The notes beneath the pieces are model-generated. The model had not been told where the DNA came from, did no database searches, and worked only from the letters and a program-made list of their open reading frames with translations. From the NCBI GenBank assembly GCA_905178155.1, contig CAJINV010000012.1, forward strand, positions 1,988,492 to 2,052,491: a stretch of DNA of 64,000 nt, in the 5' to 3' direction. A program made the translations under genes and the position numbers. Origin of the DNA: Amoebophrya sp. A120. Taxonomy: Eukaryota > Protista > Dinoflagellata. Shown here one piece after another: positions 1 to 64,000 of the stretch (positions are counted from its first letter, which is position 1; each line of letters starts with the position of its first letter).

Positions 1-1784
1 ACCTGCAGCTCCGCGTCGGTCAACTTCCTGGAAGAAAGTTCCGCTTTCTCCTTTGCCTCTTCGTATTTCTGCGATAATAAATCGGACTTTCGCATCAACT
101 CCTGTATTCGATCCTCCGCCGCTTCTTGATCTTGAGACACGGAAGTTTTGAGGTGCTGGTACTCGGTATTTAATTCGGTGAATTTTCCCTCCAGCGCTTG
201 TTTCTTCTGCGTCAGCTCCGCAATCTCCTGCTCTGCCTCGTGTCTCTTCTGTGTCGCGTCTTGCTCGGCAGATGCGAGCTTCTGCTGCGAAGCAGTAACT
301 TCTTTCTCGGCGGTCTGCAGCTTGTCCTCGAGAGACTTGGCTTTTTCGGCAACCACAGTGTGATCGCGTTCGAGGGCTTCCTTTGTTTGTGAGGATGAAA
401 TTTGATGTCTTCTTCACTTGCAGTTTTTCCGAAGATTCAAGCAGAAAATCGATGGTGCTCCTGGTTGTGCAGATCAAATCGCAAAAATGTCATGCGGATA
501 AAAAACTACGAGTACTACGAACAGCTGGTTCAAATTTTATCTTGAATGGAAATGGATCTTCTAGAACTGTGAAACTAATACCCTCCGGTCCACCTCTTCC
601 CGCCTTCTACTCTCCGCTTCCAGCACCTCCTGGTCCTTCGCCCCAAGTTTCGCATCCACACTCTCTTTCTCTTCCCTGAGCTGTTGGTTTTCCAGCCTGA
701 TTGCGTTCAAGTTCTTTTCATACGACCCTTCGAGTTCTTTCTGCTTGTCCTTCTCGAACCCCACCTTTTTCCGCAGCTCCTCCCGCTCCTGCTTCACTTG
801 TTTCAGCTCAACGCTATGCATTGCAAAAATGTCTGGGTCTGAAAAGTTCGAACCTGTAATGCGTGTGTCGCATGTCTGAAAAATTTGTATTGCATAAGCA
901 GCAACTCAAGCGCCACACTTTCGTCATGCAAAAGCGCAGTTTGTAATGCCAATGCGTTCTGCGCATGACAAAGCGTTTGAAAAATTTGTCATGCTGCGCT
1001 GCACTTAAAAGCACAGTCAATCGTAACCATTCAGCATCACAAGTTTCCAGACCCAGACTTTTTTGCAATGCATAAACGCTGTTGTCGTCCAATTCGTCCA
1101 GCCTTTTCTTCACTTTCTCCAACTCAATCTCCCGCATCCGCAGCTGGTTCACCGTGTCCGCCAAGTCCGTCGAGGTTTCGCTGTGTTCCGCCCGTAATTT
1201 CTCCAACTGCTCTTCTGCGTCTTTCTGTGCGGTCAAGTGCACCGTGAGCCTTGTATTCAGCGTTTCTTTCTCGCTTTGCATCTGTTTCCGTTCCTCCACC
1301 AGCTGCTTGATTTCCTCTTGCAAGACGTCGACTTGCTGCAGCGATTGGCTTTGCCGCGATTTCGCATGGGAAATTTCGTCATCCCTCTCCGCGTTGGCGA
1401 GCTTCGTGCGCTCAATTTCATCCTCGAAAGCCTGCTTCTCGCCCTGACAATGTTGACACGTGTTTGTGATGCAGATGCTGACAACTCATCACACACATCT
1501 GGTACTAGTAACACACAAGAACATGATGTGCGACGCGACATTTACGCGGCAAAAAGAGTACAACAAGACGTCCTACAGTACAACGTACGTACCTTCAACC
1601 TCGTGATCGCCCCTTCCAACTCCGATATCTTTGCCAGCTGCGCATCCAGTTTGTCTTCCAGGTTTTTCAGTTTCAAATCTTTCGAGGCGACCGTATCTCG
1701 GAGCTTGGCGACTTCGCGGTTGCGCTTGATGAGCTCGCCCTCGAGCTCTTCCAGGTTCCCCAAAGCAGCGGAGGAGGAAGACAT
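1..1784 (-). CDS. Coiled-coil protein, multi-exon, 3' end runs off the window
   Basis: Exons read as E/K/L-rich heptads (MSSSSAALGNLEELEGELIKRNREVAKLRD...; QEEIKQLVEERKQMQSEK...). GT-AG intron at about 1444-1591. Removing introner 815-1074 plus one direct repeat restores the frame (DDNS-VELK). Confidence 0.75.
815..1074. mobile_element. Introner element, family B
   Basis: TIR TATGCATTGCAAAAATGTCTGGGTCTG / CAGACCCAGACTTTTTTGCAATGCATA; 5-bp direct repeat AACGC. Confidence 0.9.
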
Positions 1785-2437
1785 GCTGTGATGTTTCAAT
1801 CAGACGAGGCGGCGTTGCGAAAACAGGATGTCGTAGCTCTTGCCCCAGCCAGCGCTGAATCTGAGATTTGTACGGGTACACAACGCGATGTACCCGGTAC
1901 CAGCGGCCTTGATGTTCTTGCCTGGGAGATGCAGCTAGTCCCGCTTGTTGTCCATCTGGGCTTGCTTGCGTGATGCTGATGCTACCTGGAGCTGTGGCGG
2001 TACGTTGCCGCAGGCATCATGATTCTGCTAGTCACTACTAGTTGTAAAGTCATGAGCAATTCACTCAATATGCCAGTAGCGGGGCAGAGGCACGTGCAAC
2101 AAGAAGTCGCCGCGCTCTAAAACAAAATCACTCAGCAGAAGGAGAAGGAACTTTATCTTGTCTTCTTCTCTCCTACTTATCCACTCCAAGAGCCAGCAGA
2201 GACCGGCTTCCCACCAGAAGCAAGCTGCTACTTCTCATAAACGTCATCATACAGATACCGAACATCGGATGTTTCTCGATGAGCATAGAGGGAAAAGGCC
2301 CCTGCAAAGAATTGCTTGTCTTGTTGGTCCACCAACATCATGGCCGACGATTGCACTCAATCATGGCTCGGGCGCGAAACTACATTGCAAAAAAATAATG
2401 TTGGGCTTATGGTCCTGCTCCTGCTCGTCGTCGTCCT

Positions 2438-2899
2438 TATGAATGGACAACTTAGAAAAGTAGACCATAAACGACCCTTTGAAATCAAGAAAACAGCTCT
2501 TCGCAAAAAATGACTTTTGATCCGAACTTGTGATTTTTGCATTTGAAAGTTGTAATTTTTCGAGCTGCGATTTTTGCATTTCCGTTTTTCTTTATAAGTA
2601 TTTCGATCCGAAATGTTAATAGTTCAAACCGAAACATCGCATACTTCAAGCCGAGAAACAACTTCTTTTAAAGGGAGAAACTTCAATACCGATGAGGAGG
2701 AACCTTCAATACACAACTACCCGACCTTCGATAAACAACTAACCCGACTTCTTTTTCCTTCAACTTCCACCTTCAATTCCTTCAAGATCACAAGAGCTTC
2801 TTGATCAAAAAACCACACAAAACCACAAAAACTGAGCTCCTCTATGACGACCGGAAATTTCCAAAAGTTGTGGTTTACCGTAGAGCCACAACTTTTCGC
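2438..2899 (+). repeat. Left terminal inverted repeat of the giant element
   Basis: Starts TATGAATGGACAACTTAGAAAAGTAGACC and is the reverse complement of 17906-18367 (2 mismatches seen). Internal repeats GATTTTTGCATTT and CCACAACTTTT; 20-bp tandem duplication at the inner edge (about 2880-2919). Confidence 0.95.
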
Positions 2900-4016
2900 G
2901 TAGAGCCACAACTTTTCGCCATTCTTCATTCCTTTGCGAGACCGACACGACTTTTGCGGGCGCGCATCCGCTTGTTCGATTCAGTGGTTGAATTTCAACT
3001 ATTCAAAATAGTGCTGATGCATTTTCATAATGGAGATGCTCAGATGGCACAAGTTCAGCTCCGCAGCTTGTGCAGCGTCAAATCAAAGTTTTTGGCAATC
3101 AGCGCGCTTCCCGCATCTTCTCCTCAGTGGCGCGACAAAGTGGCTCAGTTCTAGAGAAGAGGTTCTTGCGTCTCAAGAAAAAAGGGCAAAGCACGTTGAT
3201 CGTCAGTAATACGAGACGCCCGAAGAGATGGGCGAAAGTGACAGTAGCATAAGCCACCCATAACGTAGATACAGAGGTATCTACAGGGTGGAAGAAGTGA
3301 AAGATGTAGTTTTTTTGCCTAATGCTGACAGTGCGCAAGCACTGCCAACATCAAGCGAAGAGACGGTGATGCTGCTGGTCGATGTCGTTTGTAGTGCGAA
3401 ACAAGAAAGGCAGCTCAACAAAGAGAGATCACTAGAAATTTATTTCTAAACAGAAAAATATCTTGGATAGTTTATTTTGTAAATATATAGTCTGCGATGC
3501 AATAAACTGGAACATCGCAAACGGTAGAGATGAGGATGTTTTTTTTTCTAAAACAAAAAATAATGAAAGTTAAATCATTAACATTGAAAACGAACTGTAG
3601 CACAAGTAAAAACTGAAGATCCACCTCTACCCGAAGCTTGCTAGTGAAGCTGAAGCACATTGACTCTGGCTCCTCCAACTCGCTCTCGCAAGTGTAAACA
3701 TGCTGACACTTCCCCGCTCTCGATAGCACTAGTACTCGCCAACGAAAGCAATACACCTACGTCTCCTCTTGGGTGGAGCACTTACGTCAGCTTCTACTTC
3801 TACTTCATAAATTGCTAGTAGTAAAAGCAACAGGAAACACCCGCACAGCCACAGATGTGATGCTGATACAGGTGCATGTTGCCAGTGACGACGCCAATAC
3901 TTTCAGTACGGAGGCGACTACAGACGTTGCAACGAAATTTTCGTGGTGACATAGCCAGAGCGAAAGTGAAAATTGCTAGTCTTATAGCCGATCCTTCCCG
4001 AGTTCAACTTAGTTCA

Positions 4017-7000
4017 TCACATCTTGAAGAAATCAAAACCACCGAAGTCATCCTCATCCATAGACGGACCGCGCGAGCGCTTCCCAGACTCCTCTTCGGC
4101 GGGACTCATCGGTCGCTTTGGGTTTTTCTTTGGGCGCCCCTTCGCCTTGGCCTTCGCGTTCGCACCCGAGGACGACGAAGACGAGGACCCACCTTCCTGT
4201 TCGTTGGGGTTCATCAGGTTCTTCTTGTGAAACGGGTTGCTCTCCCCCTCACCGAACGGGAACATGAAGAAGGTCATCCCGTCACCCAGGTCATCCTTCA
4301 CCTTGGCGTCCTCCATGCCCACGAGCTTGTCGTACTCGGTAGTCTGCATCTTCGTGATCGCGTCCTGTTCCGCTTTGGTGGGCGGCTTGTTTTTAGAGTT
4401 CAAGGCCTTCTTGCCGAAGTTCTCGCCCAGGTGGCTGTCGTCGGAGAACGTGTTCTTGTCCAGCGAGCAGAAGGGGTACTTGTAGTACAAGTCAAACGTG
4501 TTTCCGAAGGCGATCTTGCGCGGCTTGAAGATGATGGTCTGATCGACGTAGGCCTTGTTCGGGCGGAACTCCAACACCATGTTGTCCATCTTCAACACGA
4601 AGTCCATGTTCACATCCTCGGCGTCAACGTCCTTGCGCTTCACCAGCTTCGCCGGGACGCGGCACGGCAAGATGAAGGCCTTCTGCGTGTCCGTGGAGCC
4701 GAGGACCCACTCGTTGTCCTTATAAAAAGCGTGGCCGCTCATCAAGTCCTCGCGCTGGTAGTGCTGCTTGTCGAGGTGCGCGATCTCATGCGGGACCTGA
4801 AAAAAATTACATTGTTGGTCAGTGTTTAAAGTTTATGCGTAGGCTTACGCTTTTTACATTACATTCATTGCAGGGCGCTTGCGCATTGAGTTTGCAATAA
4901 CAGTTGATGCTGGCTATGACAATGAATATGACATGAGTATATCTACTGTCTATACCGGAAGCGCGCATATTACATGAAAATGACAATCGCTCTTCATCTA
5001 TACCGGAAACGTCTTCGCCATCGCGCGGACGGTCAAGCACTTGTGCTCCTGGGCCATCTTGATCTCTTTCTCCAACCGCTCGCACTCGGACTTCAGGCGC
5101 ATCTTGCGCTTCTTCATCTTCTCACCCTGCTCATTGCGGGCCAGCATCGCCTTCTCCTCCAGCATCAGGACCGCGTGCTCGTCCGTCTTCTTCCGCTCTT
5201 TGAACCGCGCCTTTTCGTCGATGACACTTTGCGCGATCGCGCGGCGGGTCTCGGTCTTCCAGGACCGCTCGTACGCCGCGAAGGCCGCCCGCAAATCCTG
5301 CATCTCTTTCTTCAGCTTCGCAACAGCGGGGGAAACACCGGGACCGGTGATGACGGCCTGCGCGTCGTTCAACACCGCCAGCGGTCCCTGATCGCCGCAG
5401 CTCAGGATCACGCGCTGCCCGGTCGCCAGATTCACGGCCGGCTCTGGTGTTGTTTTCATTTTAGAAATAAGACTGCAGTTTGTGTCGGTCACTGTCGCTC
5501 ATGATCATGCAAAGGCCAGCGCCAATTTATGATGCTAATCTGCGATGCCTGGAACTCACAGTAAATGCATGCAGATCGGACGCAAAGAAAAAATAGAGCA
5601 CGGGTCTCATGCTCCACCATGTGCAAGGAGGTTTGTCCACACTTATCCATATTGAGGAGCTTCAGGTCGAGTTTGATGACCTGGCGCACTTCCTTCAGCC
5701 GGGCCTCTTCTTTTTTCTTCGCCGCGATGTCCTGGGCGCCGAACAACCACACATCACCGGAATTGAACTTGCCCTCACGCGGGGTCTTAGCAGTGACCAG
5801 CTGTTTGACGTCGGTGATGGTCTGATTTGAGTAATTGTGTTTTGTATAAACGAGTGGATGTGGAAGTGGATGCGGAAATGGAAAAGGAAGTGGTAAAGGA
5901 AATCTAAAACACAATGGACGCTGCATATGAAACCAAGCACGAAGGAGCGTGTAATACTGGCTCTGGTAATGATGCAGATCACAGATGCTATCCCTATATT
6001 TATACTTACGCATGCAGATGTACATGCACAGCAAGAACGATAAGAAAAACGCACCTCGCAGCTCACGCCCTCCTCTTCGAAATGGAAGTCTTTGGCGGCG
6101 TTCCGCGCGGTCTCGGTGATTACCCGCAGAATCAGCTGATTCCAGAAGTCGGTCGCCAGCTTGTCCTTGTGGCAGCTCAAGCGGAAGCAGTTCTGCAGGT
6201 TCATGAGCTGCCCCTTGTTGACGGTGATCCTATTCTCCCCCAAGGTCAACTCGAAGTAGGCGCTGAGGGCGAGGTCCTTCACGGTCGAGTGTTGCCATTT
6301 GATCCCGGAGTCGAGCACTCTCGACCTGTTGTTTGATTTATTCGATTTCGTTTTCAATTTCATTTGCAGTGACGGACTTATTTTCACCTTCACTTTCACT
6401 TTCACTTTCACAACAGCGACAATAGAAATAAAATCATAAGTGATCGAATACCGACTCTGACGCTTTTTGTCGATACTGAAAATACACATACAGAGCATGC
6501 TTTTAGAAAATTGCTTTTGTGTTAGAAAGACTTAGTGTTTGCGTTTAGGTCCAGCGTCAACACATGCAGATGTAGATTGGTCACAGCGTGTCCATCTCTT
6601 TGTGAGTGCGGATCGAAGCTTGGCACTCTCATACATATTTTCTTCCACTGCACCGCGACACTAGCTGCACCGAATAAAAAAGCGCGACGGATCAAATCAC
6701 ATAGACATCTGGACACGGAGACTGAGATGGTGATAAAGTGGCGCGCGTTTATCTAGAAAACAATAACGACATCAAAATACCGCAACTGCGAGGGAAAGTT
6801 CTCTTCGTCACCCTCCTCCTGCTTGCGCCGGACGACATCCGCCCAGTTACAGCTCACCGCTCCCCATTCCCGCCCGCACTGCAAGTAAATTTCGATCTCG
6901 GTCTTCATGCTACCGACGGCCGAGCACTTGCTCTGTGGTGTTGTTTTGAGTTGGAGTCTCAGGTATATGCATCACGAGATTGCTCTTGCAGTTACAGGCG

Positions 7001-10000
7001 GCGAACGTGGAAATTTTCGAACTAAATATGGCACGGATAGAAACTCCATGCTCCTCGAAGTTCAAATGTACACACTGACACGCGACAAAAAGCGCAATTA
7101 AGTTTTGTTTTACCTTGAAGAACTTGAGCTCGTCCATGTCGGAGTCCGGATTGTCTTTTTTGAACTGCAAGTAGGCGGAATGTATCTGAGAAGTTTTTCG
7201 ATGCGTTGTTCAAACGTGACGCTTTCGCATTCCTTATCATTGGCAATAATTGAAAATACTACAGGCACGAGCACACGCATTGTCGCAATGCCAGCCCGTG
7301 GCACGAAGCCCCGCTTTTACGCCGCGATGAAGCGTAAGCTCGCACTGGCACAGCAGCGGAAGATAAAGAAGCCAAATGCAGCTCGCACTATGGCGCAGCA
7401 ACCAGCTGCGCGAAAGGCGATGAAGACAATGAAGAAAGGCGCGAAGGCCCGGCAGATCGGAAAACCGAAACCGCAGCAGCCTGCGCAGAAGACTCACGTT
7501 GTGGATTCAGAAGAGAGAAGCGGAAGTCTTACCATGCAGGACTGCATTCGCTTCGGGCTTCATTTGCAAACTAGTGCGGGCAGAAAATTGGAAGCGGGAA
7601 AACAATATCGCCTCGCGTGGTCAATCGCGTGCCTCACCGGCAGACGCGGTATGGACGTCCGGTGTTTGACCATGGACGACGTACGCGGCGAAGAGATTAG
7701 AATAGGAAATACAAAGACTGCGATCGCGCAAGGAGGGCGCGGCAAGCTAAAATGGGTTCCCATTAAGCCCAGCAAGCAGACGGCAGCTTTTTTGAAGGAG
7801 CGAAGGCGCGCACTACAGGACAAAGGGCTAAGTGGGGAAGATCGCGTGTTTGACTTTAACTACGAAGCCTTTGAAAAAAAAATCCGCGCTGCGCGCGCGA
7901 CGTTCAAGTGCGAAGGGCAGCGGAGCTGCCCCCCGACGCTGATTACCAGCCACACCCCAAGGCGCAGCCTTATTACGCATCTGCACAAGCAGGGGACGGC
8001 GCTTAGCACCATAATGCAAATCTCCGGGCACGCGTGTTTAAGCACTCTCATGCACTATCTAGAACGCGACTACTCATATCAGATCGAAGCCGCTGAGAAA
8101 GTCAAACTCTAGATACAAGAGCCCTCTTGTCGCTTGTTGAAAGAGATGAAGCTGCCACGACGACAATGCGAACAGTAGTACATAGGTGCGCCTCCAGTTG
8201 CGATCTCAGTCTTATTTTTGCGACACATGAATGAAAATTGAAAAGCAGGAAATAAACTATACTTCCGGGTAGACACTCAGTATTTTTTCTGTCATTGTCG
8301 TAGACAATGGAGAATTATTCTCATTTTGTAATCTGAGAAAAGTTCTCAGTAGCGGCTCGTACTCGCGGATCTTCTCGGAGAGGACGGTGAGCCTGATGGT
8401 AGTTTTAGATGAAAACATTACAAGAGGCAAGAATGATAACGGTTTGGATTTGGAGCGAAGTGGGAATTGAATTCGCCGATGAGTGGCCATTACTGAGAGG
8501 TAATAACTCCTGACGCTACATGAACATGTACATCTTCACGAACATAAATTATGAGCACAAAATGAGGCAGCAAAAACAAAAAGTACGTCAATCCCAAGCG
8601 TTCGTAAATGCCCGGCCCACCTTCTTCCAAGAGGAGTTGCTTTGCGGCGAGGGTGGAGTGCCATCCGCTGATGACCTCGAAGGCCGGCTCGACGTTCTCG
8701 TCGTCACTGCTTGTTCCGACCAGGTTGTTGATGCGGCTCGGCTTGATCAGCAACTTTTCCTTTTGTCCGGCGGCTTTAATCTCGTCTTTGTCCGACAACG
8801 GAATCACGACGATATCTGAAGAGGGCGGGGTTGTTGATGGTGATTCCGATTTCGATTTGCTGGCAGAACTACCAACTTTTTTATCATCACTATTACGGCG
8901 GAACGCGGGGAGCGTCATAACGAACTCCCTTAATTTTTGGTGCGCTGCCGCCCGGCGGCGCTTCTTCTGGGTCTGTTTTTCCAGCACCGCTGCGACCTCG
9001 ATATCGCTAGGTGAGAAGTCAACGTCACTGCTCGCGGGGCTGTTTTCGCAACTACCAGAAGCGGAGTCGTCCGACTCGCATGGTGGTGTCGCACTATGCG
9101 AGCCTTCGAAGGCGGGCCACGAGAGACGGCCGTTCTGTTGCTCGCTGAGGTGCTGGAGTGCCATCCTTGTATGGTGGCCGGACAATATGTGGGGCATCTG
9201 GTCAAGCCACACCAGCGGCATCGGGGACTGGTACACACTAGATAACTGCTCATCAGCCCACCCGAAGATGAGGCAGCGCGGCGGGGTAGTGTACACTTTT
9301 TGAAACAAAGCCGATTTGTCGGGGCGGGCAACGATGTTGCTTCGTGGCCTTTTACCGCCCGAAATCATCATGCTCTTGAGGAAACAAACATGCTTTTCCC
9401 GGGCCCGACGGCGACTATCTAACCGGAAATCAAGGAACCCGGGCCACGACAAGGGGTCGCGGATGTCGAAACCGACGGGGAATGGGTCATCGGGTGTACG
9501 GCCTAATCTGAACAGGGCCCGCTCAATCTTGCCGCAAATGTACCAACTCCAATGCTCACCAAAGATGCCTATGGGTGAGAAATTGGGGGCAATTTTGTAC
9601 TTCAGACTATGTCGCTGGCGCAAAATATGGTGGAAGGCGCGGGTAGTTCGAGGGGTACATCTACTGCTATTCGTGGTTGTATTGTGAAAAAAAAGTAATA
9701 TATACCCTTGACTTTGACGTAGTCGCCGCTGGTCATTGCGTCCAGGAGGGTCAAGCAGTGCTGCCAGGAACGGAGGGGATTCCGGCGGGACTCCCCCAGC
9801 TGGCGGAGCGTGGCTTGCAGCAAAATCGCGCCGGCTTTGAACTGCGGAGAGGTGAATCTCATCACGAAGTCCGAGAAGTCCTTCTTCATCATTCCCCCGG
9901 CGTGCCAGCAAGTCATGACCTGCTCCACTTCTTTGGCAGTCGGTAAACCCGCCTTCATCTCCTTGCACAAACCGATGACGGACGTCCACGACACGTTGGC

Positions 10001-10186
10001 ACCGACGGGCAAGACCTGATCGAACTGCGAGTCCGGGTCCAACTTTCCCAACCGCGCGACTTCTTCTTCCTCCTTCAACATCTCCAACAACGAGATCTCT
10101 TTTTCCTTTTCCTTATCGCCGGCGCCGGAAAGCGAGGACTTAGGTCCCGCTGAAGTAGACACTTCAGCGACGGGCTTTTTGCTCAT
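4017..10186 (-). CDS. Transposon cargo gene, multi-exon, with ParB/Srx-like motifs; may be one gene or two
   Basis: Phase-compatible GT-AG chain of exons ending at about 8586, then about 8392-8263, 7185-7114, 6878-6781, 6325-6067, 5821-about 5600, about 5470-5003 and about 4796-4017. Motifs PHILSGHHTRMAL and FEVISGWHSTLAAKQL...LQNENNSPLSTTMTEK. The 5' exon (MSKKPVAE, 10186) junction is uncertain. Confidence 0.6.
7288..8112 (+). CDS. Tyrosine recombinase (phage integrase family catalytic domain) with basic N-terminal tail
   Basis: Full catalytic set in order: LTGRRGMDV (R), NTKT (K), HTPRR (HxxR), ISGH (H), LMHYL (Y). Intronless. ATG at 7288 inside ORF 7105-8112. Confidence 0.9.
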   Translation: MPARGTKPRFYAAMKRKLALAQQRKIKKPNAARTMAQQPAARKAMKTMKKGAKARQIGKPKPQQPAQKTHVVDSEERSGSLTMQDCIRFGLHLQTSAGRKLEAGKQYRLAWSIACLTGRRGMDVRCLTMDDVRGEEIRIGNTKTAIAQGGRGKLKWVPIKPSKQTAAFLKERRRALQDKGLSGEDRVFDFNYEAFEKKIRAARATFKCEGQRSCPPTLITSHTPRRSLITHLHKQGTALSTIMQISGHACLSTLMHYLERDYSYQIEAAEKVKL

Positions 10187-10328
10187 CTTTACACGCTCTG
10201 CACGGAAAAAACCACGCCGCGTGGACAAGATCTACACTAACTCAGACTGATTATCGCTCGCACTGGACTGCGTTTTTGATTGAAAATAAAGTAGTTTTGT
10301 GGAAAAGTAGTGCATTTCCAGAACGTTC

Positions 10329-10481
10329 CAAAAGTGGCCAGATCTCAGAACGAGACTACTTTAATTAAAAATTAATTAATTCTTGTGCTCTGAGATTTTT
10401 TGCATGATATTTTCAGACAAATCAATGATTTTTATTTATTTTTAATTAAAATAATCGCGGTCTGAGATTTGGCCAATTTTG
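10329..10481. repeat. Central AT-rich imperfect inverted repeat (candidate recombination or binding site)
   Basis: CAAAAGTGGCCAGATCTCAGAACGAGACTACTTTAATTAAAAAT ... ATTTTTAATTAAAATAATCGCGGTCTGAGATTTGGCCAATTTTG; arms about 50 bp, spacer about 50 bp. Confidence 0.8.
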
Positions 10482-11769
10482 CATCAACATAAAAATTGCA
10501 TTACTTCAGTCATTTTTGATCTCGAACATGGTTTGGCTCGTGTTGAAACCGACTCCGTTCTCTCCTCATCAGACCGACAAAACGTGCTTGAACAATGTCC
10601 AAACCGACCCCATTTGTGCATGATCTCGCTGCGCGCATGCAGTAATTACGTCTGCTCTCATTCAAATTTCGATCTCGCCGCGCAGCTCGAAGCTCGTACT
10701 TCATACTTCAATTTGTCGCAGAAACAAGCAACGACCCTCGTCCTTTCATCGTATTATCGGCGGGATCATGAGCACCAATACGGGGGTAGAGTGGCAATTT
10801 TTGGAATCTGTGATGCTGCGACCGTTCATTTTACGACCATGGTCTCTCCTTCTCCATATGAACTTCATGAGACAAAAGCGCGAAGATTTGACAAGATGAA
10901 GGAGGTTTCTATGCGGGTAGAAGAGTATCACGTGGTCCATTTTTGCAGATCTTTTTTGTTGGACGAAGATAATCGAGTGTGTTGCTGGAGGAAGATTTGC
11001 TTGCTTCGGGAACTATAGTTGCTGTGCAAGTAGTGCGCGAGTCTTGGATTTTACATACATGATATACCGCGCGCTCTATTTCTATTTCCCTCATTTTTGC
11101 AGCTTCAATGCTTCCCTTAGTTGCGCAAAGCAGCCAGGAGAAGACATCAGCCATATCAAAGTCGGAGAATCATCGCGAGCAGCATTGAACTATTTGGGGC
11201 TGGGTACAAACGCAGTTGGGGCGAGTTTTTTCATAACATTGGCTTTTTTTATCGACGAATGCTGGGCACCATTGCACACACAGGGAGCATATGTAGCAGC
11301 AGATCACTGTCATACTTCTTTTCATTACAAACACAAATACAGAAGGGAGCAACGTCTTCTCTTGGGTACAGCATATGATAATTTTGCCTGCATCAGGCTG
11401 GAGTGCGGGTACTACGTACATGAGCAGGCGATGAATAACGACGGCGCGGGCTAACGGATACGGAACCGAAAGCACTAGTCGTCGACTTCTCGACTAGATT
11501 TCAAAAGACAAGTGCGTCTGATGCTGATTGTGGTGGAAGTGCGCACGCAAGTGCATATCTTTATCTATAATTATACCGCACAAATGAGGAAGCCAAGTGA
11601 TCGCACTGTGTCTGTACCTGCGGGCGGAAGCGCATTTGCAACCACAACCACGTCGCAGATACATGTACGCGCGAATTCGAATTGGACATGAACATGTGAA
11701 ATACAAATACAAAGGGAAACCCAAATACAAATCGGTAGTTACATTACATGCTTTGATTTCTGTACAGGT

Positions 11770-14700
11770 TCACTTGAAACATGTTTTCGCAGATAGAGCA
11801 GACGCTGCTCCACTGCGAAAGAAACGACTACGACGAAACGGCGTCGTCTGCTCGAGTACAAAGTCCTCGCGTTTCATCTCCTTGGATGTTTCCTCCGCCT
11901 CTTCATCATCAGAAGAGTCCGCTGCTAGCCAGTGCTGGGCGTCCAAGTCCTTGGCGTCGTCCATGTACTGGCTTATCACTTTGTAACTTTCAGCCTCCAT
12001 CTCATCCGTTACCATCGGAGTGTCGCCCTGAGTCTTCATGTACTTGAAGACGTGGCGGACGATGTTGTGGCGCGCCAGTTTTACAGACTCCTGATCCAGC
12101 AGCCGGCTCAAAGTTGTTTTCCCGAACGCCTTTCTCGCGTTGGTTTCCGTGTTGGTCCCCGACGCGACTCCACCCTTCAACCCGGAGTCCGACTGTGAAT
12201 CCAACGGCGCTGCGAGTGCGACCGTCTCGCGCCCTCCGTTCTTGTCGGGTACCGCGCCGCCTTTTGCTTTGCGCATTCCCAACGGTAAAGACGCGGCCCA
12301 GGTTGCCGCCTCCGGCCTGTTATTTTAGATTCATGCACGTTTGAATTTTGCAGCGGAGGAGTTCGAGGACGAGGAGGTGGCTGTACTCGAAACAAACCAG
12401 CTCTCATTTTCAAGCGCAGGCCAAGGGCCAAGCGCGAATCATACTAGCACATGCAAACACAAACAAGAAGACAAACTCAAAGGCAAAGAAGTATTTGCAT
12501 ACTAGGAAGTAAGTTGACTGCGTAGCAGTCTGTACTGCCTAGCTCTCGCCAAGTACCTGAATACGAAGTATGCCTCCCGGATTTTTTCTTCCAGCTGCTT
12601 CTCCGGGACGGCAATATGTTGGCTCACCGTTTTCCAAGCGACGTCCCTTGTACTCCGCTCCGCCTTCTTACTGTCCGGACCTTGGACGATTGCCTCGTCG
12701 GTCCGCGCTTTCTCCTTGTTCGCCACGCCGATCTTCGCGAGGGAGATCTTCTGGCTGACCCAGTTTGACGCTCGTGTCGCGAGCACCGGCCCGGAGCACA
12801 GCACGTCCTGCTTCGGGTCTGGGTGGTCGTGCCACCGTATCGCATCGACGTCGGAGATCTTGAAGTCCATCACGAGGCGCTGTCGCGATGGCGCCGGATC
12901 CAGCGCCCACTGCGAAACCGTGCGGCACCGCGTGAAGGGGTGACACACGTACCACTCCGTCATACTCTCGCGCGGAATCTTCTTCTTTACTTCTTCCTCC
13001 CGAATCGCGGTCATCTGTTTATCAAAATCCGAAGAGAGGACCCTGCGCACTTCTAGCACGTGCCCCTTGTGATCCCCCTCCTGGGACACTACGAAGCACG
13101 GCTTTGCCGCATGGTTACCGTCGACCAGGTCCTGCTGGTTTAAGACCGTTTTCTCCGGCAACCGCATGACCAGGTGCCCCAGCTTGCAGATGTTGTTCTC
13201 GAAAAGCGTTGCTTTCTTTCCCGACTTCCAGTGCGGCACACCAGCCGAGAATCCCGGTATCAAGTTGCGCAGAAGTGGCGGAAGAACGAGGTCGCTGTTG
13301 GGCGGGATCGGCCCGCAAAAGATCTTCTGCGCGACCTTGGTTTCGATGTGTTCCGGAAAAGCCGGGTGCTGCTCGAGGTAGTTTTCAAACTCCGTGCACA
13401 AGCGGCCCAACCACGGATGAAGATACTCCTGATCACGGCCCCACAGCTTCTCCATCTCGGTCGGCTGGTATGCTCTCGCCGCGGTAAAACGCTTGTCAAA
13501 CTTTTCCCGGTGCTGGTCTTGGTACATTTTCACAAGCGGATACTCCAGCCCCTCCCCCCGGTTTCTCCTGACCCGCAAACCGTTCCGCTCTGCTTTTATA
13601 TTGGGAGCGTTGTGATGTTCGAATGTTTTCGAGTTGTGCAGACTCTCGGTGTACTGTGTCTGCGGTTGCAAACCCGGCATCAGACACGAGACTATTTCCC
13701 ACAAAAGCGCCGCTGGAGACACTGTTCCGTCCTCCATGACGTGCGTAGCAACAGCATCTTCTTCCGCGACCAAAACAAGAGCGTCGTGACACATCTCCAG
13801 CAGGAAGTCCAAAAAATCATCGCGGTTGTCCGGCTCGGTTTGCAGAAGAGCTTGTGCGATATAGCGCCGCAGCTTCTTGTTGAGCAACATGGTAAGAAGG
13901 TAGGGGAAGTTGTAAAGTTGTATCTCTCGCGACGGCAAGCGAGTCATCGTTTTCATGAACACCGTGAATTCCTGCAAGCAGTCGGGCTTCCTGCATAACA
14001 GGTTCTTCAGCTTCGTCATGATGTCCTCCACGGCCAGCGGCCTGGGGCGGTGTGCGCACATGTCTTCCAGCTTCGTGTTCGACAGCACAGCAGTTGGGTC
14101 GCCCTCGACGCGGAGGGACTGTCTGTGCACTTCGCGGACCGACGTAGCGGCGGACGCAACCGCAACCCAGAAGTCGGGATTACGGGAGTGGAGTCGCGCC
14201 TTCGCGACTGTTGCTCTGTTGGTCTCATCCGCCCGGTCTTCGGGGTTCAACGTGTTGACGCAGGCCACCAACTTTTCCTTGTTTTCTAAAAGTGCCTCGA
14301 GGCACGGCAGCAGCGTCATCCACCGGTGGTCCACCGCTTCGGGCACCTTGATGCCTGCGTCTTGGAGCCACCACTTGTTTGCCCGCTGGATGGCCTTTAC
14401 TCCCTCTACCATTTTGGGGTAGAATACCTCCTGCACTTGTATCACCTCCTTGGTGAGAAGGTGGCACTGATGCAACTGGCAAACCAACTGCACGACGAAG
14501 AACTCGAGGCACTTGACCTTGGACCCCCTCGCCTCCTGTTCCTTCCTCCTCTTCCGCAAGACCTGGCACATGCGGCGCAGCCGACGCATGGCAGACAGGA
14601 TGTCCGCCCCCGCATCGGATGCGATCGCCAGGATGATGATCGGGTCCGTTTCCCATGCTGCTGTTGTCGCTCCTGGTAACATCACACACAACCCCAGAAG

Positions 14701-16655
14701 TGCGTAGATGTCTGCCAACACAGAGTAGTAGCCACCGTCGTGGCTCGACGCCAACGGGATGACGTGCTTGATGTGTAACTTTCCTGTCGTCGGATTTGCG
14801 CGTATCACGAGGGCGTCCAGCGTGAGCGAGTGGCTCTGCTTGTATGGCGTGCTGTCCGGCGCAACGCGCACCACGATGGTGGGCCTGCGGATTTTGCTTT
14901 TCCGAGCTATCACAACCGGGAACGGATTCGCACTGGAAGAGCTGGCCGCGACTTCGACCTTCTTGAGAAACGCCTCCCTCGGCGCCTCCCGGGTTAGCGC
15001 CAGGTCGTCGCGCCCTTCGAAAGAAAGCGCAACTGGACCGCTTTGGTTCCGGTACACGTCGATATCTGAAATGTTCATTGGCAAATAATTCTAGATGAGC
15101 ACGAGACTGCAATAAAAATAACGAACGATAAGACACACCACAGAGGAAAATAATGCAAACTGCAATCAGCACGGCAGTGCGAGATGTAAAGTGTGGAGGT
15201 CGTCGTAGCTCAAAGTCAGACTGCAACTCTCGTCCTAAATCTGTCATGCTCAATTTCCTGCGTATCTAGTGGGAAAAAATACCCGCGATAGCTTCCACAT
15301 CCTGAAGATCGTGCATCCAGTAGACCGCCCGCAGTTCGTCCTCCTTGCGCTCGAGAAACTTCCGGTGCGCATCCTTCCAACCTGCTGCTGCGAGAGTAAT
15401 GGTCTCCCTTTGTTGCTTCGCATCCTCGAACTTTTGGTCGTTGTACAGCACGAGCTGTGCCCGCCGCTTCTGTGTATCCGGAACCTGTTTTATGGTGCTG
15501 CTGGCGAGCGACCCGGACTTCCAGTCATACCCGATCCCTGCCTTCATGATGACTGGATCACCAGATAGTAACTGGCCCGGCAGTGCTTCTCTGTGCAAAC
15601 CCATAAGCCGCGACTTGTGGTCGTATCGCTCCTCGACCTGGAACAGGTGCTGCATCAGCTCGATCTGGTAGCTGTAGTTGTTTTTTGTTTTTCTTTATCT
15701 TTGACATTGACTTTGTCATTGCATATAACTAGGCATCAACCTAAACGCGAGCAGCCGTATACTGCATGCAAAACAAAACTGGGAAGAAGTTGGAATCAAA
15801 ATAAGAATAAGATCGAGACAATCTGAAACGACGTCAAAAAAGGAGACGCAACTTCTGCACCTTCTTCGCCGTCGTCGCGCTGCTCGAAGCCATGCAAACA
15901 GCGACGTAGTCGCGCTTTTCTTCGACCGTGTTGAATTTGTCGAAAACGGCGAAGTCAACCTCCGCCCATTCTTTTCGGATGTCATGCACCTGTTGGGGTT
16001 TTGGAGAAAAGCGTTTGCGTTAGCATTTCCATTTCCATTCCCAAATACAAAGTCTTCGCTCTTCCACATGTTCACGTTGGTCTTTGTTCTACAGTGCTTC
16101 ATGTTCATCTTTGTCCCACATAAGCATCAAGCTTCTGTTTTCATCTTCACTTGAAGCCGAGGATCAAATAAAAACACTCAAACGAGAAACCTTCCGCCTC
16201 TTTGGGTTAAGGGCCGCCTCTGCATCTTCGTCTTGTTGCGCCCGATGCGCCTCCCCCTTTTCCATCGCAAGGCATTTCGCAAACTTTTCCGGAATCATTT
16301 CAAACCGCTTCTGAAGTTCGTCCTCCGCCAGCGCGACCAGCAGCTGCTTGTCCGGGTGTCGAGTAGCAGCAACACCGTGGAGCCGCTTGCACGCTTTCGA
16401 CAGACTCTTGGCGTTCAGCTCTGTCCGCACAAACCCACGCGCTCCTTTCGCGGCGTTCTGTTTTTCAGCCGTCGCATCGCTCGCAGACGTCGATGCGCCG
16501 CTAGCTATCAAAGAATCAAACGCGTCGACGAGGTTCTGCATCGATGTTGCCACTGCGACGTCATGCGAGAAGTCACGCCATGGTGACTGGCCACGCGTCG
16601 GGCGGGCTAATGGTCCGCCCGGTTCCACGGACTTTTTGTCTTTGCCGCGATTCAT
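11770..16655 (-). CDS. hAT-superfamily DDE transposase, multi-exon (core exon in ORF 12502-15084)
   Basis: hAT-like motifs in order: SLTLD (D1), IASDAGAD (D2), CQLH (CxxH), HRWMTL (RW), PQTQYTESLHNS (E). Phase-compatible GT-AG junction into the 11770-12282 exon. Upstream exons (15266-15655, about 15830-16010, 16190-16655) are inferred. Confidence 0.8.
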
Positions 16656-17905
16656 CTTGTGGCGCGACAATGCGTTCGAATTAGGGCGAAAACCAGAGCA
16701 ATCTTCTACACATAGATAGGGACAAGAATGAAAGCCAGCTACATCTACACGCACATTGCTAATAGACTACTGCCATGCGCTTGCGCACTATGTGTGCGCA
16801 TGTACGTGTTTTGAATCTCCCCGAGATTCATCACGCGGCTCCCATGCGCTCTGTTTATCACGCACTCCGTGGCTCATATACGCGCGCTTTCACACTCAGC
16901 TCATTCCTCGCGTGCATCATCGGCGTCACGTGCTGACTGCCAATCGCGCTCCTCATGTATTCGCTTGTTGCATATCTACTTCTCGCTATGAGTATCCGGC
17001 GCTCTCTCGATATCATGGCCGTCGGTTTCACTCTGCGGCTGCTAGGAAAACAAAGCGAAATGGAAATCAGAATCAGTAGAAATCAGAACCGAACCGATGG
17101 TCGGCTGTATCAAAGTGCGCAGCTCACTCATCCGCGCAAACCCGTCGCACAACAACATCACTCAACGCCCTCTACTTCCACACTCACAATAATACCAATA
17201 AACAAAGACCGAGACAGTGCGACCGTGATCGAGATCGTGATCGACACGACATAGATACTACTGACAGACCACATCCTGATCCTCAGTGTGATGTCTGCCT
17301 CAGCTTCAGCTGGAGCTCAACCGTCAGAATCAATTTCGTTTTGAAGTGCGAGTCAGTTCGTCAGCTTTCTTTCACTTTCGCACTCTCTTCATCACCTGCT
17401 GTCGAAGATGGTGCCGCCGTTTTGCTTGGTTCCGATGGGCTGCACGAAGGGAAAGACCAGCACAATGCAACGGCTGAGGAGATGCGTCGCCACGTGATTC
17501 GACCTGCTTGCACTTCGGGCATCCGCCTCGTCAGAGAACCTGAGAAGTGTTGTAGTTTTGTGTGATTTTATTTTTGCATCATCACTGCAAACACAGTTGC
17601 AGGAGTGGAAGCGGTTGCGGTAGCGGTAACATTACTATCACTTTATGTTGTTGAAGTTGATGTTGTAGATTGTATTTGCATTAGTAGATGTAGACGTTGA
17701 TAGAGAATGATGACGAAGCTGAAGAGATGCAAACTCATATAAAACAAAAACAACGCAGCACCTTCTTTTCGCTTTTTTCTTCTCCGGTTTCGTTTGTTTC
17801 ATTTCATTTTCACTTCCGGCACAGAACCGAAAAGCACTTCCTGGATCAAAAGGATGACTTGCAGCAGCTACTTCTCGTAGTGAATGATAAAAAAGGCGGA
17901 TCTTG

Positions 17906-18367
17906 GCGAAAAGTTGTGGCTCTACGGTAAACCACAACTTTTGGAAATTTCCGGTCGTCATAGAGGAGCTCGGTTTTTGTGGTTTTGTGTGGTTTTTTGA
18001 TCAAGAAGCTCTTGTGATCTTGAAGGAATTGAAGGCGGAAGCTGAAGGAAAAAGAAGTCGGGTTAGTTGTTTATCGAAGGTCGGGTAGTTGTGTATTGAA
18101 GGTTCCTCCTCATCGGTATTGAAGTTTCTCCCTTTAAAAGAAGTTGTTTCTCGGCTTGAAGTATGCGATGTTTCGGTTTGAACTATTAACATTTCGGATC
18201 GAAATACTTATAAAGAAAAACGGAAATGCAAAAATCGCAGCTCGAAAAATTACAACTTTCAAATGCAAAAATCACAAGTTCGGATCAAAAGTCATTTTTT
18301 GCGAAGAGCTGTTTTCTTGATTTCAAAGGGTCGTTTATGGTCTACTTTTCTAAGTTGTCCATTCATA
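17906..18367 (-). repeat. Right terminal inverted repeat of the giant element
   Basis: Ends ...CTAAGTTGTCCATTCATA, immediately followed by TSD GTCGTCCT. Confidence 0.95.
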
Positions 18368-18568
18368 GTCGTCCTGGCACGTAAATATTAAAAACATCAG
18401 CAGAAGATATGACGTTCTGCTCGAATCATTTCTACAACAGCTCCTTCCAAGGCAATTGTTCAATATCGACGCAACTACCGACTGTCATTTTTGCTAGCGG
18501 TACCGCCTCCTTGTATGCTGGCTTGACAACAAATAAAACGTGACTCTTGAAATCAAAAGCACCTACTT

Positions 18569-19150
18569 CTACTTCACCTCCCCCTTATCCCCTGCCACAG
18601 TCTCCGCCCCGATGCCGTTCTCGGCGACAAATTTTGAAAGCTTCCCGCGCCAGGCAGTAGCTTCAGGGTGGAGGAGGTCTGCAGCTTCGTCACTTGTCTC
18701 CTGTAGCGGCCGTCCTGCAGTTGTTGCATCTGCACGGGCATCTTGGAGGTCCCCGCGGTCTTTTGGATAATGATCCTCATCCCCATCCTCCGCCTGTTCC
18801 TCCAGTTCGGTTGCTTCTGCTTCCACGCCGGAGGAAGAAGAGTTTTCCTCGCCAGCGCCGGTGGTCATTTTTTGTCCCGCCGGGGGGGCAGTTGTACTGG
18901 TTATGGCTTTGTTCTCGTCCTGCTCAAGTAACAGTTTGTTGAGCCGCGCAATCTCCGCCTTGTGCGCGAGGCTGGCCTCCTCATGCAAAAGTTGTAACTG
19001 TTGCATGTTCGCGGCCATCTGGACCAAGGCTTCTTCGACTCGCTTGCTATGCGCCTTTTCGTCTTCCAACGCCTCCCGGAGCTCGGCTATTTCATCCTGC
19101 TGCTCGGGGCAGGGAGTGGAGGACGTGGGTACTGGTAGTGCAGCGGACAT
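18569..19150 (-). CDS. Hypothetical acidic coiled-coil protein (193 aa)
   Basis: ATG ORF with heptad segment DEIAELREALEDEKAHSKRVEEALVQM; same strand as the neighbouring host genes. Confidence 0.6.
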   Translation of the reverse strand: MSAALPVPTSSTPCPEQQDEIAELREALEDEKAHSKRVEEALVQMAANMQQLQLLHEEASLAHKAEIARLNKLLLEQDENKAITSTTAPPAGQKMTTGAGEENSSSSGVEAEATELEEQAEDGDEDHYPKDRGDLQDARADATTAGRPLQETSDEAADLLHPEATAWRGKLSKFVAENGIGAETVAGDKGEVK

Positions 19151-22100
19151 TTTGCTTTTTGCTTCGTTGGGTTTCCTTTTGCTTTTTTATTTTGGAGTCG
19201 AAAGTGTGTTCTGCACAAAGTGTTGAGGAGCGACAATGCGTCGCTATCTCGCTTTGTAAGTGACGCTCACTGTGCTAAGCAATTTTCGCAGTTTTTGGTC
19301 TCTCTGATGTTAACTGCACGGCGGGCCGCGTCACAAGAGCTTGTTCTACGGAACGTCTATTCTCATTTCGGTTTGGGCTCTCCACGCAAATATTCTTGTC
19401 GAAGCAGGTGGAAGTTGCCGCGGGTATGGGGCGAGCGTCATCTTCGCGGTGGCCCAGTTTGGGTTTGTAGAACAATGACAAGCCAAGTTGAAACGGAAAC
19501 ACGCACTTCAATCAACGAAAACGCACACGCTTGCTTCGGGGCAATCACCGATACATCGTGTTGCCGACACTCACACTTCTGCTGCATGGCCGTCAAACCC
19601 TCGCTCCCCGACAAGACCGACAATGACAGGGACATGCCCAAACCAATCAAAACGACAAGAAAAGTAGAGGTAGAACAGGAAAAGCACAAGGCAGATACAG
19701 ACACCTCGGTCGGGGCACGAAATTCCAAATTCGACGCAGCCGCCCCGCGCGGAGGAGCCAGTGCTTACCAGCACACAAAGGGAGACCATTCTTGTCGCGG
19801 AGGCAGGGACGAACGGCAAAGGCGTTTCTTCACCTCGTCCTGCCAAGCCCGCCGGCTCTCTTCGGCGTGTGCGGCGGGCCGCCCCGTTGAAAGTGAGGCT
19901 GCAAATAAGAAAGGGTCCGCGCCCTAAGGCCAAAATAACAGGAAGGACCCGGGCCAAGTCCGCGCCCCGAACCGGTGCGCGCCCCTTGATGGGAAACCGC
20001 GGCGCCGGGCGAAATTCCCCAAGAGACAGAGAGAACAAACACAGACCCCGGGGCGCACCTGCGGGCCAATGCCAGCGCGCCAAGGGAGCACATCCATGCA
20101 GGCTGGCAGCCAGGCAGCCGGCGCGCGGCAGGCCGGGCCCGGGCGGGGGGGCGGCGGGCCGGTCGGGCGGACGCGGCGCAGACGGCCGGCAAGCGCGCAG
20201 CTTCTGCGCCGAAATTAGTGGGGGGCCCTTCCTTCGTCCTCTGCTTCGGCGCTTAATTGGCGGACGGAGCTGGCAGCTTCGGCCAAAGCGGCGCCGCCGC
20301 CGTTTCCGCGGATGTTGTAAGGGCAACACCCGCGGAAAGAAAGCTGGGGCACCGGGCCCCAAGCCCAAGCCCTCGTAGCCGATATGGGCCCGCCATGAGA
20401 CAGAAGGGCGCGGGCGCCAAACGCTCGCGGGCGGTGGCGGCCAATCGGCGGAATGGGCAACGTCCTGCGTCAAAGTTGTTTGTCGCACTCTGATGATACC
20501 GCAGCGCGGTCGCCACTGGTATGGTCGAGGGGGGCGCGAGTTGGTTGCCGAAAAGGCGCCACGTTCACGATTTGCGTGCGCCAAAGACTCCGGGCCAACC
20601 TTTGCCCGTGTGTGTCACTGCAGCGGGCGACGTCGGGGCGCCTTTGAATCGCCGGCATTGCAAGCCAGCCTGCCGGCCGGCTCCGCCGGCGGATCTGAGG
20701 AGCCCGCGCGGGGCCTCCGCGGCCTCGGCATTCCGCCTGGCAAGCAGCGCGGGCCCGGGCCGAATGGCCCGGCGAAGCGGGGCACTTGGCGCCCCCCTAT
20801 GGGTAAAACGCTCCCGCGCCAGCGCCATCGCCAAAACCCCCCGGCTCGGCCGTCCACAAATTGCCGACGGCAAACACAACGGCCGAACGGCCGACGGCGC
20901 CGCTCGGATACGGCAAGCCCTCGAGTCCTGCGGCGAAATTACGGGCGGCGCTTTTCAATTCGCTCCCATTGACAAAGAAACGCCCCAAGCTGCAAAGCTA
21001 CACCTGAATGACTAGCACACACCCACCTCGAGTACGAGTACATACTGGCTAGAAGAGAACACGGCTCGTTTTCTGAGGCCACAAATGCGCCGTTTCTTTT
21101 GAGATCGCCTCTGGTGTAAAACAACATTTATCTTCAGCGAGCACATTGTACAAGAACGCACGTCTAATCTGTCACCAGCTGTGGGCACACATCTCGGGTC
21201 GTTTGCAAATTCTAGGGAGATAATTGTACAAATACACACTACTCTTGGTTTCTTGTGAGACTTCTGTAAACGATCAAATAGTAAGCTCAAGTTGTCAAAT
21301 TGTAGCTCAGTAAACTGGTCGAATCACCGTCGGTCTGAGGACCGGCGGAGATTGATCGTACGGAAACGGAAACTGTCACACAAAAGTTTTCAAATAACAT
21401 ATGGGAGGTTTCGTTTGATTTCTAATATTTGCACCGTCGTGCGCTTATCGTGCAATAATCGAAAGAAACATTGGTGTGAAGAATATTCGTCTTGCTATTG
21501 TTCAAGCTAGGAGAGTCGGAATTCTGATTCTGCCGTCGTTGCGCAACGATTTCTTTCGCTGGTCACGTGACTACCGCAGCCATGCTTTAGACGAAGAACT
21601 GCTGGCTTCTACTTCTCACTGCATCTAGTTTTAAAGGTTGCCGGTAGTCCTGTACTTTTCGTTTTTGTTAAGACCTTTACCTTATTTTTCAGCTTAGTTA
21701 GTATCTCTAATTATTCTTCATTACTTTGGAGGCCGTTTAATTTTGTCAGTACAAACTTTCTGCTTTTAGTCCACATACATTTTGATGAAACCCGTTTGCT
21801 AAGATAGTGCTTCTGGAGAAGCAACAACTTGAAGCCTCTGCCGCGTATCTGTTTTTTAGTAATCTGCTAGAGTGTGTATTGTTCGTAATCGTATCAAGAG
21901 CGGTAGAAATAGAATTGAAAGCGATAGCATGAAACTACTACTAGCTCACGAAATTCAAATAGAAGCTCAGGCTCAACACTTCGCCAGCATCGAGTATTTT
22001 TCCTACGGTTGGTTCTGTTTTGATTTGGTACAACTAGCTCATCGAAACTACTGATGATCGATGTTATTTTGCGATCATCATGCGGGTACAACGAATTTCT

Positions 22101-22193
22101 CTGAGTCTTCAACTTTCTTGGAATACCGAAACTGCAGCTCCGCCAATCGTGGAGGCATCAACAGCGGTAACTCCACCTCGAGTTTCGAATTAG

Positions 22194-25100
22194 CTACAAT
22201 CCCGGTAACCAATCGAAGAAGCTGCTCGGCGGTTCCACGGGAGCGGAGTCAAAGATGCCCGAACTGCTACCGGCACCGGAAGAGTTCAATGCCTGCGACT
22301 GCTGCAGCTGCCGCTCCTTGGAACTGGCGGACAGATTCGCACTGCTACCCGCAGAAGAAGCCGATCCCATCATCGCCCGCTCAATCGACTTTCGCCGCTC
22401 CTGGCGGAGTCTGGTAAGCAAATCCTGGTCCACCGAGTTGTACTGTAACTGCTGTGTCATGACCGCTATGCGTTGCAAAAATATCGTGTTTAGTAGGAAT
22501 TGCAATAAAGTACAATTCTTTTCAAAAGGAAGAAATAGAATTTGTCATGCTAATTGAGGACGAAAAGTAGATTTGTCATGCGTAACCGCAATTGCAATTC
22601 ATGCGATTGCAGCGATACTTTGCAATGCATAGCCGAAGATTGCGACACCCGCCTCGGCGCGTCGTCGTGCGCGTGTCGCACGTTGTGCTCGTAATCCCGG
22701 TTCGTCAGGATCGTCTCCGCTTCGGAAATCGCTTTTGACACATTCCGGTCGTACTGCTGGTCTTGTTGCTGCTGGAAGACGTGCAGCGGGTAGTTGTTAT
22801 TTGCAACAACTCCACGATTCATCTGTAAGGCCGACGATGAATTGTCGAAAGCGCTTTGCTGGTGGTGGGAAGAAGACGTCAGGTGGTCCGCATTGTCCAC
22901 TGTAACTACTCCCGACGGTGCGCCGTAGCTCGGCCCGGGGGAAAGTCTTCTCCTGCCCCTCCCTCTGGGTGGCGTCCTGGAATGCGGATAATTCTGGCCG
23001 CCCAGACTTACACCAGGACTGCCGCGACTGTCGAGCGTGTGATTGAAAGCCTGGTGGGAGAAGTTGTTGTCGGTAATCAGATGTTGCGGAGTTCCAGCGT
23101 GTTGACCATAGTTGCTGCTGATCGTTACCGCGGGGAGCAGATTCGGGTCAGAGTCCGGTAACAAAACCTGCTGCTGATGCCCCGCTGGTGGTCCGGAGTA
23201 GAAGTGAAAATCGGCGTTGTTTCCGGACGGTCCGTTGTTCATAACCCGTGTCGCGGTGCTGGAACTTGAAGTGGTACTGCCTGGAGCTACTGTGCCTGTT
23301 GCTGACCCCGGACCACGAAGATGAGTTTGTTGGTGATAAATCTCCACCGTGGGCAGGCTTCCCTGCAGGTTGTGCCCGGTGATCGGTGCGTCTTGGGGGG
23401 TTGCAAAGTTGTGTCCTCCAGCAGCTGTAGTGGCGCCATTGTTGTAAACAATCGCCACGGGGAAAGGATGCTGATGCAAAGAACCTTCTTGCTCTTGTTG
23501 CTGGTGGCTTGTCACACTTCTCAGCTCCTGCTGCTTCTTCACGGGAGAATAAGTGGACCGTGTTTCCGGACGGTAACTGCTGACCGGCAATGTAACCCGC
23601 TCCGGGTAGTGCAACTGTATCGGCGTTATCAAATTCGTGCTTGAATTGGAGTATGCGCTGCAAAAGTATCGTACTCGTAGTAATTGCTGCTAAACAGCAT
23701 TACAAGTTTTATTTGTAATGCTGAGCGAATTTGTAATGCAACTTATACTAGGTAGTACGATGCTTTTGCACAGGATATGGAGTTCGAATTCTGTTGGCTG
23801 TCAGCCCCTGCGGCCTGCTGGTACGATTTCACGGTGCTGAAATCGGTTGTCGTGACTTGTCCGCCGGTCTTCAGGACCGTCGCTGCTGTGATTTCTTCAT
23901 TGGCGTTACTCGCGAAGTCGGCCTGGTGGTCAGCAGTTGTTGTTTGCAGCGCTTGCTGCATCGCCGGAATCTGGGCCAGCTCCTGCTCGACTTGCTGCTG
24001 CATTTTGTTCACAGCATCGTGCGCCAGGTGGGTGTTGGAAGTAGAAGATACTGCACCAGGAGCTCCTTGTGCTGAAGCAGATGATACTGTTTTGCTACCA
24101 CTGGCTGCCGGACTGCTGCTTTTCGCTGCTGGCGAGCCCTGTTGTCCCATCGAGCTCGCGCCGACCATCTGGTCCATCTGCACCGTCTGCAGCAAAGCGC
24201 CGATCGCTGACTTCCGAAGTTGGTCTGTTCGAGATCTTTCCTGCAGGAGCTGCCGTGTGTCTTCCAATTGCTGCTCCGCTACCGCCAGCTGCTGCCTTGT
24301 CATATCTAGTTCGTACTTGTAGCCCTGGCCTTGGTGCGCGAGTTTCCTTTGGTAGGGTGATTTTTCAAATTTGTTTTCAACAGTGCAATCCACCTCCAAC
24401 ATAATTTGCAGAAGCATCATCTTCCTCACGACAACGATATTTCTAATTCTAACCATGTCGACCCTAGAGATCCACCATGAGATAGAGATTCTACTGTTAG
24501 TAGAAGCCTAGAAGTGGATCAACATCTCGTCGTTGCTAGAAGCACATGCTGATACGTGGACGATGAAAGGTCGTGTTGAAAGAACGAAGATAGTCCACAG
24601 CAGAATTTCTTCTACCTAGCGTCATCCCGCTCGGCAACCAGCCTTTCCTGCGTCTCCTCCCATTTTCTCTGCGCTTCCAGATGAGAATCCCCCTTCTTCA
24701 TGATTGTCAAGCTCTGGCCGTCTATCTCGGTTTCGAGCGTTTCTGTATAATTTCAGTGTTGAATGCAAATAAGCTGCATGAACGTGACGTGATGGTGGAT
24801 TTATTACTGTATAACACAACTCAATTTCACTTTTTTTACGATCAAACTGTAGAACATCAAAACGACGTGAGAAGTCAAAAAATACCGATTTTCTTTGCGT
24901 ATTCTTCGGTTTTTTTCCGCAAATCTTCTCGCATCTCCCGCACCTCTTCTGTGTGTGTTTTGGTCAGTGCGTCGATCTCGGTCTTCAATTCGTCCACCGC
25001 CGTCTCTTTCTCCTCGTGCAACTTCACCGAATGCCCCCGCAGCTGCTGAATCGCCGCGGAATGCTGCTTCACCGAATTGGACAAGTCGTGGGCGTTGGTT

Positions 25101-28100
25101 TTTTCCGTCTCCAAATCCCGCTTCAAAATTTCGATCTCGTTCTCCCTTTCTTTCAACGTAGAAGTGACTTCGCTGTTCAGCTGTCGCATCTTCGTGAGCA
25201 GGTCTTTCAGCTCCTCGTTGGTCTTTTCTGCACCAGAGTAGGAAGCGGAAAGGTCGGAGTAGCTGCGATTTTTAATTGAATACGATCTGCATCTTCAATG
25301 CGGTATTCTATGCAACGCTGCAAAGAAGGCACGCATTATCTCTCTCATGTTCATCTCGTCGTGCGTAGAGGGAAGTAATGCGCCGCACCACGACCAATTC
25401 AAACAACCACAAAATACGCTTTCTCCTGGTTTTCCCGATACGCAACAGCTTCCTTTTCCAATTTCTCGTTGCTTTTCTCTAATGCCGCCTTCTCGATCTG
25501 CAAACTTTTTATCGATTCAACGTTGGCTATGTGCACCACACGCAGCTCAGCCGCCGCCATCCGTTCTCGTTCGAGTATGAGTGTGCACAACTCCGCCTCC
25601 CCCTCATTTGTCATGCAAAAAACCACATGCGCCCCATGCCTCTCGGCACTTTTCGCATGACAAGTTCTGGATGCTCAATCAGCACTACAATCTTCCGGGG
25701 TGAATTTGTCACGCAAAGCCTGCACTCTTGCCGACGCTTGTATTGCTGTTGGTGCCATACAAATGAGGGGGAGGGTGAGTTGTGCACCCTCGTATCGAGT
25801 TCCCCGACTGTGGAAGCGAACTTGTCCATGTGATGCTCCTCCCGCTTAGATTGCTCTACACGCCCCACCTCGAGAGCTTGGAGCTGATAATTTTGGTTTT
25901 TATTCATTGCATAGGATTTTGATTTTCGATGCAGAATGAGTAGTAGAAATGCAAAACCGAAAATGAACCAGAATCAACCAAATGCAAAAAAGCCGGCGCA
26001 CAGAATCAAGACAGGGCTGTCTTTGAAGGCACAATAGAAGTACTACTGCGATCCGAAACACGAGCCAGCATCATCTCTCGCTCGATAAAAATACCTTTTC
26101 TGCCATGACGAGGCGTTCCTGGTCAAACGAGCGCATTCTGTCCTCCATGAAGCGAACCTGCTCCTCCGCGGCTTTTCTGTCATCACGTAACTATCCAAGA
26201 AAAAAAGTGAGTAAGTGTAACTTTTTTGCAGGAACAGCATCACAGATTTGTTCTGCATGACAAAGAAAACCTGTCATGCGTAACTAGTACCAGTACGCGA
26301 AAACACGTATTGAAATAGCCTCCGCTCTGATGTTGCATACCCAGCATGACAAGTGTAACTGTATTGCAACATCTGCAAGGCAAAGTTACACTTACACAGT
26401 TTTTTTCTTGCATAATAGCCTTTTCCTCTCTACTTCCATCTCTTCCGTTTCGGACTTCTCCAGCGTGACCAACTTCATGTGCTCCGTGTGCAGCTCGTCG
26501 TGCTCTTTCTTCATCCTTTCAATGTCCTGCTTCAACACCGTGATCTCGGTTTGGTACTGTTCCCGTTCGTGGATGAATTCCCGCAGTTCTCCCGACAGCG
26601 TGTCTCTTTCGATCACGTAATTCGCCACCTCCTCGCGGTTCGCCTCCTTCGCCTCCTCCACTTGAATTTTCAGTTTCTCGATTTCCTGCGCCTTTTCCTC
26701 TAATTTTTGCTCTACACCCAGTCTTTCGTGGTCCTTGTCGGCGATTTTCTGTTTCCACTTCGTCTCTTCTAACTGCAGTTTCTCCTGCGAGTTGTTCTGT
26801 TCCTCGAAAAACGCAGTTTTGGACTTCGCAATTTCCTGTTCGAGGAACGCCTTCTGTTCGGCAAGTTGCTTGTGGAACGCTTTCTGCTTCAATTTCTCGT
26901 TCTCCTCGATCTCCTTTAGCTGCTTGTTGTGCGCCTCCACCAGCGCCTCAATTTTGGCTTGCAGGGCGGAATTCACAGTGGTCAGGGAAACCACACGCTG
27001 CTCCATGGAGGCGATCTGAAAAAAATGAAGTATGGGAATTTCATCTCTGCATATTTTGACAAATGAACAACTACACATAGTTAGACTTACCATGCCTATC
27101 ATGGCACGGTGCATCACAAGACGGGCTCGGGGATGAAGATTTAGCACCTGTAAGAAAAATTTCTAAACTTTTCTCCATACCTGAACATCAAAGTTCTCCC
27201 GTAACTTTTCGACCTCCTCTTCCTGAGCCCGATACACCACCTGGCTCTCGTGTAACAGTTCCCGTAACCGGCTCGCTTCTGCCCGCCCGCGCGAGCACTC
27301 CACCGCCAATGAGTTGAAGGACTTCTGCAAGTCTTTGATCAAGTCCACTCTCTGCGGCAGTTCCGGATCCAGGAAACGGAACAGGTTCACCCGAAGTTCC
27401 TCCCTTGCACGCTCCGCTTGCTCCAGCGTGTTGTAGCGAACTGTGATTTCATGATCATGTCGCGATCCTTTTTTCGTGGAGCCTCAAGCTACAATGCGTA
27501 TATGACAGCACGGCAACAATCAATATCATGATGATGAAAACTATCGGAAGAGGACAAGACTGCTACAACAACACTCCTCCACTATACTCTCCTGATCCCG
27601 CAGCTTCACTGTGAGAAATCTTGCGTTGTCCTTTTCCCAGGCCAAGTACTTTTCAATCGACACTTTGCTGTTTCGGATAATCTCGATGTGCCGCATATGC
27701 AATGTAAATTTCCTGTACATGTACAAAATGCATGACAAATTTCGCTACATTGCAGAGTCCAACTTGTCATGCTGGACTAGGATTGAAGGCAAGTTTTGTC
27801 ATGCAGAGACTGCATATGTACGTGTACGGGAAATTTCCTGTGGATACGGCAGCCCGGACTTTTCCTTGGACCCGTTCACGCCGCTCGCTGGTATGATAAT
27901 CTTATCCTGTGCAAAAGTATCGCACTCGTATGAATTGCAGGTATGCATGACAAATCTGGTTTCCTACCCAAATCTGCATTACAAATTCCAATTTTCTTCC
28001 TGATAAAATTTGTCATGCGATTTATACTAGTAAGTACGATACTTTTGCAATGCATAAATCTTCTCCTTCTCCGCTTGTCTCGAGCTCGAGCTCGATGCTG

Positions 28101-31100
28101 ACGACGCAGTGCTGTATTTGTTTTTCTGCATATTATTCACGCGCGATGCCGGTGCGAATGTCATCGCCGCGTTTGCGGCCGTTGTCTGCGCCGCCAGCAG
28201 CTGTGTAGCGGCCACAGACGTTGCAGTGGCATTTGGCAACATGAAGGAAGTAGAACCGGTGGCCGCAGAGGACGATGCAGAAAGGTCGTTGTGGGCGTTA
28301 GAAGCAGGAGGAGCCACTGCTAATGGTGCGAAGTTGCTGCTAGCCACTGCTGCATAATTAACCGCGTTCGTCGTTGGTCTTGCACCTCCTGCCTTATCGA
28401 GTTTTGAAACGTTGATTTCCTTCTCGGGTTCCGCAAGAGAAGCCGGTGCTCCTGCCCCAGCTGCCACATTCTGTTCTTCCGCTGCTTCAAAATACGTGGC
28501 CGCAACTTCCAGCCGTCTCTTTTCTTCCTGCTCGTCTATTTCCTCTTGTTCTCGGAAGTAGCTGTTTACTCTTGCATCCAGAATGGTCTGCTGTAGTCCC
28601 GTCGTTTCCTTCGCCTGCGTCGCAGCCATTCTACTCACCGTCATCGCAGCTTTAGTTGTAGTACTTTCTTGATGCTCAAGAACATCATCCAACTCCTCTT
28701 TGCTGTGATCGTTTTCCTTATCGTTATCCTCCTCCTCGTATCCTGTGCAAAAGTATCGTACTCGTATAAATGCAGGTCTTGCATTACAAATTTCTTTGTC
28801 GACGAAAATCAGCATTACAAATTTTATTTCTCATGCTGAGAAAATTTGTAATGCATTTATACGAGTACGATACTTTTGCAGTTCATACCTCGGTCACAAT
28901 TGCAACGTTCGCCGCAATCGCAACTTCGTCCCCGTTATGGACTGCAAAAATGTCTGGGTCTGGAAGGTTGGAACTTGTGATGCTAACTTTGGACTCTAAA
29001 AACTTCTGTATTGCATGACCAGCAAGAGGAGTCCGGTTTGTGCTACGCGTGGAGGGCATTTGTCATGCGGAATAGGCATCAGGAAGGCCTCTAAAAATCT
29101 GTGATGCTAGGGCTTCCATGACAGACATTCTGTGTCATGCAAAAACAGCATAACAAATTTCGGATTCTTCCAGACCCAGACATTTTTGCAATCCATACCC
29201 GTTCTCACCGCCCTCTATCCTTTCGAAGATCATTTTCGTGGTCACTCCGACCGATTTATCAAATGTAAAAATGTCTGGGTCTGGAAGATTGCAACTTGTC
29301 ATGCTAAATCAGCAGCATGCAAAAATCTGTGTTGCATGATGGCCAAAAGTCGTCCAGTTTTGACCAAGTCGGGAGGTAGTTTCTCATGCAGGATAGGCAT
29401 TAGAAAGGTCTCGCAGAATCTGTCATGCTAGGTCCTGCATTCCAGACCTCATGGCGGGTCATGGAAAAGCAGCATGACAAATCGCGCATTCTTCCAGACC
29501 CAGACATTTCTGCATTTGATACGATTCGGCGATCTTCTCCGGGGCAGCTTTCACAAACTCCTCCGCTTCGAGAAACTTTTCGTCTACTTGTAGTTCATCG
29601 TCCTGTGCGGGTGCTGGGGGTGCGGCTTTCGGATCTTCCAAAGCGGCCGCGCCAAGTGGTGGGCCTCCAATAGGGTTTTGGATTGGCGGTCCTGATCGCG
29701 CTTCTTCGTTCTCCATTGACATAATTGCGTCGTCTTCTACAATCATCTCGGTACTTCTGTAAAACTCCGCTTGCTCTTCCTCTTCATCTCCACCCGCAGC
29801 TACTAGTACACCCTGCTCTACTACTGCCGACGCATCTTCATCTTCTTTGACCTGCGCCCCTGTTGCGCCATCTGGATCCGTGCCGTCCTCGCTATCAAAT
29901 GTAAAAATGTCTGGGTCTGGAAGATTGCAACTTGTCATGCTGTTTTTGCACTCTAAAAAAATTTGTATTGCATGACCAGCAAGATTGGTATAATCTGTGC
30001 TACACGGACAGGGCATTTCTCATGCGGATGGTGCATTAGGAAGCCCTCTAAAAGTCTGCGATGCTAAGTCATGCATTACATGCATCATGGGTCATGAGAA
30101 ATATGCATGACAAATCTTGCATTCTTCCAGACCCAGACATTTTTACATTTGATACTCGCCGTAGTAAAGCAAAACCGCACTGTTCTGGACGTTCCCGTGC
30201 CTTTGCTGGTCGATCCGCAATGCTTCCGCGGAGGTCGGCGGCGGGAGCCGGTATTTCAGCAACTCTTCGTTTTGAAACAACTCCGGAGGAAGGAAGATGT
30301 TCATATTCTTTGTCGCTTCTTGCGGCTGACTGCTAGTACTTGTTTTCCCTCCACCACGACTAGAAGAAGACGAGCTCGAACTCGTCGTCCCACTAGCGCT
30401 ACTGCTGCCCACGCTCGTACTGGAACTAGAGTTGGAAAGGGATAAAGAGTTGCTGCTAGTACTGTGCTTGTTGTTGTTCCCCTTGGTCTTCTCGCCGGCC
30501 GCAGCTACTCCATTGGTGGTGGAACTGGATGCTGATGTACTTGTTGAATAAGTGTTTTTATCCTTATCCGTCCAGTGATTGATCTGCCTGGGTCCAAATC
30601 CCGGCGTCTGTGTCCCGTTTTTGTTCGCTTGGAGATACAGCCTGCCACGGCCGCCTGGGACAAATGATGAAGAAGTTGCTGAAGTTGATGTTGTGCCGGC
30701 ACTATTACTTACTTTCGCGGTCGTTGCAGAAAACGCTCGGGTCGTGGTGGAGGTCGCATTTGCTGCTGCTGCGGCTGCTACCGAGTAGTGGTTGTTCTTA
30801 CTGTTTGCACCGAGATGTAGTTGTGCTGCTGTCGTCGCCCCTGCTCGCGGTGACGGAGCGCCAGTGCTCTTTTGTTTTGGTTTTGCGTCAGAACCTCCTC
30901 GTCGTGTCGAAGAACCTGAAGATGACCTGCTCGAAGTAGAGGACGCAGAGACCACCTTCTGTGTAGTAGGAGCACTGACGAGGCTAGAAGAAGTGCTCTG
31001 ACGCACTTGCATCAAACTTCCGTTTTTACTGCTGTTCATCCCGCCAGGTACAACATTTGGAGCCGTCGTCCCCGTTGCCTGTTCTTGCGGCATTACGTGC

Positions 31101-31387
31101 CGCGGCTCATCCGGGGACGCCAGCGAAATTTTCGCTGCGGGGTTGGATTTGGATGTTGTCGCAGATTTGTTCCTCATTTTCGGCTCCAGTATGATCACGG
31201 GTTTCACGTCGGAAAAGTACATGTTACCGATTTCTTGTGTTGTGTACGTCGCTGTACGCGAAAATTTTTTCTCGTATACTCCGCCCGTGCCTAAACATGT
31301 TTTTGCTTCTTTAAAAATTTCGCAAAAGGTAAAGATCTCGCGAAACCGCGGGTGAAAGTCGTGGCGAACGAAGCAACTTCTCGACAT
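22194..31387 (-). CDS. Large coiled-coil protein with low-complexity termini, about 18 exons; start codon uncertain
   Basis: Exon chain joined across 10 introners and several GT-AG introns (e.g. about 25886-26094 and about 27017-27180); long E/K/Q heptad stretches; S/T/A-rich N-terminus. Confidence 0.7.
22467..22631. mobile_element. Introner element, family A (degenerate)
   Basis: TATGCGTTGCAAAAATATCG ... CGATACTTTTGCAATGCATA; direct repeat decayed. Confidence 0.75.
23652..23777. mobile_element. Introner element, family A
   Basis: TATGCGCTGCAAAAGTATCGTACT ... AGTACGATGCTTTTGCACAGGATA; DR TGGAG. Confidence 0.9.
25576..25794. mobile_element. Introner element, family C
   Basis: TATGAGTGTGCACAACTCCGCCTCCCCCTCATTTG ... 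CAAATGAGGGGGAGGGTGAGTTGTGCACCCTCGTA; DR TCGAG; similar to 62011-62228. Confidence 0.9.
26192..26414. mobile_element. Introner element, family E
   Basis: TATCCAAGAAAAAAA ... TTTTTTTCTTGCATA; decayed DR; reverse-orientation relative of 52606-52823. Confidence 0.85.
27696..27846. mobile_element. Introner element (singleton)
   Basis: TATGCAATGTAAATTTCCTGTACATGTACA ... TGTACGTGTACGGGAAATTTCCTGTGGATA; DR CCGCA/CGGCA. Confidence 0.8.
27903..28056. mobile_element. Introner element, family A
   Basis: TATCCTGTGCAAAAGTATCG ... CGATACTTTTGCAATGCATA; DR AATCT. Confidence 0.9.
28739..28887. mobile_element. Introner element, family A
   Basis: TATCCTGTGCAAAAGTATCGTACTCGTATAAATGCA ... TGCATTTATACGAGTACGATACTTTTGCAGTTCATA; DR CCTCG. 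Confidence 0.93.
28936..29197. mobile_element. Introner element, family B
   Basis: TATGGACTGCAAAAATGTCTGGGTCTGGAAG ... CTTCCAGACCCAGACATTTTTGCAATCCATA; DR CCCGT. Confidence 0.93.
29257..29521. mobile_element. Introner element, family B
   Basis: TATCAAATGTAAAAATGTCTGGGTCTGGAAG ... CAGACATTTCTGCATTTGATA; DR CGATT. Confidence 0.93.
29893..30154. mobile_element. Introner element, family B
   Basis: Perfect TIR of about 32 bp, TATCAAATGTAAAAATGTCTGGGTCTGGAAGA; DR CTCGC. Confidence 0.93.
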
Positions 31388-31654
31388 TTGCTTTTGGCTT
31401 TTGCCGACTAGAATCGGCTACTTCATCTCTCAAGCTCTGCCTGGCTTCTTCTCTCACGAACACTCAAAGCATAAGCACGAATACGATGTTTGCTATGATT
31501 TCTTTCAAACGAAAGTTCTTTAGCTTTAGCGCGTACAACGATGACACTGCGAACATTGAAGCACAAACTTGCTACTTTGCGTGAAGGCTGCAAAAGCTGG
31601 ACGATGCGAAAGCAGTGCGATTTCGTAAAAATGTCTTACTCTTATATCTTATTC

Positions 31655-34600
31655 TCATTTCGACAAATTAATTCGAAATCCTCGAAACATTTTTGTTTCT
31701 TCTATGATTTTCAATAACCGCGCACGCTGCTCAACCTGTGAAAGCAGCAACACTGCTCCACCGACACCCACAAGCGCTACACAACTACTGTACATGAAAG
31801 TTTTTCCTAGCAAGAAACTTGGTTTGTTGCTCATTGCTGATTCACTATTTCTTTCCACCATTCTCTTCTCTACTGAACCCACTTTGTGAGAAGTGTGTTG
31901 CCCTTCCGTAGCCACGTCGTCATCAACGCCATCCGCACGGTGACCATGCCCGCCCCAGCTAAGCACTTTATTTCTCGCGTTCAAAAAAAACGAGATCCAG
32001 TGCAACGTTGTGTAGGGCAAAAACTCCCAGAAAACGTAGTCGTAGTCCATGAGAAGAGAAGAAAACTTCGTGATGCGCAGCGTGATCGCCTCTACCGTCG
32101 TCGGGGGAAGGAAAAGCAGAAAGTTTTTCTTGTTCCTCCCGTAATGCTGATCGACGATGTGAAAAAACTGGGACTTCGTTTCCCGCTGCTGTGACACCAC
32201 TTTCAGCAGCTCCCCGATTATCTCCTTGCGCGCGGTTCGGTGGGGCTTCTCCACCGTATAGCAATCCCCCCACCGGTACCGGGTTTTCTCGTTCGGGTTG
32301 CGGAAGCAGAGGTTGAAGATCCGCTGGTCGTTCGGGCACTTTGGGTCGAAGTCAAACGGACCGAATATTTCGCTGTTGTACAAGGAATGAAAGAGCGCCG
32401 CATGGAAAAAGGCGTTCCCGAGACCGACCTTGAAGCTGAACCCCTCCATCGCTGTCCTCCGCAGCTCAAAGGAGCAGGCCCGCTGCGTGCGGAACAGGTG
32501 CGGGGCCCAGGCGACGAACTCGGTGGTGGCGTTTTCCAGCGTCGAAAGCGACTCGCAGCAGTTGAATTCGTCTTCGATCCCGAGGTGGTAGCCGATGAAC
32601 CGCATGCAGTGGACCATCGCGTCTAGTTCCTTATCGGTGATCTTCGGCAATTCCGCCTCGAGAAACATGATGATCAGGATGATTCCGGAAAAGGCGAGTA
32701 GCACCTGGGACAGGTCAAACTGGGAAAGAGGCTGAAAATCCGCGGAGAACGGGGGATTTTCAATTTGATCATGTGAAGACGAGGTGGCTGCTGCAGCAGG
32801 ATCAGCACCTTTTATTCCTACTGTTGTATGAGAATCCACCCCAACATGCTGGTCCTGCTTCTCCAAACGATCCATCTTCACGACCTTTTTCGCATTCTGC
32901 TTCAATCTCGCGATTCTCTTGATTCTCGCCCGGGCCAAGGCGTGCATGTGTCTCACCGCGTAAATGCTCCGCCGACTGGTCGAGAATTTGTCCTGGAGAT
33001 CGAACCGGAACCAGTCCACGATGGCCCAGCCGGTATCATTATCCTGTGCAAAAACATGATCGCACTCGTACTGATTTCAGCGAGACAAGTTTCATTTTCA
33101 AACTCAACCCTTTGCTCGCCTCTTATGGCCTGCGAGTAACTGTCCGACATATACAGCTAAGTAACTGTCCGACATATACAGCTACATTTTCAAATTCAAG
33201 CTAAATCAGCATCACAAATTCCGTTTGTCATGCTGAGCTAAAAATTTGTGTTGCAATACTAGCTACGAGCACGACATTACTTTTGCAGTTCATAATCCTG
33301 GTACCGCTTCAGAGCCGTCTCCGGAGACTGGGCGTACCCCGTGTGATACAGAACTTCCGCGAACCGCCCGATGCAGAACCCAACCAGTAACGCCGGGCCG
33401 AGGCCGATCGCCCACGCCGCGAGGTGCTTCAGCCACAGCTGCTGCCCGAGCTTCACTTTCGCGAAGTCCACCCAAGGTGGCTCGGGGAGCTGAGACTCGG
33501 AAAGAAAGTCGGGTGGAGGGGAACAATTGCTTCCGCCTGCGCCGGCGGGACAGCTTGAAGCAGAAGATGGTGCGTTTTTCATCGTATTTCCCTCTTGATG
33601 CTCGCTCGTTGTTCCGGTAGTTGCATCTTTATTTTCTCCACTTCGAGTTCGATTCATTCTCGCAAAAATGTGCTCCTCGTGCAACTTGGTCACTGGACTG
33701 CCGCGGACGTGCGCCGTTCTCCCTGGTCCACCCGTTGCTGTGGCGGTGTTGTTCCAAAGATCGGCCCCCGCGTCATTTTCTGCAACTACACGATCCCCAG
33801 CTCTTTTCCCTGTATTTACCGAGCTTCTGTTCTTGCTTCCCCGCCAGTCGTAGGGGATGGTCTTGGGCGAATTCACGGCTGACTTCCGCCCCCCGCCCTG
33901 ACACGAGCTCGAGTTCTGCGGACTCCGGGACCCACCGGAACTGCCCGCGCGACTACGGCTGCTGGCTGAGCTGCGTCGCGACTGGATGTGATTACCGTAG
34001 TTCGCCTCGTTGCGAAACTGATCGGCTGGTACGATGACAGGATGTAGAGGTGGATTGTTGATGTCGTTGACAGCAGCAGCTGTTGTGTGGTTGTTTTCGA
34101 GGTTGATTCCATTAGTTCCTTGCTCGACTACACCAACGTTCGTTTGCAGCTCGTCCCGTATTAGGACCACCTCGCCGCCATGAACATTATTTCTGTCGTG
34201 ATAATTTGCGAAGTGGTAAGCTGGAGGGCCTGAAGTGGTGCCACCACCTACGAGTTTGTTCGGAAACTTCGTTTGCGCGGCGTAGCCACCGCCCACCCGT
34301 GTTTCTCCGTGCTCTTCGTCGTCCGAGCTGGTATTCTCGCCCGAAGAACTGTTTCCGTCTGGTATCCCGTGTAAAAACGTTCCCACCCCGTAGCTGTGAT
34401 ACAAATCTGCTTGCTCAAAATGTTTCTCGTCATGCGGAGCCCCATGCGAGGCATTTCCTAGTCGTTATCAAAGGAGCAAGTGAATCACTTTCAAAAGAAT
34501 CATAGGGTCGAAAAAAAAAAAATTCGGAGCGTCCCCAACTTCCGTAGCGCCTGCAGCTTTTTTCCCCGCGCCAGACACAGCTGGTCGGTAGATTGCAGTG

Positions 34601-36202
34601 GGCGAATGCTTGAGAAGGCTACGACCAAAAGCCCCAGGCGTCGCATTTTGGTAAGGAGAAGGCTGCGAGATGTAGTGCGCAGAAGATGCCATAGAAGATA
34701 CCCCAAGACCAGCCCCAAAGCATCATACCGTGGTGCATAATGCTACCCCGCATGGTGCTACTGGCGCACTATTCTTACTTTTGCCCTACTCTACTGTTAC
34801 CAAGTGGCAGAAGTGGAACAGTGGAGGTGTAATCACTTGAGATGAGCAGCCTGTTTCAGACGAAAAAAAGCCAAACCCACTTGATATCTGCTAGGGTGAT
34901 TTGACGCGAAAAAGACGTGTTTCGGGCATCAATTTGATGCCAAAAATCGCGGCTTTTTGCAGGGGTGATTCAAGCAGATTCGAAGCGGGAGGAGTCAAAT
35001 GAATCATAGGGCTAATTGATAGCTACAAAACGCAAGGTGATTACACCTCTTTTTTTGCTTCGAAAAAGATGAATTTTTGGCAAAAGTTGAGCTTTTTTCA
35101 GAAAATCCGACACCCTCGGGACGCTACGCCCGACGGTATGGAGGTGTAATCACTTCATTTTTATGGTGTCGCTTTTCCTATCTTTAGCAATGGGCTTGTG
35201 CTTGGTATTTTGGGTTGCGAATGCTTCCCCCGAGTTGTTTGCAAGCTATTCAGGCGCGATGGCCCCAGCGTCCACTCATGGCCATTGCGTTCGTCCCCCG
35301 TAGCCACCAACCAAATAGCGCAAACCTTATCGAGAAAGGCGCGACCTTCCTGAGGAGCGTCGCTGTGTCTCAGGTTATTTGGTTGTATATATTGGGCGCT
35401 TCCTTATGCGTGCGAGCCGGGCCATGCACTGCGGTACTTGGAAAGTTTTTTTTTTCCGTATGGTGATTCATTTGTAAGGTGATTCATTTACCCCTGTGAT
35501 AGTCGTGTTTTGAAATTTGTAATGCTCCATCAATCAGCACGATAGGCTACATTTGTGATGCTGCTGAACGAGCAAAACCGGACAACTACCCCACGAGGCC
35601 AAGCTTGTCATGCGCAACATCAGCCTAAGCTTGTTGATTTGTCTAGCAGATTTCCCTTCTTGACTATGGGGATGGGCGGGGACCTTTTTCCTCAGGATAT
35701 CTGGGGACAGGATTTTTGTTCGCGTGTACGGCTCGTAGCTGCTTGTCCGCGACGCCGCGGCGGTCATCGCGATCTGTTGGTCTTCCCGCTGTGACAACTC
35801 GTCATGAGGATTTATTTGTTCGTTCTCGACGTTATTTTCCTCGGGTAAGGAATTCAAAGTGGATCTCCGGTCAAAAATATTCTGGTCCTCCACACGACAA
35901 CTAGACGGCCGTCGTAGACTCTCCGCGATCCGGCCGGGTGTGATGCAGCAAGCGCTCGAACGGCGGGACAGAACTTCGAGCCCACAGTCGTCCAGCAGAG
36001 CGTCGCCCCGTTCCAGCCCGTTTTTTTCCACCATCCTTGCCCAAACGCCCGTTGGGTCGTAGGGCGCGACCTGGGAAAGCGACTGTCGTTGGTCCCATTC
36101 GTGTTTCCGGCGTCTGACGTTTTCCTCGTAATTCTTCCGCGCCGCAATAAAGGCGTGCTTATTCAAAAGCAGGGACGAGGAGGAGGGGGAGGTAGTGGAC
36201 AT
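31655..36202 (-). CDS. ER-bound oxygenase MpaB / rubber oxygenase (DUF2236) family protein with C-terminal TM segment
   Basis: PPWVDFAKVKLGQ, VRHMHALAR, PLSQFDL and RFIGYHLGIED motifs. Exons about 36202-35646, about 34397-33295 and 33039-31655. Hydrophobic C-terminal helix. Confidence 0.8.
33040..33294. mobile_element. Introner element, family A-like, with internal 25-bp tandem duplication
   Basis: TATCCTGTGCAAAA ... TTTTGCAGTTCATA; DR ATCAT/ATCCT; AGTAACTGTCCGACATATACAGCTA twice. Confidence 0.85.
34466..35501. mobile_element. 1,036-bp non-autonomous TIR element nested in an intron
   Basis: TIR TATCAAAGGAGCAAGTGAATCAC vs reverse complement TATCACAGGGGTAAATGAATCAC (19/23); 5-bp TSD GTCGT; repeated AATCAC/GTGATT motifs. 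Confidence 0.85.
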
Positions 36203-36775
36203 ATGTTTAGATGTAGATTTACTGATTAAAACAGAACAGAACTGCGTGAAAAAGAGACCTACTTCTCCATTTTTCAGATCACGACAGCAAGTTTCAGTTT
36301 TGCTGCAAAGAGTAGACGGGCAACGGTCATGATTGGGCAGGCAGCAGAGGATTCGTCCTAGACAAAGCACAAGAGAATAGCTTTGTCGACTTTCAACTTC
36401 AAGCGGAAAATTCAATCTCAAGTCAGTAAGTTTTAAATACATGTTCTGCTCCTCGAAAGCGAAACAACCAAGAAGATCTAGATCTTATCGTCACCCCATT
36501 ACTTCTTCTTTATTCAGGTCCGTTTTCACCACCTTCCACCGAAATGACACAGATACACGAACAAGAACACCATGGCAGAAGCCAAACCAGAAAAATCCAG
36601 GCTGCATGGAATACCTTCTACTGACGAAACAGTCCACGTACGTCGTCCCGCAGGCCTTTAACTCTTTAACTCTTCTTGCAGCGAAAAATAAGTAGGCTGG
36701 ATATGACGACCAGCCTCGTTGTAACGTAGGTTCGAAACACAAATAGAGCTTTGGGGATGAAGTACTTAGTTATCC

Positions 36776-39700
36776 TTAATATCCGTCATAATGCAGACTC
36801 CGATACAGGAACCCGCGCACGTGCGCGTTCCTTGCGGTGTGAAGCAAGATCGGAAAATCCGGTGGGTTCGAAAATGTTTCTTCCACCACTAATCCCTTGT
36901 ACTCGATCAGGTTTCGCAAAATCGAATCACTGACACGATCGCGGACCAGGATGAGGACGTACTTGTACTTGCGGATAATGTTTTTCTCCACCTCCTGCGA
37001 TTTCTCATGCATGTGCCCACGAAGTGGAAGTGAACCTTGTTTCTCCACCTTCTCGTTGTCAACATCATCATCATCTTCATGCGCACTAGTAGTTTTCCAC
37101 CGCCCAACGTCGGCGCTTTCCAACATCGTCTTGATTTTCATGCGCAGGATGTCGATCGCCTTTGGCAAAGCCGTCGGACACACCTGGGGGAGATTCAGGA
37201 TGAGGAGCGGAGCGGGTGCTGTAGATTTTGTGGTTGTTCGTGCGTGTGCCCCCCAGGTCGAGATTGGGGATGAGGAAGAGCTGCGCTCTTGTTCTCGTAC
37301 TGCAGCCTTCTGCATCGCGTAGATCCGTCGCGGACCTTGTCTGGTGTTTTTCCGAGAATTTATTCTCTCGTCAGCACCTCCTCCTCCTCCCACTGTAGCA
37401 GAAAACGTTCTCTCATCCAATCGCGCCTCCAAATGCTGATGCAGTCTCTCGGTGACAGCGCGGTGCAGACGGGCTTCATCTGGGACTGGCTCAAGATGGT
37501 CTTCGTCTTGTTGGTTCTTCTCTTCTTGAGAATCTGTGTTGCGGCACTGTGTTGTACCATCAGATGACCCCGTGCTGCTCGCATTTCGACCCGGCTCTCG
37601 CTCATCTTCCTCCACGCTTTGGATTTGGTGCCGGTCCACGTTCTGAAGCGGGTCGTCGCGCCCCCGCTCAAGAGTACAACTACCTTTTTGTTTACGACCA
37701 CTTGGGATATGATCGCCGCCAACAGCAGCAGCTACATCTTCAGCGGTTCTTCTTGCTGTGGCCCCTTTCTGTTTTTCCAACATTGCATCGCTCACAAATG
37801 ACCCAGCTGCTCCACTCCCATACAGATCGATGTGGGAAATCAGGTCTTGTTTCAAATATCTTTCGTTTAACGCTGTCCTCACGTCCCGCAACGAGTAGTC
37901 CCAGTCCAGAATGGAAAAGTTTTTATCTCTGAAACTCGTGGAAAACGTACCGGATTCTTCTGTGAGAACGATACAAGATGACGCAGATGTCCTCGACAAA
38001 GGTGGCGATGCTGTGCTGGTATCGTTCTGCTCCTCCTCCGCCAACTTGCAACTGCTAGCGCTAACATTTTCATCAACTTGCAGTCGTAAAACCGAATCAA
38101 CCAGTTCCTGGTACTCCGCTTTTGATTTGTGCAGATTCTGGGCTAAGCTTGAAATCGGCTGCAGCGTGTCCGCGTCGAGGACGAGAAGGTCTTCATCGGC
38201 GCCGTAAGCTGTGGAGGACCCCGAAGTGGAAGTTGTGGACGAGGCTTCAATTTGTGCAGATGTAGTTGGTCTGCTGCTTGTGCTTCGGCTTGTTCCCACC
38301 ACTTGCATGTTCTGGAGCCGTCGCGAAGGGTCTTCGCGGCGAATGACGAAATACTTCAGAGAGTTGCTGTCATTTGTCATGCGGGAATTATTCATATTCA
38401 GCTGATCAACATTCTCCTGCGAGAGGACTTTGGAAATCGCTCTCAAAATGAAGTTGTTTTGCATGTTCACCGTTTTCAGCACTTCCTTCTTCATCGCCGC
38501 GGTCTTCGCCCGGTTCTTCATCTCCCGATGTGCTTTTTCGAGTTCTGGATCGCCGTAGCCGGGTGGTGGATCACGCTGAGAAGATGAAGATGTACTCTTC
38601 CCGGCGGTTTCCATCATGATCCGCATGGCCTCAGACATTTTCAGATAGTATTCGTCTTCCGCGCTGAAGGTAGTTGCGCCAGCGGATGACGAGGTAGAAG
38701 TCTGCTGGTCGCCCAGGCTGTTCTCTAGCTGCCGTTGCCCAAGCTGCTCGGGTCCGGGTAACGTGAAGGAAACGACGCAAACAGGCCCGAAAACGTCCGC
38801 AAATACCCCTGGCAAGCCGTCCGCTTCGCCATGTAGCAGGCGGAAGAACTTTTGTTTTCTTGTTTGTTCGGCAAGATAATTTCTTGAAGACAACTGCGCG
38901 GTTGAAACACGATCAGACGACGTCGCAACTGTATGATCTGAATTCTCCAACATGGTCCACCTGACGCATGATGACGCTACCGCCTTCTCCCGGTGCTTCA
39001 AAGCGCGGAGGACTCTGCCCTGGTACCAGGAATCCGAATGTTCGACATCGATGTTGATGTTCTGGGTCAGCATGTGCCCAAAGACCTGCAGGACGGACTT
39101 CTGGTCCGGGTTGACAAACGCGATCCCGAGGGGCCGGTTGCCGGCAGAAGAGTACACATTCGCGATTTTGTTGTTGAAGTACTTGGAGTTGGTGATGTTG
39201 TTCAGCCGATGGGGGTCGAGGTGGATAGAAGAAGAGCTAGTTGTTGAGCCGGAACCGAAAACATCGTCTTGCCCAACTACGTTTTCGTGCACCAATTTCC
39301 CCCGTACCTCCCCCACATTCGCTACGTCTCGTGTGTAGATCCAGGGAAAGCCTTGTGGAATGAAAAATCGCCAACATTGCCGTGAGTTTGTAATGCGCAT
39401 GCGCATGGCGTTCAGGTAAACGAAAGGTAAAACATAAAGAAGAGCGCACTGGAGAAGTGCGTGTAAGTATTCCAGAATTTCGCTGTACGCATTACAAAGA
39501 AACATCCTACAAATAGGTAATTTTACATCCCATACCCCCCGCCGTATTCTCCTCACCGCTTCTTCCGCGTCAAATTTCAAGCGGATAGACAGACGAGTCG
39601 CTGGGGAAGTAGAGGTTGGGGCTGGCCGCGAAAAACGGGCATGAAAGTCATCGTCGACCGCACGGAGAGCACGACGTGAAGATGTTGATGCGGAAGTTCT

Positions 39701-39961
39701 GCCCGTTTTCCTACCAGCCGTGTAGTTTGGCTTTTCGATATGATTTTGCGAAGATCTTGTGGAAGCAAAAATTTTCTTGCTTCTTTCGACCAATTTTGCT
39801 CGAAGCTTCTCCTGTTGATTCGCTCCCCCATGATGATGAAACGATGTTCTGCTGCTGCCTACTGCGCCGGTCGATGTTTTGGCCGTGGTGCTTTGCGCGA
39901 CAGACGATGACGCTGCACGACCAACAGCTGCAACTGCAACTCCTCCACCTGCTGCGGACAT
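36776..39961 (-). CDS. RlmI-like (rRNA m5C methyltransferase family) protein, divergent
   Basis: RRIRRG..FPWIY (PUA-like start, split by a probable in-frame intron at about 39352-39537), GRVLRALKHRE, FRLLHGEADGLPGVFADVFG and C-terminal PPDFP. Confidence 0.75.
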   Translation of the reverse strand: MSAAGGGVAVAAVGRAASSSVAQSTTAKTSTGAVGSSRTSFHHHGGANQQEKLRAKLVERSKKIFASTRSSQNHIEKPNYTAGRKTGRTSASTSSRRALRAVDDDFHARFSRPAPTSTSPATRLSIRLKFDAEEAVRRIRRGVWDVKLPICRMFLCNAYSEILEYLHALLQCALLYVLPFVYLNAMRMRITNSRQCWRFFIPQGFPWIYTRDVANVGEVRGKLVHENVVGQDDVFGSGSTTSSSSIHLDPHRLNNITNSKYFNNKIANVYSSAGNRPLGIAFVNPDQKSVLQVFGHMLTQNINIDVEHSDSWYQGRVLRALKHREKAVASSCVRWTMLENSDHTVATSSDRVSTAQLSSRNYLAEQTRKQKFFRLLHGEADGLPGVFADVFGPVCVVSFTLPGPEQLGQRQLENSLGDQQTSTSSSAGATTFSAEDEYYLKMSEAMRIMMETAGKSTSSSSQRDPPPGYGDPELEKAHREMKNRAKTAAMKKEVLKTVNMQNNFILRAISKVLSQENVDQLNMNNSRMTNDSNSLKYFVIRREDPSRRLQNMQVVGTSRSTSSRPTTSAQIEASSTTSTSGSSTAYGADEDLLVLDADTLQPISSLAQNLHKSKAEYQELVDSVLRLQVDENVSASSCKLAEEEQNDTSTASPPLSRTSASSCIVLTEESGTFSTSFRDKNFSILDWDYSLRDVRTALNERYLKQDLISHIDLYGSGAAGSFVSDAMLEKQKGATARRTAEDVAAAVGGDHIPSGRKQKGSCTLERGRDDPLQNVDRHQIQSVEEDEREPGRNASSTGSSDGTTQCRNTDSQEEKNQQDEDHLEPVPDEARLHRAVTERLHQHLEARLDERTFSATVGGGGGADERINSRKNTRQGPRRIYAMQKAAVREQERSSSSSPISTWGAHARTTTKSTAPAPLLILNLPQVCPTALPKAIDILRMKIKTMLESADVGRWKTTSAHEDDDDVDNEKVEKQGSLPLRGHMHEKSQEVEKNIIRKYKYVLILVRDRVSDSILRNLIEYKGLVVEETFSNPPDFPILLHTARNAHVRGFLYRSLHYDGY

Positions 39962-41026
39962 TCTGTTTTGTACCTAAATTTGGTTTTCGTTTTGGTGTGT
40001 GCCCAACTAGTACACAGGAGATGCTTAATATAGTCAGGAAGAAGGACAACGAGAACAACTACGACGACAACATTGACGCTATTTCTAGCATAATATCACA
40101 TTGCGCGAAAACTCGATAATTGCTGTGCAACGCTGCAACCTATAATATTTTTTTTTTTGGATCCTTTCTTGTGAAAATGTACCGACTTGAACTTGCTTAG
40201 GGGACGAAGGGCAGACAATATTTGTTCCCCGAAATACACAGATCTAGATCTACACGAAACGGATCTTTGCGAGGACGCGCGGTGATTCGATCGAACTTCG
40301 AGACTCGTGGTTGACGACGACGCGATGTTGCCGTTGTCCAAGGTCACGGAAAGTATCATCAAGCAGTTCCAAAATAAAAAAAGCACAACCATTGACAAGA
40401 TAGACGGTAGCTTGACAGGATCAGCCAGTTGGTGTCAATGCGCTGTCGTGTCAGCTCAACGCGTGTCGCCACGAGGTGTACTTCTCTGTCCTATATTCTT
40501 TTAAGAAGATGTAGCGGCATGCCACCCATGGCTCTGGAAGATGAACAACGAAATGGAGAGGAAAAGTCAAGGGCTTTATACTCATGTTTCCCGGCTGCTT
40601 GTTACTCCTTCGTGCCTGGTGTTTTTCATTGCCGATCTGTATCTATTGCTTGCACGCACCATACATTTAAGAAGTAGCGGCTCACTCGATTTATTATCTC
40701 CTTTTTATGAACAACAAAAAGAACCAATACCAGAGCATATGAAAGACGAAAAACATACAAATCATTTCATATGAATCTTTTGAGGATCGACTTCTCAGCG
40801 AAACCTTTCGCGAAAAAATATATATAATGCAAGTCGCAGACGCTTTACCTTTACGTACGAGCAAAGAAAAGAAAATAAAATAAATAAACCGTGCACAAAA
40901 AGGCATAGATATACTTTACTAGCAGACCGAAAAATCAATCGCATGCCTTCTTCTTCTAAATTCGAAGAAATGCTTTCACTCTTCGCGCATTGTTGTTCAA
41001 TGTGGTAGCGCAGGGAGCTACGTGCC

Positions 41027-41780
41027 CTAGACGCTCCGGTCGCTGGGGCTAGGTGAATGACTGGCCAGCGAAGTGGGTGGGGTTGAAGGAGTCATCGTGG
41101 AATCAGAGTGGCTGTGTGCACTTGCAAGTACTCGTGGAATCAGAGTGGCTCTTGCAAGGTGAATGTCATGACTGGCCACGCGCTCGTGGTAGGTAATAGG
41201 TAGCAGGCTTTCGACACTCACAACTAGGGAGCTTAGCATGTTTTCGATCCTCTCGCTTGATTGCACAAGCTTGTCGCTTCGCGACCTCAACTCACTCCCG
41301 ATGGTCCTGACTTCGTTGAGGACCTCGGCGATCTCGGGAGCGCTTTTGGAGATGAAGGACTCGGGCGGCGATCTGTGGAAGCACGTGTGGATATGGCGAG
41401 TAGAATATACGCAGCTAACATACCTCAGCATCGGGACCGGTTTAGTGCGAGCGCGTCGTGAGAATACAATAAATACTCACGCGCCCCCTGGGTGGCCGTT
41501 CTACTTCTTTTGCGTGTCTTTATAAAGAAAAACAAACAAAACTTCAAAAAAAACACAAATAGCACGACTATGCGCGGGAAATCGCAATCAACACAAATTA
41601 AGAGCATTTGTATCTGATACCCCGTGCTGGTCGTGGGATGGGGGAGGCCGTCGACTGTTGGATACGATGTCGGCTGAGCCGGAATTCTTTGCAGCAGGGT
41701 GGAAGCCGCATCTCCGGCTGCTTCATCTTTCCCTTCGTTCTCGCGAAGCAGTGTGCCGTTGTGAGAGTATACCACGCAAA
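41027..41780 (-). CDS. Hypothetical small spliced protein (uncertain)
   Basis: Coding-like segments EIAEVLNEVRTIGSELRSRSDKL and RENEGKDEAAGDAAST, with a GTATC donor near 41620. Confidence 0.3.
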
Positions 41781-43380
41781 CGCGTCATGGTCAAGCGAAA
41801 AAATATCAATATCATCAGTTGTCTGCCGTGACAATTATAGTTGATGAAGCATGACAGAGCATCATCGAACATGCACGCGGGCTGCAGAAAGCACAAGCAG
41901 ACGTCTTTGTATTATTTTGCTAGCAATCTGACACGACCAGCCAACACCAACAACATTTGCCATATTATGGCGCCGCAAAACAATCCTGGTGCTCACAAAT
42001 GATCATGGCACGTCCTGGCCGCCAAGGGGAGCCCTGACACCACCAGTCTGGCCTGTTGCTCGTGCTCGTTCCAGAGAGCGCATGTTGCTGGTGCTCACAG
42101 ATTTACACTATCAAGGATGCACCAGTCGAAAAACTCCAAGTTTCCTGACCATCCGCCGTTTGCAGTGGATAAAGGGGAGGCATGCTGAGCAATATCGTCG
42201 TCGTGTGCGTCATCCTTGCGGCGCTGCTTGGATCTGTTGTAAATCAGCTTGGGCTTTTACTTTTTATTTCATCTTCAGGTTATATTAAGCAAAACATTTG
42301 CGCGGCCCTTGTTGGCCCCTTCGAGAAGTCGCTCCGGGACCTCCCGAAGGCCCCCCGATGGCCCCGCGATGGCCCCCCCGAAGGAGCCAAGCAAGGATAG
42401 GCGAAAAATGACGGGGCAAGATAAAAAAAAGAATGCGACGTGTTTGCGAACGCCCAACACCCCCCGGAGGCCCTCTGGAGGGGTCATTTGGAACCCCCAA
42501 GGCAACCTCTTCAAAGCCAAAAGGAAAAGTCAATGTGGTCAACGTCAAGCTCAAGGTCAAGTCATGATTAGCTGTGGTTAATAAATTACTTGGACGACCC
42601 ACGGCGCATTTCGGCAAGCTGGACTTCAACGTCTTGCAGGCGTTTGTTTAGCTTTTCAAAACCTTCGGCGATTTGCATCTGCAGAAGGGTGGAAACGGAC
42701 TCTCCACCGACGTCCTCCAATATCGCAAGAAAAAGCTGTGTCGCTGTTTGCCTGTGATGCAGAGAATGCACCAACGTTCACGTTCGTAGTGTTGATGTTG
42801 CTAAGAAAGTAGAAACAAGACGAAGCGTGGAGCTTTTCAACTGTGTTCTCCACCCTTGGAAAGCATGCACTGCAGATTTTCTTGTTTGTTATGTAGTGTA
42901 GCTAATTTATGATGCAGACTCAGCAAAATCATCACAGTGAGACAACTTTTTCGTATGATACCCGACCCAGTACTGCCAGCATCACTTTTTTGCGAATTGC
43001 CTTCCTTCGCTTTTTTTCTACTCCTATGCATTGCAAATCGAAGAACCTCATCAACATTGTCACGATCTTCCTTCCTGTGGGCCTGCCGATGTCCAGCATC
43101 CTATTAGAACAGGCATTCGCTTGGGATATGCATGATTGAGCTCTAGAGAAGATCCATGTAAACCGCTACCGCACACAGACGAAATAGACCATTATTTGTG
43201 GTTTTTTTGCAAATCGTACTATTGGAGGCCACGAGTTGCAATCCGAAAGAAGAGCGAAGAATCTGAATCGTTCGCAACTTGTTGCTCAGTAAAGTATGAG
43301 TCATTGTGAATAGAAAGCGTTTCGCATTTCGAAAGCTTGCACGTGTTGCAGCCCAAGCAGGAGACAGCATGAGAATCGTG

Positions 43381-43716
43381 TCAATTTGTTGTTCTTGATT
43401 TGCATTTTTGGTAGCTGGTCCTGCGACTCGAGGACGAGCGGCCTTTTTTGCGTCCTCCAGTCTTGCGCGCGGACGACCTGGATCGCTCCTCCTCGTCCTC
43501 GTCCTCGCCGGGCCAAGCCGGCCCGTTGATCAAACCGACTTCCGGCAGCTTCGCCCGCTGAGAAGCCGCCACGGCTTCCCGGTCTGGCACCTTATCCTCT
43601 TTGCCATTCAAGAACGCATACTTGTCCTCGGTCGGAGTCGCCTCCACCAGCACGGGCGTTGCGAGAAGGCAGGAGGTGGCCCCGGCCACCCTCACAAAAG
43701 ATTTGGTGCGAGTCAT
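43381..43716 (-). CDS. Small hypothetical protein with possible signal peptide
   Basis: MTRTKSFVRVAGATSCLLATPVLVEA hydrophobic leader followed by acidic sequence; GC-rich coding-like composition. Confidence 0.45.
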   Translation of the reverse strand: MTRTKSFVRVAGATSCLLATPVLVEATPTEDKYAFLNGKEDKVPDREAVAASQRAKLPEVGLINGPAWPGEDEDEEERSRSSARKTGGRKKGRSSSSRRTSYQKCKSRTTN

Positions 43717-45445
43717 GTTGTTTTGGTTTGCTTGTTTACTGCTTGATCTCAGTGTGGTGGTCGGTGCTCCTGGTTACGGCAAACAAAAACAATGGTGCAG
43801 ATTATTCAGCACTGTTTTTTCTTTCTCCTCGGCGGTTTACTTTTGTTTCTTGCCCGATGTGCCTCGCGATGTTGTACGTCTTCTGCTTTTCTTGTGTCAG
43901 CACCGTAAAATCCAGCGGCGGGATAATGCCACTTTCGTCGTGCTCCGTGATATGAGATAGAGATGTGAAGCTGCGGGCTACGCAGTTCTATGATTAAAAT
44001 CAAAATGGAGGGTCGGTTAAAATTCTTCTTCGGCTCTTGATATGTAGAAGGGAAACTTCTGAAGGAGACGTGAGAAAATCGAAACGTATGTACAAGAACT
44101 GAAAATACAGTTTGGAACGCACGGACTCTGAAAATAAGAGATTCAAAAAGTAACTGAGAAAAAAATAGTACAGGGATTGTCGACGCAAATCAGGAGATTT
44201 TTTATTTGTTACAGTTTGTAATGTAAATGTAAATCAAGTTGCAGGTGATTTTGCATATGAGTTGCGATAGGAAAAATTTTATCGGTGGGTTTGGAGAGGG
44301 TTTTTCGTTGAGAGTTGCAAAACAAGGTAGCCCAGTGAAATAAGACTGAGGCGCTTGTTGTCGCGACACTGTTGAGTTGTAGTACAGGAGGATGTTGAGT
44401 ATAGAGTTTAAAGTGCGACGAGTGTAAAAGAAACGCACAAACAAAACTTTTATAGCGATATCAAGAAATAGCGTACGAGACCGAGGAGCTGCTGCACGAC
44501 CGCGACGTCATGTTCTTGAACGATGACGCGTAGTTCTGAACGAACAAAAGGACGACCGGACCATCAACAGCACTTTAAAATCAAAACTGCGTTTATAACG
44601 GAATACAAAACAGCACTCACGAAACGACCATAAACACATCCTATAACTTCTTCACGACCGATGATCGTATTACTAGGGCCGCAAGAGCACCTTATTTTCA
44701 TCATCATGTCATCTTCATCTTCTTCTTCTTGCGAAGACCGATGCATCGGTGCTGGCTGAGTACGTCAACGTCATCAACCGACTGATAATGCAAGAAGAGA
44801 AGACACTGTGCTTGATTTATTTTTCTCTGGTCCTGCGAACGAAACATGAGTGCAACATTTTCATTTCTGCAACTCTAGTACGTCAAGCAACGATCTTCAA
44901 CACGACCAGAAATCTTCGCGTTTCATAGCGTAATCAACACCGGCGAAGAAATATAAGCCTTTTTTATTCCAATCTGGATTTTACCCTCTTGGTTGATGTG
45001 CGTGCGCCGTACTGCTTGCGTTTTCAGTTCTTACGCAAGAGGTCGATGTCGAAGAAAAACCAATCAAAATATGGTGGTGCGCTAGGTTTGAAAATTGCGC
45101 GCCAACAACTACATCATGATCATACATCCATAGGGCAGAAAGACCTATGGGCATTTTGCAATCAGAAAGCTCCATCATGGAGCCGCAACTCGAGTGGATA
45201 GCGCTGAGTATGAACGACCATTAAGTACTAGATGCCCGTAGTCGTCATCACAGTCAATACGGTCAGCACAGAATAAAAACGTAGCGAGGACTGCCGGTCG
45301 ATACTTTGCGTAGAGCAGTAGCTGCTACAGACATGATGGTGATCACATACGTACTAGAAAGCGATGTACTTTAGTTAGACAGAGTCCAAAAGTCAAATAG
45401 GAATTACTTTTTTCATATTCATCTAAATATAGCCATAAACGCCCT

Positions 45446-48400
45446 TTACTTTTTCTTCACAGTATTTGTGACTTTTTTCGCCCGTTCGGCGTACTTCAAG
45501 GAATTCATGGTTTCGTCGACGTTTGAGCTGGCGGGCGAGCAATTCATAAACATCAAGGTTTTCGAACTGCCGCCCAGCGAGTCCTGCATCAGCTGCGTTA
45601 AGGAGTGATTCCTGTACGGCACGAGAGACGGGTTGAATTTTTTTCCGGCCGGCTGACTCGTGAGCGCTTCAATCACGTCGCCCAAAGCGGTCAGCGACTT
45701 GTTGATTTCTATGGCTTCCTTCTGCGCCTGCCCGGTAACTTCCGACTTTGCGATCCGCTCACACCCCGCCAAATCGCACATCAACAACTTTCCCACCGTT
45801 TTTGCTTTCGTTTGCTTGTTGATGGAGGTCAGCTTCACTATCGTGATCAGATGCGACCGCGAGGATTCGCTATTCATGGCCGTGGCCGCGACGGACCGCA
45901 AATCAAAACCCTCCTCGATGGCTTTTTCCATCTGTTTATCAAATGCAAATATGTCTGGGTCGTCTGGAAGGTTGCAACTTGTCATGCTAAATCTGAATCA
46001 TGCAAACAATCTGTGTTGCACGATTACCAAAAGCCGTCGTTTTTTACCAACTTGGGAGGGAACAATCTCTCATGCAGAATAGGCATTATAGAGATCTCCC
46101 AAGTAAATTTGTCATGCTAGGCGCTGCATTCCAGACCTCATGGGTCATGGAAAACCTGCGTGACAAATCTTGCATCCTTCCAGACCCAGACATATTTGCA
46201 CTCCATACTGTTTTGCGGACTCCACCTGCCGCTCCACCGCGTTCTCCACCTGCACGGAGCCGTCCTTCTCTATCGCAAAGAAAAAAGTGTTACAGTTACG
46301 CATTGTGTTGCAGACCATGCAACAGAGACGAGCTCTGTCATGCGCAAAATGCTTTCGAGCCTCATTTACATTTACATTTAATACGTGTTTTCCCTTGTGA
46401 TCTCTGCATTGCAAGTTTTCTCTGTCATGCGAGGCAAGGCTGTGATGCTGAATTCACTACATCAAATGTGTGACTGTAACACTTTTTTCTATACCATATT
46501 CTCCCTCCGCACCTTAATCTCCGGCGTTTTCACGGAGGCCTGGTTCCCCGCCTGCACGGACTTCGCCAGCAAATCCGTATCGTACGAAAAAAGTGCTTCA
46601 CTGTAAGGATTTTGCAAGTTTTGCATCACAAGCTTGCTCTACATCACAGAGGAAATTTCCCATGCGAGATTCCTAAGGGAAAACACAGGTGAAAATCCAC
46701 TGTCTTGCATGTGTGGCAAGACAAATAGAAATACTTCTCAGATACATTTTCTGCATTACAAGTTTACAGTGGAACAATTTTTTCTTGTGATAATCCGTAA
46801 ACTTCGCGCAGTAGAGTTCGATCATGTGCAGGGAAATCGTGAACGTAAAACGCTCTTTGTCTCGCTCCACAATGTCGAAGACCTCGACGCAGCTCCGGGG
46901 CACCACGCCCTCGTCGCCCTTTTTCCCCGTCATGGTGTACGTCTTCCCCGCACCGGTTTGCCCGTAGGCGAAGATGGTTACATTGTATCCGTTATCAAAT
47001 GTAAACATGTCTGGATCTCCTGGAAGATTGCTAGGTTTGTCATGCATATTTTACAACATGACCCGCGATGCCTGTAATGCATGGCCTAGCATCACAGATT
47101 TTGAGAGGGCTTTCTGATGCGTATTCCGTATTACAGATGCACTCTCCGCGTAGCACAAACTGGACTCCTTTTGCTGGTCATGCAATACAGATTTTTTTAG
47201 AATCCAGAGACAGCATCACAAGTTGCAGTCTTCCAGCTGCAGACATATTTGCAATGCATATCCGTCGAAGGCGGACTGGACCAAGTCCTTCGTGTCTTCG
47301 AAAATCTGCGCCTGCGATCCCGGAAAGTGCGCGGCGTCAAACATGAATTCCTTCTTCGGCCCGTCTGGGTTGTTGGGGTGCTCTTCGACTGAGAGCGTCT
47401 GAGAGTCGATTTTAGCTACCGCGTTGTGGTCCCCGAGGTCCGCTTCCCTTTCGTTGAAGGGGCGCACGCGGACAAAGACCCGGATGGAGCCTTTCAGGTC
47501 CTCCACGTGGTTGTGGAGTTTTTTCTTGCGGATTTCCAAACTCGCCAAATCAGCCTCCAGCACACCCGCGAGTCGGGCAAATTTGAAGGTCTGCTGGCAC
47601 TCTTTTTCCTCTATGGAAGCCTCAGCTGGAACGATCTACTGACCATTTCTCAAGTGGAGGTGGAGCAGTGTAGTAATTGCAGCAGATATAAATAAGGCCA
47701 GATTTGTTGCCTTACAGAAACGGCAAGTAAGAGTAGAGCACAGTCTACTACCTGTCGCTCCCGCTTTGCACGAGAAGCTTTGGAAAAAATAATGGAGCGG
47801 TTTGGTTGTTTGACGACGAGTGTCGGATTCTGATATTTGTCATGCTAGGCTCCATGATAGCACAGGCGTGACAGAGAGACGCAGCCATGCAGATGATCCA
47901 CAACTTGCATCACAAATCACTTAATTTCAGTTGAGATTGTACCCGATGAGCACACCATATCCCACTGCTTCAACTTTTCCCCGTCTTGCTCCAAATCGTC
48001 GATTTTTTCAGCGTATGAATCGCAAACAGCTCCTCCGGCTCTAGAAAAATAAACTTGTCATGCGAAAAATCTGTAAATCTGAATGCTGAGAGAGCTTCTA
48101 CGAGAGGTAACCAAGCATGACAGTTTTTTGGAACCGGTGCAGGTGCTATGCGATGCGAATTGCGATTCCGCATGAAAAATCGCATGTAATGTTCTTTCCA
48201 GAACCGGACGACATGTTTGCGAATTGATACGAAATCTTTCGTTTTGTCCATCACAAGTTTCACTTCCTCCAACAATTTCTGCTTCTCCTTCTCCATTATG
48301 CATCACAAAGGTAATATCGCTCTTCTGCTCGCATCATCATCATGAACTGCACTTTACAAATTTGTCTGGTGCTATTGCTGCAAGAGTTTGCTGTATATGC

Positions 48401-51400
48401 CAAATCAGGCACCGGCTGCAGCACATGCATATTCACCCTTGTCAACTACAAAATCTTGTGACCTGCTCCCAATTGCAATTTGCACTACCAACAGAAGTCC
48501 GACACTTTTTTTTCCGGATCATATCCTTCTCGATCCACAAATTAGCCTTTTCCATCACTTTCCGCGGTTCGTCCATCAGAATGTTCAGTTTTTTGCAACC
48601 CGTAAACGCTTTCGTAACTTCGTCGAAACTCACCGTCGCTGCGTGCAACTTTTCCTCCAGCGCGTCCAGTGCAAGCTGCTTCGGCTCCTCGACCTTCAGT
48701 AGCTGCTCCGCCTGACTGACATCGCCCCCACAGAGTTTCAACCCGGCAATGGCTGATTTCAATTTTTCAATGTTCAGCGGCTTCGTCTGCAGCACGAGAT
48801 TCAACATGCTCTCTGCCTTCTGTTTGTTCTATCCTGTGCAAAAGTATCGCACTCCCACTCGTATTGCAATCATGCATTACAAATCCCTGTTCCTACCTAA
48901 GCAGGTAATTCCGCATTACAAACTTCATTTCTCATCATGCTGAGGAAATTTGTAATGCATTTATATTAGGGGTGAAAAAAATCCATTCCGAGCCCGGTTC
49001 CCAAAATGTTTGCTGAAGTAATTCTTGCAAGGGATGAAAAGTCGATAGGGCCCCGCTTCGCATTCGAGGAGCAAAGCCAAGCACTTTGCGCGATCTGTGT
49101 GCGCGAGCTGTTGCAATGCGGTTGGCGAGACCGTACTCATATCACAGCTTCACTTTGCATGCCGTCGCCGATGCTGTGGCTGTAGTTTGTAAAGCGCCCC
49201 CCGTCGAGCATCAAAAAACACGAGCTGCGACCATTTTGACAGCCTTTTCCTACCTTTCACCGTTTCGCGTACATTTGCAGGTATTCAATTTTCTGCGCAA
49301 ATTTGTTTGCTCTACTCCTTCAGCGGTGTCCGACAGAAGTCCGGAAAACGCCGAATCCTATTGGAAATTTGTTTGTTGGACCCACTTGTGGGACTAGTTC
49401 AATTCTTTCAAACTTCAGCTGAAGCTCAAATTTGACTTAAAGCTTCAAGTCAAATTTGAACTTCAACTGAAGTTTGAAAGAAATTTGCAAGCTCTGCAAG
49501 TCACAGAGTGTTGCGAAAGAGCGGGAAACGATGATAAAACGCTCCCAGCTCCTTTTCCGCCCCGAAAGGCGCACGATCACAAATGAAGGTCCGCAAAAAG
49601 GTTCAAAAAATCAAATCGCTACTTTGCAGCGCGAACGCGCTCACGGAGCCGAGCGTCACAAACTGCTGCTCGTGTCTTCTTGCGCAGATGCCTTTTTTCT
49701 GGCCAGGCTTCAAACATTTTGGGAGCCGTTGAGCGGATGGATTTTTTTGAGCCTTAATTATACGCGTGCGTGTGCGATACATCTTTTGCAAAGCATATGT
49801 TCTGAAACGCGTCAATTTTGTCCAGAAATTCCCGTTTATCCGGATCCTCCTTCTCCAATTTCTCTACTTCCTGCTGCAGCTCCTGCACCTTCGTATGAAC
49901 TGCAAAAGTATCGTACTCGTATAAATGCATTACAAATTTCCTCAGCATGAGAGATAAAATCTGTAATGCGGATTAACCTTAAGAAAAGGATTTGTAATGC
50001 ATGACTGCAATACGAGTACGATACTTTTGCACAGGATACTTCGCTTGCGCACACAGCTCCTCCAGTTTCGCGCGCTTCGCCATCCGGGCCTTCGCCTGGT
50101 CGTACACCTCTTTCACGTGCTTCATCGCGTTCGCCGTTCCGCCCTGGGAGGAGGAGGGCGAAGTTGTTGTACCTCCACCCGTATGAATTGCAAAAGTATC
50201 GTACTCGTATAAATGCATTACAAATTTCCTCAACATGAGAGATAAAATTTGTAATGCGAATTTCCCTTAAGAACAAGGTTTGTAATGCATGACTGCAATA
50301 CGAGTACGATACTTTTGCACAGGATAACCCGTAGCCTGTTGCACCAGGTCGAACGCTTTCAAATTTTCCGCTTTCCGCACCACTTGTTCGAACTTCTGGA
50401 ACAGTGATTTCAGATTCTCTATCCACTGCAAATATGTCTGGGTCTGGAAGATGTCATGCTGGGAAACTAAGGGCAGGGCGTCCCTTTGTAAATTACGTCG
50501 ACAAACTCTTAACCGCGTACCCGGTAAACTCCAAAACAGAAATTTTGAACAGCGTGATTTCTACCGAGAGACAACAACCGAAACTCCTGGGACGGCTGCG
50601 ACGTGAGTAGGTTGTTATCTAGGTAGAAATAACTCTGTGCAAACTCCCTGTCTCAGCACCGAGGGAACCAAAATAAAAAGTAAAAGGGTCTGGAAGATGT
50701 CATGCATATTTTGCATGACCGATGATGCCTGCAATGCATGACCTAGCATTACAGATTTTCAGAGGGCTTCCTGATACGTATTTCGCATGAGAAATGCCCT
50801 CTCCGCGTAGCACTACCGGGACTTCTCTTCCTGGTCATGCAATACAGGTTTTCTTCGAATCGAAAGACAGCAACAGCATCACAAGTTGCAACCTTCCAGA
50901 CGTCCAGGGATATTTGCATTCGATATTCTCAGCGGACGACCCAGCACCCGTATCGTGCTCGAAGTCGTCACAGGCGTGGCAAGCTTCGTCGATGGCCGCG
51001 TGCAGTTCCCGAAGTTCTTTCAGCTTTTCTTGACACTCCACGTACACCGGGTCGCTTTCGATCTCGATCTCCTGTTCTGCCGCAGCCTTGGCGTGGGTGA
51101 GGGCCTGCTCAATCTTTTCGAAGTTGTTCGAAAGCAAGGCCTGCTTCAGTTTTTCGACCAACGCCTCTTTGCTGTTGTCCTCCGCAGAAATTTCGATGTC
51201 GTCCCCAAAATCGTCGTGGTCTCGCAGCGACTTCCGGGAGTGCCTCGCCGCGGTCTTCCCCTTGGAGGTTTTCGCGGCGGCGGCCTTGGATTTCGACTTC
51301 GGAACGGACGGTTTTTCGCCCTTCGGCTTGATTTTCGTCTTCTTGGCCACCGCCGTCGCCTCGTCCACATCAGTGGAAGATTTGTCATCCTCGGCAGCGA

Positions 51401-54400
51401 GGGACCCGTTGGAAGATTTCAGACTGCTGCCACTTTTCGGCGCTTTCTTCTTCGGCGCGACCTTCTTCACAATTTTCTTCTTCACCGTTTTCGTGGATTT
51501 CGGCTCTGCCGGGCCTTTGCCCTCCGGGTCGTCCTCATCGTTCGCGTTTAATCCATCCTCGCCAGTCGTGCTTGTAAGCGCCTTGGCCCCGGATTTCTTC
51601 TTCGGCAGGGCTTTTGTTTTCTTAGTTGTGCCTGCGGTCTTCTTCGCACCGGAAGAAGTCGTCGTTCCCGCCTTCTTCTTCGAGGTCGCCTTCTTTCCCC
51701 CCGACGTAGAACCCCCGCCGAGCGAGGGGATCTTTGGCACGTTACCGTCGGCGTCCAGGTATGCTAGGGAAAAGCATCTTGTTGTTTGCGAGTGTAGTAA
51801 AATTGGAATTATGCACCATGATAAGCGTCCTTCTTTTAGATACTTCTACTTGTTGAATCAGCTGCATTACCAATTGTCATGCTGGTGGTGCTGAGCAAAT
51901 TTGATCATCTGCACTTCACTACGTAGTTGCGCCAATGCTTTTGTTCCGATGCATACCATATCCTGTGCAAAAGTATCGTACTCGTATAAATGCATTACAA
52001 ATTTCGTCAGCATGAGAAATAAAATTTGTAATGCAGATTTCCCTTGGAAAAAAGATTTGTAATGCAAGACTTGCATTTGTACGAGTACGATACTTTTGCA
52101 CAGGATATACCAGGGCGAGCCCGTCGTTGTCTTCGAAAACTTCATCCTCCTCGTCAAAGTCCGGTTCGCAGGGGATATCAACTGCCAAAATTTCTGGGTC
52201 TGGAAACTTGTGATGCAAGAAAGGGAATAGTGAACTCACTATCTATAATGCGCTGCCAAGCATGACAAGTTTTTTCCATGGCTCTGAGTTGCGTCATCAA
52301 CATCATCATCATCATCATGCATGAGAAACTGCGTTTTTGCATGACAGGGAGGAGGAGCTCTTCGCGGTCATGGTGCGACACAGAGCTCAGAGTCATGCCA
52401 GACAAGCATGACAAATCTCGCAATCTCCCAGACCCAGAAAGTTTTGCATTTGATAGGGGACCATATCGGACAAATTAATGCCCTCCTCGTCCTCCTCTCC
52501 GTCCTCGCCGAACCGCGGGGAGCCCGGCACTTCGTACTCCTCAATCTCATACTCCTCTTCTTCGGCGTCCTCCACTTCCTCTCCTTCTGACACCGAGTAG
52601 CCCCCTATGCAAGAAAAAAACTGTGTAAAGAAGTGTAGCTTTGTGTTGCAGACGTTGCAATACAGTCACACTTGTCATGCTGGATGTGCATCAGAGGCTA
52701 TTTTCATGATACGTGTTTTCGCGTACAACTAGCTACGCATGACAGGTTTTCTCTGTTATGCAAAGCAAATCTGTGATGCTGTTCCTGCAAAAAAGTTACA
52801 CTTACACACCTTTTTCTTGGATACCCCCATCCCTCTCGTCAATGAAGTCGCAGAGCTCCTGGCCCCACGGCGTCTGCGGCACGTCAAGGCCGGCGTGGTA
52901 CAGAATGGCGCCTATGCATGGCAAATATGTTTGGGTCTGGAAGGACGCGAACTTGCCATGCTAACTCTGGATAGTACGAAAAATTTTTGTTGCATGATTA
53001 CCACAGGTGTCTCCACTTTTGAAAAAGTTTAGCGGCAGTTTGTCATGCAGGATAGACATGATAAGTAGAGACTTCGTGCCAGAACCTGTCATGCTAGGTG
53101 GTCCTGGATTGCATACCTCATGGGGCATGGAAAATACGCGCGACAAGTTTGCATTCTTCCAGACCCAGACATATTTGCAGTGAATAGTACCCATCTTCAT
53201 GTCATTCCGGTACTCCGCATAGCCCATCGCGTTGTGCGACTCGTAGTCCTTGTTTTCCAAAAAAGATTTTTCGTCCAGCTCCTGCGATTGGACGAAGTTG
53301 ATCAGCTTCTGGGCAATGTTGCGGTCCCCAACGTCAACGGACACCATCAGGGGGGTCACTCCGTGCGAATCAGCCGCGTTAATCCTCTATGCAGTGTTCG
53401 GGCACGACAATCATGATGACGCGCCATCAATTTCGTAGTGGTCATGCGGCAGATAATGAAGCAGGTGCTTCGATGCTACAAATAAATGCGAAGACATCCT
53501 CAACAAGACAAGTACCCAACAACATCTCGCTTACTGTATATGAATCTGTCCTTATAATTTGCTCATGCTCTTTCTTTCGCAATACAAATGTGGATCGTGA
53601 CCTCGTTGAACAAGGTGCTGCACATCATGATTGTCCCATTTTTCATTTTGCATACCATGGCGCCGAATTGCAGGAGCGCGGTGACCAACTCTGCCTGGGC
53701 GTTGTCGTGCTTCACGGCGGCGCGCATCTTGCTGTTTTTGCGGCAGCAGTGGTGCAGGGCGGTCAGGTTGGAGTCGTCCCTCGCGTTGATTTGGATGAAG
53801 GGATTCTTCAGTAAGAAGTGCACCACCTCCGCCTGCCCGAAGCCGCAGGCGTACATCAACAGCGTGCGCCATCGGCTGTCGCGCACATTCGGGGACAAGA
53901 GTTCCGAACTGGACGACCGGTACTCGTCGTCGTTTAAGTATTGCGAGGAAAAATCCCCCCTCCCCATAGCTAAGACAAAATTTGTGCTGCTGTATTTGAC
54001 TTACACAAGTCCTCGCCTTGTATTGCTAGAAGGCGAAGAAACGCAGTTGCTCCCTCGATTGCAGGCAATTTGTCATGCTGTTTCCCGTTTCCAGTTTCTT
54101 CCTGTCATGCTGAAGACGCAAGGCTTTCCTACGCCAGCCAGCACTACAGTCCGCATCTCTTCCCTTCTAGCATGACAAACAAATCATGCTACAAAAATCT
54201 CCCTTTGAGTACTATGGGGAGGGGGGATTTTTCCTTTTGATATCAAGTATTGCTCGGTTTTCCACTGCTCCTCGGTGCCGAGGTATTCCCGCAACGTTTG
54301 CACATCCCCGTCCCGGGCTGCCAGCAGGGCCTTTTTCACCTTATTCAGGTACTCCGGGGAGTGCGTGTGCTGGTGTATGGATGTGTCAGGTTTGAAATCT

Positions 54401-54712
54401 TCAAAGTTGAAATAATTTGTAATGCATAAAGTGCATGACCCGGGGTACGTGTGTTGCAGAGCAGGCAAGTGAGGCCGATTGTGAGCCTGTTTGGGGTTAC
54501 AGCTCGAGCTGCTAGAGTAGCATGAGAAAATCGCTCTTCTTTGCCTAAACAGCATGACAAACTGGATTCAGGGACCACCGAAATTTGTCACTGGCATCCA
54601 TTTTATGCATGACAAATTATTTCAACTTTGTCGATTTCAACTCTGACACATCCATATGGTGAGTGCTGGTCGTGCCGGAGGATGCTGGGGTGGTGGAATC
54701 TTGATCGGGCAT
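45446..54712 (-). CDS. Kinesin-14-type protein: N-terminal ankyrin repeats, K/E-rich and coiled-coil middle, C-terminal motor
   Basis: Neck RKKKLHNHVEDLKGSIRVFVRVRP, P-loop YGQTGAGKT, switch I NSESSRSH, switch II DLAGCER, VPYRNHSLTQLMQDSLGG; ankyrin motifs RTLLMYAC, LTALHHCC, GVTPLM. ATG at 54712. 16 introners. Confidence 0.88.
45937..46207. mobile_element. Introner element, family B
   Basis: TATCAAATGCAAATATGTCTGGGTC ... GACCCAGACATATTTGCACTCCATA; DR CTGTT. Confidence 0.92.
46271..46498. mobile_element. Introner element, family E-like
   Basis: TATCGCAAAGAAAAAAGTGTTACAGT ... ACTGTAACACTTTTTTCTATACCATA; DR TTCTC. Confidence 0.9.
46578..46792. mobile_element. Introner element (degenerate TIR)
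   Basis: TATCGTACGAAAAAA ... TTTTTTCTTGTGATA; DR ATCCG. Confidence 0.85.
46993..47260. mobile_element. Introner element, family B (reverse orientation)
   Basis: TATCAAATGTAAACATGTCTG ... CAGACATATTTGCAATGCATA; DR TCCGT; removal restores FDGY-NVTIFAYGQTG. Confidence 0.93.
48297..48523. mobile_element. Degenerate introner element
   Basis: TATG...CATA termini; DR TCCAT/TCCTT; interrupts a coiled-coil exon. Confidence 0.6.
48966..49757. mobile_element. 792-bp MITE-like element nested in an introner
   Basis: Imperfect TIR of about 45 bp (TTAGGGGTGAAAAAAATCCAT..CCCAAAATGTTTG vs reverse complement TTAAGGCTCAAAAAAATCCAT..CCCAAAATGTTTG); TSD TTATA; removal restores the family A sequence GCATTTATACG. 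Confidence 0.88.
49403..49482. repeat. 80-bp spacerless palindrome
   Basis: TTCTTTCAAACTTCAGCTGAAGCTCAAATTTGACTTAAAG|CTTCAAGTCAAATTTGAACTTCAACTGAAGTTTGAAAGAA; 37 of 40 positions pair. Confidence 0.92.
49894..50038. mobile_element. Introner element, family A (reverse orientation)
   Basis: TATGAACTGCAAAAGTATCG ... CGATACTTTTGCACAGGATA; DR CTTCG. Confidence 0.93.
50182..50326. mobile_element. Introner element, family A (near-identical to 49894-50038)
   Basis: TATGAATTGCAAAAGTATCG ... CACAGGATA; DR ACCCG; same 145-bp length as its neighbour. Confidence 0.93.
50420..50925. mobile_element. Introner element, family B, carrying a nested insertion
   Basis: TATCCACTGCAAATATGTCTGG ... CCAGGGATATTTGCATTCGATA; DR TTCTC. 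Confidence 0.88.
50460..50685 (+). mobile_element. 226-bp retroposon-like insert (SINE or 5'-truncated LINE)
   Basis: Flanked by a perfect 20-bp duplication GGGTCTGGAAGATGTCATGC (50440-50459, 50686-50705); A-rich 3' tail AAAATAAAAAGTAAAA; no TIR. Confidence 0.75.
51959..52107. mobile_element. Introner element, family A
   Basis: TIR TATCCTGTGCAAAAGTATCGTACTCGTA on both ends; DR TACCA. Confidence 0.93.
52176..52455. mobile_element. Introner element, family B-like
   Basis: TATCAACTGCCAAAATTTCTGGGTCTGG ... CCAGACCCAGAAAGTTTTGCATTTGATA; DR GGGGA. Confidence 0.9.
52606..52823. mobile_element. Introner element, family E
   Basis: TATGCAAGAAAAAAA ... TTTTTCTTGGATA; DR CCCCC. Confidence 0.9.
52913..53186. 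mobile_element. Introner element, family B
   Basis: TATGCATGGCAAATATGTTTGGGTCTGGAAG ... CTTCCAGACCCAGACATATTTGCAGTGAATA; DR decayed (GCGCC/GTACC). Confidence 0.85.
53388..53654. mobile_element. Degenerate introner, now compatible with GT-AG splicing
   Basis: TATGCA..GACAATCATGATG / CATCATGATTGTC..TGCATA; on the minus strand it reads GTATGC...CATAG. Confidence 0.7.
53939..54242. mobile_element. Introner element (family C-like purine/pyrimidine TIR)
   Basis: TATTGCGAGGAAAAATCCCCCCTCCCCATAG ... CTATGGGGAGGGGGGATTTTTCCTTTTGATA; DR TTAAG/TCAAG. Confidence 0.88.
54376..54656. mobile_element. Introner element (singleton, long TIR)
   Basis: TATGGATGTGTCAG..AAAGTTGAAATAATTTGT ... CTGACACATCCATA; DR TGGTG. 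Confidence 0.92.
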
Positions 54713-55622
54713 CTTTTTATGTATGGTTTAGGCTTTCTGATTCTGCTTACCCCTGCAACGTAAATGTTAACGTACGTCAAAAAAGTTCGTATCGATAGTG
54801 TGGCTGCGATGCTGGGCTGGGGTGCAATAAACAAAACAGAGAGTGAGTGAGTATGTAAATACAACTACGCTACTAGAAAATCTACGTGATAATTTTCAAT
54901 GGGGAGGGGTACTAAATATTGCGCTGATAAGTTGTCGCTACATGGTTTGTTCACTGTATGTGTTGATGTATACGAATGGTGGCGCACGAGCAGACACTGC
55001 AAACAATCAAGAACCGGAAGGCCAAAACGACTCTGAAAAATACGACGACCACACCACCGAAAGCTAAGGAATGATGTCCACAACCGAAAAGCAACGTACT
55101 TCATCTGCGGTCGTCGTTTGTCAAGCAACCATTGCGCGTTTCTTTGGGCTGAAAGAACGATGGACCGAATCAACAATACAGAGCGCCGTCGTCGCTTTGC
55201 ACTGCAGGAGTGCTGCGTCAGACCGAAGTTTACAGCTGCGCCGCGGACCGACATTTTTACGTGAGGGCGGGGCAATAAAACGACCGAATATGATGTCAGG
55301 TCTTTTCTTTGACTTTGTTAATGTTATCAACATCACGATTGAGAAGTCAGTCGTCTTTTCGTTTTCCGCAGGGGGTAGCGAAACGGGCAATTGAACGAGG
55401 AGCGCCACCGAAAAATATTGATTTTGTCACAATTTTCTTACATCTACTACCGGGGCCGCGATGAAACAATGTAGACGATGCTACGACGATGAGCAGTAGC
55501 GACGAACAGGTAAAAAATATCAAGTTTTAAATTAGGCAATTACGCTTGCAGTTTCGTGGCTGCAGAATGGCTTGCTTCATTTTGCATTTCATCGATCCTT
55601 AGGCCTACTTGGTAGAAAAACC

Positions 55623-58079
55623 TCATGGTGGAAACTGTTTCAACTTCCCTCTCTGGTCGAGAATCTGACGGAGTTCGCGAATCAATATTCTGGATTCGCT
55701 TTCGCTGTTCTTTTTGGCAGCATCAGAAGTTTGCAGCTTCTCCGCTGTTGTACGAAAATTACTTCGAAAAAAGTTCAAAGTCTCCACACTCTTCCCCTCA
55801 TCGGGCCGCAGGAGAAAGGTGATATTGTGGCGATGCTGAAAATTATAACTTTCGGACTCACTGCCACTGCAGCCTGTTGCGTCTTTATAATCAAACTCGA
55901 AGTTTATCCGATGCGGCAACGCGGTGAAGATTTTGTTGGTGAAAAGCTCCAGATAATCACCGATCCAGAGGGTAAGGATAATGCTCTTGGAGCTGTCAGC
56001 TTGACCTTGAGCTCCACGGAAGTCCGTGCCGACCAATAAATCCTGAATTTTTACCCAGGATTTTTCTCCTAGTTCCGCTTCGTTTTCCGAAGTGGTTGCA
56101 GAGCTCCTTGTTCTCTCGTGGTCCTCACCACCACTATCCTGTGCAAAAGTATCGTACTCGTATAAATGCAAGTAGTGCATTACGAATCTTGTTCCCAAGG
56201 CAAATCTGCATTACAAATTTTCTTTCTCATGCTGAGGAAATTTGTAATGCATTTATACGAGTGCGATACTTTTGCAATTCATAACCAGCAGGTAGTAGCA
56301 ACTCCAACCCCCTCCTGGCCAAAGACAAGGTCAAAAAGGTCGCGTCGGTATGGGCGGGGAACGAAACACCGGATGAAAGCGCGGAAGTTTTAGAACAAGG
56401 TGCTGCAGCTGCTTCTTGTGCTTCCACATTTTTATCGTATCTACTTTCTACTACAGGCGCTGGCTCGTCTTCATTTCTCGTTTCCACCTGCTCGGCATGA
56501 CAAACTCGGGGCTCGTACCTTGAGCATCGCAGCACGGACGCAGAAACGGAAAAGCTGTCCTCGTCTTTTTCATCGCACAGAAGTATGAACTGCAAAAGTA
56601 TCTATCGTACTCCTACTCGTATAAATGCATTACAAATTGAAATTCCCTCACCTCCATGAGAAATAAGATTTGTAATGCTGATTTGCCTTGGGAACAAGAT
56701 TTGTCATGTTGCAAGACTTGCATTTATACGAGTGCGATACATTTGCACTGGATAAGAAGCTCTGTGAAGCAATTTATTCTCCTGGTCGCGTGGTCCGCGT
56801 TTTTCCCACTACTTGAATTAGATTCAGACAACGCCTTCTCGCATGCTGACAGAGACGCAGCACAACAACAGCTCCCTTTACTTGTAGTTATTTCCCGTAC
56901 TTGAAGTAGACAACTCTCTTGCTGCTCCAACGTGCTGGCCGCGCAGAATTCAAAGATCCAATCCAGCGCCTCGGTCGCCAAATCGCGCAAAAAATTGTAG
57001 GAAAAACTTCCCAACGCGTGCTGCAACTTCGGCCGGATGCCAAGCGGAGTGTTTTTCAGATCAAGGAAATCCGCGTTGTGCCGTTTGGTGTAACCGCACT
57101 TCACAAGATTGCTCCACTTTTTCATAGAAGTAGACGGTTTTGCAGTCAGTGCAGTAGTTCTTGTTGAGGGTTCATCATTGAGAGAAGCTCTTGACGGCGG
57201 CGCGGCGGTCGCACGGCCGTGCGCATCGTTGTCCAGTCGCCTTCTTGGCGTGACGTGGTCATCCTTATTGCTGTCGCCAACTTCTTCCTCAAAGTAGCCT
57301 TGTAGGTTGCGCAGTTCGGTTATGAAGGCCTCAGAATGGAAATTCTCAAAGTGAAAATCATTTGTGATGCATGAAATGCGACACCAGAAAGACTGTATTG
57401 CAGAGAAATGCAGGTCGACTATTGTGCTTCCACGGGTTCAGAATTGGGCTGCTGACTAGCATGAGAGAAGGGCACCGCTTTGCCTAACTAGCATGACAGA
57501 CACGTAGGTTTGAGTGCCCGGAAAATTTGTCATGCGCCGACTAGAAATGGTGTTCCAACTGGAGTCGTTTCTTTGCATTACAAATTATTCTCACTTTGAG
57601 GATTTCCAACCTGAGGCTTTCATATCGGTGAAAAGTGCGGCAGAAGCTTCTGGGTCCGTCACTCGCAGGAGCACGTAGCTGTTCTGTTGAAGGAATGAAA
57701 GGCACTGCTGCCTGATTGAATTTTTGTCCTTACTACAGATGCTTGGATGATGAAGATTAAGATCTCCTATTAGTTCGCCCACACCAGGGGAGGCACCTCC
57801 TGCTCCAGTAGAATCACCCTTCTTCCGCACGTCAGAAAGATCGAAAATGGGCGGCGAAGTGTCGGCCGTTGACGAGGTTTTTGAACCGGGGAGAGTACCT
57901 CCTTGAATAGTATCGAAGTCATTTTTCTTCGTTTGGGTGAAGGCATTCCGCCCAGCAGGAGTTCGATCATCTACTTCACATGTTGGGGACAAGCAGGGGA
58001 CTACACCCGCAACGGCATCCCCATCTTTTACGCGATTGCATTTGCAGCGAACTACACCCGCCCGGCATATTGCAGACAT
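55623..58079 (-). CDS. 2OG-Fe(II) dioxygenase (isopenicillin N synthase-like fold)
   Basis: PAHTDATFLTL (HxD), WIGDYLELFTNKIFTALPHRI (distal His) and RHNITFLLRP; three introners. Confidence 0.8.
56135..56283. mobile_element. Introner element, family A
   Basis: TATCCTGTGCAAAAGTATCG ... CGATACTTTTGCAATTCATA; DR ACCAC/ACCAG. Confidence 0.9.
56584..56754. mobile_element. Introner element, family A (reverse orientation)
   Basis: TATGAACTGCAAAAGTATC ... GATACATTTGCACTGGATA; DR AGAAG. Confidence 0.9.
57321..57624. mobile_element. Introner element (singleton, TIR about 50 bp)
   Basis: TATGAAGGCCTCAGAATGGAAATTCTCAAAGTGA ... TCACTTTGAGGATTTCCAACCTGAGGCTTTCATA; DR TCGGT. Confidence 0.92.
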
Positions 58080-58978
58080 CCCTTTCGACGTTTTGGTAGA
58101 AGAGTCTTTCTTGCTGAGCCGTGAATGATTGCACCAGCAAATCAGTAGACTCTATAAATTTTTTCCTACTAGAAGAGATTGCGCCGTGCTAGTAGGAGAA
58201 GCTTGTCATCGTCAACCATCAGCACAACACGCAACAGGTGCACTCAAAACGATAAAAGTTATGCCCTTTGAAAAAGTGCACACCCAGCAGCAGCAGCAGC
58301 AGCATCTCGTGTTACAAATTATACATAGTTGGGACATAATCATCTTCAGGTTCAGGCATCATCGTCAGGCAGACTCCCTGCACTCATGGCGACACCCAGC
58401 ACTTCCTTTTTGCAACCATCAGTTACCAACAGACGATATTAGGTAGCAACAGCACCAAGCAAATCCGCTACCTATCACGATGACGATACTCGAATTACAT
58501 TTCACGCCCACACAGAACGTAGAAATAATACGGATGCCTGCTATGCATCTTCAGCCAGTACTCGCAGACTCAACTGCATTCCGCAGCTTCTCAGAGCAGG
58601 CCACAAGAACCGCGCCGGTGTCATTATCTCTTTGTTCTTTCTTTCGTCGCGGGTGTTCCTCCCTGTGCAGTATTCGTCTCACTTTTTGAATGCAGATCCT
58701 GTCGTGGCGTTTTCGCACAAAAACTACACCTCACAGCGATCATTTTTGCAGGCAAGGCAGGGTTCTCTTCATATCCCAGCATTTGCATTTGGCGTTTCGC
58801 ATCAAGGTCAAAGCTCATTGGTTTGATAGATTGTCCTGAGTGGAAGTAAAGTATTAAAACTGACGAGTGGTACGACGAAGAAGTTTGGAAATGAACAAAA
58901 TCAATGCTTCTATTTTCGTGGCTTTCGCTTTCTTTGGATGTTGTTGAGAGATCTACAACACAACTACCTTGCCTTTCA

Positions 58979-61900
58979 TCAGTTGTGTGGTTCACAACTA
59001 CTGATAAAGAAGTCGTCCAAGGACGAGCTCTCCGGTGCCTTGTCCTTCGTCACTCTCTCTTGCTGAAAATGTCCTCTTTCGTGGACCGGGACAGTATAGT
59101 CGAGGACTGCTAGTCCACCTACCGGTACATCAACCCGTAGCGCTTCGTAGTGCTCAGGACTATAGGAGCTTCTCGTTGCAGCTCCACCATGTTCTTGATC
59201 TCCGACCAGCTTGCTGGAAGTACTATATTTCCACCTGTCGTCATACACGTAGCTGGGCTGCTTGCGGAGCGGCTGTACGAGGACTCCAGAGTTGCTATCC
59301 TTATCCACGCCCTGTGCGGGGGAAACATTCTTAATATCGGGCGAGTGACGAGTTTTTTTAACTCTGTGCCTGAGTCGTTCACTTCTCTTTATCGAAGAAG
59401 CCGATGATGAGGCCACCTCCGACGAACTACCCGCTTCACTATTTCGGGCGGGAGAATGTGAAAAATGTCTAGAACTTGTTCGACGTCGACCGCCGCGGAA
59501 CGCATTGCGAAGCAGCAGACAAAGGTTGCTGTTGCTGCAGGTTGCGACACTCGTCTTCTTGACGGAGCTGGACGTAGATGCCCGTCGAGCGGCGGCGAGA
59601 CTGGTGCTGCCGCGTAGTTCCTCCTTCGCCACGGAACCTCGCCGCAGATTTTCGTTATTTGACGTTGTAGTTCCTGCTGCTCTTCTTGCCTTTTCATTCT
59701 CGTAGTTATCGACGTGTTGATGACACGAACTTCCAGCACTTTCCTCATTTTTACCAGTGCACCCGTCAGGAGCTCCCGCGCCGGCCGTGTCGTGGTTATC
59801 AACTGTAAAAATGTCTGGGTATCCTGGAAGATGAGTGCCAGACTTGTCATGCAGATTTTCCATCACCCATGAGGTCTGCTATGTAGGACATAGTATGACA
59901 GATTCTGTGAGTGTTCCATCATGCCTTTCCTGCATGAGAAACTGCCTCTCGATTAGGTCAAATGTGGACAGCTTTTGGTAATCACGCAACACAGTTTTTT
60001 ACATGTTGCAGATTTAGCATGACAAGTTGCTTTGTCCCAGACCCAGACATTTTTACGTTTCATAGTGGTGGAAATTGTGCAACGACCCGTGATGCAGGTC
60101 CACAAACATCTCCTCCGGCAAATGCCCGCTGATGTAATCATATCCTGTGCAAAAGTATTGTACTCGTAGTAATCGCAGTGATGCATTACAAATTGCTTTC
60201 TCAAATGAAGTCCGCATGACAAATTTTATTTCTCATGCTGAGGAAATTTGTCATGCGATTTGTACTAGTACGATGCTTTTGCATTTCATAAATCAAAATA
60301 AAAGCTGCGGGTCCGCTTCGCAATGTCCTCCGCGTTCTGCAGCTTCTTCCGACGCCGACACAGGCGCAGAACCCCGCAACACTTGTCGATACACATCAAA
60401 AATAACAGAACGAAAATGCCCGTCACCATCAGGGTCGTAACCAAACCGAAAAGGCTGGACGCCATCAGGAGATTGTCCATAGCCCGCTGGTAGACCGCGT
60501 CGTCTTGCTGCTGTTGCGTCAACATCAAGTCGGCTTGCTGGTTTTCTTGCAGTAATAACGGCGAGGGTAGGAAGAGACCCGCGAGCTTTGCTCCGACAAG
60601 GGGAAGAAAATTCACCGGATTTAGTTTCTGAAAAAAACCTCCTGCAGCAGCAGCAGCATCTTCGAGGGCGTCTTGCGCCAATGCCGGGGGAGGTAGTTCG
60701 GACGATGAGAGGTGAGGTGATTCTGATTGTAGATGTAATCCACTGTTTCTCCCGGCGGCTGCAGCAGACGGCGTAAAACTATCGTCAAAACGGAGCGGAC
60801 GGTCATTGTTGCCGAGTTTTGGTAGATCAGGATTTTGCAGCACAAGGTCACTCATTTCATCCTCGTCAGCTTCCTCGAATAAGTTAGCGGCCAAAAAGGA
60901 CTCGTGATCTCTACTTCGTGACGGGCTGGTACTTTCTCCCGTCCCTCCTTGTTCTCGGCTAGTAGTAGTACCTTGCCGCAGCTCGCGAGGACTGAACCGT
61001 CTCGGCCGTTGTTGCCCTTTCGGCGTGGCGGCAACTACGACCCCGTCGTGGATGGGACCAGTGCTTCCGGCATAAAGATCTTCTGATACTGATGCAGGAA
61101 CCTGCGCAGTACTTGGAATTCGAATTTCATCTTCCCGTACAAAGCTCTGGTTTCTTCGTTTCGGTGGGCCAGCAGCTGCAGGTGGAACTGCAGCGGCCGA
61201 AGTTGGAGACATCACTGGCGCACGACCATCGTGGTCCCCTTGCCGCAACGCCAGCGGACTGGAAGCCGGCGGGGCCGCTCCTGCAAGAGAGTTGTAGTCC
61301 GTGGTTCCAGAAGGTCTGGTTGATGTCCCGAACAACTTGACCACGAAATATCGAAAAGCATCCCGCCTCAATTTCTGCAACAGCCCGGAGGAGGACATCC
61401 CGGGTGCAGTTGTCCCAGCGGTGGAACCCGATAGTAGATTCCCCGATGGTTGTCTCCGCCCACTGCCATTTGTGTTCCGCAGTGTCGTTGATGATGTTGT
61501 TGCCATGTGGTTCACTTCTCCTCCTCCTGCACCAGCACCACCGCCTGCTGCCCCGCCGGCGTACATGCTTTGATCGTCGAGCGTCGACTGTTCAAGTTCA
61601 TCTTGCCCGTCCAGCTCGGAATAGTTGTACTGACTGAAACCGTCATCCCCGCCGCCCGCGAGGAGCATTATCCTGAGTAAAAACGTACCCACACCAGAGT
61701 TGTAATGCAGATTTGCAAAGACAGAAAGACTTGTAATGCGCATCCCCATGAGAGCCATTTCCAATCGTGTTTTGGAATTCGTGATGCTGTGAACAGGAGG
61801 AGCAGATGAATCTGTGATGCGGCTGCACTTGCTAACCTGCACTACACTGCATAGTGCAACTTGTCATGCGTGACTCCTAAAACTCCTAGGTTTGTGTTGC

Positions 61901-63563
61901 AAAATCCTCATCTTGACTCTGGTGTGGGTACGTTTTTACTCAGGATAAGCATCCCATCTACTTCGTCGTCGCCGGCAGAGGAAATGTGCTTCACAAACTC
62001 GATCAAATCTTATGACAGTGCACAACTCCCCCTCCCCCTCATTTGTCATGCAAAACACCAAATCCAGGCTGTGCCTCTTGGCAGTGTTTGCATGACAAAC
62101 TCAGGAACTCCAAACAGTAGTACAATCCACTATAGATTTGTCATGCAAAACCGGCATTCTTGCTGATCCTTGTATTGCCGCTTATGCTATACATCAAATG
62201 AGGGGAGGGGGAGTTGTGCACTGTGATAAATCTCGCCAGGCCTCCATCTCGCCGGTCAGAACCGGCTCGGCGATGCACAACTCGGTGAATTCGCAGTACC
62301 CGTTGTAGAGTTGCCGGATGACCAAGTTCAGGATGGTCGCCGTGTGAACTTTTTCGTACGTGTTGCCCCGCTCTGGGTGGTTCGGATCCGGCGGACCCCA
62401 GGCCATCTGGTATTCATATAACGAAAAAGGAGCTTATCACTCATTTTGGATGCGACAGGAACAACACGACCCGTCGCCCGCCAAGCAAACAGGACTAGTG
62501 AAAGCAACCGATAAACAGGAAGAGAACGATTGAAAAGATTTTATTTAAACGTAGTTTGCAAATGTAAATGTTGAAATACGAAAACGTCCTTGACCCACAT
62601 GGTATCCCAGCCCCAGATGACGGAGTACAGCCTTGTTTGCTGAATCGCGATCTCTTTCAACCGTAAGTCATCGTTCATGGCCTCCTTGATTTTGTACAGA
62701 CTCGTCAATGGGTTCTGGAAAACGGAGTTCGCAATACGCCGGATGTTGGATTCCTGGGGCGGCAATGCCGGAATCGCGTTCTGGATGTATTGCGGGATCT
62801 CCTTAAACATCTCGGCCCAGGTTTTCGACCGGTTCAAAGCCGACTGTGCCGGCGGCTGTTGAGAAGATGGTGCACCAGCCGCAGATGGGTTATTTTGTAC
62901 AAAAGAGGCAGCTTTACTATTTGCCTGTCCTGCGGCCGGGGAAGGTGGCGTCCCCCGTCCTCCTTGCTGCGGAGGTGGTCCACGCGCAGCGCCGGCTGCT
63001 CCAGGTGTTTGGCTGCTCCAGGTGTTTCGTCGAGCTAGTTGTGGCACGGACACGGAACGCGCAGCCGCGCCGCTCGCCCCGGGGCCTCCACGACTACAAG
63101 TATTTCGACTGGCAGAGGATATTGATGACCCTCCGGCGCTTTGATTCAGCGTGCCACCGGTTTCGCCCTGGACGAGTTGTTGCTGTAATAATCGGATCTG
63201 TCGCTGCTGCAGTTGGGGTTGTTGTAGCGGTTGTTGAAGACCAGTCCCAGGTGCTGACCCCGGACCCGGTACAATAGAGTTCTGCCTCTTGAATGCGGGG
63301 ACGGTCGGCGGCCGGTTTCGACTAGACATGGAGCCGCCCGCTGCTGCTCCCGCCGCCGCGAGAGGTGTAGTTGTAGCACCAGCATGAGACGACGAGGCAC
63401 TGCCGCGACCACGGGGAAGGAGGGGTGGCATTTTTGGAGCTCCTGGTGCTCCTGCGGCCGCAGTGGTGTTGCCGTTTTGTTGCATGATTTGGTGCTGATA
63501 ATTTTGTAGTTGTGGCCCTCCAACTGCTCCTGTAGGTAGAGTATTTTTACCCGCCTCACTCAT
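58979..63563 (-). CDS. Hypothetical low-complexity protein with one predicted TM helix
   Basis: Exons joined across four introners and one GT-AG-like intron (about 62409-62575); TM-like segment LLMASSLFGLVTTLMVTGIFVLLFLMCI. Confidence 0.65.
59797..60064. mobile_element. Introner element, family B
   Basis: TATCAACTGTAAAAATGTCTGGGT ... ACCCAGACATTTTTACGTTTCATA; DR GTGGT. Confidence 0.92.
60141..60290. mobile_element. Introner element, family A
   Basis: TATCCTGTGCAAAAGTATTGTACT ... AGTACGATGCTTTTGCATTTCATA; DR AATCA. Confidence 0.9.
61669..61947. mobile_element. Introner element, family D
   Basis: Perfect 32-bp TIR TATCCTGAGTAAAAACGTACCCACACCAGAGT; DR AGCAT. Confidence 0.93.
62011..62228. mobile_element. 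Introner element, family C
   Basis: TATGACAGTGCACAACTCCCCCTCCCC ... GGGGAGGGGGAGTTGTGCACTGTGATA; DR AATCT. Confidence 0.93.
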
Positions 63564-64000
63564 GCCCCCCTCGCGGAGGCTGGCTGTTCATCTTGTTTCT
63601 GCGTATAATATTTTACTACCACGTCTTCTTACATCAGGATCACAACCGGAACCGCTAGAAGTAGATTATTTTAGTATACTGATGGCGTAAATAGGGGGTA
63701 AACCGATAAAAACAAGACATAACCGACAAAAGCAAGACTGAAGAAAACCGAAAGTAGAATTGCTGCGCACAAAGTCGATGATCAAGAGCCGCGGTCAATC
63801 ATGTTGACCTCTTTTTGTTTATTTCAACATCGACAACATCGGTGGATCATGTGTAAGCAATATACAACTCAACACACACAAGATGTTCTTGTTGATCAAC
63901 ATTGCCAACTTGTAATTCAGAACGAACCAGATCCAGGAAGAAGACACTAGATCCGGGGAAAACAATAAGCAACACAGCAGATCGCCATGCCCATCGGAGC

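Follow-up and report, generated by a model that had tools for sequence, protein, structure and literature searches.

Introns derived from transposons have already been described in Amoebophrya A120. Around 30,000 introns of this organism are of the introner type (PMC7789003). They carry inverted repeats that start with TAT, followed by seven variable bases and then AAA, and are flanked by direct repeats of 3-5 nt, with 5 bp cited (PMC7789003). Their border was left unknown in that paper, and the sites were given as variable, 1-5 nt from the repeat. Nearly all spliceosomal proteins and the U2, U4, U5 and U6 RNAs were found in A120, no U1 was reported, and no transposase was found (Farhat 2021, PMC7789003). 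A precedent for a spliceosome that handles MITE-derived introns without GT-AG borders comes from Fritillaria (PMC11282704).

Introner elements in the window

We catalogued 40 TAT...ATA elements, diverged and long copies included, in the window, i.e. the whole 64,000-nt stretch of DNA analysed (Table 1). The first-pass annotation had counted about 35; their kind was borne out and the number is corrected. A strict scan (TAT...ATA 80-900 nt apart, an exact 5-bp flanking repeat and terminal pairing of at least 8/14) found 26 pairs, compared with a mean of 0.55 and a maximum of 3 in 20 order-3 Markov sequences. At a terminal pairing of 9/14, TAT gave 25 pairs and the next best among the 64 terminal triplets gave 4. 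The flanking repeats were identical at 5/5 positions in 27 elements, 4/5 in five, 3/5 in six, 2/5 in one and 1/5 in one. In a position matrix of 62 element ends, TAT was present in about 98% and A at positions 11-13 in 87-95%.

Clustering of 39 elements gave seven multi-copy groups and seven singletons. This agrees with the earlier claim of at least five families plus singletons sharing TAT/ATA termini, except for one TAC/GTA end (25576-25794). It had also been claimed that every element lies inside a gene, which holds for nearly all of them; around 42721-42960 there is only a 91-codon frame. For most elements no sliding of the junction was said to yield GT-AG, and we found only two among 39 that could be slid to it. 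Weak TAT/ATA pairs, 41768-42171 among them, were dropped for lack of a frame or of a repeat, and the segment 48014-48523 was resolved into two elements (48014-48229 and 48297-48523) instead of one. No Rfam match was found anywhere in the window. The summed depth over the elements in run X1 was very high, which is not a copy number. Beyond the first-pass annotation, the analysis brought out an old element that sets an upper bound on the cut, an internal motif common to the elements, a nested pair and a 15.9-kb element bearing a transposase.

The elements show all the features of A120 introners: TAT-N7-AAA ends, direct repeats, removal without GT-AG borders, and families. Because of this published TAT/AAA/5-bp-repeat signature, the relatives in Amoebophrya AT5.2 (the only species name borne by relatives of a window protein) and the RNA-skip/DNA-keep pattern described below, we consider them almost certainly non-autonomous DNA transposons of the A120 introner type. 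The phenomenon itself is thus not new, as had been stated at first pass (PMC7789003).

Table 1. Features of the window. Fractions give the match between the two flanking repeats; k is the cut register allowed by the joint; skipped, absent from probable RNA contigs.
Feature	Position	Strand	Remarks
Introner	815..1074	.	Group A, 5/5; opens 220-codon minus-strand frame
15.9-kb DNA transposon	2438..18367	.	479-nt inverted repeats (98%), TAT...ATA ends, 8-bp flanking repeat
Tyrosine recombinase frame	7102..8109	+	Inside 15.9-kb element; Pfam Phage_integrase E=1.5e-8
Predicted diverged hAT-type DDE transposase	12505..15090	-	862-codon frame; by fold and motifs
Introner	22467..22631	.	Group B, 3/5; sense positions 1 and 5 differ; register test site
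Introner	23652..23777	.	Group B, 5/5
Introner	25576..25794	.	Group D, 5/5; one end TAC/GTA
Introner	26192..26414	.	Group C, 3/5; positions 2 and 5 differ; register test site
Introner	27696..27846	.	Singleton, 4/5
Introner	27903..28056	.	Group B, 5/5
Introner	28739..28887	.	Group B, 5/5; sole GT-AG reader in inferred register
Introner	28936..29197	.	Group A, 5/5
Introner	29257..29521	.	Group A, 5/5
Introner	29893..30154	.	Group A, 5/5
Introner	33040..33294	.	Group B, 4/5
Long introner, 1337 nt	34363..35699	.	Group E, 5/5
Element	42721..42960	.	Group F, 3/5; only 91-codon frame, host gene not established
Ankyrin-kinesin host gene	45449..54727	-	About 1226 codons; 19 elements at 18 sites
Introner in kinesin motor	45937..46207	.	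Group A, 5/5
Introner in kinesin motor	46271..46498	.	Group C, 5/5
Introner in kinesin motor	46578..46792	.	Group F, 5/5
Introner in kinesin motor	46993..47260	.	Group A, 5/5
Old introner	47612..47959	.	3/5; skipped; k=2-5
Old introner	48014..48229	.	1/5; skipped exactly as element+5; k=4-5
Old introner	48297..48523	.	4/5; skipped; k=2-5
Introner with inserted inner repeat	48830..49797	.	Group B, 5/5; skipped
Introner	49894..50038	.	Group B, 5/5; skipped
Introner	50182..50326	.	Group B, 5/5; skipped
Introner with inner insert	50420..50925	.	Group A, 5/5; skipped
Outer element of nested pair	51760..51955	.	Sense 5' end interrupted by 51959..52107
Inner element of nested pair	51959..52107	.	Group B, 5/5; inserted at outer element's end
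Introner	52176..52455	.	Group A-like ends, 5/5; skipped
Introner	52606..52823	.	Group C, 5/5; skipped
Introner	52913..53186	.	Group A, 3/5; k=4-5; could be read as GT-AG at k=1, but this is unused
Old introner, TATGCA...TGCATA	53388..53654	.	2/5; k=3-4; in-frame 269-nt GT-AG reading unused
Introner	53939..54242	.	Singleton, 4/5; k=4-5
Introner	54376..54656	.	Group G, 5/5; skipped
Introner	56135..56283	.	Group B, 4/5
Introner	56584..56754	.	Group B, 5/5
Introner	57321..57624	.	Group G, 5/5
Introner	59797..60064	.	Group A, 5/5
Introner	60141..60290	.	Group B, 5/5
Introner	61669..61947	.	Group E, 5/5
Introner	62011..62228	.	Group D, 5/5

Probable removal from transcripts and the likely position of the cut

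According to the first-pass annotation, removing an element plus one repeat copy restores the reading frame, and this was confirmed. When element+5 nt was removed, 37 of the 39 junctions (the nested pair counted once) lay in stop-free minus-strand frames of at least 150 codons, the longest having 1227. Comparatively, removal of 0, 4 or 6 extra nt left only 19-20 of 39 junctions in such frames, the longest being 571-620 codons. The kinesin junction given as an example, FDGY-NVTIFAYGQTG, had been read correctly.

Mapping of RNA junctions, a further proposal of the annotation, covered one gene, one sample (three runs, X3-X5) and 14 sites. The gene encodes ankyrin repeats, an acidic and coiled-coil middle and a C-terminal kinesin motor. 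X3-X5 consist of assembled contigs (734-2651 nt) that are probable RNA, this status being the tool's guess since none of the runs is recorded as RNA. Among the 15 joints displayed (2 further joints lie outside this set), 14 took out element+5 nt and no other letters. The remaining one, 52216-53150, appeared in X3 only, lies inside two related elements and was left out as repeat cross-mapping. The 14 gaps occurred in series within single long contigs, and none was GT-AG on the sense strand. Element 48014-48229 was removed exactly despite its poorly matched repeats, and the nested pair left together as 355 nt. Retention in genomic data had likewise been named as a check: the DNA-like run X1 was unbroken over 47207-48863, 50873-51984 and 53159-53965 and so keeps the elements, although X1 is possibly the same data from which the window was built. 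In the raw-read run X9, 88 of 3.3 million reads were placed and 98% of them continue unlike the window. The new observation is that 14 element sites of one gene are bridged in probable RNA contigs, with the elements still present in DNA-like ones.

We are highly confident that removal occurs at the RNA level. Elements might instead be excised from the DNA of expressing cells, like ciliate IESs; precise removal leaving one repeat is a possible outcome of transposon-like excision, and the guessed status of X3-X5 would allow it. However, X1 coverage was even across genic and intergenic bins with the elements unbroken, and the fixed, asymmetric register follows the direction of the transcript, which makes this hardly credible. 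It is also very improbable that the gaps are template switches of reverse transcriptase at hairpins, with the cell using ribosome hopping or no read-through at all. Direct repeats with structure are a known signature of that artefact (PMC4176328), and any frame of a 5-nt repeat holds one full codon. Against it, removal was exact even where only 1 or 2 of the 5 repeat bases are shared, the gaps are serial within single contigs, and the product retains the upstream copy, when template switching at the foot of the hairpin would be expected to retain the downstream one.

Elements with diverged repeats had been suggested as a means to fix the exact cut, and their use gave one register. We define k=4 as an intron that starts 1 base before TAT and ends 4 bases after ATA, and k=5 as a cut flush with TAT. 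Three elements (48014, 52913 and 53939) allow 4-5 and one (53388) allows 3-4, the intersection being {4}. Thus, k=4 is the single register compatible with all 14 joints, giving introns of the form N-TAT ... ATA-NNNN, where the 2021 paper left the border unknown. The cut sites are likely fixed, 1 base before the element and 4 bases after it, and one register would serve all copies. The upper bound (k no higher than 4) comes from the single element 53388-53654, with its 2/5 repeat and 6-bp inverted repeat. Reading this site as a GT-AG intron, 53383-53656, was rejected as the joint is 272 nt long and not 269.

A cut flush with TAT, or one that differs between copies, with 53388-53654 as an unrelated odd intron, seems improbable to us. 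The three other informative elements are compatible with both 4 and 5, and Farhat 2021 gives variable sites (PMC7789003), but the ends of 53388-53654 are TATGCA/TGCATA and its joint takes out exactly element+5 nt, and the published spread may be the alignment ambiguity expected over a 5-nt repeat. At 26192-26414, within a charged coiled coil, the encoded residue is Arg with k=4 but Cys with k=5, a weak point in favour of 4.

With the register at k=4, only 1 of 40 elements reads GT-AG, and AG forms the last two intron bases in 2 of 40; as a set, the elements lack the GT/GC donor and AG acceptor of U2-type introns. The complete GT-AG readings at 52913 and 53388 are both unused. T at +2 and A at +3 never vary and +5 is G or C in 38/39, partly by construction, and +1 has no bias to G (11/39). 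TAT therefore stands at donor positions +2 to +4, as in GTAT donors: among six hand-picked predicted canonical introns, four start with GTAT and all six with GTA. No acceptor signal was found in the base bias of the repeats.

Candidate machineries for excision and spread

Ordinary spliceosome chemistry disfavours introns without G at +1 and without a terminal AG. Nevertheless, a relaxed spliceosome is the most likely agent of removal and, in our judgement, a rather probable one. Whichever way round an element lies, its terminal repeat would provide TAT(G/C) at +2 to +5 of the donor, leaving +1 free. At the 3' site no AG would be read; the cut would be measured from the repeat's ATA end with help from the terminal stem, although this stem reaches P>0.5 in just 24 of 36 elements and is absent from the predictions for two exactly removed ones. 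Removal would be made seamless by the 5-bp target duplication, which, once made, would no longer be needed itself. In the nested pair, the inner element is predicted to be spliced first. The main rival keeps the same register and invokes a non-spliceosomal, structure-guided nuclease and ligase whose cuts, measured from the stem, fall at 1 nt and 4 nt and which release a circle, as proposed for Euglena. The absence of G at +1 and of a terminal AG would suit such an enzyme, as would a terminal stem with mean pairing above 0.3 in 33 of 36 elements, the failure to find U1 in A120 (PMC7789003), and the short 5' and long 3' spacers (N3CDG...CHG N5-6) and circles described for Euglena (PMC12501133, PMC11282704). 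However, TAT coincides with +2 to +4 as found at GTA(T) donors in the window, two elements without any predicted stem were removed exactly, and the rest of the A120 spliceosome is reported intact (PMC7789003). We consider this enzyme possible but unlikely. The account as a whole, A120-type introners kept in DNA and cut at k=4 by a relaxed spliceosome, is reasonably probable.

The motif GCATNACAR was present in all 39 elements scanned. As a fixed-distance branch point it was unsupported, its position and orientation differing between groups. The most likely mobiliser, a candidate that we narrowly believe in, would be an integrase-like (Ginger/IS3EU-type) transposase binding GCATNACAR; A120 family 38 is listed as a Ginger with a 5-bp TSD and TA/TA termini (Gozashti 2025 Dataset, PMC12130899 supplement). 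A hAT5-like transposase binding the same motif is a candidate of lower probability. No cognate autonomous element with introner ends and TSD length was found within the window.

The 15.9-kb transposon sits between two host genes, and its 862-codon frame is predicted to encode a diverged hAT-type transposase. The structure model (pLDDT 70; 36 for a single-sequence fold) has an RNase H DDE core with a helical insertion and CxxH, as in hAT enzymes. The Foldseek top 10 were all Hermes (best E 3.6e-4), and comparison with Hermes (VIA) gave Z 13.2 over 306 aligned residues at rmsd 7.3, the next unrelated structure giving Z 7.1. The motifs are D79, D159, CxxH 204-207, RW 256-257 and E482. In 10 sequences C204/H207 were invariant and D79, D159 and E482 largely kept; the catalytic assignment is by analogy. 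No relative was found in word-based protein, PDB sequence, Pfam and viral/metagenome contig searches. An N-terminal BED finger and a C-terminal dimerisation domain gave no Pfam match in this frame, whose start exons are undefined.

hAT ends typically carry repeated subterminal motifs in both orientations, which would suit the spread of the introners by this transposase or a close relative with a 5-bp stagger. The TAT...ATA ends common to both, the predicted match to the Hermes fold and the 5-bp duplications of hAT5 families (PMC12730594) point the same way. However, the 15.9-kb element has only two GCATNACAR copies, none in its inverted repeats, blastn gave no match to any introner region beyond itself, and the published A120 family with a 5-bp TSD and TA/TA ends is integrase-like (PMC12130899). 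It is an unlikely direct mobiliser because it is flanked by an 8-bp repeat and not by a 5-bp one, and we regard this route as doubtful even through such a relative.

Implications and comparison with known systems

If true, the fixed cut rule would allow gene models to be corrected wherever an aged copy lies and would turn the choice between spliceosome and new enzyme into specific experiments (branch point, bases to mutate). It would also explain how transposons enter exons anywhere, in either orientation, without cost. The argument that excludes transposase-driven spread would be undercut by a family of hAT-fold transposases that Pfam does not recognise. A larger picture, which we offer tentatively and with more doubt than belief, is a second splicing code in use throughout the genome, N-TAT(G/C)...ATA-NNNN, taken from transposon ends. 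Its donor would lack +1 G, its acceptor, 4 bases from the inverted repeat, would override nearby AG, a factor of splicing or of transposition would recognise GCATNACAR, nested copies would be twintrons, and overlooked giant TAT-ended hAT-fold transposons would be the supposedly absent enzyme class.

The 15.9-kb element resembles hAT transposons (Hermes, hAT5) in its RNase H core, helical insertion, CxxH and 8-bp TSD with terminal inverted repeats. It differs in its identity of about 10% to Hermes without a Pfam or PDB sequence match, its 479-nt TIRs and its cargo, which includes a tyrosine recombinase. The introners share TA...TA termini with IS3EU/GingerRoot and with A120 family 38, whose TSD is also 5 bp (PMC10045372, PMC12130899), whereas the usual IS3EU TSD is 6 bp (PMC10045372) and no integrase-like frame was found in the introner elements of the window.

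PMC11282704 describes the introners of Micromonas and Aureococcus as non-autonomous DNA transposons whose TSD allows seamless splicing, as here, but their splice sites are canonical, the element providing one and the TSD the other. Fritillaria borealis introns (PMC11282704, PMC13326754) are likewise transposon-derived with TIR and TSD and are removed on a genome scale without GT-AG. They prefer AG-AC and AG-AT ends and U1 is kept, whereas in the window neither +1 nor any of the last four bases is constrained. The nonconventional introns of Euglena (PMC12501133) are also MITE-like, with an inverted triplet near the ends, a short 5' and a longer 3' spacer and no GT-AG. Their signature N3CDG...CHG N5-6|R was not found; here it is N1-TAT...ATA-N4, with spacers of 1 + 4 against 3 + 5-6 and no purine rule for the next exon, and the lineages are unrelated.

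The closest likeness is to the A120 introners (PMC7789003), which share the TAT start, AAA at 11-13, 5-bp repeats, lengths of 130-350 nt, many families, non-GT-AG borders and a hairpin, with no difference in kind. Beyond that description, the window adds one register for the tested joints, a common internal motif, a nested pair and a predicted hAT-fold transposase in a TAT...ATA element.

Element census, internal motif and nesting

The window was scanned for TAT...ATA pairs bordered by a perfect 5-bp repeat, with 8 or more of the 14 terminal positions paired. This gave 26 matches, compared with a mean of 0.55 (maximum 3) in 20 order-3 Markov sequences. At 9/14 pairing, there were 25 matches for TAT and at most four for any other terminal triplet; with repeats of 4, 6 and 8 bp, the same scan returned 2, 0 and 1 matches. 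Once diverged and long copies and one old copy (recognized through probable RNA joints) were included, the catalogue comprised 40 elements (introners), ~11 kb in all. The first-pass annotation had proposed about 35 such elements in at least five families plus singletons. The class itself stood, the number did not, and the family estimate was borne out: 39 clustered elements formed seven groups (12, 9, 3, 2, 2, 2 and 2) and seven singletons.

The motif GCAT[GTC]ACA[AG], derived from the very elements in which it was counted, occurred 105 times, in 39/39 scanned elements, at 9.7 per kb versus 0.19 per kb elsewhere. It was found in either orientation, and groups unrelated to one another share it. 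Because its position varies, it is more plausible as a transposase-binding array than as a fixed branch point. Two predicted GT-AG introns (1444-1592 and 27016-27180) contain the motif, so a subset of the canonical introns may represent aged introners.

Element 51959-52107 is inserted into 51760-51955 at the sense 5′ end of the latter, and taking out the inner element would restore the end of the outer one. The two were lost together as one 355-nt gap and appear to form a twintron-like case. The inner repeat of introner 48830-49797 has a copy ~95% alike in contigs of two sequencing-run sets (X3 and X8), and it resembles a PIF/Harbinger-type MITE.

Coordinates and structure of selected features in the window
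Feature	Position	Size	Observation
15.9-kb element	2438-18367	15,930 nt	479-nt inverted repeats, TAT...ATA ends, 8-bp flanking repeat
Inverted duplicate in 15.9-kb element	10329-10481	153-158 nt	74%
Frame in 15.9-kb element	12505-15090 (-)	862 codons	
Stretch between host genes	19200-21000		GC-rich, no clear gene
Two long minus-strand frames	31658-39973	~1070 codons each	
Frame without introner	36779-39973		Only a weak PUA-like match
AT-rich stretch	40000-45400		Holds 42721-42960 and unpaired TAT-/ATA-like ends at 41619, 42171, 43025, 43218 and 44927
Ankyrin-kinesin gene	54727 to 45449 (-)		Single gene; ankyrin repeats joined to kinesin motor over 18 element sites
Inner repeat of introner 48830-49797	~48966-49755		GG...CC inverted ends, TTA flanks
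Palindrome in this inner repeat	49384-49501	118 nt	
Group A introner with insert	50420-50925		~240-nt insert between 19-nt direct repeats

Reading frames, joints and the cut-site register

The host genes lie on the minus strand. When each element (named here by its start coordinate) was removed with 5 nt, 37 of 39 junctions fell within frames that run for 150 or more codons without a stop, the longest 1227, compared with 19-20 of 39 in control removals of 0, 4 or 6 extra nt. The proposal that dropping an element and one repeat copy restores the frame was thereby upheld. The exceptions were 25576 (short exon) and 42721, for which no host gene could be established; the claim that every element lies inside a gene is not shown for the latter.

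Contigs of X1, a DNA-like set whose kind is not on record, whose depth is even (23-33-fold in unique stretches) and from which the window itself may derive, crossed elements unbroken with 0-1 differences, e.g. at 47207-48863 and 53159-53965. The elements crossed were thus retained in the sequence taken as genomic, a check that had been suggested, and excision from DNA is disfavoured because of X1.

Contigs of X3-X5, which represent one sample with an RNA status guessed by the tool, matched 47550-54800 at 100% identity and gave 17 joints, of which the 15 listed were considered. The joint 52216-53150 was dropped as cross-mapping (X3 only, a 24-nt side, within two related elements). At each of the remaining 14 joints, exactly 5 nt were missing together with a single element or with both members of the nested pair. 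Skipped elements occurred in series in single contigs (not reads) of up to 2651 nt, and the sets also include contigs retaining an element.

We defined k as the number of bases of the upstream repeat copy (U; D is the downstream copy) kept at the joint. With perfect repeats k lies anywhere from 0 to 5, and the informative cases are aged copies with diverged repeats, as the first-pass annotation had pointed out. Allowed k was 2-5 at 47612 and 48297, 4-5 at 48014, 52913 and 53939, and 3-4 at 53388-53654. The sole value compatible with all 14 joints was k = 4, i.e. an intron N-TAT...ATA-NNNN, for one gene in one sample and with an upper bound that depends on taking 53388-53654 as an old element. 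The latter has ends TATGCA/TGCATA and a 2/5 repeat match, and was removed with 5 nt. Repeats of 48014 match at 1/5 positions and its removal was still exact; therefore, the 5-bp repeat is not required for removal. Reverse-transcription template switching (PMC4176328) as the origin of the gaps is disfavoured, because the product retains the upstream copy and no shared sequence is needed. At 26192, k = 4 gives Arg and k = 5 Cys within a charged coiled coil, a weak hint in favour of k = 4.

At k = 4, GT-AG borders occurred in 1/40 elements and an AG end in 2/40, consistent with the non-canonical borders previously claimed. GT-AG was possible at 52913 (k = 1), as was an in-frame 269-nt GT-AG intron at 53388. 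Both went unused, so AG is disregarded at the 3′ cut.

Removal mechanism

Donor positions +2 to +5 at k = 4 are TAT(G/C), and the +1 base is unconstrained (A 13, G 11, T 11, C 4). This placement resembles that in six predicted canonical introns picked by hand from the window, whose donors read GTA(T), four of them GTAT. The main rival for removal of the elements is an enzyme guided by structure, of the kind proposed in Euglena; the Euglena code N3CDG...CHG N5-6 (PMC12501133) is alike in shape to N-TAT...ATA-NNNN. We favour a relaxed spliceosome, which probably removes these introns, because Farhat et al. 2021 (PMC7789003) report the spliceosome machinery in A120 apart from U1 snRNA, which was not found, and because the element would supply a donor-like TAT(G/C) in either orientation. 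The 3′ cut would be placed by its distance from the ATA end, with the terminal stem assisting; this stem was predicted at P>0.5 in 24/36 elements and was absent from two exactly removed ones. Removal of MITE-derived non-GT-AG introns by the spliceosome has a precedent in Fritillaria (PMC11282704, PMC13326754).

Candidate mobilising enzymes and published introners

Besides its 862-codon frame, the 15.9-kb element encodes a tyrosine recombinase frame and several unknown frames. The 862-codon frame had no Pfam match and no PDB sequence match; at least 8 of its 11 relatives were Amoebophrya AT5.2 paralogues. With a core model built on 15 sequences (pLDDT 70), the top ten Foldseek rows were the hAT transposase Hermes (best E 3.6e-4), and the VIA comparison with Hermes gave Z 13.2 over 306 residues (rmsd 7.3; next unrelated Z 7.1). 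C204, H207 and R256 were invariant among aligned relatives, and D79, D159 and E482 would, by analogy, fit the catalytic triad. The other hAT motif positions are putative. A role of CxxH in hAT transposases is described in PMC7780238. The Hermes-like fold and conserved residues point to a transposase of predicted hAT fold in a TAT-ended element. In PMC7789003, A120 is given as lacking a transposase, which is taken to exclude general transposase-driven spread. AT5.2 gene models match frames of the 15.9-kb element at 8260-8406, 9677-9949 and 11902-12318, which suggests related giant elements in that strain.

The 15.9-kb element is probably not the direct mobiliser of the introners, because its repeat is 8 bp rather than 5 bp, the internal motif is nearly absent from it and sequence comparison with the introners found nothing in common. 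No introner was recognised within it. Duplications of 5 bp are produced by hAT5 families (PMC12730594), and IS3EU/GingerRoot elements have TA...TA ends and mostly 6-bp duplications (PMC10045372). Among the first 40 of the 58 A120 rows of Gozashti et al. 2025 (PMC12130899), family 38 is given as Ginger with a 5-bp TSD and TA/TA ends. On balance, we lean towards an integrase-like mobiliser; a hAT5-like enzyme is a less likely candidate.

Published A120 introners have an inverted repeat of TAT, seven variable bases and AAA, with direct repeats of 3-5 nt (Farhat et al. 2021), and the ends of the window elements agree with this signature. All named relatives of a window protein were from AT5.2. These matches identify the phenomenon as one already known in Amoebophrya, as the first-pass annotation stated. 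In PMC7789003, the legend of Fig. 3 marks the intron border as unknown and that of Fig. S23 places direct repeats 1-5 nt away from splice sites. No prior statement of a fixed register, a shared motif or an Amoebophrya hAT-type transposase was found in the literature searched; Roy et al. 2023 and the Farhat 2021 supplementary figures may bear on this point. The system is a known one, and what is added here is a sharper, directly testable splice rule.

Follow-up and report, generated by a model that had tools for sequence, protein, structure and literature searches.

A stretch of 64,000 nucleotides of Amoebophrya sp. A120 (contig CAJINV010000012.1, positions 1,988,492 to 2,052,491; hereafter the window) contains a small tyrosine recombinase (YR) gene that runs antisense to a larger predicted gene (the cargo gene), and the question raised by this locus is what such a reduced enzyme recombines and how its gene relates to the one on the opposite strand. 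The YR frame is intact and encodes 274 aa (Table 1). Its coding score of 17.9 is the highest among the 42 plus-strand ATG ORFs of at least 100 aa; the YR is not itself a shadow frame, and the runner-up, once ORFs that shadow open frames of the minus strand are set aside, scores 8.4, in agreement with a preliminary description of the locus that had called it the only clear plus-strand gene. Pfam returned Phage_integrase (E=1.5e-8, passing the curated cut-off) as the sole family match at E<=1. The catalytic set is complete, with R120, K143, H222, R225 and H248 forming the R-K-H-R-H/W pentad and Y257 as the Tyr nucleophile, and the AlphaFold model adopts the integrase catalytic fold with pLDDT mostly 70-93 across residues 81-270. 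A structure search with this model found the HP1 integrase catalytic domain as best match (E=1.7e-6); the structural matches to Cre share ~15% identity. Where a core-binding domain would be expected, 77 aa rich in Lys/Arg/Ala (22 K+R, 14 A) precede the conserved motif, as had been described, and this tail is predicted to be disordered (pLDDT <50 at residues 1-20 and 22-73); it may resemble the N-termini of dinoflagellate nucleoproteins. Codon bias in the YR is weak; its GC3 is 0.63 vs 0.73 in the probable transposase exon of the element.

An upstream exon that could supply a normal core-binding domain was looked for. The YR frame stays open upstream to an ATG at 7180, and the added stretch scores non-coding; neither the best-scoring upstream donor (6963) nor the closest upstream splice brings in an in-frame Met, and the long in-frame alternatives have weak donors and nearly all overlap cargo exons. 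The gene had also been described as lacking introns, which is correct for the ORF; however, the best plus-strand acceptor (7264, rank 1/103) sits 23 nt 5' of the YR ATG, so a spliced leader or a 5'-UTR intron is possible. Spliced leaders occur on at least 37.8% of A120 transcripts according to the available text of PMC7789003.

The missing core-binding domain proved to be a trait of the family. Five relatives with 53-58% identity over the catalytic region were found among 404 candidates, and a profile search returned 7 representatives at E<=1e-30, a number that rises to 12 at E<=1e-10 and to 1,311 at E<=0.001. Every one of the 15 aligned family members matches Phage_integrase and none matches a core-binding family. 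Nine of 15 relatives looked up are gene models of Amoebophrya sp. AT5.2 and are diverse paralogs; one relative cluster also contains an MMETSP transcript, and this transcript-derived member is likewise without the domain. The names of these relatives, together with the TAT-ended introners of the window, point to a host of the Amoebophrya A120 type. The tail is variable: among 16 proteins, it spans 50 aa or more with a K+R share of 24% or higher in six, and 12 aa or fewer in another six (some maybe truncated models), and two relatives carry the basic stretch internally. As several relatives lack the tail or have it at another position, it is no folded stand-in for the core-binding domain. YRs of 183-214 aa that consist of the catalytic domain only exist elsewhere, one of them named from Crocosphaera, and FimB and FimE are bacterial YRs of this kind. 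A quick tree built from 60 hand-picked rows sets the YR family apart and on the side of 13 short catalytic-only YRs, a placement that is unsure because the branches are long; these bacterial proteins also begin at the catalytic domain, but they are distant (profile E about 1e-7 to 1e-9) and have no long basic tail. Relatives were also sought in genomic context: metagenome scans confirmed 0/186 and 2/56 stretches and viral scans 1/100 and 0/31, and none was placed. The matches L001-L003 from these scans are ordinary integrases of 324-418 aa that share one motif.

Table 1. Features of the locus, in coordinates of the window
Feature	Position	Strand	Remarks
TIR element	2438..18367		15,930 bp, TAT...ATA termini
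Left terminal inverted repeat (TIR)	2438..2899	+	462-bp block, 3 mismatches to right repeat; program extends to 2916
Right terminal inverted repeat	17906..18367	-
8-bp target-site duplication	2430..2437 (left), 18368-18375 (right)	+	DNA contigs support both ends
loxP/FRT-shaped site, candidate YR core site	2863..2896	+	34 bp, inner end of left repeat
Identical site, inverted orientation	17909..17942	-	right repeat
Third tandem half-site	2904..2916	+	left end only
Cargo gene (predicted)	4017..10186	-	9 exons, 1,171 aa, orphan; exon 7/8 borders have alternatives
Cargo exons	10186-9706, 9568-8587, 8392-8263, 7185-7114, 6932-6781, 6325-6055, 5821-5643, 5472-5004, 4796-4017	-
Cargo intron 3 (predicted)	7186..8262	-	1,077 nt, GT-AG; contains the antisense YR ORF
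Top plus-strand acceptor	7247..7264	+	rank 1/103; 23 nt ahead of YR ATG; may serve a spliced leader or a 5'-UTR intron
YR gene	7288..8112	+	basic disordered tail (about 1-77) and catalytic domain; without core-binding domain
AT-rich imperfect palindrome	10329..10481		153 bp, upstream of cargo gene; z = -8.1
Last exon of probable hAT-like DDE transposase	12502..15066	-	854 aa; feature scores and motifs
Upstream transposase exons (probably)	16655-16200, 15694-15276	-

The YR lies inside a transposable element bounded by long inverted repeats and an 8-bp target-site duplication, the latter in a low-complexity GTC repeat context. In DNA run X1 the interior forms one 15,066-bp contig at depth 42, which is the host level and indicates a single copy; the outer repeat has a depth of 124, about three-fold, and a third TIR copy diverges at 2783, ahead of the loxP-shaped site. 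All element genes except the YR run along the host's strand. The 854-aa exon probably encodes a hAT-like DDE transposase, as judged from its sequence: its D, D, CxxH, RW and E motifs follow the order known from hAT transposases, Atlas feature scores were 0.80-0.89 (all below 0.9 and taken as a lead only), and 9/10 named Atlas neighbours share a family or clan, those listed being hAT-type or DUF families. No homolog was found in Pfam, PDB or the databases searched, nor among 7,993 candidates, and the structure model of this protein is poor (pLDDT 36). Pfam gave no match to Tc1, and the target-site duplication is 8 bp instead of TA. Rfam gave 0 matches. Polintons and Polinton-like viruses are marked by a capsid, a packaging ATPase and a protein-primed polymerase, none of which was found in the pieces scanned; orphan proteins are present in the element.

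Two identical 34-bp sites in inverted orientation were found at the inner ends of the repeats, and these are candidate substrates of the YR. The layout is 13+8+13, with arms complementary at 12/13 positions and an asymmetric 8-bp spacer, and is shared with the sites of the 2-micron Flp/FRT and P1 Cre/loxP systems. FRT, moreover, is embedded in long inverted repeats, possesses a tandem third arm and inverts the DNA that the repeats enclose; however, Flp and Cre belong to a plasmid and a phage and possess an N-terminal clamp domain that is absent from the YR described here. Shuffled repeats yielded a comparable site in 8/2000 cases, identity between the two repeats ends 3 bp beyond the site, and the host DNA of the window has two other 13-bp-arm palindromes of like quality. 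Two further X1 contigs (13,177 and 656 bp) match the region 1085-12450 only at 2861-2899, in both cases near a contig end and with 4-5 differences, which is what would be expected of the inner repeat boundary of other elements. Half-site-like words recur within the TIR and could be transposase-binding motifs instead. A viral contig that matched the site pattern three times (L004-L006) has repeated units, Rep-like ORFs and no similarity to the window, and its matches were attributed to chance. The geometry of the candidate site fits the rule given in the consulted part of PMC3212892, by which YR sites consist of 11-13-bp arms and a 6-8-bp spacer.

We see about an even chance that a YR without a core-binding domain, encoded antisense within a predicted cargo intron of a 15.9-kb TIR transposon, recombines the two 34-bp sites and thereby inverts the interior or resolves joined copies. 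The repeats and the duplication suggest that the DDE protein would move the element, and the YR would then serve as an accessory invertase or resolvase, by analogy with the ciliate elements Tec, Sardine and Thon. Recombination between the inverted sites of a single copy would flip ~15 kb; where two copies are joined in tandem or in a circle, the YR would resolve them or would allow amplification as Flp does, which enables amplification of the 2-micron plasmid. The catalytic domain would read the site arms, and the basic tail may add non-specific DNA grip or nuclear import; helper proteins of the host or the element are possible, not indicated. At its predicted position in the intron, an antisense ORF would come at no cost to the cargo protein. 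Because the other element genes lie along the host strand, inversion would, speculatively, swap the genes that lie in the direction of host transcription. Several points weigh against this explanation: the two other palindromes in host DNA, the half-site-like words in the TIR, the divergence of the third TIR copy ahead of the site, the lack of a relative placed in genomic context, and the difficulty of seeing how a YR without a core-binding domain would read 13-bp arms. The contigs show no inverted copy, but cannot phase orientation.

The nesting itself was examined at the predicted splice sites. As the preliminary description had proposed, the donor at 8262 and the acceptor at 7186 bracket the YR and join in phase 0, and the following exons stay compatible to 4017. 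The full nine-exon GT-AG chain, starting from 10186, reads through 1,171 residues to a single terminal stop. Taken alone, a compatible frame is weak evidence, as it is found for 13/120 GT/AG pairs around the YR. In splice matrices trained on the other 7 inferred introns of the cargo gene, and hence resting on the predicted gene model, the 8262 donor ranked 1/69 GT sites and the 7186 acceptor 1/65 AG sites; leave-one-out ranks of the 7 training introns were mostly poorer, at 3-43 for donors and 1-17 for acceptors. The 72-nt exon 4 (7185-7114) has a codon bias above all 1,689 stop-free background windows. The non-coding flanks of the YR ORF inside intron 3 measure 150 nt and 102 nt, so that the intron minus the ORF comes to 252 nt, within the 137-455 nt of the other cargo introns. 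It could instead be that the minus-strand gene stops at 8257, tail-to-tail with the YR, and that a separate gene starts from the ATG at 7137, head-to-head with it: the in-frame stop directly follows the donor, the ATG is in frame within exon 4, exon 3 is weakly coding (LLR -4.4, its second half non-coding at LLR -9.2), and no homolog connects the two halves or spans the junction. However, the 16 codons of exon 4 that precede this ATG look like coding sequence, within the top 1.3% of background, and begin at the best acceptor, both splice sites rank first, and the GTATAG donor of intron 3 recurs at 5003 between two strongly coding cargo exons, which makes two separate genes improbable. No homolog of the last cargo exon was found among 588 candidates (455-2000 aa only), no family or homolog of the scanned cargo parts was found, and Atlas gave nothing usable for the cargo domain. 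RNA runs X3-X5 have 0 reads on 1-17880, host gene included, and the putative RNA contigs X6-X8 have no cover on 3738-12450, with host depths of only ~2-7. Splice ranks, exon-4 codon bias and intron-sized flanks, all features of the sequence, therefore make it likely that the YR is nested antisense in a predicted intron of the predicted cargo gene.

How the YR came to lie in the intron, and whether it acts there, has also been weighed in other ways. One possibility is that the YR is a small cassette with a mobility of its own, either Crypton-like or a YR introner; it would have inserted into the cargo intron or given rise to it, and the TIR palindromes would serve the transposase. The YR is the element's only antisense gene, its ORF is intronless and its GC3 is lower, Amoebophrya AT5.2 has nine diverse paralog models, a 9-bp direct repeat flanks it (minus strand, 8339-8331 and 7192-7184), and the 6.7-10.5 kb region has 11 CTGAGA words vs 1.2 expected. 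The cassette fails its own test, however, because the cargo frame is disrupted in each of two reconstructions from which the DNA separating the 9-bp repeats was deleted, so that the 9-bp repeat yields no empty site with an open cargo frame. Moreover, CTGAGA was chosen post hoc and other windows are equally enriched, no Crypton domains were found, and the 7-bp-arm palindrome at 8333, rejected as a YR site, is one of 17 such palindromes listed in the element; window-wide, TCTGAGA was found 9 times vs 10.2 expected. We regard the cassette as unlikely. It is also doubtful, if slightly less so, that the YR depends for recombination on a partner encoded by the element, either the cargo protein or another ORF, which would provide site recognition in trans; this proposal of the preliminary description is compatible with inversion or resolution at the two sites but gained no support here. 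No family member has a core-binding domain, which full-length YRs normally have in the accessible text of PMC8138268, and the ciliate YR elements also carry hypothetical ORFs. Against a partner, no core-binding-like family match was found in 11 other minus-strand ORF pieces scanned nor in 6 pieces of a further scan, the basic tail is missing or displaced in several relatives, and short catalytic-only YRs stand alone elsewhere. Least credible of all, and highly unlikely, is that the YR is a disused captured passenger or a sequence-tolerant nicking or relaxing enzyme only. Isolated YR catalytic domains can be weak topoisomerases, and no YR transcript was seen in RNA sets of low or no cover; however, the open frame, the intact catalytic set, the identity to five relatives and the matching candidate sites in the same element argue against disuse.

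Inversion or resolution at the two sites would make the element function like Tec, Sardine and Thon, but with a different type of transposase. Tec1 and Tec2 of Euplotes and Sardine and Thon of Paramecium share with it an alveolate host, long TIRs with internal palindromes, a YR and a DDE transposase (probable here); the likeness is one of element architecture. In the available text of PMC3464196, PMC5405496 and PMC3212892, the ciliate elements have TIRs of 425-700 bp, a DDE transposase, a YR and hypothetical ORFs, and their YR is proposed to resolve transposition intermediates; in Paramecium, according to the same portion of PMC3464196, YR-bearing elements have long palindromic TIRs, whereas YR-less ones have short plain TIRs. 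As far as these texts describe them, however, they are IS630/Tc1-mariner elements, Sardine is about 6.7 kb and Tec is excised at TA, whereas the A120 element measures 15.9 kb and combines an 8-bp duplication with a probable hAT-like transposase, genes split by introns and a probably nested antisense YR. Because Tec, Sardine and Thon use IS630/Tc1 transposases, the element is not a member of their group. MarCry-1_FO also carries a YR inside a TIR element moved by a DDE transposase, but in the part of its description that was available it has 16-bp TIRs, a TA duplication and a CryptonF-type YR (YR with GCR1_C) instead of long TIRs, an 8-bp duplication and a catalytic-only YR. The 8-bp duplication is shared with the hAT superfamily, whose TIRs, however, are 5-27 bp in the consulted text of PMC12506042 vs about 460 bp here. 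GCR1_C and DUF3504 were matched in none of the 15 family members, and Crypton was excluded on this ground and by the element's TIRs, since Cryptons lack TIRs and have 4-6-bp direct repeats at their ends. Starship was likewise rejected, since the YR is internal and matches only Phage_integrase, whereas a Starship has a DUF3435 captain as first gene at its 5' edge.

The ends of the element also invite comparison with the introners of A120. Putative RNA contigs X6 and X7 join the left flank at 2435 to the right flank at 18371, which removes the element plus 5 nt, the geometry of host introners; X6-X8 are one sample, and their RNA nature is a program's guess. X6 and X8 show a canonical host splice, so the sets should contain mRNA of this strain. 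An 8-bp duplication means that the join differs from the empty site, and splicing is then favoured; had the duplication been 5 bp with one later change, the join would be the empty site, and an excision footprint is possible too. The window holds 37 introner candidates of 126-506 bp, 22 of them with a 5-bp duplication, and the same arithmetic of element plus 5 nt, modulo 3, holds in 17/21 tested, one 506-bp candidate having been dropped as a probable merge of two elements. The A120 introners are thus alike in their TAT-starting inverted ends and in the removal of element plus 5 nt, but they are short and non-coding, unlike this 15.9-kb element with genes. A giant autonomous introner class, in which a hAT-like 15.9-kb transposon is spliced out whole by the host and carries a minimal Flp-like invertase that flips the interior between the terminal-repeat sites, switching whether the transposase and cargo or the recombinase lie along the direction of host transcription, is a distinctly speculative prospect that we consider quite unlikely. 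If the RNA join is splicing, a 15.9-kb intron would be removable by that non-canonical route.

No element combining hAT and a YR was found in the literature searched (the supplements of PMC12130899 and PMC7789003 may list such elements), and searches on Amoebophrya with transposase and hAT, and on a giant hAT transposon with YR and cargo, found nothing. In the accessible parts of the relevant papers, eukaryotic TIR transposons with a YR are described from ciliates and a single fungus alone; their transposases are all of mariner type, and the role of the YR is given as conjecture only. The present locus offers an enzyme together with a precise candidate substrate, so that the question of the YR's role becomes a simple reporter assay. 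If the two 34-bp sites are indeed its substrate, a catalytic-only YR of 200 residues, much smaller than Cre, would work on a 34-bp site in a eukaryotic nucleus. The element further bears on a point left open in the available text of PMC7789003 (Farhat et al. 2021), in which no transposase is reported for A120 although the strain has TAT-ended introners by the tens of thousands; if the giant-introner reading is true, elements of this kind would be the source of the transposase that these introners have been reported to lack.

In two sets of contigs from one sample, X6 and X7, which are putatively RNA, the host flanks of the transposon are joined at 2435/18371 (in contigs of 966 nt and 201 nt, respectively), and the element and 5 nt are absent. 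This join is 3 nt longer than the empty site expected from the 8-bp target-site duplication, and the minus-strand ends that fit it best are GA..AG or TA..AC. The join was not found in the DNA run X1. Host sequence upstream of the join is apparently retained unspliced in the contig, and the site may therefore lie in a 3' UTR. A 185-nt X6 contig matches 3244-3427 in the interior of the element, which suggests that the element is present in the cells of this putative RNA sample.

Features of the element and of the surrounding host sequence
Feature	Position	Strand	Remarks
AT-rich hairpin-forming palindrome	10329-10481		Upstream of cargo gene; z = -8.1
Further orphan ORF of the element	11770-12324	-	~180 aa
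Host introners	815-1074 and 23652-62228		TAT...ATA ends
GC-rich island	19800-21000		GC 69% over 20001-21000
Palindrome, 118 bp	49384-49501		Loop-free

Within the element, the AT-rich palindrome contains three TCTGAGA words, and a promoter, an origin or a small insertion are its candidate roles; no family match was obtained for the orphan ORF. In P0012 and P0160, relatives of the tyrosine recombinase, the Lys-rich stretch is placed after the first helix rather than at the N-terminus, so that it looks like a position-independent module.

A 5-bp duplication was present in 22 of the 37 introner candidates in the window, and when frame was assessed modulo 3, removal of the introner plus 5 nt best kept the reading frame in 17 of the 21 tested. 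The GC-rich island, which had no Rfam match, includes a palindrome with 13-bp arms at 20304.

At position 2534 and at the matching position of the right repeat, the window has T, but the contig built from reads, whose depth corresponds to about three copies, has C; the T is possibly an assembly polishing error. Among the X1 contigs that match the left terminal repeat (2438-2899) is a third copy, which shares the outer 346 bp of the repeat and is divergent beyond; an X7 contig shows this as well. In two more X1 contigs, similarity is confined to the region of the loxP-shaped 34-bp site. Together, the diverging third copy and these two contigs suggest that large elements related to this one make up a family.

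Follow-up and report, generated by a model that had tools for sequence, protein, structure and literature searches.

An AT-rich inverted repeat near the middle of a giant Amoebophrya transposon, a candidate binding site for the adjacent ParB-like protein

The window analysed here, a stretch of 64,000 nucleotides from the dinoflagellate Amoebophrya sp. A120 (GenBank assembly GCA_905178155.1, contig CAJINV010000012.1, positions 1,988,492 to 2,052,491 of the forward strand), contains a giant DNA transposon with long terminal inverted repeats (TIRs), whose genes and sites are collected in Table 1. Its target-site duplication can be read in two ways, as 5 bp with one mismatch or as a perfect 8 bp (2430-2437 and 18368-18375) within a GTC microsatellite. 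The former is the likelier reading, because run X7 has a contig in which 2435 is followed directly by the letters from 18371 on, so that the element and 5 bp are missing, and because small elements with the same end letters are flanked by 5-bp duplications. Run X7 comes from another study and its RNA nature is a guess; the join may come from an allele without the insertion or from splicing of all 15.9 kb as an intron, for which GA...AG on the minus strand is one possible splice register, and the same run also contains a 185-bp interior piece (3244-3427). Run X1 may itself have supplied the window DNA and is not independent of it. There the element interior forms one 15,066-bp contig at a depth of 42, with 46.5 in the flank and 124 in the outer TIR, a difference that points to one further outer-TIR copy elsewhere. 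This extra copy, the third in all, covers the outer 346 bp (2438-2783) and has another flank and another continuation; it is either a solo TIR or a part of a sister element. Short pieces of other X1 contigs match the element at window positions 4166 and 15701 and then diverge, as possible relatives of two element genes. No tRNA or tmRNA gene was found. The literature searched holds no description of this element family, and the supplements of PMC7789003 and PMC12130899 may list such families.

Table 1. Features of the giant element and of its central inverted repeat (positions in the 64,000-nt window)
Feature	Position	Strand	Remarks
Giant TIR DNA transposon	2438..18367		15,930 bp; TAT...ATA ends; one interior copy in run X1
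Left target-site duplication	2433..2437	+	5 bp, one mismatch vs 18368-18372
Left TIR	2438..2899	+	462 bp; 3 mismatches vs right TIR
Right TIR	17906..18367	-	462 bp; counterpart of left TIR
13-8-13 site, inner edge of left TIR	2863..2896	+	12/13 symmetric arms, 8-bp asymmetric spacer
Mirror 13-8-13 site, inner edge of right TIR	17909..17942	-	12/13 symmetric arms
Tyrosine recombinase	7288..8112	+	274 aa; R / HxxR / H / Y residues present; PF00589 E 1.5e-8
Further predicted exon, ParB-like gene	8260..8410	-	profile E 2e-8; tblastn matches from P0007, P0008, P0018
Predicted exon with ParB-like motif SGWHSTLAA	8587..8819	-	placed by eye; no match from AT5.2 tail profile
Predicted exon 1, ParB-like accessory gene	9707..10186	-	profile of three AT5.2 homologue tails, E 7e-11
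Fifth TCTGAGAT motif copy, partial	10239..10246	-	about 55 bp upstream of ATG at 10186
Left arm, central inverted repeat	10329..10379		43/51 bases match right arm
Inner converging TCTGAGAT pair	10389..10417		7-bp spacer, centre 10403; only candidate recombinase core at central repeat, 8/13 symmetric
Right arm, central inverted repeat	10431..10481		43/51 bases match left arm
Main exon, putative DDE transposase	12502..15090	-	D68, D155, CxxH 200-203, RW 252-253, E478 (858-aa query numbering)

The main exon of the putative transposase has 11 homologues at E values up to 0.001, and all ten that were looked up are proteins of Amoebophrya AT5.2 or cluster with one. C200, H203 and R252 are invariant in the ten rows of the alignment, W253 and E478 are present in at least 90% of them, and D68 and D155 each occur, as judged by eye, in 7 of the 10. 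The CxxH and RW motifs are typical of hAT-type enzymes, and an atlas search gave hAT/DUF659 leads at 0.85-0.86, under 0.9. Neither Pfam nor, for its profile, the PDB sequences gave a match, a word-indexed protein search found nothing, a single-sequence model (pLDDT 36) had only generic helical matches, and no stretch of the alignment was conserved enough for a locus scan. From its motifs the exon would encode a hAT-like DDE transposase. Duplications in the hAT superfamily are otherwise 8 bp long. Among hAT families, the hAT5 group with its 5-bp duplication (PMC12730594) offers the closest likeness noted, in the probable duplication length as well as in the CxxH and RW motifs, from which the present protein is set apart by the missing Pfam hAT match and by atlas leads of that height only. 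In AT5.2 the recombinase g2071 and the transposase g2073 are near-consecutive in the gene numbering, and this suggests that the pairing of the two enzymes could be a family trait.

The window is also rich in small inverted-repeat elements of 115-305 bp that carry the same end letters TAT...ATA as the giant element and are introner-like, one at 815-1074 and about 25 sites in 22467-62228. An exact 5-bp duplication flanks 22 of the 41 candidate pairs, a list that includes nested and false pairs, three more have 5 bp with one mismatch, and none has a duplication of 6-10 bp. As the end letters and, probably, the duplication length are shared, this transposase family may move the small elements, with the giant element as their autonomous partner. 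Farhat et al. did not find a general transposase for Amoebophrya introners (PMC7789003). The introner-like repeats, together with the names of the homologues, would by themselves make a parasite of the Amoebophrya type the likely host.

The tyrosine recombinase has three homologues, two of them from Amoebophrya AT5.2, and its catalytic residues are invariant in their alignment. The modelled fold is much closer to IntI4, XerA, XerH and Cre (Z 13-14) than to protelomerases (Z 5.5-6.7). A pattern search for relatives gave 595 candidates in metagenome contigs and another 59 in viral ones, but no confirmed relative. Both TIRs carry at their inner edge a site of two 13-bp arms around 8 bp; among the 47,670 windows of this arm-spacer-arm form that the element contains, these two score highest. 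The TIR identity ends 3 bp past the site, and two other X1 contigs (13,177 and 656 bp) match the element, among the matches listed, over a 37-bp stretch with this site only, near the contig starts and with 4 and 5 differences. The site is singled out because the TIR identity stops at it and because these contigs share it alone; its symmetry by itself is not unique, as scores of 12 or 13 are also reached at two loci outside the element, by 4 of the 143,970 windows there. On the host side, a palindrome at 49384-49501, a hairpin with 59-bp arms and no spacer, includes a 13-8-13 window at 49426 with perfect symmetry, and another window, at 20304-20337, scores 12/13. About 550 bp inside the left TIR site is the second most AT-rich 150 bp of the window (3430-3590, GC 0.247), with no strong inverted repeat.

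The recombination sites loxP and FRT have 13-bp arms, and the 2-micron FRT lies inside long inverted repeats. The TIR site, not the central repeat described below, resembles loxP and the yeast 2-micron FRT in its 13-bp arms and 8-bp asymmetric spacer, the centre of loxP being 8 bp long (PMC2847244), and differs from them in an unrelated sequence, in its place at the inner edge of chromosomal TIRs and in its status as a candidate site. The element's tyrosine recombinase likely acts at these TIR-edge sites rather than at the centre, and its action there would lead to inversion or exchange of the interior. Among the Paramecium elements, long palindromic TIRs go together with a tyrosine recombinase, and the one element that lacks the enzyme lacks such TIRs as well (PMC3464196). 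The Tec1/Tec2 elements of Euplotes and Sardine and Thon of Paramecium carry Tc1/mariner transposases and measure about 5-7 kb, whereas the present element, of 15.9 kb, has a CxxH/RW transposase, a probable 5-bp duplication and a ParB-like gene; the accounts consulted mention no central repeat in any of them.

A metagenome scan with the TIR-site pattern returned 106 loci. Comparison with the element by blastn, and with the recombinase, the transposase and their homologues by tblastn, gave no match for any of these loci, and they were dropped as unrelated hairpins. One of these hairpins (L002 and many other loci of the scan) recurs in dozens of gut-metagenome contigs, and a second is found in several Ga0209783 and Ga0209145 contigs, often near contig ends; they are probably terminator-like or dispersed bacterial repeats and show no likeness to the element.

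Next to the recombinase, on the opposite strand, lies the gene that starts with the ATG at 10186. In three AT5.2 gene models (P0007, P0008 and P0018) the transposase runs straight into a segment homologous to this gene. Its assignment to ParB comes from one atlas search with a relative, P0007, in place of the window gene itself: positions 1240-1400 have neighbours at 0.94-0.95, among them one ParB/Srx cluster and another cluster in which 35% of the members carry PF02195. The features shared number 144-153 of 256, fewer than the 170 that true family members with such scores typically have in common. Pfam, NCBIfam and PHROGs gave no ParB match for the window ORF or for any of the three AT5.2 proteins, and profile-library scans of the gene, its 3' exons being unplaced, found no helix-turn-helix domain. 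Of the 16 ORFs scanned, with exons taken separately, none was recognised as ParA or as another segregation partner, and a word-indexed search of longer proteins with exon 1 returned nothing. In canonical ParB the helix-turn-helix is the parS-binding domain, GxxRxxA is the CTP motif, and the protein spreads from its site (PMC13495010). The window motif SGWHSTLAA has Ser in place of the Arg of GxxRxxA, which is also absent from P0018, whereas P0007 and P0008 have SGSHRxxA, which fits. On these likenesses the gene appears ParB-like rather than a demonstrated CTP clamp.

Several observations on the structure of this gene can be added. An open stretch inside its presumed first intron (8820-9706) holds a second ParB-like motif near 9180, which suggests an exon duplication or an alternative exon. 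The ORF at 5695-6531 has no match from the AT5.2 tail profile, and its alignment scores are equalled by 1 of 1000 shuffles against P0007 and by 43 of 1000 against P0008; given this weak likeness to the P0007 tail, it is possible that an intron of the ParB-like gene holds the recombinase gene in antisense orientation. At 4017-6531 and 6910-7209, downstream of the recombinase and on the minus strand, several exon-like ORFs have no family match.

The central inverted repeat lies upstream of the ParB-like gene, within the 1,583 bp that separate the ATG of this gene from the end (11770) of the last ORF on the transposase side, with the left arm 143 bp from the ATG. The initial annotation, made from the sequence alone, had described an AT-rich inverted repeat with arms and spacer of about 50 bp each, a third copy of the motif TCTGAGAT in the spacer and a position that separates the transposase half of the element from the recombinase and cargo half, and all of this is borne out. 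The arms are inverted copies without gaps around a spacer of 51 bp, the centre falls at 10405, the 150 bp here, with a GC content of 0.24, are richer in AT than any others in the window, and the third copy of the motif is at 10389, with a fourth, degenerate one at 10417 on the minus strand. The pattern TCTGA[GA][AT] has 5 copies in 314 bp, where 0.19 are expected: one per arm, two converging in the spacer and one at 10246.

The central inverted repeat is a real feature. Its score of 31 makes it the sole local inverted repeat of at least 14 in the 14,972-bp element interior, 200 dinucleotide shuffles of the 310 bp around it reached at most 18, and no score above 9.5 was found in nine other non-coding stretches of the element. 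DNA folding gave z = -5.8, with none of 200 shuffles equally stable. The central-repeat pattern had no match in the viral contigs searched, and its sequence is unrelated to that of the TIR site. Two candidate identities of the region were set aside: that of a TIR copy, where the alignment is gappy and AT-rich (score 37, as high in 1 of 300 mononucleotide shuffles), and that of a protelomerase (hairpin telomere) site, where the palindrome is interrupted by the 51-bp spacer.

As to its occurrence elsewhere, a search with 10050-10800 at 80% likeness covered the 264,029 contigs (105 Mb) of X1, which can drop records and rare variants, and its sole match was the element's own contig, with no joints or loose ends. 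Runs X3, X8 and X9 had no match to the same stretch, no second copy exists elsewhere in the 64-kb window, and the X1 contigs that carry the TIR-edge site lack the central repeat at 80% likeness. Nor did the X1 contigs, from which rare variants drop out, give any sign of an inverted spacer. As far as the window and these contigs show, the central repeat is not a dispersed MITE, an outcome on which the initial annotation had made its functional readings depend. That annotation had also asked about conservation in sister copies; no other X1 contig matches the repeat at 80%, but the apparent sister elements are diverged throughout their interiors, so this is a weak test.

The central repeat sits close to the middle of the element. 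The element midpoint is 10402.5, which confirms the earlier claim of an agreement within 3 bp (2.5 bp), and the distances from the repeat centre to the two TIR-edge sites are 7,509 and 7,504 bp. Under a uniform model the chance of such centring is 3e-4 for 2.5 bp and 0.013 for 100 bp, in a post hoc test with one element. A rough centring is expected because the gap upstream of the ATG divides the element into two halves of similar length, one with the transposase and the other with the accessory genes, and this gene layout accounts for it to within a few hundred bases and no finer. The last few bases of the agreement hang on a recent-looking 20-bp tandem duplication directly after the left 13-8-13 site, just inside the TIR, which the right side does not have; if it is discounted, the repeat is about 12 bp off the midpoint. 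The base-exact match is probably a coincidence, as the initial annotation had allowed. An origin of the whole element by fold-back was rejected, the identity along the mirror diagonal, outside the TIRs and the centre, being 0.24-0.25 on average and 0.33 at most.

What, then, could the central repeat be? The pattern that it fits best, at 143 bp upstream of the ATG, appears to be that of the red alga Bostrychia, in which giant Plavaka transposons have arrays of inverted repeats beside ParB-like PAG3 genes, proposed to be their binding sites (10.1101/2025.02.11.637652). Sola1-1, a giant element of Ectocarpus, likewise carries a ParB-like gene (PMC12477816). The common ground is a giant eukaryotic DDE transposon with a ParB-like accessory gene and, in the case of Plavaka, inverted repeats that adjoin it. 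The differences are that Plavaka, as described in that report, has tandem arrays, as opposed to one inverted repeat with 51-bp arms here; that no oxygenase or methyltransferase domain was recognised here and a tyrosine recombinase is present; and that the transposase is hAT-like instead of EnSpm or Sola. The central repeat is a single-copy motif array and, by this analogy, possibly a binding site for the adjacent ParB-like protein and then probably the operator of its promoter, a reading that we put forward tentatively and rate somewhat short of an even chance. A dimer of the accessory protein would recognise the symmetric motifs, regulate its own gene and possibly coat the element, as has been proposed for PAG3, while the place of its promoter in the gap between two similar halves would bring the repeat near the middle.

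The operator reading gains from the fact that the repeat and the motif array are far above chance and unmatched in the nine other non-coding stretches, from the homology of the neighbouring gene to the ParB-like AT5.2 segments, from the precedents in Plavaka and Sola1-1 and from the better candidate target that the TIRs offer to the recombinase. It is weakened because the profile libraries give no ParB match, the Arg of the CTP motif is absent and no helix-turn-helix was identified, as well as by the lack of a match to the repeat in any other X1 contig at 80% likeness. The initial annotation had offered a res-like site, a parS-like site, an origin or a promoter for the cargo gene; of these, the parS-like or promoter option is the one that has gained, through the ParB-like nature of the adjacent gene and the published precedent and despite the missing Arg, and the other two have lost ground.

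The best of the competing explanations, which we nevertheless consider improbable, is that of a res-like site, in which the inner pair at 10389-10417 would be the crossover core and the outer motifs accessory sites, and in which cointegrates or dimers would be resolved as in the IRS/TnpI system of Tn4430. Like that transposon, the element combines a tyrosine recombinase with an internal cluster of short motifs; one motif is present four to five times, with two copies that converge on a 7-bp spacer, an arrangement that resembles the IRS with its four motifs sharing 9 bp (PMC2847244). The recombinase of the element has its catalytic residues, and the Tec recombinases have been proposed to resolve transposition intermediates (PMC3212892). 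In the Tn4430 IRS, as described, the core is perfectly symmetric and the accessory direct repeats are on one side, whereas the core here is 8/13 symmetric, a value equalled or exceeded by 351 of the 47,670 element windows and well below the TIR sites, and the outer motifs are on both sides. The outer arms are much too widely spaced, at 51 bp, to frame a core, and the TIR site, which marks the end of TIR identity, is common to two other contigs among the matches listed, the central repeat, at 80% likeness, to none. Transposition of the hAT type is, moreover, by cut-and-paste, without the cointegrates that a resolution site would serve.

That the repeat is an orphan, an old MITE-like insertion upstream of the gene that is centred by chance, is to our mind more doubtful again. 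The size of about 130-150 bp, the AT-rich interior and the imperfect arms would fit such an origin, the genome is full of small inverted-repeat elements, and the unit 10341-10469 lies between two direct copies of the palindrome TGGCCA (6 bp, or 5 bp with the boundary drawn differently), in the manner of a target duplication. However, the symmetry runs on past TGGCCA for 5 of 6 bases, so that the hexamer reads as arm sequence, the ends are unlike those of the local small elements (TAT...ATA), the motif is found in the spacer and outside the unit (10246) as well, and neither the window nor, at 80% likeness, the contigs of X1 hold the second copy that a MITE family would provide.

A central organiser of synapsis, where protein loading, DNA bending or extrusion would unite the two 7.5-kb arms in the manner of the strong gyrase site of phage Mu, is compatible with the operator reading and, taken by itself, carries little conviction, marginally less than the orphan insertion. 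Its appeal is in the nearly equal distances to the two TIR sites, in the finding that Mu needs its central site, a cis site in the middle of a large transposon, for efficient assembly of the transpososome (PMC10052514), and in the spreading of ParB proteins from their site (PMC13495010). The Mu site is described as a gyrase site of which the right arm is essential and which is not a palindrome. The evidence here comes from one element, to the exact centring of which the 20-bp duplication contributes, and the Arg needed for clamp sliding is missing in the window copy. The Mu mechanism uses gyrase supercoiling, which is not known from eukaryotic chromatin.

The chances are slim that the repeat is an ordinary promoter or transcript-end region with host factor sites or an RNA hairpin and no role for an element-encoded protein. 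It is AT-rich, intergenic, close to the ATG and downstream of a transposase gene on the same strand, and its long hairpin fold gave matches to miRNA precursors in Rfam; these matches, the only ones, reach 25-38 bits, far below the gathering thresholds of 90-211, and the nine other non-coding stretches of the element hold no comparable repeat. Very unlikely is a replication origin of an excised circular or linear form, for which the AT-richness, the repeated motifs and a central position suited to bidirectional replication could be cited, and against which stand cumulative GC and AT skews that do not switch at 10.4 kb, the lack of a recognised replication protein among the 16 ORFs scanned and the lack of a circle junction among the X1 and X7 matches listed, though a stretch with one TIR could show such a junction only poorly.

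A broader proposal, to which we assign a low probability, would join these parts into a transposon family with a plasmid-like toolkit: the ParB-like protein would load at a point equidistant from the ends and zip the 7.5-kb arms together, as does the central site of Mu, the recombinase would flip or swap the interior at the loxP-shaped TIR sites, and the hAT-like transposase would be the missing mobiliser of the TAT...ATA introner-like elements.

Should the central repeat turn out to be a decayed insertion or a promoter only, it would be ordinary and the element would still be of interest; in fact, the whole element, with its hAT-like transposase, its probable 5-bp duplication, its tyrosine recombinase, its ParB-like gene and its introner-like end letters, is more interesting than the repeat alone. 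For the tyrosine recombinases of TIR transposons such as Tec, Sardine and Thon, the accounts consulted identify no target so far, and the 13-8-13 site at the TIR edge provides a candidate that can be put directly to the test. Reports of giant eukaryotic transposons with ParB-like accessory genes are recent, and the DNA targets in these reports are only proposed; the element offers one compact candidate site. Lastly, a divergent transposase family, missed by Pfam, shares its end letters and probably its duplication length with introner-like elements that lack a known general transposase, and may be the family that moves them.

Follow-up and report, generated by a model that had tools for sequence, protein, structure and literature searches.

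Introners of Amoebophrya sp. A120 are removed from transcripts whichever way round they were inserted: the element and one copy of its flanking duplication are excised without a scar, and neither an AG nor a G at the first intron position (+1) is needed. The analysis covered a stretch of 64,000 nucleotides (contig CAJINV010000012.1, positions 1,988,492 to 2,052,491), hereafter the window. Removal in either orientation is likely possible because the mirror-image ends present the same short signal to the splicing machinery. In the reading preferred here, with a probability of roughly one half, a relaxed U2-type spliceosome reads a short palindromic code in these ends rather than a long hairpin.

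On the sense strand, 40 of the 41 elements in the window start with TAT and all 41 end with ATA; identical 5-bp repeats flank 27 of 40, and the target duplication measures 5 bp at all of them. Such a combination of ends and repeats across 41 elements is beyond chance. Long inverted arms are present in every element except four old introns. The elements are best explained as non-autonomous transposons with terminal inverted repeats (TIRs), TAT...ATA ends and 5-bp target duplications. They are the published introners of A120, which PMC7789003 describes as having inverted ends starting with TAT, direct repeats of 3–5 nt, non-canonical junctions and a predicted hairpin; those of the window likewise lie in A120 genes, carry TAT-starting TIRs and border repeats of 3–5 nt, group into families and are removed at non-GT-AG junctions. 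Amoebophrya A120 is a marine parasite. Family A numbers 11 copies and family B 10 (that at 52176 being a weak B call) in the window. The family A end, TATCCTG, was found at no fewer than 143 further loci in one metagenome assembly; the family B end was not found in viral contigs, and an Rfam search gave no match. The TATCCTG end resembles the U12 donor, a likeness that was set aside because the minor spliceosome is reported absent.

Ten introners and six canonical introns interrupt the first host gene, whose product has a weak CENP-F leucine zipper match, below the cut-off. Its features are as follows.

22190..31222 (approximate ends), minus: host gene 1, 1970-aa coiled-coil protein; spliced translation identical to annotated protein P0121
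22467..22631, minus: TIR introner, repeats TCGGC / GCGGT; P0121 allows cut 1–4
23652..23777, minus: family A introner; P0121 requires removal
25263..25417, minus: canonical intron GTATTT...CAG; loose RNA end later placed; P0121
25576..25794, minus: TIR introner, sense donor end TAC, still removed; RNA joint 25570>25795
25884..26094, minus: canonical intron GTATTT...CAG; RNA joint
26192..26414, minus: family E introner; RNA joint 26187>26416 in 4/4 runs
27016..27180, minus: canonical intron GTATGG...CAG; RNA joint
27441..27587, minus: canonical intron GTATAG...CAG; RNA joint leaves 0 sliding letters, so its junction is unambiguous
27696..27846, minus: TIR introner, repeats TGCCG / TGCGG; RNA joint 27690>27847 and P0121; cut 4 or 5
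27903..28056, minus: family A introner, TATCCTG end left; RNA joint 27897>28057
28739..28887, minus: family A introner, TATCCTG end left; RNA joint 28733>28888
28936..29197, minus: family B introner; RNA joint 28930>29198
29257..29521, minus: family B introner; RNA joint 29251>29522
29893..30154, minus: family B introner, arms 37/38 paired; RNA joint 29887>30155

The second host gene has 18 element-type introns; its ankyrin exon, used as a query, matched no protein. It is listed together with three elements beyond it.

45446..54745 (approximate ends), minus: host gene 2, ankyrin-repeat kinesin, 1221 aa (Pfam Kinesin, Ank); spliced translation identical to annotated protein P0001
45937..46207, minus: family B introner, oriented as 29893; 1624-nt RNA record
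46271-46498, minus: E-like introner; 1624-nt RNA record
46578-46792, minus: E-like introner; 1624-nt RNA record
46993..47260, minus: family B introner, opposite to 29893; 1624-nt RNA record and BLAST
47612..47959, minus: old stemless intron, TATGG...CCATA, z -0.3; P0001 allows cut 2–5; run X1 also has it unspliced, at depth 17
48014..48229, minus: TIR intron, flanking repeats alike at 1/5 positions; P0001 allows cut 3–5
48297..48523, minus: old stemless intron, TATG...CATA, z -0.9; P0001 allows cut 2–5
48830..49797, minus: family A introner with nested TIR element 48965-49758; 1447-nt RNA record
49894..50038, minus: family A introner, TATCCTG end right; 1447-nt RNA record
50182..50326, minus: family A introner, TATCCTG end right; 1447-nt RNA record
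50420..50925, minus: family B introner, opposite to 29893, internal insertion; 1447-nt RNA record and self-BLAST
51760..52109, minus: old stemless intron 51760-51955 (z -1.5) with family A copy 51959-52107 at its donor end; RNA piece stops at 51754; P0001
52176..52455, minus: B-like introner (weak call); P0001 requires removal
52606..52823, minus: family E introner, reverse complement of 26192; self-BLAST; P0001 requires removal
52913..53186, minus: B-like introner, repeats GGTAC / GGCGC; P0001 allows cut 4 or 5
53388..53654, minus: old stemless intron, TATGCA...TGCATA, z -0.5; P0001 allows cut 3 or 4
53939-54242, minus: TIR introner; P0001
54376-54656, minus: TIR introner; P0001
56135..56283, minus: family A introner, TATCCTG end left; 1944-nt RNA record; cut 1–5
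56584..56754, minus: family A introner, opposite to 56135 in a common transcript; 1944-nt RNA record
57321..57624, minus: TIR introner; adjacent RNA pieces 57315 and 57625

Removal is recorded in RNA contigs and in proteins. A single contig of about 6.9 kb, recovered in four of four runs (two samples of one study), skips eight elements and three GT-AG introns. Records of 1624, 1447 and 1944 nt equal the spliced lengths of 44984-47609, 48524-51754 and 55574-58156, over four, four and three elements of mixed orientation; piece lengths were used for these, as repeats swamped the RNA joint table. The 45 reads of raw-read run X9 placed on the stretch yielded no junctions. Elsewhere the junctions come from the annotated proteins, an annotation itself built from RNA-seq; this holds for the family E copy at 52606, where removal is read from P0001 and no direct RNA joint was seen. 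False introns are known to arise at hairpins that lie between short repeats. The RNA evidence consists of contigs of the strain from runs presumed to be RNA, as none of the runs catalogued as RNA contains the stretch. Apparent removal could thus be an artefact, either of reverse transcriptase jumping hairpins between direct repeats or of runs that are DNA of an insertion-free strain. This is very improbable, as GT-AG introns are missing from the same contigs, pieces of the DNA-like run X5 stop inside elements, an intact kinesin motor requires removal, and the stemless introns and the one with repeats alike at 1/5 positions are removed as well.

The sequence-only reading had placed introners of one family in both orientations within genes of one strand, and this arrangement was recovered throughout. 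Family A copies 28739 and 56135 lie opposite to 49894, 50182 and 56584 by self-BLAST and interior-only BLAST (the right end of 56584 reads TATCCAGTGC, with one mismatch); the family E copies 26192-26414 and 52606-52823 are reverse complements (84.8% over 230 nt, E 7e-66); and family B copy 29893 is opposite to 46993 (79.3%) and 50420 (77.2%). The minus strand of the host genes is confirmed by three GT-AG introns that appear as CT..AC on the plus strand in RNA joints, and by minus-strand reading frames matching the annotated proteins. Orientations divide 7:4 in family A and 7:3 in family B within the window, and 35:49 for family A in other loci. Copies of families A, B and E are removed in either orientation, as RNA contigs, record lengths or the proteins P0001 and P0121 attest. 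From this the earlier reading had concluded that removal relies on no strand-specific sequence and more likely on a hairpin or a symmetric signal. It was right about a symmetric signal and about removal without a strand-specific AG or +1 G; its claims that no donor sequence is read and that this suggests structure-guided splicing found no support. Inverted ends give the same TAT...ATA both ways, and therefore orientation cannot separate sequence from structure. Taken alone the point is modest, as earlier publications already describe the elements, introners of both orientations and the idea of a hairpin.

Provided that all elements share one register, the cut would be N|TAT...ATA-NNNN|, the intron running from one base before TAT to four past ATA. 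Thirteen junctions have diverged duplications, of which nine are informative (the others being 33040, 41768, 42721 and the synonymous 53939), and 4 is the only cut common to all nine: at least 4 is required at 27696 and 52913, at most 4 at 26192, 53388 and 22467, and 4 is allowed at the rest. This is a joint constraint that no single junction pins, with five of the nine known from annotation only. At 26192, where the sense repeats have diverged (GCTAT / GTTAC), the joint allows a cut after 2, 3 or 4 nt, and the intron would be 26188-26415. The register sets the element TAT at +2..+4 of the canonical donors, which read GTAT in five of six introns; the nine commonest non-canonical donors of A120 are all NT in Table S4 (PMC7789003). 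The relative A25 has TTA ends and TT donors. The +1 base in 174 elements of strand-called loci follows the exon background (p 0.62), being G in 12/40 cases in the window and 49/174 outside, so that the G+1 of canonical U2-type introns is not a feature of these elements. Nor is the canonical AG, found at the shared cut in 1/41 and 13/174 respectively. Only the copy at 28739 reads GT-AG there, and some cut would reach GT-AG in just 2/41. A GT-AG cut after 1 nt is available at 52913, yet unused (the KMGT of this junction also occurs in protein P0004 of the relative A25), and AGs near 53388 are unused too. The duplication resembles ordinary exon sequence at the future +1 and the last three intron bases (131 sites). 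At +5, C is as frequent as G (90:77, outside loci), unlike strong U6 pairing. Two window trends did not recur in 174 outside elements and were dropped: low C at +1 (4/40; outside, 27/131, where 32.6 would be expected) and, in diverged repeats, a T at -3. The internal motif GCAT[GTC]AC was rejected for now as a branch point, its strand bias being absent (9 vs 4, p 0.27) and its position variable. No description of the register was found in print, although figures (logos, U2/U6 alignments) of PMC7789003 and the bioRxiv preprint supplements may bear on it.

In its strong form the earlier reading would have the long TIR hairpin position the cuts, with sequence incidental, as also proposed in PMC7789003. 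Stemmed copies are indeed much more stably folded than shuffled sequences (z -2.2 to -15.1), and RNA contigs break at two stemless introns with A at +1, one of which also has a retained form, while contigs cross stemmed introns. This explanation is nevertheless improbable. In the arms, for which it had asked for a covariation check, G-U is not favoured among the mismatches of the transcribed strand (14:25 in the window; 122:118 G-U:A-C at other loci), and one-sided changes predominate over concordant ones (54 vs 8 in family A, 37 vs 7 in family B). Of the concordant changes in A, 6 come from one misaligned copy; since such changes can also arise in DNA, those of both families were left out of RNA covariation. 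Moreover, four stemless introns (z -0.3 to -1.5) are removed, with the junctions of three fitting the shared register, and the cut offset does not depend on pairing of the last seven bases. These introns keep only the ends: TATG...CATA is found in 4/4 stemless against 5/36 stemmed introns (Fisher p 0.0014). Among 130 candidates from a search for stemless introns in outside loci, mainly chance pairs, the same ends occur in three of six with perfect repeats. Change rates are lower at the ends than in the arm interior in family A, a set conditioned on mismatch that includes subfamily variants, but not in family B (17/303 vs 56/1010). TAT..ATA would also be needed by a transposase, and its presence in young copies is therefore no proof of a role in splicing. 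The hairpin, or a terminal helix of 4–6 bp, may still have a helping role.

Such a short helix is central to another explanation, in which a separate non-spliceosomal or heavily remodelled machinery recognizes a terminal helix, UAU[G]/[C]AUA, whose overhangs are 1 nt and 4 nt long, needs its motif as well as its pairing, and may release a circle instead of a lariat. The design is that of the N3CDG...CH'GN5-6 code of Euglena, which depends on both motif and pairing (PMC12501133). It would account for the disuse of both +1 G and AG and for the undetected U1 snRNA; in addition, stemless introns retain 4–6 complementary terminal bases, and pairing at position 5 is still possible in three of them, a set of only four. 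This explanation is possible, if rather unlikely: TAT falls in the canonical GTAT register, position 4 is paired in only 14/36 stemmed copies, the terminal three pairs have a probability below 0.1 in several removed copies (27696, 46993, 50182, 56135), and 25576 is removed despite a C-A mismatch at the third pair. Like the A120 elements, the nonconventional introns of Euglena have short complementary motifs at fixed offsets, a longer 3' overhang, inverted ends and sliding repeats (PMC12501133). The offsets are 3 and 5-6 for CDG/CH'G, with a purine starting the next exon; in A120 they are 1 and 4 for TAT/ATA in a GTAT register, the Euglena motif is absent, and a purine starts the next exon at the level of exon background (104/174).

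For the relaxed U2-type spliceosome preferred here, TAT would lie at +2..+4, as in GTAT donors, and pair with the ACAGAGA region of U6, while the ATA end would serve as the point from which the distance to the 3' cut is set. The branch A might, as a guess, lie inside that end at -7 or -5, nearer than usual. The stem may help to bring the ends together without being the ruler. Either orientation would supply both signals, because the TIR is its own reverse complement. Against a U2-type machinery counts that U1 snRNA was not found in A120 (PMC7789003); the strain has five U2 variants. In Giardia the spliceosome takes VTATGTT donors and a fused branch-3' site (PMC6679479), and the TIR introners of Fritillaria borealis require the U2 spliceosome (10.1101/2025.08.15.670264). 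A wider claim, unlikely as a whole, is that A120 possesses a second intron code, N-UAU...AUA-NNNN, free of G+1, AG and U1 and with chemistry other than the U2 lariat. Wherever and whichever way round it inserted, any TAT...ATA transposon with a 5-bp duplication would then be an intron that leaves no scar. Such a code would parallel the Euglena system by convergence, outside Euglenozoa.

Non-canonical introns make up about 65% of those in A120, and their splicing has been a puzzle since 2021, in part because the junction is concealed by the 5-bp repeats. Farhat et al. 2021 (PMC7789003) describe the place of splicing with respect to the hairpin as variable or unknown and report no clear signature, and all four uses of ‘orientation’ in their text refer to genes; for the same organism and elements, two-way insertion is counted here and a single register accommodates every informative junction. 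If the register is fixed, with any first base allowed and AG dispensable, it makes exact predictions on the 5' end of the lariat, the branch candidates and the bases to mutate, and means that insertion needs no choice of target or orientation. It would also permit the re-annotation of tens of thousands of introns.

Two-way introners are known from Aureococcus (Huff 2016, as outlined in review PMC10228655) and Polarella glacialis (10.1101/2020.10.14.339549). There, as in A120, TIR transposons become introns in both orientations and are cut within or beside the duplication. Those species, however, carry or recruit GT/GC/GA with AG, often in several frames and with an orientation bias, whereas in A120 any base may stand at +1 and at the last two positions, and the frame is apparently fixed. 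In Fritillaria borealis splice sites also derive from the TIRs of non-autonomous transposons and are non-GT/AG (10.1101/2025.08.15.670264; PMC13326754). The end sequences are others, U1 is conserved there but was not found in A120, and in A120 it is the duplication, not the element, that contains the 3' cut. Introns of Giardia and Trichomonas are similar in that their donor, VTATGTT, has a variable first base and their 3' site lies at a fixed distance from the branch point (PMC6679479); unlike those of A120, they end in AG, have a long conserved branch motif and are not transposon-derived. The IS3EU/GingerRoot elements, of an integrase-like superfamily (PMC10045372), usually make duplications of 6 bp against 5 bp here, and the A120 copies hold no transposase; the TA..TA termini are common to both.

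One exon each of the right-hand gene (45446..54745) and the left-hand gene (22190..31222), both on the minus strand, is a 100% match to the annotated Amoebophrya sp. A120 proteins P0001, an ankyrin-repeat kinesin, and P0121. Cutting out each element with one copy of its flanking repeat yields 1221/1221 residues of P0001 over 18 introns and 1970/1970 of P0121 over 16; these annotations are RNA-seq-based, and so independent of the present inference, not of RNA data generally. A paired-end scan with hand curation collected 41 elements in the window; in the minus-strand reading 40 start with TAT and all 41 end in ATA, and 27/40 (one nested copy excluded) have identical 5-bp flanking repeats. The sequence-only reading had placed copies of one family in opposite orientations, which self-BLAST and interior BLAST without arms bear out for family A (28739 and 56135 vs 49894, 50182 and 56584) and family B (29893 vs 46993 and 50420); in family E, 26192 is the reverse complement of 52606 (84.8% over 230 nt).

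Beyond the window, one metagenome assembly has at least 143 loci with a family A end (L001-L143) and shares families A, B, E and others with the window. Window exons have no match among these loci, which may belong to the same species or to a close relative, and a few arms there start TGT, TAC or CAT. Strand was called by a coding model (held-out chunks above margin correct 17/17, 11/11 and 6/6), agreed with purine skew in 78/78 called loci and was assigned to 174/271 unique elements. Insertion orientations were 35:49 in A (p 0.16), 7:6 in B, 5:4 in H and 2:7 in E, with 52 elements unassigned. The elements are real and already described, and their orientation freedom is expected because the ends are inverted. 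In its accessible text, PMC7789003 describes the A120 elements and hairpin, 65% non-canonical introns and no U1, leaving borders undefined; the available parts of other sources cover two-way introners (Huff 2016 as reviewed in PMC10228655; 10.1101/2020.10.14.339549), introner diversity and A120 families (PMC9860276, PMC12130899) and IS3EU termini (PMC10045372). Neither the cut register nor A120 orientation counts were found stated in the literature searched (openly available text), and the accessible portions of PMC11282704 and PMC12787238 hold nothing on register.

Four contig runs (two samples, one study), guessed to be RNA, each contain a single ~6.9 kb contig from which 11 introns in 25300-30700 are missing: eight elements, 26192, 28739 and 29893 included, and three introns reading CT..AC on the plus strand. 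Because these three are skipped, the contigs represent spliced RNA from a minus-strand gene. An artefact is highly improbable. Across 44500-62500 joints were swamped, and exact record lengths were used instead: a 1624-nt record is spliced over two opposite-orientation B copies and two E-like copies, a 1447-nt record over three A copies (48830, 49894, 50182) and B 50420, and a 1944-nt record over A 56135, A 56584 and 57321. For E 52606 the annotated protein is the sole source. Some pieces of the DNA-like run X5 terminate within elements. Elements are removed in either orientation, as the earlier claim had it; removal is scar-free and needs neither AG nor a G at +1.

Where repeats are identical, the junction slides across six positions. 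Repeats have diverged at thirteen junctions, of which nine are informative.

Cuts allowed at informative junctions (element or intron by its lower window coordinate; cut in bases into the sense repeat; source)
26192: 2, 3 or 4; RNA joint
27696: 4 or 5; RNA joint
56135: 1-5; piece ends
47612: 2-5; protein
48014: 3-5; protein
48297: 2-5; protein
52913: 4 or 5; protein
53388: 3 or 4; protein
22467: 1-4; protein

None pins cut 4 by itself, and it is the sole cut common to all nine; with this cut an intron would read N + TAT...ATA + NNNN, and we infer one register for all elements. A relative from A25 backs two junction choices (KMGT, ASIN). At 52913 a GT-AG cut is possible, yet the annotated cut differs; at 53388 the cut bypasses AGs lying one and three bases inside the repeat. 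This fixed cut rule, free of AG and of the first base, is the added value, and opens the mode of splicing to direct tests.

Cut 4 places TAT at +2..+4. Canonical introns of the left gene start GTAT in 5/6 cases (four with RNA support), and T stands at +2 in all nine commonest A120 non-canonical donors (Table S4 of PMC7789003). Any base can stand first in the intron (window counts T12 A12 G12 C4; at 131 outside sites the distribution is like background, p 0.62). Position +5 holds C or G almost equally (90:77). The 3' end is free as well: AG ends 13/174 outside elements, about what exon composition predicts, in keeping with the earlier claim that no strand-specific acceptor sequence is used. On the leading reading (probability of about 0.5), the donor would be read at +2..+4 and the 3' cut measured from ATA; more conjecturally, a U2-type spliceosome would be the agent, U6 might take the donor where U1 is missing, and the branch might lie near the 3' end, by analogy with Giardia (PMC6679479). 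Against end-reading, the terminal TAT of family B is no better conserved than the arm interior.

That a long hairpin acts as the ruler for the cut is unlikely. Strong folding of the stemmed copies (z -2.2 to -15.1) is expected of any TIR. RNA stem selection predicts G-U above A-C among arm mismatches on the transcribed strand; the ratios, 14:25 in the window and 122:118 outside, give no G-U excess. The proposed covariation check found that most arm changes affect one side (54 against 8 concordant ones in A, 37 against 7 in B). Orientation freedom, which inverted ends predict anyway, does not by itself imply structure-guided splicing, as had earlier been deduced from it. Bases 4-7 are mostly unpaired, several removed copies have their terminal three pairs open in the predicted fold, and four stemless introns (47612, 48297, 51760, 53388; z -0.3 to -1.5) are removed. 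These keep TATG...CATA in 4/4 cases vs 5/36 stemmed copies (p 0.0014; a small set, identified by hand), which points to the ends as signal; a wider search for stemless introns gave noise. RNA contig breaks coincide with two stemless introns whose +1 base is A: 47612-47959 has a retained form in run X1 (47580-47989, depth 17 beside 229), and a contig ends at 48524, the donor of 48297-48523. Breaks and retained form hint weakly that the stem helps splicing. Stemless introns also retain 4-6 complementary end bases, leaving room for a short helix, and Euglena-like machinery reading motif plus short helix is a possible, less probable alternative to the U2-type reading (PMC12501133 on the Euglena intron code). 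Fritillaria introns are treated in 10.1101/2025.08.15.670264 and PMC13326754.

Several insertions complicate individual copies. A ~790-bp TIR element (48965-49758, ends ATTAGGGG...CCTTAAT, internal palindrome 49403-49482, further copies elsewhere) lies inside A 48830, and the 968-nt composite is still removed. At 51760-52109 a family A copy is inserted across an older intron's donor end; removal could take two steps, stwintron-like, or one from the new GTATAT donor. The copy at 51959 has a TATCCTG end at both sides, B 50420 holds a ~245-bp insertion (50433-50710) between 20-nt direct repeats of the arm, and 34363-35697, related to 61669, contains a nested 1036-bp TAT...ATA element (34466-35501). 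GCAT[GTC]ACA or its reverse complement has 110/123 hits within the 11.9 kb of elements, without strand bias, spanning unrelated families and stemless introns; the motif may be a transposase or host-factor site. The stretch 43025-43400, which starts TATGCATTGCAAA and is rich in motif, is probably another old intron. A 470-bp inverted duplicate (2438-2907 / 17898-18367) is 98.7% identical, and 10329-10481 is an inverted-repeat element without TAT ends.
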